A stretch of 32,000 nt of DNA from Candidatus Saccharimonadota bacterium. Lineage in GTDB: Bacteria; Patescibacteriota; Gracilibacteria; BD1-5; UBA2023. Made by a program: the position numbers and the translations under genes. The DNA is taken from NCBI GenBank assembly GCA_046350815.1, contig JAXLZO010000001.1, positions 390,001 through 422,000 of the forward strand. The letters are read 5' to 3'. Shown piece by piece: positions 1 to 32,000 of this stretch. Each line of letters begins with the position of its first letter. Position 1 is the stretch's first letter. The notes under the pieces are model-generated. The model saw only the letters and a program-made list of their open reading frames with translations. It did not search any database and was not told where the DNA came from.

Positions 1-567
1 GTTTGTTATTATGATGGAGAGAGACGATACGTGCTTGCCCATAAAGACATGAAGGTAGGCGATGTGATTATCACTGCTGAAACGGCAAAGCCAGTTGCAG
101 GAAATCGTATGAAGATTGGTAATATTCCAGTTGGACTTGCGATCTATAATCTTGAACTTATTGTCGGGCAAGGAGCATCAAGTGTTCGATCTGCTGGATC
201 GAGTGCAATGGTGAGTTCACAAGAAGGTGAGTATACACAAGTAAAAATGCCCTCTGGTGAAATACGAAAAATTCACAAGAATTGTTACGCAACTATTGGT
301 GTTGTATCTAATACAGATCATAACCAAATTGTGATTGGTAAAGCAGGTCGTTCTCGATGGATGGGTATTCGTCCTACGGTACTCGGTTCATCTATGAATG
401 CTGTAGATCATCCACATGGTGGTGGTGAGTGACATCAATCTCTCGGTCAACGAAAAGGTCCAAAGACTCCTTGGGGAAAACTTGCTCGTGGTGTCAAAAC
501 TCGACGACGCAAAGATACCAATCGTTGGATTGTTCGTACACGAGCTGGTAAGCTTCTCAATCCTTAG
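1..567 (+). CDS. rplB: 50S ribosomal protein L2, C-terminal part (5' end outside the window)
   Basis: Frame 1 is open from base 1. The sequence reads ...MNAVDHPHGGGE-[TGA 430-432]-HQSLGQRKGPKTPWGKLARGVKTRR. The invariant L2 motif is HPHGGGEG, so the TGA sits on Gly. True stop is TAG 565-567. Confidence 0.95.
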
Positions 568-585
568 TCCCTTTCTCTTCATCTT

Positions 586-849
586 ATGTCACGAAGTCTT
601 AAAAAAGGACCATATATTGCGGAAAAACTTGTCAAAAAGATTCATACTTTGAATACTTCAGGCAAAAAGACCATCATTAAGACATGGTCACGAGATTGTA
701 CGATTACTCCTGAGTTTGTTGGACACACATTTGGTGTTCACAACGGCAAGGCTCATACTCCTGTATTTGTTACAGAAGATATGGTCGGGCACAAACTTGG
801 AGAATTCTCTTTCACCCGCAAGTTTACTGGTCACGCTGGTAATAGATAG
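586..849 (+). CDS. rpsS: 30S ribosomal protein S19
   Basis: 87-aa [14 protein letters not shown]...[10 protein letters not shown]...[11 protein letters not shown] with a typical S19 sequence and the canonical position after rplB. Stop is TAG. Confidence 0.95.
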
Positions 850-863
850 TTTTTTTCAACGCT

Positions 864-1190
864 ATGAAATCATATATTCGAAACGCTCGAATCTCACCTC
901 GAAAAATGCAGGTGATTGCTGCTATTGTCCGTAACATGGATGTAAAGCAAGCGCTTGATACACTCCAATTTATGCCACAGAAATGAGCTCTTATCCTTTA
1001 TAAGGGTCTTCATTCTGCTACTGCAAATGCAGAGCATAATGATATGCAAGAACGAACAAACCTCGTTATTGAGAGTTTGGTTGTAAGTAAGGGAGTGGTA
1101 TACAAGCGATTCAATCCTGTTTCTCGTGGGCGAGCTCACCCAATCAAGAAACGAACTTCCAATGTTTCTATTTCTCTTTCCGTAAAATAA
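864..1190 (+). CDS. rplV: 50S ribosomal protein L22
   Basis: ATG at 864 and one in-frame TGA at 984-986. Contains ...SATANAEHN...RGRAHPIKKRTSNVSI, typical of L22. Stop is TAA at 1188-1190. The gene is absent from the standard-code track because of the TGA. Confidence 0.9.
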
Positions 1191-1194
1191 TCCT

Positions 1195-1827
1195 ATGGGA
1201 CACAAAGTTAGCCCTCTGGCATTCCGTATTGGATATATTAAAACATGGAAGACTTCTGGTTTTTTTGACAAGAAGGAGTATGGATCAAATGTTTCAACTG
1301 ATCTTAATATTCGATTTTTTGTACAATCATTCCTCAAAGGACTTCCTATTGCAAATATTTTTATCTCTCATACAAGCACTGGTATCTCTATTGTGATCTA
1401 TACGTCACGTACGGCACTTGTTCTCGGTGAGGGTGATGAAAATGCAACAAAACTTCAATTAGCTATCCAAAAGAAGTTTGGAAAAATCGCCACAATTGAG
1501 GCAAGGGAGGTAAAAAAACCTGAACTTTCTGCAGATTTAGTCGCTGATTCTATTGCTCGACAAATCGAAAAGAAAATGCCATATCGACGAGTTATTAAAA
1601 ACGCGATTGCTCGATCTCTTGAGAAAGGTGCACTTGGAATCAAAGTTATTCTTTCTGGTCGTATTAATGGTGCGGAAATCGCTCGTCGTGAAACCTACAA
1701 AGAAGGAAATATCCCAACACAAACTATCCGAGCTGATATTGACTACGCTACAGAGCGATCAGAAACAGTAGCTGGTACAATTGGCGTTAAGGTATGGGTG
1801 TACAAAGGGGAGGTCTTCAAAAAATAG
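1195..1827 (+). CDS. rpsC: 30S ribosomal protein S3
   Basis: 210-aa ORF MGHKVSPLAFRIG...GRINGAEIARRE...GTIGVKVWVYKGE with the canonical position. Confidence 0.95.
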   Translation: MGHKVSPLAFRIGYIKTWKTSGFFDKKEYGSNVSTDLNIRFFVQSFLKGLPIANIFISHTSTGISIVIYTSRTALVLGEGDENATKLQLAIQKKFGKIATIEAREVKKPELSADLVADSIARQIEKKMPYRRVIKNAIARSLEKGALGIKVILSGRINGAEIARRETYKEGNIPTQTIRADIDYATERSETVAGTIGVKVWVYKGEVFKK

Positions 1828-1867
1828 TTTTGACAATTTGCTTATTTCTCTATAATTAGGGTCGTTT

Positions 1868-2269
1868 ATGTTACAGCCATCACGGGTTAAATACCGCAAA
1901 CCTCAACGTGGGGTCATTCGTGGAATAGCTGTTCGTGGTTCTACAGTTGCTTTTGGTGCATTTGCATTGAAGACTGTTGAGCCAGGATATCTGAATTCCC
2001 GACAGATTGAATCTGCACGTCGAACCATGATTCGTTTACTCCGAAAGGGTGGTAAACTCTGGATTCGAATATTCCCTGACAAACCTTTCACAAAGAAACC
2101 TCTTGAGGTTCCGATGGGTGGAGGTAAGGGTTCTCTCGAAATGTTTCGAGCTCCTGTCAAACCTGGTCGCATACTCTTTGAAATATCAGGAGTTTCACCA
2201 GAAGTTGCTCGAGAAGCTTTTCGGCTTGCAAGTTATAAATTGCCAGTTAAGACGAAAGTCATTATCTAA
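1868..2269 (+). CDS. rplP: 50S ribosomal protein L16
   Basis: 133-aa [14 protein letters not shown]...PMGGGKGS... Confidence 0.95.
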
Positions 2270-2274
2270 CTACT

Positions 2275-2418
2275 ATGTCTGAGATTACTCAAATTCAACG
2301 TGAACTCTACATTCTCAAAATGCAAAATAGTTTGGGAGTGACAAAGCAGTCTCATCAAATCAAGCTCCTCAAGAAAAAACTTGCTCGAGCACAGTCTAGC
2401 CTTAATTCTCAAAACTAA
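2275..2418 (+). CDS. rpmC: 50S ribosomal protein L29 (short, 47 aa)
   Basis: Hand-translated [47 protein letters not shown]. It lies between rplP and rpsQ and is helical and basic like L29. It is below the 60-aa cutoff of the track. Confidence 0.75.
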
Positions 2419-2423
2419 ATCGT

Positions 2424-2651
2424 ATGAGAAAAATTACTGGTGTTGTTACGAGTACCAAGATGCAAAAAACAATTGTTGTGCGTGTTGATACACACATGAC
2501 ACATCCAAAGTACAAAAAACGCTACAAAGTTTCAAACAAATTTTATGCTCATGATGAGAGCGAAACAGCTCAAGAAGGTGATACGGTTACTATTCTTGAG
2601 TCACGTCCTCTCTCAAAGTTAAAACGCTGGACTCTTGTTCAATCTAATTAA
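2424..2651 (+). CDS. rpsQ: 30S ribosomal protein S17
   Basis: 75-aa ORF ...[18 protein letters not shown]...[13 protein letters not shown] with the canonical position. Confidence 0.93.
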
Positions 2652-2657
2652 TATCTC

Positions 2658-3026
2658 ATGATACAAGCTGAAAGCCGACTTACCGTCGCAGATAATACTG
2701 GAGCTCTTGAAGTACTTGTTATCAAAGTACTTGGTGGTTCCAAGCGTCGCTATGCCTCTGTTGGTGACATCGTGGTCGTTGCTGTAAAACGCATCAACCC
2801 ACAAGGTAATATCAAGAAAAAAGCAGTCCTCAAAGCAGTCATTGTTCGAACAGCATTCTCTATTCGTAGAGATGATGGAACATATGTAAGCACAGATGAC
2901 AACGCTTGTGTTCTCATTGATGAAAAAGGAGAACCAAAAGGTTCTCGTGTGTTTGGTCCAGTCTTTCGTGAAGTACGTGCTGCTGGTTACCAAAAAATCG
3001 TCTCTCTTGCTCAAGAAGTAATCTAG
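2658..3026 (+). CDS. rplN: 50S ribosomal protein L14
   Basis: 122-aa [19 protein letters not shown]... Confidence 0.95.
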
Positions 3027-3034
3027 TTATACTT

Positions 3035-3244
3035 ATGAAGATCAAAAAAGGTCAAAGCGTTACCGTTATTGCTGGTGACGATAAAGGAAAAACTTGAAGC
3101 ATTCTTGCTCTCAAGAACGATCGCGTGACAGTCGAAGGGGTAAACATCGCTACTAAGCATGTAAAACCTCAAAACGGTCAAAGTGGTCAAATTGTTAAAG
3201 CTGAGCGACCTATTCACATTTCTAATGTTCGTATTGCTTTATAA
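3035..3244 (+). CDS. rplX: 50S ribosomal protein L24 (short, 69 aa)
   Basis: [20 protein letters not shown]-[TGA 3095-3097][24 protein letters not shown]... The KOW motif GxDKGKxG places the TGA on Gly. Stop is TAA at 3242-3244. Confidence 0.88.
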
Positions 3245-3246
3245 TT

Positions 3247-3792
3247 ATGCACTCATCTTCGTTTCGTTCTCACGTTCAAAGTGAGATTATGCCGAAGCTC
3301 ATAAAAGAGCTCGACATTAAAAATCCTATGCAAGCCCCTCGTCTTGAGAAAATCGTACTCAATATGGGTATTGGTTCTCTCACGACAGCAAAGCAGGATT
3401 ATAAAACTTTTGTCTCCGATCTTGGTCTTATTGCCGGTCAGGCACCAGTTATAGCCTACTCTCGTAAGAGTATCTCAAACTTCAAACTTCGAGAAGGAAT
3501 GCCAGTAGGTATTATGGTTACACTTCGTGGTGATGCTATGTATGCATTTCTTGAGAAGCTCATTGCTGTTGTTCTTCCTCGTGTTCGTGACTTTCGTGGA
3601 ATTTCCTCAAAATCATTTGATCAGAAAGGAAACTTCAACTTTGGTATCAAGGAACACACTATTTTCCCTGAGGTTCCTCAGCTCGATGTAGTAAAAACAC
3701 ATGGAATGCAAGTAACTTTTAAGTTTCAGTCACAAGGTGCTGATCACTCAAAAGCTTATCTCGATTCTCTCTGATTTCCTTTTTCTAAATAA
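3247..3792 (+). CDS. rplE: 50S ribosomal protein L5
   Basis: The ORF runs 3247-3774, then TGA at 3772-3774 is read through to ...AYLDSL-G-FPFSK-TAA. The terminal FPF(R/S)K is the conserved L5 C-terminus. Confidence 0.93.
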
Positions 3793-3793
3793 T

Positions 3794-4018
3794 ATGGCAA
3801 GAAAAGCTCTCGTCGTGAAATGCGAAAAGGCTCATGCTCGTGCTGAGCATCTCCTCTCTCTCGGAAAAAAGGTCGTATTCCCTACTCGTTTATACAATCG
3901 TTGCTCCGTGTGTGGTCGTGTTCATGGCTACATTGGCAAGTTTGATATGTGCCGCATCTGTATTCGTGAAGCTGCAAATAGCGGTGAACTTATGGGTGTT
4001 AGAAAGTCAAGTTGGTAA
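3794..4018 (+). CDS. rpsN: 30S ribosomal protein S14, zinc-binding (CxxC...CxxC) type
   Basis: [12 protein letters not shown]...[26 protein letters not shown]...VRKSSW. The start codon lies 1 nt after the rplE stop. Confidence 0.92.
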
Positions 4019-4037
4019 TTCTCGTTATTTCTCCATT

Positions 4038-4424
4038 ATGATCATCGATCCTATTGCAGATATGTTGACTCGTATCAGAAACTGATACCATGCGCGTCTT
4101 TTGACCGTTGAAGTCCCATATTCTACTCTTAAGACTGAGCTTCTGCGAATTCTTAAGAAAAATAAATACGTAGCTTCGTATGAGGTATCAGAAGATAAGC
4201 GTTCTATTACTGTTGGACTCAACAATGTTCGCGAAACTCTCTATATCCCTTCTTTCCGTCGTATTTCTCGTCCAAGCCAAAGAATCTATATCAAAACTGC
4301 TGATATTAAGAAATCTAGAAATGGCCACGGCATCTACATTCTTTCTACTCCAAAGGGGATTATCACTGGCTATGAAGCTCGTGCTCTCGGTGTAGGTGGA
4401 GAACTTCTTTGTGAAGCATTCTAA
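4038..4424 (+). CDS. rpsH: 30S ribosomal protein S8
   Basis: MIIDPIADMLTRIRN-[TGA 4083-4085]-YHARLLTVEVP... The conserved S8 N-terminus is DPIADMLTRIRNG, so the TGA sits on Gly. Confidence 0.93.
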
Positions 4425-4436
4425 AAATCTATATAT

Positions 4437-4988
4437 ATGTCTCGTATCTGAAAGTTACCTATCTCTCTTCCTTCAGGAACAACTTTCTCGCTCGATAATT
4501 CGATCGTGACTCTCAAAGGAAAAAAAGGTGAACTTAAATTCACCCTTCAACCTTGTGTATCAGTTACTCAAGAAGATAATACTCTTGTAGTTTCTGTGAA
4601 GAATCAAGATGTGAAAGAAGAGCGGGCTCTCTGGGGTCTCACTCGAGCATTAGTTGCCAATATGGTGACTGGTGTAACTGAAGGGTTTAAGAAATCACTT
4701 GAAATTCAAGGTGTTGGTTATAAATTTGAAGTGAATTCTCCTTCAAAAATCACCTTGGCTGTTGGTTTTTCTCATAAGATAGTACTTGACGCTCCAGTAG
4801 GTGTTAGTATCACCGCTGATGAGAAAGAGAAAAATATCATCCATATTTCTGGAATTGATAAACAACAAGTTGGTTATTTTGCTGCTCTTGTACGCAGCAT
4901 AAAAAAGCCTGAACCGTATAAGGGAAAGGGTATTCGCTATGTTGGTGAGTATGTTCGTCGTAAAGCTGGTAAAACTGCTGGTAAATAA
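4437..4988 (+). CDS. rplF: 50S ribosomal protein L6
   Basis: MSRI-[TGA 4449-4451]-KLPISLPSG...KGKKGEL...KPEPYKGKGIRY. L6 proteins start MSR(V/I)GK, so the TGA sits on Gly. Confidence 0.93.
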
Positions 4989-4994
4989 TCTTCT

Positions 4995-5333
4995 ATGCTT
5001 CAGAAACTTCAAAAGCGCCTGATGCGCAAAGCACGAGTTCGTGCTAAAATTCACGGAACTGCCACTCGTCCACGACTTGCGGTATTTCGTAGCAATGTGT
5101 CTATTTTTGCTCAGCTCATCAATGATGACCTCGGCGTAACTCTTGCAAGCGCAAGTTCTAAGTCAGAGACTGGTTCAAAGACGGAATGTGCACATGCTGT
5201 AGGTATTGCTCTTGGAAAAATAGCAACTGAAAAAGGTATCCGTGAATGTGTATTTGACCGAGCTGGATTTCAATATCATGGCCGTGTAAAAGCACTTGCA
5301 GATGCAGCTCGTTCTACTGGTCTCAATTTTTAA
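4995..5333 (+). CDS. rplR: 50S ribosomal protein L18
   Basis: 112-aa ORF ...[10 protein letters not shown]...[20 protein letters not shown]. Confidence 0.94.
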
Positions 5334-5345
5334 GTATTTCTCTGT

Positions 5346-5855
5346 ATGACACAGACACAACAACAAGATCGTCAAAGAAAGCCTCGTCGAGATAATCGTC
5401 GACAATTCGATGAAGTTCCGAAGGAATACCAAGAAGAGCTCCTTGAGGTTCGTCGTGTAACCCGTGTTACAGCGGGTGGACGCCAGCTTCGTTTTCGTGC
5501 TGCTGTTGTTATCGGCAACGGCAAAGGAAAAGTTGGTCTCGGTATTGGTAAATCTTCAGAAGTACAATCAGCGGTTGAAAAAGCAGTTCGTGATGCAAAA
5601 AAGAATCTTATTGAATTCCAGATAGTCAACGGTACTATCCCTCATGAAATTACTGCAAACTTTAAAGCAACGTCTATATTCCTTCATCCTGCGGTTGATG
5701 GTACTGGACTTATTGCCGGAGGTTCTATCCGTAAGATTCTTGCCGTTTCAGGGCTCAAAGATATCATTGCAAAACGTCATGGTGGTCGAAACCAACTTAC
5801 GAATGTAAATGCAACTCTTCGTGCACTGAAAGCCCTCAAAACTATCGTAGCTTAA
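5346..5855 (+). CDS. rpsE: 30S ribosomal protein S5
   Basis: 169-aa ORF ...RRVTRVTAGGRQLRFRAAVVIGNGKGKVGLGIGKS... Confidence 0.95.
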   Translation: MTQTQQQDRQRKPRRDNRRQFDEVPKEYQEELLEVRRVTRVTAGGRQLRFRAAVVIGNGKGKVGLGIGKSSEVQSAVEKAVRDAKKNLIEFQIVNGTIPHEITANFKATSIFLHPAVDGTGLIAGGSIRKILAVSGLKDIIAKRHGGRNQLTNVNATLRALKALKTIVA

Positions 5856-5863
5856 TTAGAAAT

Positions 5864-6316
5864 ATGAATCATAATATTCTCTCGAGTACTCCGGGTTCTC
5901 GCAAAGAACGCATGCGCGTAGGTCGCGGAAAAGGTTCTGGAAAAGGAACTTTCTCTGGACGTGGTTGTAAGGGGCAAGGTTCTCGTACTGGACGTGGAAA
6001 GTTCAATTCAGCATTTGAGGGTGGACAAACTCCTCTTGTTCGTCGCCTTCCAAAGGCACGAGGATTCACTGCGTACAATCCTACGGAATATGCAGTCATC
6101 AATCTTTCAACCCTCTCAGCACTTTTTGCAAAAGGAATGACAGATATCAATCTTGATTCTCTCAAGAATGCTGGAGTTGTTCGTTCAAACAGTGAGCGTG
6201 TGAAACTTCTTGGTGAAGGTGAGTTGACTGGTGCTGGTTCTGTATCAGTACAGGCAGCCTCTGTAAGTGCTCAAGCAGCTCTTGCATCAGCTGGTATTAC
6301 TCTTACTCTTGCATAA
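5864..6316 (+). CDS. rplO: 50S ribosomal protein L15
   Basis: 150-aa ORF ...GRGKGSGKGTFSGRGCKGQGSR...GGQTPLVRRLPK. It starts 8 nt after the rpsE stop, leaving no room for rpmD. Confidence 0.93.
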   Translation: MNHNILSSTPGSRKERMRVGRGKGSGKGTFSGRGCKGQGSRTGRGKFNSAFEGGQTPLVRRLPKARGFTAYNPTEYAVINLSTLSALFAKGMTDINLDSLKNAGVVRSNSERVKLLGEGELTGAGSVSVQAASVSAQAALASAGITLTLA

Positions 6317-6320
6317 AACC

Positions 6321-6342
6321 TCCTGAGTAATCAGGATTTTTT
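6321..6342 (+). terminator. Rho-independent terminator closing the ribosomal-protein operon
   Basis: Stem TCCTGA, loop gtaa, stem TCAGGA, followed by TTTTTT, located 5 nt after the rplO stop. Confidence 0.7.
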
Positions 6343-6468
6343 AATAGAAAATTCATAAAGCAACCAAAAGAAAATAACTCTCACATAATGAAGAACTCTT
6401 TCTAAAAAATGCTCTCCCTGATCACTGCTATACTAGAGATGGTTTTTAGGAGTGGTTAGATTTAACCA

Positions 6469-6498
6469 AAATGCACTTTACTATAGTAAAGTGCATTT
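6469..6498. terminator. Perfect 13-bp hairpin between convergent transcription units
   Basis: AAATGCACTTTAC, loop tata, GTAAAGTGCATTT. It lies 32 nt beyond the stop of the minus-strand ORF 6530-6760. Confidence 0.55.
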
Positions 6499-6529
6499 GA
6501 TTTGAAGAAAAGAAATCAAGCATTACGAA

Positions 6530-6760
6530 CTATTTCTTTAAGAACTTCTCATGCTGAGTTTCAGTGATGATTGTGGAATCACCATCAGAAACAATTTTTA
6601 ACCCATATCCTTCATAGGTACATTTTCCTGTGTGTATCACGGGTGGAACATGTTCCTTTTCTATCTTAAGCGTTCCGTTTTCTTTTGAAATACGGATATA
6701 GTCACCATAGAAGGATGAGAAAAAGTTACCAACATGGGTAGTTGTTGGGAAGTCGTTCAT
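6530..6760 (-). CDS. Hypothetical small protein (76 aa)
   Basis: Uninterrupted ORF preceded by caGGAGtatttatcATG (minus strand), one of the few clear Shine-Dalgarno sites in the window. I recognise no family. Confidence 0.45.
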   Translation of the reverse strand: MNDFPTTTHVGNFFSSFYGDYIRISKENGTLKIEKEHVPPVIHTGKCTYEGYGLKIVSDGDSTIITETQHEKFLKK

Positions 6761-7021
6761 GATAAATACTCCTGAAAAATCGTTTTCTCCACTATCGTTT
6801 GGGAGAAAACATCAAGTGATAATCGGAAAAACCCGACCGTTGAGTTTGCTCCTCGGAAAAGATAGCTAAATCACTTTAGCACAATATATTTTTTTTGTAA
6901 AGTTTCTTGACTCATTTTCTTAAAGAGGGATATATACTTGATAATCTTTCCAAAATTTCGATTCCCCCCTGCTATGTAAGCAGAACATTCTAGAAATATT
7001 TAGTTGTTAAAAAATTACTTC

Positions 7022-8194
7022 TTATCCTTGCTTTTGCTGGAAGATTATTCCATGCTCAGGTGTCTCGACTCTATCTAGATCAACAAAAAGATCGATATGG
7101 TACCTTTGGAGCATAGTTTTTGGGAGTTTCTTTCCATAGATACCGTGCTTCTTGCCAAGTGAGAGATGTATACCATGCTTACGCTCATGAAAATTCACGT
7201 CTGAGAGAGGGTGTTCTGTTGAGATAGCAGTGTTAAGACCGAAGCCAATTTCTCGTACCATCACCTCTCATTCGTGTTCGAGTACCATCTGATATATCTT
7301 CTGGAATCCTTCTGGAAATTCAGCATTAGCGAGAACCCTACCATTTTCTATATGTAATGGAAATGATTTGACTTGTTCAATGGAAAAATCAGTATTTGGG
7401 TAAGTATTAACCATAACAACACCATTCACGCTCTCTAGGTCCTTTGCTTCCGTAAAGACTTCACCAAGCGGAAAAGTCCCTCATTTATTGATGACTCATC
7501 GATAGTCACCAGTATTTCCTCGCATTGTCTCTGTTTCACCTACTTGCAATATCTCACCCGTACTACTGTAGATCCTCAATCATGAAGCAGATTGGGTAAT
7601 GTCAGATAATCGTTCGAATTCACTAATATAGTAGGGTGTTCTGTATTCATGTGATCGAATAAAGGTTTCAAATTGAGATTCTGGTATATAGGAGAGATGA
7701 TTGTGTTCGACGACATGCACTCCTCGATGAAAGAGTTCTAATCGTATTCGAAATGTGGAAAGGCGGAAGTTGGATGACTGTATCAGAACGACAATACTTC
7801 CTGCAGGGAGCGATAGAAGATCGTGCTTGATAGACTCTACTTCCTCAGAAATGAGCTCTTCCGTAACTGCTTTTTCTTCTTCCTGATGGTTGAGTCATCG
7901 TTCGAGATTCTCTCATTGATTGAATTCACTCATAATTCGTTTTTCTCATTCTTGATGAGGGTTTTTTGGATTAATAAGTCATCATCGGTAGAGAGGTGCA
8001 GGTGGGTCAATAAAACGTCTGAATATTATTCATTCGGTTGTTCAGAATGCACTCATGTATGCATCAGAAACAATGGTTGCAAGAGGGGAAAGTGTATCGT
8101 AGAGAATATAGACTGTTTCTGTTGTTCGTTCGAGATTTTTGATAAGAATGTTGTGGCAGGATTCTTCAAGTGATTTTATAAGATTGCTATTCAT
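7022..8194 (-). CDS. M29/AmpS-like aminopeptidase (390 aa)
   Basis: I hand-translated all 391 codons from ATG (top strand coordinate 8194). There are 11 in-frame TGA and no TAA or TAG. Motifs GGTFPLGEVFTEA and EIGFGLNTAI...HERKHGIHLSLG...YHIDLFV resemble the thermophilic-metalloprotease (M29) fold. The standard track shows only the last 80 aa. Confidence 0.5.
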
Positions 8195-8373
8195 AAGGAT
8201 ACTTATTTGCTATTAAAGATTTTCTTGATTGTAAGTGAAAATGGGTATCTGCAAAATTAAATCCTTAACAAGAACGAGATGGTTGATTATTACCTTAATC
8301 TTTGTAATATATACACAGTTATGTGAAAGGGATATTCTTGATAGATATAGGTTTACATTCTATATTCAAAGGT

Positions 8374-8919
8374 ATGTTAACAAATTCTCCAGAAGTTATT
8401 AGTGATGAGGTTTTGAAACATACAATTCGTGCACAAAACCCTACATTAACAGAAGAGGAAATTCAGCAGATGGTGGATGAGATTCGAGATCAAGAAAAGA
8501 ATGGTGAATCAAGAATTCTCTATGAATGTATCCGAGAGATAGAAATTAGTGTGGTTGATGTTTTGTGTCTCACAGATGACCTTCAAGTACTTGTATTGCG
8601 GGAAAATAAACAAGATATAAAAAATCGTCAACGCATACGCAATCATCCTCATTCGATCTCAGAAAAGGCTGTTTCAGGTGAACAGCCGCTTGAGACGGCA
8701 ATACGTGGTTTAAGAGAAGAGCTATCTATTGAGAATGCACTCATTATTCCATGTGAACAAAGAGCCAACCAAGTGAGAATTTCTGACAGTACTGGAATAA
8801 TAACCAGATATATAGTAAGTCGATTCCGTGCTCTTATCCCATTTAGTGATATGAAAACAGAATATACAGAAGAACGAGATGGAAGAATTACACATCTTTC
8901 TTGGAAAACAGTCTTTTAG
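8374..8919 (+). CDS. Hypothetical protein with a degenerate Nudix-box-like segment
   Basis: The ORF is open from GTG 8323 and I prefer ATG 8374. The segment GEQPLETAIRGLREELSI fits E-x7-R-x-U-x-E-E-x-x-U, but the leading G-x5-E spacing is not met. Confidence 0.35.
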   Translation: MLTNSPEVISDEVLKHTIRAQNPTLTEEEIQQMVDEIRDQEKNGESRILYECIREIEISVVDVLCLTDDLQVLVLRENKQDIKNRQRIRNHPHSISEKAVSGEQPLETAIRGLREELSIENALIIPCEQRANQVRISDSTGIITRYIVSRFRALIPFSDMKTEYTEERDGRITHLSWKTVF

Positions 8920-8988
8920 ATTGTTTGGATTCCTGATAGAAAAATTTCATACTTTCGATATACTCAGTTCAATTTATTTTCATTTTAT

Positions 8989-10308
8989 ATGCCTCGAATA
9001 TATAATCTTGTTCTCATTTTCTTAGTTTTTTTACTCCCAAATACGAGCTTCGCAGAAGTACAAACAGCGAATGATATTGATATATCTGTATCTCCATTTC
9101 GATTTGAGCTTTCGGGTGACTCGGGAGATGTTATTGATCGAGAAATCACGCTCTTTAATAATACGGATCAGACTCGTGTAATTCTTCTTTCAAGAGAAGA
9201 TTTTCTCTCAAATAATACTACAGGAGTTCCACAATTCTATGCTCAAGGACAGGGGTGATTTAATGGGTATAAACTTTCTGACTGGATAACACTTATGCAG
9301 TCCAGTCTTACGGTTGCACCACATTCAACACAAAAAATGCAGTTTAGAGTTACCATACCAAATTCTGCCACCCCAGGTTGACATTATGGAGCTGTAATGT
9401 TCAAAAATCAAGATTCAGCAACCTGAAGCCAGATACAATTTGAAAAGAAGATAGCCTCCATTATTCTCCTTACAGTGAGTGGGGCAATTAGTGAGAATCT
9501 TGCTCTTAATTCAAGTGGGATTACGATCCAGCAAGTATCATCAAATGCATGAGGTGGAACATCGTTCAATCCAAACGCCACCATTGATACAGTACCTTGG
9601 TATCAATCTGTATTTGATGCTATCACAAATGGTGGTAGTAAGGAGGATGACACACTTCTCAATGATTTTTCGGTAGATTTCAATATTCCTATTAAGAATA
9701 CAGGAAATGTACATATCCGCCCAAAAGGGAAAATTACACTTCTTGATGAGTCCGGTGTACCCTTAAAATCCATCGGACGAGAATCAATAGTAGATGAGAA
9801 TGGGGTTGTTATCAGTGAATCAACCGTTGATTATATTCCTCTCAATAATCAACAAAGTGCTATTCTTCCGAACTCTGATCGTATATTTGAAAATACCTGG
9901 CAAGGATTTGTCGAAGAATACACTGATCGCTATGGCAAAAAACAATATCGATATCTCACTCCCTCAGAAAAATCAGCCGGTCGATCACTCAATGAGCGAC
10001 TCTTTCCTTGGGAAAAGCTTGAAACAAAAAAAGTACAGAAACAACTCACAGCGCAAATCGATGTAGAATACGATAAACAGGATGGAACAAAACAAGAATT
10101 TCATGCAGCACCAAAATTTCTCGTGGTCTACGATGAGGCAAAGGTAGTTATCAATTACTGGTCTCTTGCACTGATTTTTATACCAATTGTTGTACTTTTG
10201 TGAATTATCTTCTATCTCATTGCATGATTACGTCGTCGTCGATCTACTCTTCGCAAGGAAATTCGCAAAGAACTTCTCAAAGAAATGCAGGAAAAAAACA
10301 ATGAATAA
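8989..10308 (+). CDS. Secreted surface protein with a C-terminal TM anchor (439 aa), DUF916/DUF3324-like architecture
   Basis: Signal peptide MPRIYNLVLIFLVFLLPNTSFA. The gene has 6 in-frame TGA, a PG-[TGA]-HYGAVMF motif, a NTGNVHIRPKGKITLLDESG motif, a C-terminal helix WSLALIFIPIVVLLGIIFYLIAG and an RRRR tail. Length is 1320 nt, in frame, ending at TAA 10306-10308. Confidence 0.6.
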
Positions 10309-10329
10309 TCCCTCATATGAGGGATTATT
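10304..10329 (+). terminator. Perfect 26-nt palindrome hairpin overlapping the stop codon
   Basis: AATAATCCCTCATATGAGGGATTATT is its own reverse complement. It is followed by cattgtttc. Confidence 0.6.
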
Positions 10330-10413
10330 CATTGTTTCAGATTATATGCTATCTTTTTTCATGCTTTGAGTTTTCTTGAAAGTTGCTACAATGAGTTTTT
10401 CCAATGCTTTTTC

Positions 10414-12366
10414 ATGCCAGATTTCCGACTCGTATCAGATTATGCACCAACAGGTGATCAACCTCAAGCGATCAAGATGTTGACGGATTCCTTTCTTGCT
10501 GGCAATAGGTCTCAGGCACTCCTCGGTGTGACAGGATCAGGAAAAACCTATACGATGGCAAATATCATTGCCAATCTTCAAAGACCGACATTAGTGATTG
10601 CTCATAACAAGACACTCGCAGCTCAACTCGCTGCAGAGTTTGCAGAATTTTTTCCAGATAATGCTGTGCATTACTTTGTCTCCTACTATGACTACTATCA
10701 ACCAGAAGCATTTGTCGTGAAGACGGGTGCTTATATTGAGAAAGAGGCGACGATTAATGCGGAGATTGATCGCTTTCGTCATGCAGCGACCGAATCGCTC
10801 CTTACCCGTCGGGACGTAATTATCGTCGCATCAGTCTCATGTATCTACGGCATTGGGGAAGTGGATGAATATGAGAAGCAAGTGCTTCATTTTGAAGTAG
10901 GGCAAAATTATTCACTTGAAGATGTTATTTCTCATCTTGTAAAACTTCAATTTAGTCGATCTACCACGGATTTTTCACAGTGAATGTTTCGTGTGTTTGG
11001 CGACACACTTGAAATATTTCCTTCTTCGCGTGAGATGATTTATTCTCTCGATTTTTTTGATGAAACCCTTGATCGTATTCGTATTCGAGAGCCACTTACG
11101 AATCGTATTCTTGAAAGTGTCGAGAGTATCGTTGTATTCCCGGCAAAACATTTTATGACGTCTCGATCAATGGCTGATGAGATCATTCCAAAGATTCGCC
11201 ATGAGCTCGATGAACGCGTAGCACATTTTCAACATATTGGAAAACTTGTTGAGGCGGAGCGAATCAAGATGCGAACAGACTATGATATCGAGATGCTCCA
11301 AGAAACATGATATGTCTCAGGTATAGAGAATTATTCTCTCTATATGTCCAATCGACCGCTTGGCACCCCACCATCCACGCTTATAGATTTCTTCCCGAAA
11401 GATGCGCTTTGTTTTGTTGATGAGTCGCATATTAGCCTTCCACAAATCGGTGGTATGTATGCAGGGGATCGAGCTCGCAAGACGAATCTTATCGAATATG
11501 GTTTTCGTCTGCCGAGTGCCTATGAGAATCGACCACTTCAATTTCATGAATTTGAACAAAAAGTAGGTCAAACTCTCTATATTTCGGCGACACCAGCAAA
11601 ATATGAACTTGAGAAAAGTAGTGTAGTTGCAGAGCAGATTATTCGTCCGACCTGACTTCTTGATCCAGAAATTATACTTGAGGAGATGGAATACGTTGCA
11701 GATTCGCTCCTTGGTCATATTCAAAAAGTATGTGCACGTGGAGAGCGAGCTCTTATTACGACTATCACGAAGAAATCGAGCGAAGAACTCGCTGAATTTC
11801 TCGCGGGAAATGGAGTGAAAGTAAAGTATCTTCATTCGGAAATTGAGACCATTGAACGATTGGAAGTATTACGTGACTTGCGAGTATGAGATATTGATGT
11901 TATCGTCGGTGTAAATCTTCTTCGAGAGGGTCTTGATCTTCCAGAGGTCTCATTCATCGGGATTCTTGATGCTGAGAAAATTGGATTTCTCCGATCGAAA
12001 TCGTCACTCCTGCAAATTATTGGAAGAGCTGCGCGCAATGCGAATGGTTATGTTGTAATGTACTCTCATCAACTCAAAATGTCCGAGGCAATGAAAGAGG
12101 CTATTGAAGAGACAAATCGTCGCCGAGCTGTACAGATTGAGTATAATACGAAACACTCGATCACACCAACGACGATTATATCACGCATCAAAGATATCGG
12201 ACTTTCTCGCAAGGGTGAGAGTGATGAGTTTGATATTATTGAGGATCTCGAAACTCGAAAGAAACGTATCGAACTTGAAATGCTCTCAGCTGCAAAGAAT
12301 CTTGATTTTGAGCGAGCGGCAGAACTTCGTGATATGCTGACACTTCTGGAGCGTGAAGTGCTATAA
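10414..12366 (+). CDS. uvrB: Excinuclease ABC subunit B
   Basis: [20 protein letters not shown]...GVTGSGKT. Four in-frame TGA fall on conserved Gly: FSQ-G-MFRVFGD (10981), [12 protein letters not shown] (11308), IIRPT-G-LLDPE (11653) and [23 protein letters not shown] (11887). The C-terminal UVR motif is FERAAELRD. Stop is TAA. Confidence 0.95.
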
Positions 12367-12409
12367 TTGTTTTGCAAAATCCCATTTTTCCCTATACTAC
12401 AGCTCGCCT

Positions 12410-12484
12410 AGCTCTGTAGTTCAACGGTCAGAATTAAGGACTCCAAATCCTTCGATCAGGGTTCGATTCCCTGCGGAGCTGCCA
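12410..12484 (+). tRNA. trnW: tRNA-Trp (anticodon CCA)
   Basis: Hand-folded cloverleaf. Acceptor AGCTCTG/CGGAGCT with one G-U pair. D arm GTTC-aacggtca-GAAT. Anticodon arm AAGGA-CTCCAAA-TCCTT. T arm CAGGG-ttcgatt-CCCTG. Discriminator G plus an encoded CCA. Confidence 0.85.
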
Positions 12485-12486
12485 AA

Positions 12487-12540
12487 ATAAAACAAAAATC
12501 ATGAGATTACTTTATAAAACAAAAATCATGAGATTACTTT
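12487..12540. repeat. Exact 27-bp tandem duplication immediately 3' of tRNA-Trp
   Basis: ATAAAACAAAAATCATGAGATTACTTT occurs twice head to tail (12487-12513 and 12514-12540). Confidence 0.9.
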
Positions 12541-12800
12541 CGATCTTTTTATGATCAGCATTTATACTTAACTGAGTATTACATTTAGTAAATAATTTAG
12601 ACGCCTTAAGACACTGAACCCCATCATTATATGTACTAATATTTCTTTTGTATACATCATGGTGAGTGTGTCTTACTACTATTTGGTTTGTAGATTATTT
12701 CATGCATTTAAATTCATGAAATAATAGAGGTAGATTATATATCAAAAAACTAATACTTATTGTATGATTAATTACTACAATTGCATGAGTTAAACCTCTA

Positions 12801-13127
12801 ATGACCATCGTATTAAATAACTCCAATACGTCTATTATACCATTGGTTTTAGGTGCTATTATGATCTCGTTTGGTAACTTTCACTACTTGTATTTTCATA
12901 GAAATGCGAGAATTTGGACGATATGTAAGTTGGTACTATGGGCATTTCTTCCATTAATCCTATGGTCACCTATTGCCATGATCTCATCAATGAGTACTAG
13001 TTGAGGTTTATCAGAATATTATTCAGTATCAACAACAATTCATTTATCAAGTCTTATAATATCATCTGAAATATTATTAAGTATTATTGTTTGGTATGTT
13101 TTTAATACAATTGAAAAAAGTAAATAA
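12801..13127 (+). CDS. Hypothetical small membrane protein (108 aa)
   Basis: Hydrophobic segments IIPLVLGAIMISFG, LVLWAFLPLILWSPIAMI and LLSIIVWYVF. One in-frame TGA (13002-13004). Stop is TAA 13125-13127. Confidence 0.4.
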
Positions 13128-13163
13128 GAATATTATAGCAAAATTTATGCAGTTTCTTATCCA

Positions 13164-13196
13164 ATATCCTTCTTCATTTAAAATGAAGAAGGATAT
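13164..13196. terminator. Bidirectional terminator hairpin between convergent genes
   Basis: ATATCCTTCTTCATTT / AAATGAAGAAGGATAT near-perfect palindrome followed by TTT. Confidence 0.6.
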
Positions 13197-13210
13197 TTTG
13201 GAGATAAATA

Positions 13211-14197
13211 TTACTTTGGCAACCAATTCTGATGCATCTCTAAAATCTCGGGACTAAATATTCCTATCATATATCCTAGTAGGAGAGCAAATGAGAGGAG
13301 AAGAAGAATGAAAAAATAACCCGAGAGAGAAAGTTGATTTTTCTCTTGCGATCCATCTTTCGCACACTTGTTATTCGCTTCATATGCTGCGAGGAGATTG
13401 TGCATAACGTAGGTAACGGTCATAGGACCTACACCACCAGGAACAGCTGTAACATCGACTCGTTCTTGATCGATAATATTAGTGTCGCCTACGAGCTTGC
13501 CATCTTGCTTGTTGATCCCGACATCAATAATAAGTGCGCCATCTTTGACATCATCATCGGTGATAGTATTTGGCCGTCCTACTGCAACGACAAGGATATC
13601 TGCTTTTTTCGTGAGTGATTGAATATTTTTACTGTGAGAATGTAGTATTGTGACGCTCATATTTGCTCGTAGTGCAAGATGAATGAGTGGTTTGCCCACT
13701 ATTTCAGAACGCCCAAGAATCACCATATGTTTTCCAGCGAGATCACTGCGATACGCTTCAGCAATATTCATGACTGCCTGTGGAGTGCATGCGATGAGTG
13801 ATGCATCTTTTGATGAAATCAGCGCCCCTAGATTTGACGTCGTGAGGCCGTCAACATCCTTGCGACTCTCAATGAGATCCAAGAGGGTGCGAGTATGAGG
13901 CTTCAGATGATCGGGAAGTGGCATCTGGAGAAGAATGGCATCCACCCCCGAGTCATTATTTGATTGCAGAATAATATCTCGAACATTCTCAAATGTGCTC
14001 TCTGTGGGAAGCTGGTGAACTGAAATAGTTGCACCAATTTCTTTTGCAATCTTCTCTTTATGGCCAACGTAGGTGAGTGAAGCAGGATTGGATCAAACAA
14101 GGATAACACTGAGGTGAGGTTTGCGTTTAAGATCGGTTATAATAGATTTGAGCTTATTTAAATGTTCTGCCTGAAGAGTTTTGGTAGTGATTTTCAT
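13211..14197 (-). CDS. folD: Methylenetetrahydrofolate dehydrogenase/cyclohydrolase with a C-terminal TM extension of about 50 aa
   Basis: MKITTKTLQAEH...PHLSVILV-[TGA 14093-14095]-SNPASLTYVGHK...DAILLQMPLP...GRSEIVGKP...VPGGVGPMTV. The VLVGxNPAS motif puts the TGA on Gly. The tail is ...LSGYFFILLLLSFALLLGYMIGIF... Confidence 0.9.
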
Positions 14198-14383
14198 GGA
14201 AAGAATTGGTAGAAAATGAGATAGCGCTTCAAAAAAAGAGAATTTGGAATCTTTGATGAGATTTTCTTGCAAATTATACGAAAAATCTTGACAAATCAAT
14301 TTGCAAAAAAAACATAAAAACATATACTCCTCTCCGCTTCTAAGTGAATATTGAATCAAACATTTACTGAAAAATATACTATT

Positions 14384-14815
14384 ATGGCTAAGAAACCTAC
14401 AAAAGTAGTCAAACTACAACTCAAGGCTGGTCAAGCAAATCCTGCGCCTCCAGTTGGTACGGCGCTCGGTCCTACAGGTATTCAGATTGCTGAATTTTGT
14501 AAGCAGTTCAACGACCGAACAAAAGATCAGATGGGTACTGTTCTTCCAACCGTAATTAACATCTACGAGGATCGAACATTTGACTTCTATACGAAGCAAC
14601 CACCGATGACGTATCTCATCAAGACAGAGCTCAATCTCAAATCTGGATCAAAACTTCCACACAAGGATAAAGTAGCACATCTCACTGATGCTCAACTTGA
14701 GAAGATTGCTCATGCAAAGATGGCTGATCTTAACTGTTATGACATCGATATGGCAAAGTCCATCGTAGCTGGATCTGCGCGATCCATGGGTGTTACCTCC
14801 GATCTTAAGAGATAA
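14384..14815 (+). CDS. rplK: 50S ribosomal protein L11
   Basis: MAKKPTKVVKLQLKAGQANPAPPVGTALGPTGIQIAEFCKQFN... I prefer the ATG at 14384 over the TTG at 14351 used by the track. Confidence 0.93.
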   Translation: MAKKPTKVVKLQLKAGQANPAPPVGTALGPTGIQIAEFCKQFNDRTKDQMGTVLPTVINIYEDRTFDFYTKQPPMTYLIKTELNLKSGSKLPHKDKVAHLTDAQLEKIAHAKMADLNCYDIDMAKSIVAGSARSMGVTSDLKR

Positions 14816-14821
14816 AAGATT

Positions 14822-14841
14822 CAATTTCCGAAGGGAAATTG
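14822..14841 (+). other. 8-bp hairpin between rplK and tRNA-Glu
   Basis: CAATTTCC-gaag-GGAAATTG with no T tract, ending 4 nt before the tRNA 5' end. It could be a processing or attenuation structure. Confidence 0.4.
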
Positions 14842-14845
14842 CTAT

Positions 14846-14920
14846 GGCGATATCGTCTAGTGGTTAGGACGAGGGATTCTCATTCCCTAAACCGGAGTTC
14901 GATTCTCCGTATCGCTACCA
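14846..14920 (+). tRNA. trnE: tRNA-Glu (anticodon CUC)
   Basis: Acceptor GGCGATA/TATCGCT. The TC-GTC-TAGTGGTTAG-GAC D arm is typical of tRNA-Glu. Anticodon arm AGGGA-TTCTCAT-TCCCT. T arm CGGAG-ttcgatt-CTCCG. Ends ACCA. Confidence 0.85.
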
Positions 14921-15052
14921 TATTATTTTTCAAATCCTTATCATCAAGATAGGGATTTTTCTTCATTTATTATTGGTAGCATACATTTTTAATAGTTGAC
15001 TATAATATAAAATTATTTATATTATTTCTTTTAAAGTTGACATTATGATGAT

Positions 15053-15466
15053 ATGAATTCATGATGAAATGTAATTATCGCTCGACGAACGGTGTGTCCG
15101 ACTTGTGACTGTGGATATAATTTTTTAGTAAATGATTTAAAGTGTGATATAAATCGACACCCTATTCTAACTATCTCAAAGACAGAGATTGATTTATGTA
15201 TTTATTCAATTCAAAAGATCCAGACACTGGAGCAATTTGATCTCCTGAGAAAAATATTACGAGAACGACTTGGAGTTACCTTTCATTTGAACGGACGATG
15301 ACAGATGAGGGTTGATAAAACACCGTGAATATGTCAATCGATATGAAGTCGCATAAAAAATGCCTCTGAGAGATTATTTCCACAGGAAGAAATAATGGAC
15401 TTATCATCTCCAAAAGGTAAACTACTTGTCTCAATACTTGATAGAGGATCACTTTTTGATTCTTAA
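15053..15466 (+). CDS. Hypothetical protein with an N-terminal CPTCDC cysteine cluster
   Basis: The frame is open from ATG 15053 to TAA 15464-15466 if 5 TGA are read as sense. There is no recognisable family and the region is AT-rich. Confidence 0.3.
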
Positions 15467-15485
15467 AGATAGTTCTCAGTTACAA

Positions 15486-15513
15486 AATAAAATCACCATT
15501 TGGTGATTTTATT
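15486..15513. terminator. 13-bp hairpin shared by convergent genes
   Basis: AATAAAATCACCA-tt-TGGTGATTTTATT. It overlaps the cyclase stop codon (15509-15511). Confidence 0.6.
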
Positions 15514-17503
15514 TCACTTTCATCTCGTATATACCATCTATTACTTCTATGATACCATCGAGAGCATCCTGACATCTTTCTGCCATCATTTCTGCCGCAT
15601 CATCATCTGGAATGCTTAGAAAAATTTTTTGAGCTTCCGTATAGAGCCCAGAATAATAACGATAGAGCGCATCGTTATATGCAGTATATTTTTCAATATT
15701 GTTCGTGTCATCTTTGTAACCAAGAAGTTCATATATTTTTACGCCTTTTGTTTTTCATTTCACCTTAATAGTATCAAGCTCTCGGAAGACAAATTGATCC
15801 CTTGCCTGAAGATAGGTCGACTCACTCACACAAATAGAGGTTCCATATTCTTTGTTGACTCATTCGAGACGTGCTGCAAGATTTACACTATCGCCAATTG
15901 CCGTGTAGCTAAATCGATCTTGTGATCCAATATTGCCAACAATTGCTTCGCCAGTATTGATACCAATACGTGCATTGATGGGTGGAATACTCTGAAGAGA
16001 CCATTTTTCATTGAGTATTTTGATAGCCTTTTGTTGTTCAAGCGCAGTTATACAAGCATGGTGTGCAGGGTTATCTATTGTGAGAGGAGCATTGAAGAAT
16101 CCCATCACAGCATCGCCAATATATTTATCAAGTGTTCCTTTGTTTGCAATAAGGATATTGGTCATCTCAGAGAGATATTCTGAGAGTATACTAAAGAGTT
16201 TCTCAGCACCGAGAAGTTCTGAAATTGTAGTGAAACCCGCAATGTCTGAGAAAAAAATAGTGATTTCCCGTTTCTCTCATCAGAGTTTGAGTGTATCTGG
16301 ATGATCTCAAATTTCTCGAACAATCTCTGGCGCAAGATAGCGAGAGAAAGCAAGCTCAATAAAACGCCTTTTTTTATTCACAATAAAATATCGGTAGAGT
16401 GTAGAGACCACAAAAGTGGTAGTTATGGAGATAAAATAAGCAAAAAGATTTATAACAATACCATGAGCTGCAAATACCCATCGCGCAAAAATAAATACTC
16501 CGATAAATAAACAGAAAAAGACTATTGCCGAAAGACGCGTTGGAAATCGAAAGAAAAAAACAACGAGAAATAATACAAGAAGTATAAGTGATATGATAAG
16601 TTCTCGATCCGTCTGCTCCCTCAGAAATTTTCCTTGTAAGAGAGAGTCGAGCATATTGGCATGAAATTCTACCCCAGGCATCTTAATATTATGATCGATA
16701 GGGCTAAAGTGTGCATCATGAATCAGTGTTCCGTATTCACCAATCAGTACAATTTTGTCACGAAAAATTGCAGGATCAATCCTGTCTTCAAGTACGTCTA
16801 TGAGTGAATAGCTTGGATAACCTTCTGGTGGATGAAAGAATCGAATGAGCACATTTCATTCTGAATTTACTGGAACAGATCGAAGTGGATTAATCACATA
16901 CCTTCATGATTCAAATTTTCCAATATTCTCGTTATTACCAATGAATGCTCGATAAAGCCTGACGCTCATAGACTCGATTGTTTGTCCTGAGAGAGTGTAG
17001 ATCGGCTGGATTTTATTGACAACATTTTTTGATAGATGTACATCAATTGCACCCCAATGAGCACTGTTATAAATAGGGAGAGGTAGAACTTGATTTTCAG
17101 CATTCTCATCTTGATTCCCTATCTTTGCTGCGATTACAATATTCTTATATTTTTCAAGCGTATTTTTGAGTCTATGAGCATCTTCGGATTGATTGGCAAA
17201 TATAACGTCAATTCCTATTGCTTTTGCATCGTATCATTCCAACTTTTCAAGTGTGTTGGCAAAAACAGTCTTAGAGAGATTGAGTACGCGTAGATCACTT
17301 TTTTCGAGGGCATCAAGACTCTTGTTATCAATTTTGATTATGATAATCCTGTTGGAACTTTGATCATAATTTCCCTGATAGAGAAAGATAGTGTTGAAAT
17401 CTAATCCAACAGCAACAATGAGGAGGAGATAGAGAATAAAACTTCCAATAGAACTTAAGCAAAATGTGAGAAGAATATTGGTTGTATTTTTTCTGAGGTA
17501 CAT
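15509..17503 (-). CDS. CHASE2 sensor, multi-TM, class III adenylate/guanylate cyclase (664 aa)
   Basis: I hand-translated all segments not already covered by standard-code ORFs in this frame and found 8 in-frame TGA and no TAA or TAG. The protein has an N-terminal TM, a periplasmic region (...IGIDVIFA...VLIGEYGTLIHDAHFSPI...MPGVEFHANMLDSLL) and 3 TM helices. The cyclase core is LKL-[TGA TGA]-EKREITIFFSDIAGFT...KYIGDAVMGFFNAP...RIGINTGEAIVGNIG...YTAIGDSVNLAARLE-[TGA]-VNK. Confidence 0.88.
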
Positions 17504-17595
17504 ATACTAAGATGGATAGGGGATACTTTTCATCTCGCACAGGATAGCTTGACACGTGGCATCTCTATTATTTCACATTTGTTATATTCATTCCT

Positions 17596-18891
17596 ATGAA
17601 AAATGAAAACAAAAAACTTATTACCGTTATTTTTCTTTTTATAGTTGTAATTGGTGGGACTGTCTTTTTTTCTCGACACAAAACAACTGATGAGTATCAG
17701 TATCAGATCAGTCAAAATACTGGTAAATCTATCACAACTGGATCGGTAAATACTGTTAATAATTCCATCGTTCTTGCGTATGCAAGTCAGGTGAAATGAA
17801 GCGTTGAGAAAATATCTGCTCGTGATACATCGAGCGTCCGAACGAACACAACTTTTCTCGCAGGTGATAGTGTGATTACTGACGATAAGAGTGAGGTAGA
17901 AATTATTTTTGCAGACAACTCTATTGTTCGTTTAGCTCCAAATTCCAAGATTTCATTTACAAAACTTTCAAAAGAAAGTAATGAGATGAGTCTTGAGGAT
18001 GGAATCCTTTGGGCACGTGTACTGAAGCCGTTCTACGATGCATCATTTTTCACAGTTGCGACGAATGATCTCTCAGCAGGCGTTCGTGGAACGTCAGTTC
18101 TTATCAAAAAGCAAAAAAATATAAGTCAAGTACATGTTATTGACTCTTTCTCTGAGGATCCAACAAAAGCATGAGTAGTGGTTTCCTACAAAGATCTTAA
18201 GAATGGTAGTGCCAAGCAAGATCTTGTAAAACCTGAACAAAACTTCACGATCGATACCGAAAAATGAAAGGTAATGACGGGAGTGATTACAAATACAGAA
18301 GCATTTAAAGATCGATTTATTCGTCGTAATACTCAGAAGGATCTTATTTATATGAATGCACTACAAATTGAGAAAAAAGATGATACTGCTATGATGGAGC
18401 GAATTAAAGGAGAAATGACAGTGACTTTCCCAAGTATTACATGATGAGAGATGCAATCCTTCTATCTTGAAACAAAGCGTGAGAAAAAAGATCTCATAGA
18501 TGATACAGCGAAACTCTCGCCAAGTATGATGATGGAGGCAGTAGAAGATGAGCTTATCATAGATAATAAAAAAACTGAAACTGAAGAACTCATCGAAGAT
18601 CTGAAAAAACAAATCACTCCTGAAAATCGTCTCGAAATAGAGCGTCAAATTCAAGAGAAAAAAGATGAACTTCAAAAAACAATCGATACGGTTGTTCCCC
18701 CAACCATTGTCATTAAACCAACTCTGCTCCCACCAACGATCAATACACAGGTTGCTCCCGTGAAAACGCCAACGAAAATTACAACACCAGTGAAAGTTGA
18801 ACCGGTCAAACTCCCTGCTGATAACCCGATTGTTACTCCTGAGCCAACACTTCCAAAGCCGAGCGTCTCGGGTGAAGTAATCGTTCGATAA
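17596..18891 (+). CDS. Membrane-anchored FecR-domain protein with a coiled-coil and a Pro/Thr-rich tail (431 aa)
   Basis: Signal anchor LITVIFLFIVVIGGTVFF. FecR-like core GDSVITDDKSEVEIIFADNSIVRLAPNSKISF...FTVATNDLSAGVRGTSVLI. There are 5 in-frame TGA including a tandem pair at 18442-18447. The tail is PPTIVIKPTLLPPTINTQVAPVKTPTKITTPVKVEPVKLP. Stop is TAA. Confidence 0.75.
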
Positions 18892-18895
18892 ACAT

Positions 18896-18930
18896 AAAAA
18901 CCATCTTTCAATCATAAGGATGGATTTTTT
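18896..18930 (+). terminator. Bulged hairpin with an A tract and T tract after the FecR-like gene
   Basis: AAAAACCATCTT...AAGGATGGATTTTTT. Confidence 0.45.
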
Positions 18931-19030
18931 ATGGTTATATTTTTCACGAAAAACGTCACTGATTTTCTATAGGTTTATAGAATTGCTAATATATTAAATA
19001 TATGTATAATAATTTTGTTTAAAAAGAACT

Positions 19031-19333
19031 ATGGGGTACTGACTTGAGAAAAATGCACATCACAATACAGAGGTAGATCTTCTTTTGATAGCATTAAATG
19101 AGCGTTATTTTAGAGGTGAGATTGATATTGATGAGCTCCGTGCTGAGTTTTGGGAGTGTGCTCAGATAGAAAAATCTATCTATCAAAATCAAGACATAGC
19201 CTTGTCAGGAGTCTCATCAAGACGAGATGATGACTTGCGGGATCAAGATTGCATGAATTCGGGTCAAGACGAGGTTATTGTTATTGATACAAGGGAAAGC
19301 TGCAGTAAGGTTCTGGGATTACAGCAAAAATAA
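19031..19333 (+). CDS. Hypothetical acidic protein (100 aa)
   Basis: ATG at 19031 with one TGA at codon 4. It continues into the track ORF 19085-19333. No family recognised. Confidence 0.3.
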
Positions 19334-19506
19334 AATAATTTCGCTTCGTACCTGTTTCTATGGTCATTTGAGTTTCGCTTATTACCAAGACTCTTTTTTA
19401 TAATTCTCGTTTCAAAATATACCATATTGAATTAAATACATCCTGCAAGATAGAATTGTTGCTTAATCGTGATGAATCTGATACGATAATCTATCGTCTC
19501 AGAATT

Positions 19507-20862
19507 ATGCTCAATAAACATCAAAATGCTCTCGAATATGCGAATACTTGGATGGATATTATTCATCGGAGTGAGCTTCCAGATCGTGAGAATGCTCAAT
19601 GGATTATCGATGAGTCAATCCATAATTTTTCAGAGCATTTTAATAGGGGGTGGCTTGAGCAACGTAAATCTGTGAATACACAACGTAGCGGTTGGGCTGC
19701 AGTTGAATGGAGTGGAGATGGTGCTCAATTTACTGATGTGCTCGGTCGCAAATATATTGATTTTCTCGGAGGATATGGACTTATGAGTCTTGGTTGGTCT
19801 CACCCTGAGGTAGTTGAAGCGGTACGATCACAGCTTCTTTGTAATCCTATGCCAAGTCAGGAGCTTATTGACCCACTTCGGGGAGCTCTTGCAAGAATTA
19901 TGGCTGATACACTCCCTGGTGATATCTCCTATAGTTTCTTTGCTGCGAGCGGTACTGAGGCAAATGAGGGTGCTATTAAGCTCGCAAAACTCCATACGGG
20001 AAAATCTGCTTTTATCGCGGCAACGAATGGTTTTCATGGGAAAACCATGGGATCGCTTTCCATGATGGGAAAAGCTCTCTACAGAGAGCCAGTAGGACAA
20101 CTCTACGGTGGTCCGGTCTATCATATTCCCTTTGGAGATGCAGATGCTCTCGAGCAGCAACTTGAAATTTGTAAATCGACAGGTGTCGGTGTGGCAGGAG
20201 TGATCTTTGAGCCGATTCAATGAGAGGCGGGTGCGATTGTACCGTCAGATGATTTTTGGCCACGAGCTCGGGAACTCACACGGGCATATGGGACACTTCT
20301 CATCGCTGATGAAGTGCAGACAGGGCTTGGGCGAACGGGTGAACTCTGGTGAGTCGATCATTGGTGAGTCGTTCCAGATATTGTGACGACAGGCAAGGCT
20401 CTCTGAGGTGGGGTAATGCCTGTGAGCGCATTCTCATCGACTCCAGAAATATGGGAATCAATGATGTCTCCTAATCCATTTATTCATACAACGACAACCG
20501 GTGGTGGTGCTCTTGCTTGCGCTGCAGCTATTGCAGCTATCCGAGTGGTACTTCGTGATAATTACGCAGAGCAAGCTCGTGAAAAGTGAGTCTATATGAA
20601 ACAACGTCTTCAAGTACTTGCAGAAAAACACCCAAATATCTATACTCATATCACGTGATCAGGACTCCTTATTGGCCAACATTTTGTTTCACATGATATT
20701 GGTTATCGAGTGGCGGCAGAGCTCTTCAAAAGATGAGTGCTCGTTGCGGGGACACTCAATTCTTCCAAGACAATTCGTATCGAGCCACCGATCGTGATTA
20801 CCTATGCTGAGATTGATGAATGACTCAATCGACTCGAAGATGCTCTCATGGCCGTATCATAA
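19507..20862 (+). CDS. patA: Class III PLP aminotransferase, putrescine aminotransferase (YgjG/PatA)-like
   Basis: It is colinear, from memory, with E. coli YgjG: WLEQRKSV, AAVEW, SQELIDPLR, FFAASGTEANEGAIKLAK, HGKTMG, EPIQ-[TGA]-EAG, ADEVQTGLGRTG, TTGKAL-[TGA]-GGVMP, NPFIHTTTTGG, VLVAGTLNSSKTIRIEPP. There are 8 in-frame TGA. Stop is TAA 20860-20862. An alternative TTG start exists at 19456. Confidence 0.7.
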
Positions 20863-20881
20863 TCTCTTTTATAATCTCTGT

Positions 20882-22129
20882 ATGCATTCGTCTATCAACC
20901 CATTTCTTTCAGCACAAGCACAGATGCAAAGTGCTTATTCATTTCTCTGAGATGCCTATACTAACCAGTTTAGCTCACTCTTACAGCCTCATCGTGTTAT
21001 CGAGGTATCGATTCCAGTACATATGGATGACGGATCAATTCGGGTATTTACATGATACCGCAGTCAGCATAATAATGCTCGTGGTCCCTACAAGGGGGGA
21101 ATTCGATTTCATCCTGATGTGAGCCGTGAAGAAGTTATGGCTCTCTCTATATGGATGTCGATAAAATGTGCCACCCTTGATCTCCCACTTGGTGGTGGGA
21201 AATGAGGCGTAATATTCGATCCAAAAGAGCTCTCCCTCTGAGAACTTGAGCGATTGTCACGGGGTTATGTAGATCAACTTTTTCGCTACCTTGGTCCAGA
21301 TCAAGACGTCCCAGCTCCCGATGTGAATACAAATGCTCAAATCATGTCATGGATGGTGGATGAATATAGCCGTGTTACAGGATCATGGGCACCAGGAGCA
21401 TTCACAGGAAAACCAGTCATGATTGGTGGATCGCTTGGTCGTGATACAGCAACAGCACAAGGTGGATACTATGTACTCGAATGATATCTTGAAAGTATTG
21501 GACAGGTCATTGCAGGTAAAAAAATCATCATTCAATGAGCGGGAAATGCGGGACTTGAGATGGCAAAACTTCTTGTTGGCGGAGGTGCTATCGTTGTTGG
21601 TATATCTGATTCCCATGGTGGCATCTATCTGGAGAGTGGTCTCGATGTATGTCTGGTTCGAAGCATCAAGCATCAAAAACAAAGTGTGATTACCTACCCA
21701 AATGCTCAAATGATTGATAGTGATGCCTTTCTTCTGCAATCATGTGATATTCTTATCCCCGCAGCGCTCGAGAATCAGATATTCAAGGAAAATGCACCGG
21801 GCATTCAAGCAAAACTTATCATGGAGCTTGCAAATGGGCCAATTACCCCTGAAGCTGATACGATCCTTCATGATCGAGGAATTACAGTCATTCCTGATAT
21901 TCTCGCAAATGCAGGAGGAGTGACCGTCAGTTATTTTGAACAAGTGCAAAATAGTATGAATTTCTCCTGGGATCGTGACAAAGTTCAACATAAACTCCAA
22001 GAGAAAATGAAGATTGCCCTCCAAGGTGTTCAAGCAAGCGCTTATGAGCACAATGTGCCATTGCGAACCTGAGCCTATATTATTGCGCTCAAGAGAATAC
22101 TCGAAGCAATGAAGTTGCGTGGTATGTAG
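20882..22129 (+). CDS. gdh: Glutamate dehydrogenase (Glu/Leu/Phe/Val dehydrogenase family, 415 aa)
   Basis: FT-[TGA][20 protein letters not shown], LPLGGGK-[TGA 21203-21205]-G, IIIQ-[TGA]-AGNAG (first Gly of the Rossmann motif), [16 protein letters not shown]. There are 7 in-frame TGA. Stop is TAG 22127-22129. Confidence 0.92.
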
Positions 22130-22204
22130 TTTGGGTGTGAAAAATGTTTGACGAAATGAGAAAACTGATTATTCTCTGCCGTGCTTTCTGAAAGGAGAGT
22201 ATGT

Positions 22205-22281
22205 GGGTGAGTAGCTCAGCCGGTTAGAGCAGAGGCCTCTTAAGCCTAAGGTCGAGGGTTCGAGTCCCTCCTTACCCACCA
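22205..22281 (+). tRNA. trnK: tRNA-Lys (anticodon CUU)
   Basis: Acceptor GGGTGAG/CTTACCC with one G-U pair. D arm GCTC-agccggtta-GAGC. Anticodon loop CTCTTAA. T arm GAGGG-ttcgagt-CCCTC. Ends ACCA. Confidence 0.85.
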
Positions 22282-22718
22282 TTAGTGAATTTTCAAAAAA
22301 ATAATCATTCCAATCAGGGTTTTATCGCAAGATGAAGCCTTTTTTGGTGGTCTACAATGATGTTCAAAAAGAGAATTTCAATGATCCTACCCTTTTGAAC
22401 ATTTGAAGCCTTTTGATAGAGCTTTGAAGCATTCTGAAAGATAGCTATGAAAGCTTCAATCTCTGCCATCTCACTCCTTTCATTCATATTGATTTTGGAC
22501 ATTTGAGTTGTATAAAAATCAATTCTTTTCTCAAAGCGTTCCCGTTTCTCATTATAAATACGCTGTTCCTCCTTATCCTTCTCAATATGCATATTTTTCT
22601 CGATATATTCATCACGTTCTTTGCGAATTCTACTAATATCAAGATGAATCGAAGTAGCGCTTCTTTGCGCTTTTTCGGCTATTTCTAATAGTTTACCATT
22701 TGCAAATTCAACGTACTT
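22272..22718 (-). pseudogene. C-terminal remnant resembling the coiled-coil tail of a large serine recombinase
   Basis: The frame is open from just after TAG (22719-22721) with no upstream ATG or catalytic domain. The sequence is a charged coiled-coil (...EKDKEEQRIYNEKRERFEKRIDFY...) ending ...QKGRIIEILFLNIIVDHQKRLHLAIKP, like recombinase tails. Under UGA=Gly the frame runs into the 3' end of tRNA-Lys. Confidence 0.3.
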
Positions 22719-23021
22719 CTAAAATCTTCCTTATCTTTGAGAGAAAATTCATGCACTTATAAATTGAATTTTTTCGGAAGATGATAATCTTGATGAAGAT
22801 TATCTCGTGCATATAATTTCCCTGATTTTGTTATATGGGCTAGGATGAGGAAAAATAGTGTATAATCTTCATCTTACAATGAGCCAAAAGAAATATTTGC
22901 GCGAATTAGTAGAGAAATGTACTTCTGAAAATGAAAATAGCGAAAAAATACATCGCTTATAAGCTTTGTTCAAGGGCTTTCTTGGGATTTCCTCACCTTT
23001 TGCCTCAATAATCCGAATCAA

Positions 23022-23693
23022 ATGACTAAAAATTCTCCTTGAGCATCCATTGTAAATGACGAACTAGAATTAAAAATTCTAGAAGTAGATAAGGATCAGA
23101 TTATTCAAAAACTCGAAGCATTGGGATGAGTAAGAATATTGGATGATATTACCCAGATTGAAACTATGGATTTTTTAAAGAACGAATCTTTTATTGTCGC
23201 AGAGGACAAAGCGTTACCGAGATTTATTCCGATTATTCAAAAAATAAATGAAATAACACAATGAAAAGCTACTCTTTTTGAAAATTGAGCATATTTACGA
23301 ATTCGAAAGGAGGGTGAAAAATCAGAAGTAATTCTTAAGTATAAGATGGAAACTGAATTAAATGCAAAATTAGAAAAAGAAATAAGTTTTAACTTTGAAT
23401 ATTCAGAGTGGGAAGAGCTAAGCGCATATCTCAAAAGTATTGGATTGAGGGATAATTTTTTTCAAGAAAAACAAAGGGTTTCTTATGTTTTAGAAAATTT
23501 AGATATTAGGGTGGATATTGATACATGGCCTAAAATTCCTACTTATATTGAAATTGAATGACATTCATTTGAAAATATATATAAGGTGGTGCAACTTCTT
23601 TGATATACTGAAGCAGATACCTCGAGCGAATGAGCATGAAAAATTTTTAAAAAATATGGAATAAGTCCATTTAATTTACGATTCAATAAATAG
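23022..23693 (+). CDS. CYTH-domain protein (class IV adenylate cyclase / triphosphate tunnel metalloenzyme family)
   Basis: N-terminal ExExK signature (DELELKILEV), then YLRIRKEGEKSEVILKYK and DIRVDIDTWPKIPTYIEIE-[TGA]. There are 8 in-frame TGA. Stop is TAG 23691-23693. Confidence 0.65.
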
Positions 23694-23696
23694 TGT

Positions 23697-24647
23697 ATGA
23701 TAATAAATATACACGATTTTAAGATGCTTTTTCATAAAAAATTACTTATCTTATGAGTGGTTGATGAATCTTCTCGAATTGATATAATAGATCATTATCT
23801 CAATGCGGAATTTCGATGAAAGAAAACCCATGGAATATCTAAATTTCTCTATGATTCTCAATTTTATTCTGATAGAGAGGAAGATAACATTGCCATTGAA
23901 AAAGATAAGAAAAATACTTTGCTTATCAATGGAAATAAGGGTATTTGACCGTTGGTAATGAATGCTTGTGTGGATATTTTGCTAAATCGAATAAACGAAT
24001 ATGGAACAGTGATTATTGGACTAAAGAATTTTCAAAGATATGGATCATTGTTTGATTTTGTTGAGAAAATCGCACGAAAAGGATATATTGCATTTATTAC
24101 AAACAATACTGAACCTTTTGTTTTACCGTTTTGAGGTACTGCTCCATTATTTTGAACCAATCCAATAGCAATCGGTATACCGACGAATAAAGACCCTATT
24201 GTATTGGATATGTCTACCTCAGAAAGATCTGCTAATTCAATATGGAACACTAAAGATGGTATTCTTGAAGATTGAATCTATACCACAAAAACTTGAGAGT
24301 ACACCACTTGTGCTGCGGATGTTGTTGGTATTCGGAATTTTTGAGGACATAAATGATACTGAATTTCTCTGGTTGCTGAAGTTCTATCATCCATACCAAC
24401 AGCTGGGAATTTTAGCTTCAATATAAAGAATGATAAATATTGAACGGGTGCCTTTTTTCATGCAATAGATATTGCAAGCTTTTGCTCTATTGAATATTTT
24501 AAGCATCAAATTGATGATCTTATTGTTAAAATAAAAAATCAGGGGGCTTTTGTGCCATGAGAACAAAGTTTTTTGAAGTATGAAAGGAATATTCAAATTG
24601 GTACAATAGATCTAGATGAATCTATTGCTCAAGAATTTTTATTTTAA
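23697..24647 (+). CDS. Ldh_2 family (malate/L-lactate/ureidoglycolate-type) NAD(P)H oxidoreductase
   Basis: I hand-translated the segments outside the standard-code track ORF and found 12 in-frame TGA. Motifs are THGISKF, PF-[TGA]-GTAPLF-[TGA]-TNPIAIGIP and F-[TGA]-GHK-[TGA]-Y-[TGA]-ISLVAEVLS (family motif GGHKGYG). Stop is TAA 24645-24647. Confidence 0.7.
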
Positions 24648-24663
24648 TTACTAAATAAGTATT

Positions 24664-25284
24664 ATGTTTCAGAAAATAGTGTTCGTTGATTTTTATTGAG
24701 TGTTGTCATATACAAAGTTATTTGAAAGTATTTCTTCAGAAAATCATCCGCATCATAAAATATATCAACAAATAGAGCATTTTTTATTTGTTACAGATCG
24801 TCAGGTGTTTAATGATTGGATGATTGGGAAGATATCATGAGATGATATCTTGATGATTATTTCGAAAAAAACCGGTTTAGACTATGAAATACTTCAAGCT
24901 ATCTATAAACAGGATTGTGGTGCTGTAAAAATTCAAGAGGACTTAGTGCATATAATAGGGGAGTTATGAGATAATATATATAAGGTTCTTATTACGAATA
25001 ATGTCGATGGATTTTCCTTATATAGCACTCCAAATATTCCTTTGTTGTCTCAAATATTTCATGAAATACACTGTTCTTACGATTTATGATATTTAAAAAC
25101 CGACGATGACTGTACTTTTTTTAAACGTATTGCTCGTGAACAGGGTATTTCTTTAGAGAATACCTGTCTTATTGATGATACCCGAAAGAATTGTGAAGAA
25201 TTTTCAAGTACTTGAGGAATGGCATTTTGTGTAAAAACCCCAGATGATATACGAAGTGCAGTTTTAAAAATAGAAGAAAAATAG
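24664..25284 (+). CDS. HAD-superfamily hydrolase-like protein
   Basis: IVFVDFY-[TGA]-VL (motif I, with Tyr in place of the second Asp), VLITNN (motif II), K...LIDDTRKN (motifs III/IV). There are 5 in-frame TGA. Stop is TAG 25282-25284. Confidence 0.55.
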
Positions 25285-25299
25285 TAATAGTAAACAGTT

Positions 25300-25333
25300 A
25301 AATCCCTCTCTTGAGACAAGAGGAGGGATTTTT
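25300..25333 (+). terminator. Rho-independent terminator after the HAD-like gene
   Basis: AAATCCCTCTCTTG-aga-CAAGAgGAGGGATTT, running into a T5 tract. Confidence 0.7.
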
Positions 25334-25374
25334 GGTGATTTTTAAGATATAACTCAATCAAACTTTTTCACTGA

Positions 25375-25599
25375 TTACTTTCTAATTCTCGAATAATTTT
25401 TTGAAATATAGCAAAAAGCTATTCAATAACTCTGAAAAACATTTTCCATTCAAACTCCAAATGAACACCTCCATTCTCATAAGAACCGATGCCAATCTGA
25501 AAAAGTCTGAGCAAGTCGCTTATACTCATCATCAACAAATGCTGATACAAGCGATACCAAAAAACATATGATTGCCACGAGAATCAGATAGATACTCAC
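25375..25599 (-). CDS. Possible small single-TM protein (74 aa)
   Basis: GAAGGAGGGttcaattGTG, then SIYLILVAIICFLVSLVSAF... Needs 3 TGA read as sense. Stop is TAA. No family recognised. Confidence 0.25.
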
Positions 25600-25665
25600 A
25601 ATTGAACCCTCCTTCAAAAATGTTCAATAGTTGAATATTGCCTTAATAATAATTTTGTCAAGCAT

Positions 25666-25681
25666 ATGGCTCATCAAGAAA
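25666..25681. repeat. Left copy of the 16-bp direct repeat flanking the IS
   Basis: ATGGCTCATCAAGAAA is identical to 26816-26831. A 17th base T is ambiguous between the repeat and the IS end. Confidence 0.85.
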
Positions 25682-26815
25682 TGTTACAATTGCAGCAATT
25701 AGGTTTACATCATTCCCTTCTTGTCATGAAAGGGAGGAAATGAAAAAGGAGATAGAATGATGGTGAGGTGTTCAAACCTTGTGTCTTATCATTATCTTAT
25801 CATCCTATCTCCATGTGACCAAGATATCTTTGTTTTTCTATGTTGCAAATGAGAATAAAACTTCTTCAAGAAATTCTTGATGGAGCGAAGAAAGTCCACG
25901 AAGTGGCTTCTCTTCTTTCGGTCTCTCGTCAAAGCGTGAGTAAGTGGTTAGCTCGCTATCGTATAGAGTAAGAAGCTTGAGTAGTTCCAAAGCGATGTTG
26001 ACCGAAGAAGAATATTCCAGTGAATCGAACCAATCAAGTAGTAGAAGAGATGGTAGGGAATCTCGCACGAAGATATCCAGAGCTTTGACCAAGGAGTCTC
26101 TCATGGAAGCTTCAAGAAGAAACAAAGATTTCTCTCAATCAATCCACCATCTATAGAATTCTCTCACGAACGTGAGTTCGCTACAAGAGAAAATGAGAAT
26201 GGAGGCAACGACGTAAAACACTCTATGTTCTTGATCAACCAGGAAGAGAAATACAGTTAGATGTTTGCTTTCCTTTCTGACGCAGTAGAAGAGAAGTTCA
26301 ATACGATGCGATCGATGATTGTAGTAGGTTTGTCTTCTCAAGAGTTCACAGTGAGCAATGTGTACGTTCGAGTATGGAGTTTGTACTCAATCTCATAGAC
26401 GCTTCACCTTTTCCTATACAAACCATACGTACGGATTGTTGATCTGAGTTTGGAAAATGATTCACTGACTTTCTTGTCAGACTCTGAATACAACACAAAA
26501 GAAATGCTCCCTATACTCCACAGCACAATGGGAAGGTAGAGAGGTATCATAGAACTCTTTGGCAGAATCTTTGAGAATACTCATTGAAAATAGATATCCA
26601 TGAATATCGATACAAACTCAAGCTTTTTACTGATTACTACAATCATAGAAAACCTCACAGTGGACTTGGTATGTTTGGTATGACTCCTGCTGAACGAATA
26701 GGATACTCTCTTATACAAAACTCCCTCGCTTACGCGAGAGAGTCTGAATCACTATTCGATGATGTATGAAGTTTCAGAAGTTTATGAAATGTAAACTTGA
26801 CGCTGCAATTTAACA
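25682..26815 (+). mobile_element. IS481-family-like insertion sequence (1134 bp)
   Basis: Imperfect terminal inverted repeats TGTTAcAATTGCAGC...TTTACAT (left) and TGTTAAATTGCAGC...TTTACAT (right, reverse complement). There is a single HTH plus rve/DDE transposase ORF, and the element is flanked by a 16-bp direct repeat. Confidence 0.8.
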
Positions 26816-26907
26816 ATGGCTCATCAAGAAATCATCACCAAGTGGCTCGGCAAGAAATATGCGGAGTCCAAAGAAATTGGAAATCAATGTGTTATCTGGC
26901 CAAATAA
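25849..26907 (+). pseudogene. IS481-like DDE transposase with an in-frame TAA at codon 41 and no TAA/TAG stop inside the element
   Basis: HTH VSRQSVSKWLARYRIE-[TAA 25969-25971]-EA-[TGA]-VV... DDE core EIQLDVCF, TIRTDC-[TGA]-SEF, HNGKVERYHRTL, YNHRKPHSGLG. There are about 12 in-frame TGA, several on conserved Gly. The first TAA after the catalytic core is at 26905-26907, 90 nt beyond the right IR. Confidence 0.7.
26816..26831. repeat. Right copy of the 16-bp direct repeat flanking the IS
   Basis: ATGGCTCATCAAGAAA. Here it is the start of a 33-codon ORF (26816-26917). Confidence 0.85.
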
Positions 26908-26944
26908 ATATACCTAATAATTTAGAGATCTAATCAGTTAATTT

Positions 26945-27466
26945 TTATTCACTTTTTTGAGAATAAACATTCTCAAGATTCAGAAGAAGTTTCTTTTTCT
27001 TAATTCCCCAATGATACCCTCCGAGCGATCCATCCGATGATACGACACGATGGCAAGGAATAATAATGGCTATAGGATTCGCTCCTATCGCAGATCAGAC
27101 AGCACGAACAGCTTTTGGGCGACCAATCACTGCTGCAATTTGCTTGTACGTCTTGGTTTGACCGAGAGGAATTTTTTGAAGCTCTGCCCATACATCTTGT
27201 TGAAATTGGGTTCCATGAAGATGAATTGGAATATTGAGAAGATTTTCTCATTTGCTCGAGATGCAATCAAGTACTATCTTTTGGAGTTCGGATGACTCTT
27301 GAATAAGTTCGGATGACCGATATTTGTTCTGTAACTCTTGCAATGAAGCATCTTTGTCGTCTGCAAAGGAAAGCCAACAAAGATGTATTGTATCATCAGC
27401 GATTAAAACATCACCAAGTATACTTGGGTAGAAAGAATATCGAAGTATGCGTTTAATATTACTCAT
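26945..27466 (-). CDS. ogt: Methylated-DNA--protein-cysteine methyltransferase
   Basis: ...HLHGTQFQQDVWAELQKIPLGQTKTYKQIAAVIGRPKAVRAV-[TGA]-SAIGANPIAIIIPCHRVVSSDGSLGGYHWG. The PCHRV active site is present. There are 2 in-frame TGA. Stop is TAA 26945-26947. Confidence 0.9.
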
Positions 27467-27947
27467 TGATCCAATCTGAAGAGACAAGCTCTATCTCTAC
27501 TTCATTGTTTGTTTCCGATTGCATCCAAGCAAATTCAGGAGATACAAGATCGAGATTGCTATATTTAAATACTTTTTTATCGACGGTAAATATACTGTTA
27601 TCTTCATCAACCTGCCGTCCTTTGAATTTTACAGCAAATGGTGTATCGTGTGGTATTCTTCAGGATATAGGACTCTCGTTGCCACCTATTCGAAAGGTTC
27701 ATTCGAAGGTATTGTCACTTAGGAGTGATTGAACTTTGTAGCGAATTGTTTTTCCAATATTCACAATACCAGGTTTTAAACCTACTGTGCCATTCTTTGG
27801 ATTGAGTATTCGTGCCTCCTTGAGAATATGAATAATACGTGCACGAGTATTTTCATCGATAGTGCTATCTTGAAGTCGTTTCTCGAATTCTTGTCGCTCA
27901 TCTTCGAGAATATACAATGTGGGAGTGTTGTTTTGACGTGTGTCCAT
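27459..27947 (-). CDS. GreA/GreB C-terminal-domain (Rnk-like) protein (162 aa)
   Basis: From memory it resembles E. coli Rnk: TLYILEDERQEFEKRL, then VNIGKTIRYKVQSLL...RIPHDTPFAVKFKGRQVDEDNSI. There are 2 in-frame TGA. Its stop overlaps the ogt start by 8 nt (ATGAGTAA). Confidence 0.4.
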
Positions 27948-28004
27948 AGAGGCAACGTTATGGATATCTACTCCTATGGTAGTGATTTGGACAAAAAAGC
28001 AATT

Positions 28005-30578
28005 TTATTCAACATATACTCAGCTGTCTTTATAGGTTACTGTGATATGCTGTCCTGTATGAATTCTATCTGCAACTATTTCTGTTGCGATGCGATTCAT
28101 AATTTCTCGAGTGATTGCTCTCTTGAGAGGGCGTGCTCCGAATTCGGGATCGTATCAGATCGTGACAAGATATCTGATCAGGCTTTCGGACCAGGTAACC
28201 TCTATATTTTTATCTCATAACATCTTCTCAATATCTCGGAGAAAGATATGAACGATTGACTCGAGCATACTCTCGGAAAGAGTATTGTAGAGGACAATAT
28301 CATCAATTCGGTTCAAGAACTCAGGACGAAAGTGCTTCTGCAGAGTTAATCGTATATATTTTTCTCTTTCTTTCTCATCGTGAGAGATATCATTTGGTAG
28401 CTCTCGTATCGCATTCGATGTCATGATAATGATAGAGTTTTTGAATGATACTACTCTTCATTTGCCATCTGTGAGACGACCATCATCGAGAATTTGTAAA
28501 AATACATTAAAAATATCTGGATGTGCTTTTTCAATCTCATCAAGGAGTATTACAGAATACGGCTTGCGACGAACTGCCTCTGTGAGCTGCCCACCTTCAT
28601 CATGGCCAATATATCCAGGAGGAGCTCAGATGAGTCGAGCAACCGCATGAGATTCCATATATTCGCTCATATCGATACGAATCATCGCATGTGGATCATT
28701 GAAGAGCTCTTCTGCTAGTGCTTTTGCTGTCTCTGTCTTTCCGATGCCAGTTGGTCCAAGGAAGAGAAATGATCCAATAGGTTTATCTGGATCCGAGAGT
28801 CATGCCTTGCTTCGAAGAATTGCCTGCGATACTTTCTCGAGAGCATCATCTTGTCCGATAACATGTTCTTTCAGGCGTTCAAAAAGGTGAAGGTATTTTT
28901 CACGTTCCGTCTCGACGAGCCTTCCAACTGGTATACCCGTCCATTTTGCAATAACACTGGCAATATCTTCAATATCAACTCGTTCTCGCAAGAACGATTC
29001 ACCTTTTTTTTGTAAATCATTGAGTTCTTGGAGGATGATCTCATTTTCCTTTTCAAGTGCTGGTATTTCACCGTAGCGAATTCGAGCAACATTATTAAAA
29101 TCCGATTGTCTCTCAAGACGTAGAGCTTCAATCTTGAGAGTGTCGACTGATTCTTTGTTGGACTTGAGCTTGGTAATGAGGTCTTTTTCCTTTTGCCATT
29201 TTGCGATCTTTGCGCTGTATATTTCACGTAATTCTGCGATCTTGCGATCGTTTTTTTCTTTGCTCTCTTCCGATACTCATCATTTTTCTCTCTTGAGAGC
29301 TTCGCGTTCGATCTCGAGAGTTCGAATTTCTTTTTCCATTTTATCGAGTTCTACAGGCTTTGATACTGATGACATTTTGACGCTGGATGCGGCCTCATCG
29401 ATAAGATCGATCGCTTTGTCTGGGAGTTTGCGATCGGGTATATATTTTGTTGCGAGCTCTACAGCTCCTACGATAGCACTATCAGATATCTCAATACCGT
29501 GAAATACTTCGTATTTTTCTTTGAGCCCACGAAGGATAGCTATCGCATCATCATGAGTTGGTTCATCGACGATAACTGGCTGAAAACGACGTTCGAGTGC
29601 CCCATCCTTCTCAATATATTTTCGATATTCCGCAAGAGTCGTTGCTCCAATAATCTTGACCTCACCGCGCGCGAGTGCTGGTTTGAGCAGATTAGATGCA
29701 TCGGCACCACCTTCTTGATTGCCAGCTCCGACAATGGTATGAAGCTCATCAATGAAGAGGATGATATCTCCTTCTGATTTGGTTACTTCTTTGATAACAG
29801 TTTTGAGACGATCTTCGAATTCGCCACGATACTTTGCTCCCGCAATGAGCGCACCGAGATCGAGTGTGAGGAGTGTTTTATTCCTGAGAGTATCAGGCAC
29901 ATCACCTTCTACGATCTTTCGAGCAATACCCTCAACAATAGCAGTCTTACCGACGCCAGGATCTCCTACGAGAACAGGATTATTCTTGGATCGACGTGCT
30001 AGTATTTGCATAGTCCTGCGGATTTCTTCTTCTCTGCCAATCACTGGATCAATCTTTCCTTTGCGTGCTTCTTCGACAAGATTGATGGTGTATTTTTCGA
30101 GCGCCTGATATTTTGATTCGCTCTCTGGACTATCAGCTTTTTGACCCTGGCGAAGCTCTTGGATCATTTTTTCTACTTTTTTCTCTTCGATCTGATACTT
30201 CATAAATATCTCCTTGAGAGATCGGGCTCGTCGTAGAGTGGCGAGAAAGAGATGCTCTTCGGTGATGTAGTTATCACCCATTGATTTCATGATTTTTTCA
30301 GCTTCTGCGATGACTTCTATGAGCTCTGATGACAGGGTTGTTTGAGGATCTCATTCGGATTGTGGCAGCTTTGTGAGTTGTGTTGTAACCTGCTGTATAA
30401 GATTCGCTATATCTATACCAATTTTTTGGAGTATATGCTGTATAAGTGAGTCAGAGTCATCAAGAATAGCTCTGAGAAGATGAATGGGTTCAACGGTGGT
30501 ATTTCTCTCACCGATCGCGAGCATCTGTGCTGATTCGAGGCGACTTCGTGCTTGCGATGTAAATTTTTCGATATTCAT
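28005..30578 (-). CDS. clpB: ATP-dependent chaperone/disaggregase ClpB (857 aa)
   Basis: It has the Clp N domain, NBD1 ([27 protein letters not shown]), an M-domain coiled coil and NBD2 ([16 protein letters not shown]-[TGA 28626-28628]-APPGYIG, TDGK-[TGA]-RVV, -[TGA][14 protein letters not shown]). There are at least 9 in-frame TGA including a tandem pair at 29277-29282. Length is 2574 nt, in frame. Stop is TAA 28005-28007. Confidence 0.95.
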
Positions 30579-30594
30579 ATGTGTGAAATTAATA

Positions 30595-30633
30595 TTAGCA
30601 CTTGAATTATATATGTGCTAATATTTGAGTCAA
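30595..30633 (-). promoter_or_regulatory. clpB promoter (-35 TTGACT, 16 nt, -10 TATAAT) embedded in a CIRCE-like inverted repeat
   Basis: TTAGCACTT-N9-ATGTGCTAA at 30595-30621, against the consensus TTAGCACTC-N9-GAGTGCTAA. On the minus strand TTGACT is 30633-30628 and TATAAT is 30611-30606, which lies inside the CIRCE spacer. It sits 17 nt upstream of the clpB ATG. Confidence 0.7.
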
Positions 30634-30680
30634 GAGATTTTTCATCACGTGTAATTTATATTAAATCAAAATATATATTA

Positions 30681-30713
30681 TTGACAATATTATATAATAA
30701 TTATTATATAATA
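30681..30713 (+). promoter_or_regulatory. Candidate sigma70-type promoter with an overlapping 26-bp A/T palindrome
   Basis: TTGACA at 30681-30686, then 17-18 nt, then TTATAT/TATATA. The stretch 30688-30713 is a perfect 13+13 palindrome (TATTATATAATAA|TTATTATATAATA). Confidence 0.35.
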
Positions 30714-30733
30714 ATATATTTTTCTCGATATTT

Positions 30734-32000
30734 ATGAATCAAATAAAACCATTGGATACACCGCCAGATGATATAGGTATTCCTCCTGATTCGCTTGAGT
30801 CACGTGCGAATCAAATGTATGAATATATCTTGAATATTTATAGCAATCTTGATCTGACTAATTTTTATCAGCATATTGATGATCTTTCTCAAAGAATTTT
30901 CCTGTCTGATGAAGAGAAAAAGGTGGCATTGCCGTATATTCTCAATAAAATAACTCAAAAAGTTATTACGGAATATAGTCAAAAAAATATTGTTTTAGCA
31001 TCCTGAAATATTATAGCACATCCAAAGCAATTTTTAATTATTGCGTTAAGTCAGATGTTGATTGAGGCTATTTTTGATCAAGAATCAGCTACTTTTGATC
31101 TCCTTGCTTTAGATAAGGCCTCTTTGTCTTGAGTACAATTAAGCTATTTAAGTATTGTAAAGCATCTCGCTCTTCTTAGTTGAAATAATAGTAGTGAAGA
31201 ACTTTTTATAAATCAAACTGAAGTATGATCAGAATTTTTTTGATTAACTTTAGAACTCTATCCTCTTTGATCACCTCAGCGAAGCCCTGGTTATTGGATT
31301 GATATGTTCCAAAAGTTACAAGGAAATCGGCGAGAATTCCTTAAATCCGTGCCATTTATATGGTGAGAAAAAGAATTTCGATCCTGTGTTCAACGATGAT
31401 TTAACCAATCACATGTACGTATCAATGGAAAGCAGTATAAAGTAAATGAAAAAGCAAAGAGTGTCTGGGAAAAGTCATTGAAACAACAGAAAAAAATCGA
31501 AAATCAGGGATGGGAAAGACGGGTAGTTATAAATGATAACACACTAACGATACAAGCAGATAATAATCCTCAATGGTGCATCTATATGACCATGGATGAT
31601 GAGGGTCCATCTATAGAATATATTCCAACTTCAGATCATAATAAATTTCTTGCCTTTTCCTATAAACACAAATCAGAGTGATTAGTAAGTAGCGAAATAA
31701 GTCTGAACCGGACTATAACACAAAAACTAGATAAAGAAGAGTTGGATAAGAACATTAAGACTATTTTTTTGCATACTTTCATATCATATGATCGATTCTT
31801 TGATGAACAAATTTTTGCAACTTCATTGGATAATCTGAGAAAATTCGATATGTGAGAATCTACTCAAACAAGGCTCGCAAACTCGGTCGTTGAGAGTGCC
31901 TCACACAATGCAACAACACTCATAAATAAAGTCTTTATTGATCCGAAACAACATCATACAGACATTGCACACTCACTTTGACTCGATATCGTTGATCACG
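30734..32000 (+). CDS. Large hypothetical protein, N-terminal 422 aa (3' end outside the window)
   Basis: I checked the frame codon by codon from the first TGA to the window end (the start is covered by the standard-code track ORF). There are 11 in-frame TGA and no TAA or TAG. I recognise no domain. Confidence 0.6.

Follow-up and report, generated by a model that had tools for sequence, protein, structure and literature searches.

The reassignment of UGA from termination to glycine is well documented in the Gracilibacteria lineage, where the resulting code has been confirmed by proteomics (PMC4032931). A Codetta screen and the tRNA-UCA-Gly and RF2 criteria for this code have been published, and the identity elements of tRNA-Gly(UCA) have been given as G1:C72, C2:G71, G3:C70 and U73 (PMC8629427). 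BD1-5 genomes reportedly lack prfB, which encodes release factor 2 (PMC6851277). Codetta also predicts, for Absconditabacteria and part of the Gracilibacteria, that CGA and/or CGG are read as tryptophan (PMC8629427), a question that Shulgina and Eddy's screen left open for the Gracilibacteria as a group. The initial annotation of the DNA studied here was right to remark that UGA-to-glycine recoding is already known and described for this lineage, and because it is so well documented, the value of the present analysis lies in correct gene annotation and not in new biology.

The window, by which we mean the whole stretch of 32,000 nucleotides analysed, comes from an uncultivated organism with a 38% G+C genome. 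It is almost certainly a piece of a Candidatus Gracilibacteria genome (BD1-5, Candidate Phyla Radiation) that uses translation table 25, with UGA as glycine. The S3 protein is identical to MFO0763629.1, which NCBI lists as 'Candidatus Gracilibacteria bacterium', and the affiliation is supported by this identity and by a recoded relative, L086. We are just as nearly certain that this organism uses UGA as a normal glycine codon and that termination is by UAA and UAG only.

When TAA and TAG are the only stops, open reading frames of at least 100 amino acids cover 97.6% of the window, the longest being 871 amino acids, as compared with 58.2% coverage and a longest frame of 357 amino acids under table 11. 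Dropping TAA or TAG as a stop instead of TGA raised coverage to just 78.5% or 70.2%, so the jump from 58% to 98% is specific to TGA and the read-through goes beyond chance. In-frame read-through of UGA is found in essentially every gene class: our curated set of 36 genes (9,004 codons) contains 121 in-frame TGAs, or 1.3% of all codons. The initial annotation had every gene ending in TAA or TAG, and all 35 complete genes do so (27 TAA and 8 TAG), a count that is partly built into the definition of an open reading frame; independent support for these ends comes from homologue and Pfam alignments, which reach the C-termini. Its nine named TGA coordinates all proved to be TGA on the coding strand, in frame in the gene to which each had been assigned, and the frame is indeed kept across the interruptions. 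Pfam domains run through them with no change of frame in L2, L22, L24, L5, S8, L6, UvrB, FolD, glutamate dehydrogenase (GDH), the class-III aminotransferase, the CHASE2-cyclase, O6-methylguanine-DNA methyltransferase (MGMT), the Ldh_2-family dehydrogenase, the rve integrase and ClpB.

The residue encoded by UGA is glycine, and tryptophan and cysteine are excluded. In a Codetta-style likelihood test on 33 TGA columns, drawn from ClpB, the aminotransferase, the Ldh_2-family dehydrogenase and six ribosomal proteins, glycine scored +42.1 nats, tryptophan came next at -61.3 and cysteine stood at -78.4; the homologue sets behind these scores are not phylogenetically independent samples, and for 59 of the 121 TGAs the surrounding gene or region has no homologue that can be aligned, which places them outside the residue tabulation. 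Glycine is the most frequent residue in 26 of the 33 TGA columns (some other residue leads in the remaining seven), in 221 of 270 GGN columns from the window and in 79 of 3228 columns for all other codons. TGA columns are thus like GGN columns in their glycine dominance (Fisher p = 0.64) and unlike those of all other codons (p = 2e-34). Tabulation of the residue opposite TGA, a check proposed with the initial annotation, therefore gave mostly glycine, and neither cysteine nor tryptophan (1% of cells) is commonest in any of the 33 columns; the window's TGG codons have tryptophan opposite in 83% of cells. Alignments of UvrB, FolD and GDH to PDB sequences agree with the glycine assignment. Over all 64 codons, the same test inferred the standard amino acid for 61 of 61 sense codons and picked out TGA as the sole deviation, which bears out the earlier label of a 'table 25-type' code. 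No codon other than UGA is reassigned. CGA, with 162 uses one of the two commonest arginine codons, was inferred to be arginine (66 columns, +57 nats), as was CGG on a small sample (8 columns, +9.6 nats), and no site with CGA or CGG opposite tryptophan was found in the 66 and 8 columns tested. Since all 61 sense codons, including these two, keep their standard meanings, the code is plain table 25 and neither code 4 nor the extended Absconditabacteria code.

The individual genes are consistent with this picture, with some exceptions. A ribosomal-protein operon, recognized from Pfam matches and the public gene table, occupies 1..6316 on the forward strand in the order L2 (partial), S19, L22, S3, L16, L29, S17, L14, L24, L5, S14, S8, L6, L18, S5, L15. 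It contains six TGAs, at 430 (L2 aa144), 984 (L22 aa41), 3095 (L24 aa21), 3772 (L5 aa176), 4083 (S8 aa16) and 4449 (L6 aa5), and the residues opposite them were taken from 79 metagenome operons. Glycine stands opposite in 54 of 54 homologues for L2, 57 of 58 for L6, 71 of 76 for L24 and 65 of 72 for L5, while the L22 site has eight alanines and three glycines. The S8 site, in TRIRN[X], has alanine in 60 of 61 sampled homologues and glycine in L086, the closest recoded relative. Ribosomal protein L11, encoded apart from the operon (14384..14815, forward strand, Pfam), has no TGA.

The enzyme genes, all with Pfam matches, are richer in TGA. In UvrB (10414..12366, forward strand), the TGAs at 10981, 11308, 11653 and 11887, including that of aa414, are all opposite glycine in the three PDB UvrB sequences listed, and the single TGA noted in FolD (13211..14197, reverse strand), at 14093-14095 (aa35), is likewise opposite glycine in each of three PDB FolD sequences listed. 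The class-III (putrescine-type) aminotransferase (19507..20862, forward strand) has eight TGAs, at 20221, 20350, 20365, 20404, 20587, 20656, 20734 and 20821. Among 120 homologues, glycine is commonest at seven of these sites, six of them with at least 94% glycine and aa439 with 52%; at aa239 it is found in 115 of 120. Five of the seven TGAs of GDH (20882..22129, forward strand; 20948, 21053, 21203, 21239, 21482, 21536 and 22070) face glycine in the PDB sequences listed, among them those in GGGK[G]G and at the first glycine of GxGxxG, with glycine in three of three sequences listed at both aa108 and aa219; the exceptions are aa201, opposite glutamate, and aa397, opposite alanine. Glycine is commonest at 10 of the 12 TGA sites of the Ldh_2-family dehydrogenase (23697..24647, forward strand) among 16 homologues.

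ClpB (28005..30578, reverse strand) has nine TGAs, at 30351, 29280, 29277, 28800, 28626, 28458, 28215, 28155 and 28020. Across 80 aligned genomes, aa593, aa651 and aa707 are each opposite glycine in 77 of 77, aa808 in 75 of 76 and aa76 in 42 of 80; the TGA at aa433 falls on an aspartate conserved in 77 of 80 genomes. The best match to this ClpB among the scanned genome contigs is 58% identical. The CHASE2 and class III nucleotide cyclase (15509..17503, reverse strand) has eight TGAs (17234, 16904, 16856, 16307, 16280, 16277, 15860 and 15755). In PDB alignments aa583 is opposite glycine in both sequences and the tandem at aa408-409 is opposite GG in one of three distinct cyclases listed; aa399 faces glutamate (one sequence) and aa548 serine or glutamate. 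Two TGAs are present in MGMT (26945..27466, reverse strand), at 27248 and 27095: aa124 is glycine in M. tuberculosis OGT and alanine in E. coli Ada, and aa73 is opposite aspartate. The initial annotation had placed TGA repeatedly on invariant glycines, and this description fits L2, L6, L24, ClpB, the aminotransferase, UvrB, FolD and GDH; it was overstated for S8 TRIRN[G], for the L[GG]E of the cyclase and for the RAV[G] of MGMT.

Poorly conserved genes carry TGA as well. A hypothetical 390-amino-acid frame with no Pfam match (7022..8194, reverse strand) has 11 in frame, a secreted or membrane protein in which Pfam weakly recognizes a WxL-interacting PGBD domain (8989..10308, forward strand) has six, and a hypothetical frame that runs off the window (30734..31999, forward strand), whose homologue in strain L170 is a full gene of 738 amino acids, has 11. 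A strain-specific IS481-family insertion (25683..26832, forward strand), identified by Pfam and by IS481 plasmid homologues, is bordered by direct repeats of 17 bp (25666-25682 and 26816-26832) and is lacking in strain L170. It carries an rve integrase frame (25972-26907) with 12 TGAs, one of them in the catalytic-core motif TDN[G]xEF, where three of three IS481 homologues have glycine.

The TGAs are genuine and conserved. They are kept in five independent assemblies from different samples (23/23, 6/6, 6/6, 3/3 and 4/4), and the SNPs between these assemblies are overwhelmingly synonymous in the frames that span TGA. Among strains 87-98% identical, TGA is exchanged with GGN at seven sites and with TGG at none. 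Of the six ribosomal-protein TGAs in the window, five correspond to glycine codons in L086 and one is a TGA there too; the five other ribosomal-protein TGAs of L086 are GGT or GGA in the window. Within the lineage, UGA and GGN are interchangeable synonymous codons.

From published work on the lineage, a tRNA-Gly of its own, with anticodon UCA, would decode UGA; release factor 2 (prfB) would have been lost, leaving no competitor at UGA, and UAA and UAG would be handled by RF1. An Rfam scan of the window returned three tRNAs and nothing else. One is a tRNA-Trp(CCA) (12410..12484, forward strand) with a normal 5-bp anticodon stem; the window has no other tryptophan tRNA, and no tRNA with anticodon UCA adjoins this one. 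ARAGORN found no tRNA(UCA) in the window, in its flanks (about 8.5 kb on the upstream side and, from strain L170, about 5 kb beyond ClpB on the downstream side) or at any of 172 loci; the chance of finding it so close is small, so its absence says little.

One rival reading takes UGA for a tryptophan codon, as in code 4, which is used by Mycoplasma, Spiroplasma and several insect endosymbionts. A JGI copy of the Ldh_2 gene (P0121) does have tryptophan at all 12 TGA positions, and in six of the eight aminotransferase TGA columns 2-5 of 120 homologues have tryptophan, but these residues reflect the choice made by an annotation pipeline and are not biological evidence. Tryptophan lies 103 nats below glycine and leads in no TGA column; tryptophan content would go from 0.6% to 2.0%; the one tryptophan tRNA available reads CCA; and TGA and TGG are never exchanged among strains, though code 4 would make this transition synonymous. 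We regard this reading as extremely improbable, refuted as it is by the column likelihood and the strain exchange pattern. The further possibility that glycine at UGA is accompanied by a change of CGA and/or CGG from arginine to tryptophan draws on the sister relationship of this lineage to the Absconditabacteria (PMC8629427) and on the low proportion of TGG-encoded tryptophan, just 0.63% of codons. Its chances are similarly minute, as CGA is abundant and by the column test arginine, which refutes the reading for that codon; for CGG, arginine rests on eight columns. Least credible of all is the notion that the TGAs are untranslated or special, whether as errors of sequencing or assembly, as lesions in pseudogenes or as sites for selenocysteine; nothing speaks for it except that TGA occurs in frame. 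TGA alone interrupts genes and the frame is always kept; the 121 codons are spread over all gene classes, are identical in five assemblies that differ by mostly synonymous substitutions, and have cysteine as the leading residue in none of the columns. The column likelihood and the five-assembly identity refute it, and we dismiss errors, pseudogene lesions and selenocysteine alike.

Another possibility is that reassignment is incomplete or context-dependent, with UGA mostly glycine and some termination or ambiguous decoding left. The UGA share of glycine codons climbs steeply, from 3.2% for ribosomal proteins through 15.7% for conserved enzymes to 39.4% for accessory or poorly conserved genes (p = 1e-5 and 3e-8), about 12-fold overall, and at columns with at least 90% glycine TGA is mildly depleted, with 18 of 33 TGA columns in this category versus 197 of 270 GGN columns (p = 0.04). 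Incomplete reassignment would explain the avoidance of UGA in ribosomal proteins, and it could also draw on a ClpB TGA that lies four codons before the TAA and on single peptides with tryptophan, alanine, aspartate or lysine at UGA reported by Hanke et al. (PMC4032931). The gradient, however, is also what ordinary translational selection would yield against a minor glycine codon, UGA being the most A+T-rich of the glycine codons in this 38% G+C genome. No conserved gene was found to have its C-terminus at TGA when C-termini were compared with those of homologues, and the reported lack of prfB in BD1-5 genomes (PMC6851277) also counts against residual termination. We therefore think incomplete reassignment very unlikely, and retain UGA as an ordinary glycine codon. 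Given the 12-fold rise in usage and the mild depletion at the most invariant glycine columns, one might still speculate, with considerable doubt, that decoding of UGA as glycine is slow or error-prone in this lineage, so that the reassignment is tolerated and not cost-free; competition or wobble between tRNA-Gly(UCA) and the UGG/Trp system could be one cause. If this were true, selection against UGA should be measurable at critical sites and where expression is high.

The value of the result is practical and not conceptual. Translated with table 11, almost all genes of the window above about 150 codons fall apart. In public gene tables the genes of this organism are split under code 11 or wrongly given tryptophan under code 4: L2 stops short at 237 amino acids, L24 has no entry and a topoisomerase is divided into three parts, while the JGI Ldh_2 entry shows code 4 translation at its 12 glycine positions. 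Entries translated with code 4 introduce spurious 'W' residues when homologues are aligned, as seen for the aminotransferase. Because CGA and CGG stay arginine, plain table 25 is the right code for the organism, and on the question left open for the Gracilibacteria both codons are arginine here.

Selenocysteine recoding also involves translation of in-frame UGA. Its sites are rare, occur in few enzymes and align with cysteine, whereas UGA in the window accounts for 1.3% of codons, is found in all gene classes and aligns with glycine. Table 4 shares with this organism a UGA sense codon, a small A+T-rich genome and the same effect on table 11 gene calling, and differs in that UGA there is tryptophan and here is glycine. 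The Codetta extension of the Absconditabacteria (SR1) code (PMC8629427) also has UGA as glycine, and the two lineages are sisters within the Candidate Phyla Radiation, but CGA and CGG are tryptophan there and arginine here, with CGA abundant rather than rare. From NCBI table 25, the Candidate Division SR1 and Gracilibacteria code, no difference is detectable within the window: the two share UGA as glycine, UAA and UAG as stops and standard meanings for all other codons, together with low G+C content and the Gracilibacteria label.

When only TAA and TAG are taken as stops, open reading frames cover 97.6% of the window (G+C 38.2% over 32,000 bases) and the longest, ClpB, reaches 871 amino acids; under table 11, with UGA as a stop, the longest is 357 amino acids and frames of at least 100 amino acids span 58%. 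This restoration is specific to TGA, since dropping TAA or TAG as a stop instead gives a coverage of just 78.5% or 70.2%. Shadow reading frames arising under the two-stop code were filtered out by codon-usage scoring, leaving a curated set of 36 genes (9,004 codons), in which TGA occurs in frame 121 times. All nine TGA coordinates of the initial annotation proved to be TGA on the coding strand and in frame in the named gene after delimitation. Its further statements, that genes end in TAA or TAG and that the frame is preserved across TGA, also hold: 35 of 35 complete genes do so (27 TAA, 8 TAG), and in a Pfam scan of products with TGA masked as X all domains cross TGAs with no frame change.

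The Pfam scan identified a ribosomal-protein operon from L2 to L15, UvrB, FolD, L11, a CHASE2-nucleotide cyclase, a FecR-domain protein, a class-III aminotransferase, glutamate dehydrogenase (GDH), an Ldh_2-family dehydrogenase, an IS481-type rve integrase, MGMT and ClpB. The window also holds three tRNAs (Trp-CCA, Glu-CTC and Lys-CTT) and two putative genes with no family match: a 390-aa frame on the minus strand (7022-8194) with 11 TGAs, and a hydrophobic frame of about 210 aa on the plus strand (12498-13127), just 3' of tRNA-Trp, with 8 TGAs, which the codon-usage model did not select. L15 starts 8 nt after S5, with no L30 gene between them (5346-7021); absence of L30 is reportedly a known CPR trait. 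The operon ends at L15 (secY, adk, map, infA, rpmJ, rpsM, rpsK, rpsD, rpoA and rplQ are not there), followed by about 700 nt without a confident gene and then an unrelated minus-strand gene. FolD carries a C-terminal extension (13211-13366) of about 50 aa past the end of the PDB alignments, with a hydrophobic, transmembrane-like stretch, YFFILLLLSFALLLGYMIGIF, and no TGA.

We tabulated the residue opposite each TGA in homologues from standard-code organisms, with the window's GGN, TGG and TGY codons as internal controls. Of the 62 TGAs that could be compared, about 43 are opposite a glycine majority and none is opposite a majority of Trp or Cys; the remaining 59 of 121 lie in sequence without alignable homologues. 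The homologues used cluster phylogenetically, with Collinsella heavily represented in the ClpB set and Chloroflexota making up most of the named aminotransferase matches. In ClpB (80 genomes, many phyla), four TGAs are opposite a nearly universal Gly (75-77 of 76-77 genomes), one lies in a column with 42/80 Gly, and three lie in variable or unaligned columns. The TGA most plainly off a Gly column is aa433, the first of a tandem TGA-TGA in the ClpB middle domain (aa433-434, 29277-29282), which aligns with a conserved Asp (77/80 genomes) and is TCA (Ser) in the related strain L170. Gly is commonest at seven of eight TGAs in the aminotransferase (120 homologues; six are at least 94% Gly, aa439 52%) and at 10 of 12 in Ldh_2 (16 homologues). 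For six ribosomal proteins, compared across 79 metagenome operons, Gly counts are 54/54 in L2, 71/76 in L24, 65/72 in L5 and 57/58 in L6, the exceptions being S8 (Ala 60/61) and L22 (Ala 8, Gly 3). PDB comparisons, each of three or four displayed alignments, place Gly at 4/4 TGAs in UvrB, 1/1 in FolD, 5/7 in GDH (among them GGGK[G]G and the Gly that opens GxGxxG; aa201 is opposite Glu and aa397 opposite Ala) and, clearly, at 1/5 in the cyclase domain. The MGMT TGA corresponds to a Gly in the OGT of M. tuberculosis and to an Ala in the Ada protein of E. coli, and the integrase core motif TDN[G]xEF has Gly in three standard-code IS481 transposases. Three of the eleven examples initially offered as invariant glycines prove not to be invariant, namely S8, L[GG]E of the cyclase, and MGMT.

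Taken together, the analyses confirm the observation, and support the interpretation, of a table 25-type code. In a likelihood test restricted to TGA columns where 10 or more homologues align (33 columns), Gly scores +42.1 nats relative to background, Trp -61.3 and Cys -78.4. Gly is commonest in 26/33 TGA columns, much like GGN columns (221/270, Fisher p = 0.64) and far from all other codons (79/3228, p = 2e-34).

Assembly error and pseudogenes can be excluded as sources of the TGAs. Four further assemblies contain an identical S3 (Logan SRR26348422, NCBI GCA_964536125.1, ENA ERZ27248701 and Logan SRR11567540), and ERZ724508 holds a 96.5%-identical strain; wherever these five cover them, the TGAs are kept (23/23, 6/6, 6/6, 3/3 and 4/4), and SNPs between assemblies are overwhelmingly synonymous in the curated frames. 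As to UGA being read as Trp (code 4), TGA-to-TGG is the easiest synonymous change under that code. Across JGI and Logan strains with 87-98% identity to the window, TGA is interchanged with a GGN codon at seven sites, with TCA at two (both variable) and with CAA at a single site, and never with TGG, TGY, TAA or TAG. The lack of TGG exchange is an argument against Trp independent of the likelihoods and of the absence of Trp-majority columns, and we reject code 4. A distant relative (L086, L14 identity 75%) is likewise recoded: of the six ribosomal-protein TGA sites of the window, five carry Gly codons in L086, including S8 and L22, where distant homologues have Ala, and the sixth TGA is shared. 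Its five other ribosomal-protein TGAs are opposite GGT or GGA in the window.

UGA makes up 3.2% of the Gly codons of ribosomal proteins, a share that rises to 15.7% for conserved enzymes and to 39.4% for the other genes (p = 1e-5 and 3e-8), with values as high as 55-67% for the integrase, hyp22941 and hyp30701. On columns at least 90% Gly, TGA is mildly under-represented (18/33 vs 197/270 for GGN, p = 0.04). We regard this gene-class-dependent usage as a modest lead.

The integrase frame, of the IS481 family with 12 in-frame TGAs, is carried by a 1,150-bp insertion in the region 25666-26907; on either side of the insertion stands one copy of a perfect 17-bp direct repeat, ATGGCTCATCAAGAAAT (25666-25682 and 26816-26832). 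The frame may be decayed or frameshifted, as its start codon is not obvious and the right-hand repeat is read through. The insertion is missing in strain L170, and strains L171 and L172 have IS1595-type transposases nearby instead. So UGA-rich an element must have been long resident in recoded hosts. The region directly 3' of tRNA-Lys(CTT) forms an island that varies between strains at a tRNA gene: it measures 0.44 kb in the window (22282-22724) vs about 5.6 kb in L170-L172 (L170 3453-9027), and the additional DNA codes for an acetyltransferase, a Cu-oxidase_4 protein, a GFO_IDH_MocA-like protein and unknown proteins. The aminotransferase (19507-20862) is 66-72% identical to its best 120 homologues, many of the named ones being putrescine aminotransferases from Chloroflexota or Anaerolineae MAGs; two Gracilibacteria copies rank first and fourth. 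ClpB identity outside the lineage is far lower, at most 58%. The closeness of the aminotransferase may stem from horizontal transfer, with GGN codons later changing to TGA.

That UGA means glycine here is already known biology in an already labelled organism, and the main value of the result is practical, for annotation of this organism's genes. The JGI copy of Ldh_2 (P0121; 23697-24647) reads UGA as Trp, with 12 false W in 316 aa, and code-11 gene calls for the comparison loci L001-L004 lack L24 and break up L2, L5, S8, L6, a topoisomerase and others. In the aminotransferase, 2-5 of 120 homologues have W at six of its eight TGA columns, which are otherwise mostly Gly; this is probably the same mistranslation in other recoded genomes.

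The S3 of the window is identical to MFO0763629.1, labelled "MAG: Candidatus Gracilibacteria bacterium" at NCBI, and is also found on a 1.28-Mb contig. Labels clash, identical or near-identical S3 and L14 being assigned to Gracilibacteria (MFO0763629.1, MFO0763633.1) vs "Candidatus Peregrinibacteria bacterium" (MCA9377597.1, MCB9805028.1), which could steer pipelines to the wrong code. In the lineage, proteomics backs UGA as Gly, with 97 peptides found only under Gly translation vs 3 for Trp (PMC4032931); prfB was detected in none of the available BD1-5 genomes (PMC6851277); and UGA is decoded by a tRNA-Gly(UCA) with the recognition elements G1:C72, C2:G71, G3:C70 and U73 (PMC8629427). By this literature, the present organism would decode UGA by tRNA-Gly(UCA) and would have lost prfB. 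No tRNA(UCA) was found in the window, its flanks or any fetched locus, the rest of the genome lying outside the search. A taxonomic label alone is insufficient, because two organisms labelled Gracilibacteria have RF2 and lack tRNA(UCA) (PMC8629427); the conclusion that UGA is read as Gly here is carried by the alignments.

The same likelihood procedure assigned each of the 61 sense codons its standard amino acid. CGA is assigned to Arg (66 columns, +57 nats) and, with 162 uses, is among the two commonest Arg codons; CGG is also Arg (8 columns, +9.6 nats). Since both keep this meaning, plain table 25 is the right code for the window, in contrast to the Absconditabacteria and some Gracilibacteria, for which Shulgina and Eddy predicted reassignment of CGA and/or CGG to Trp (PMC8629427).
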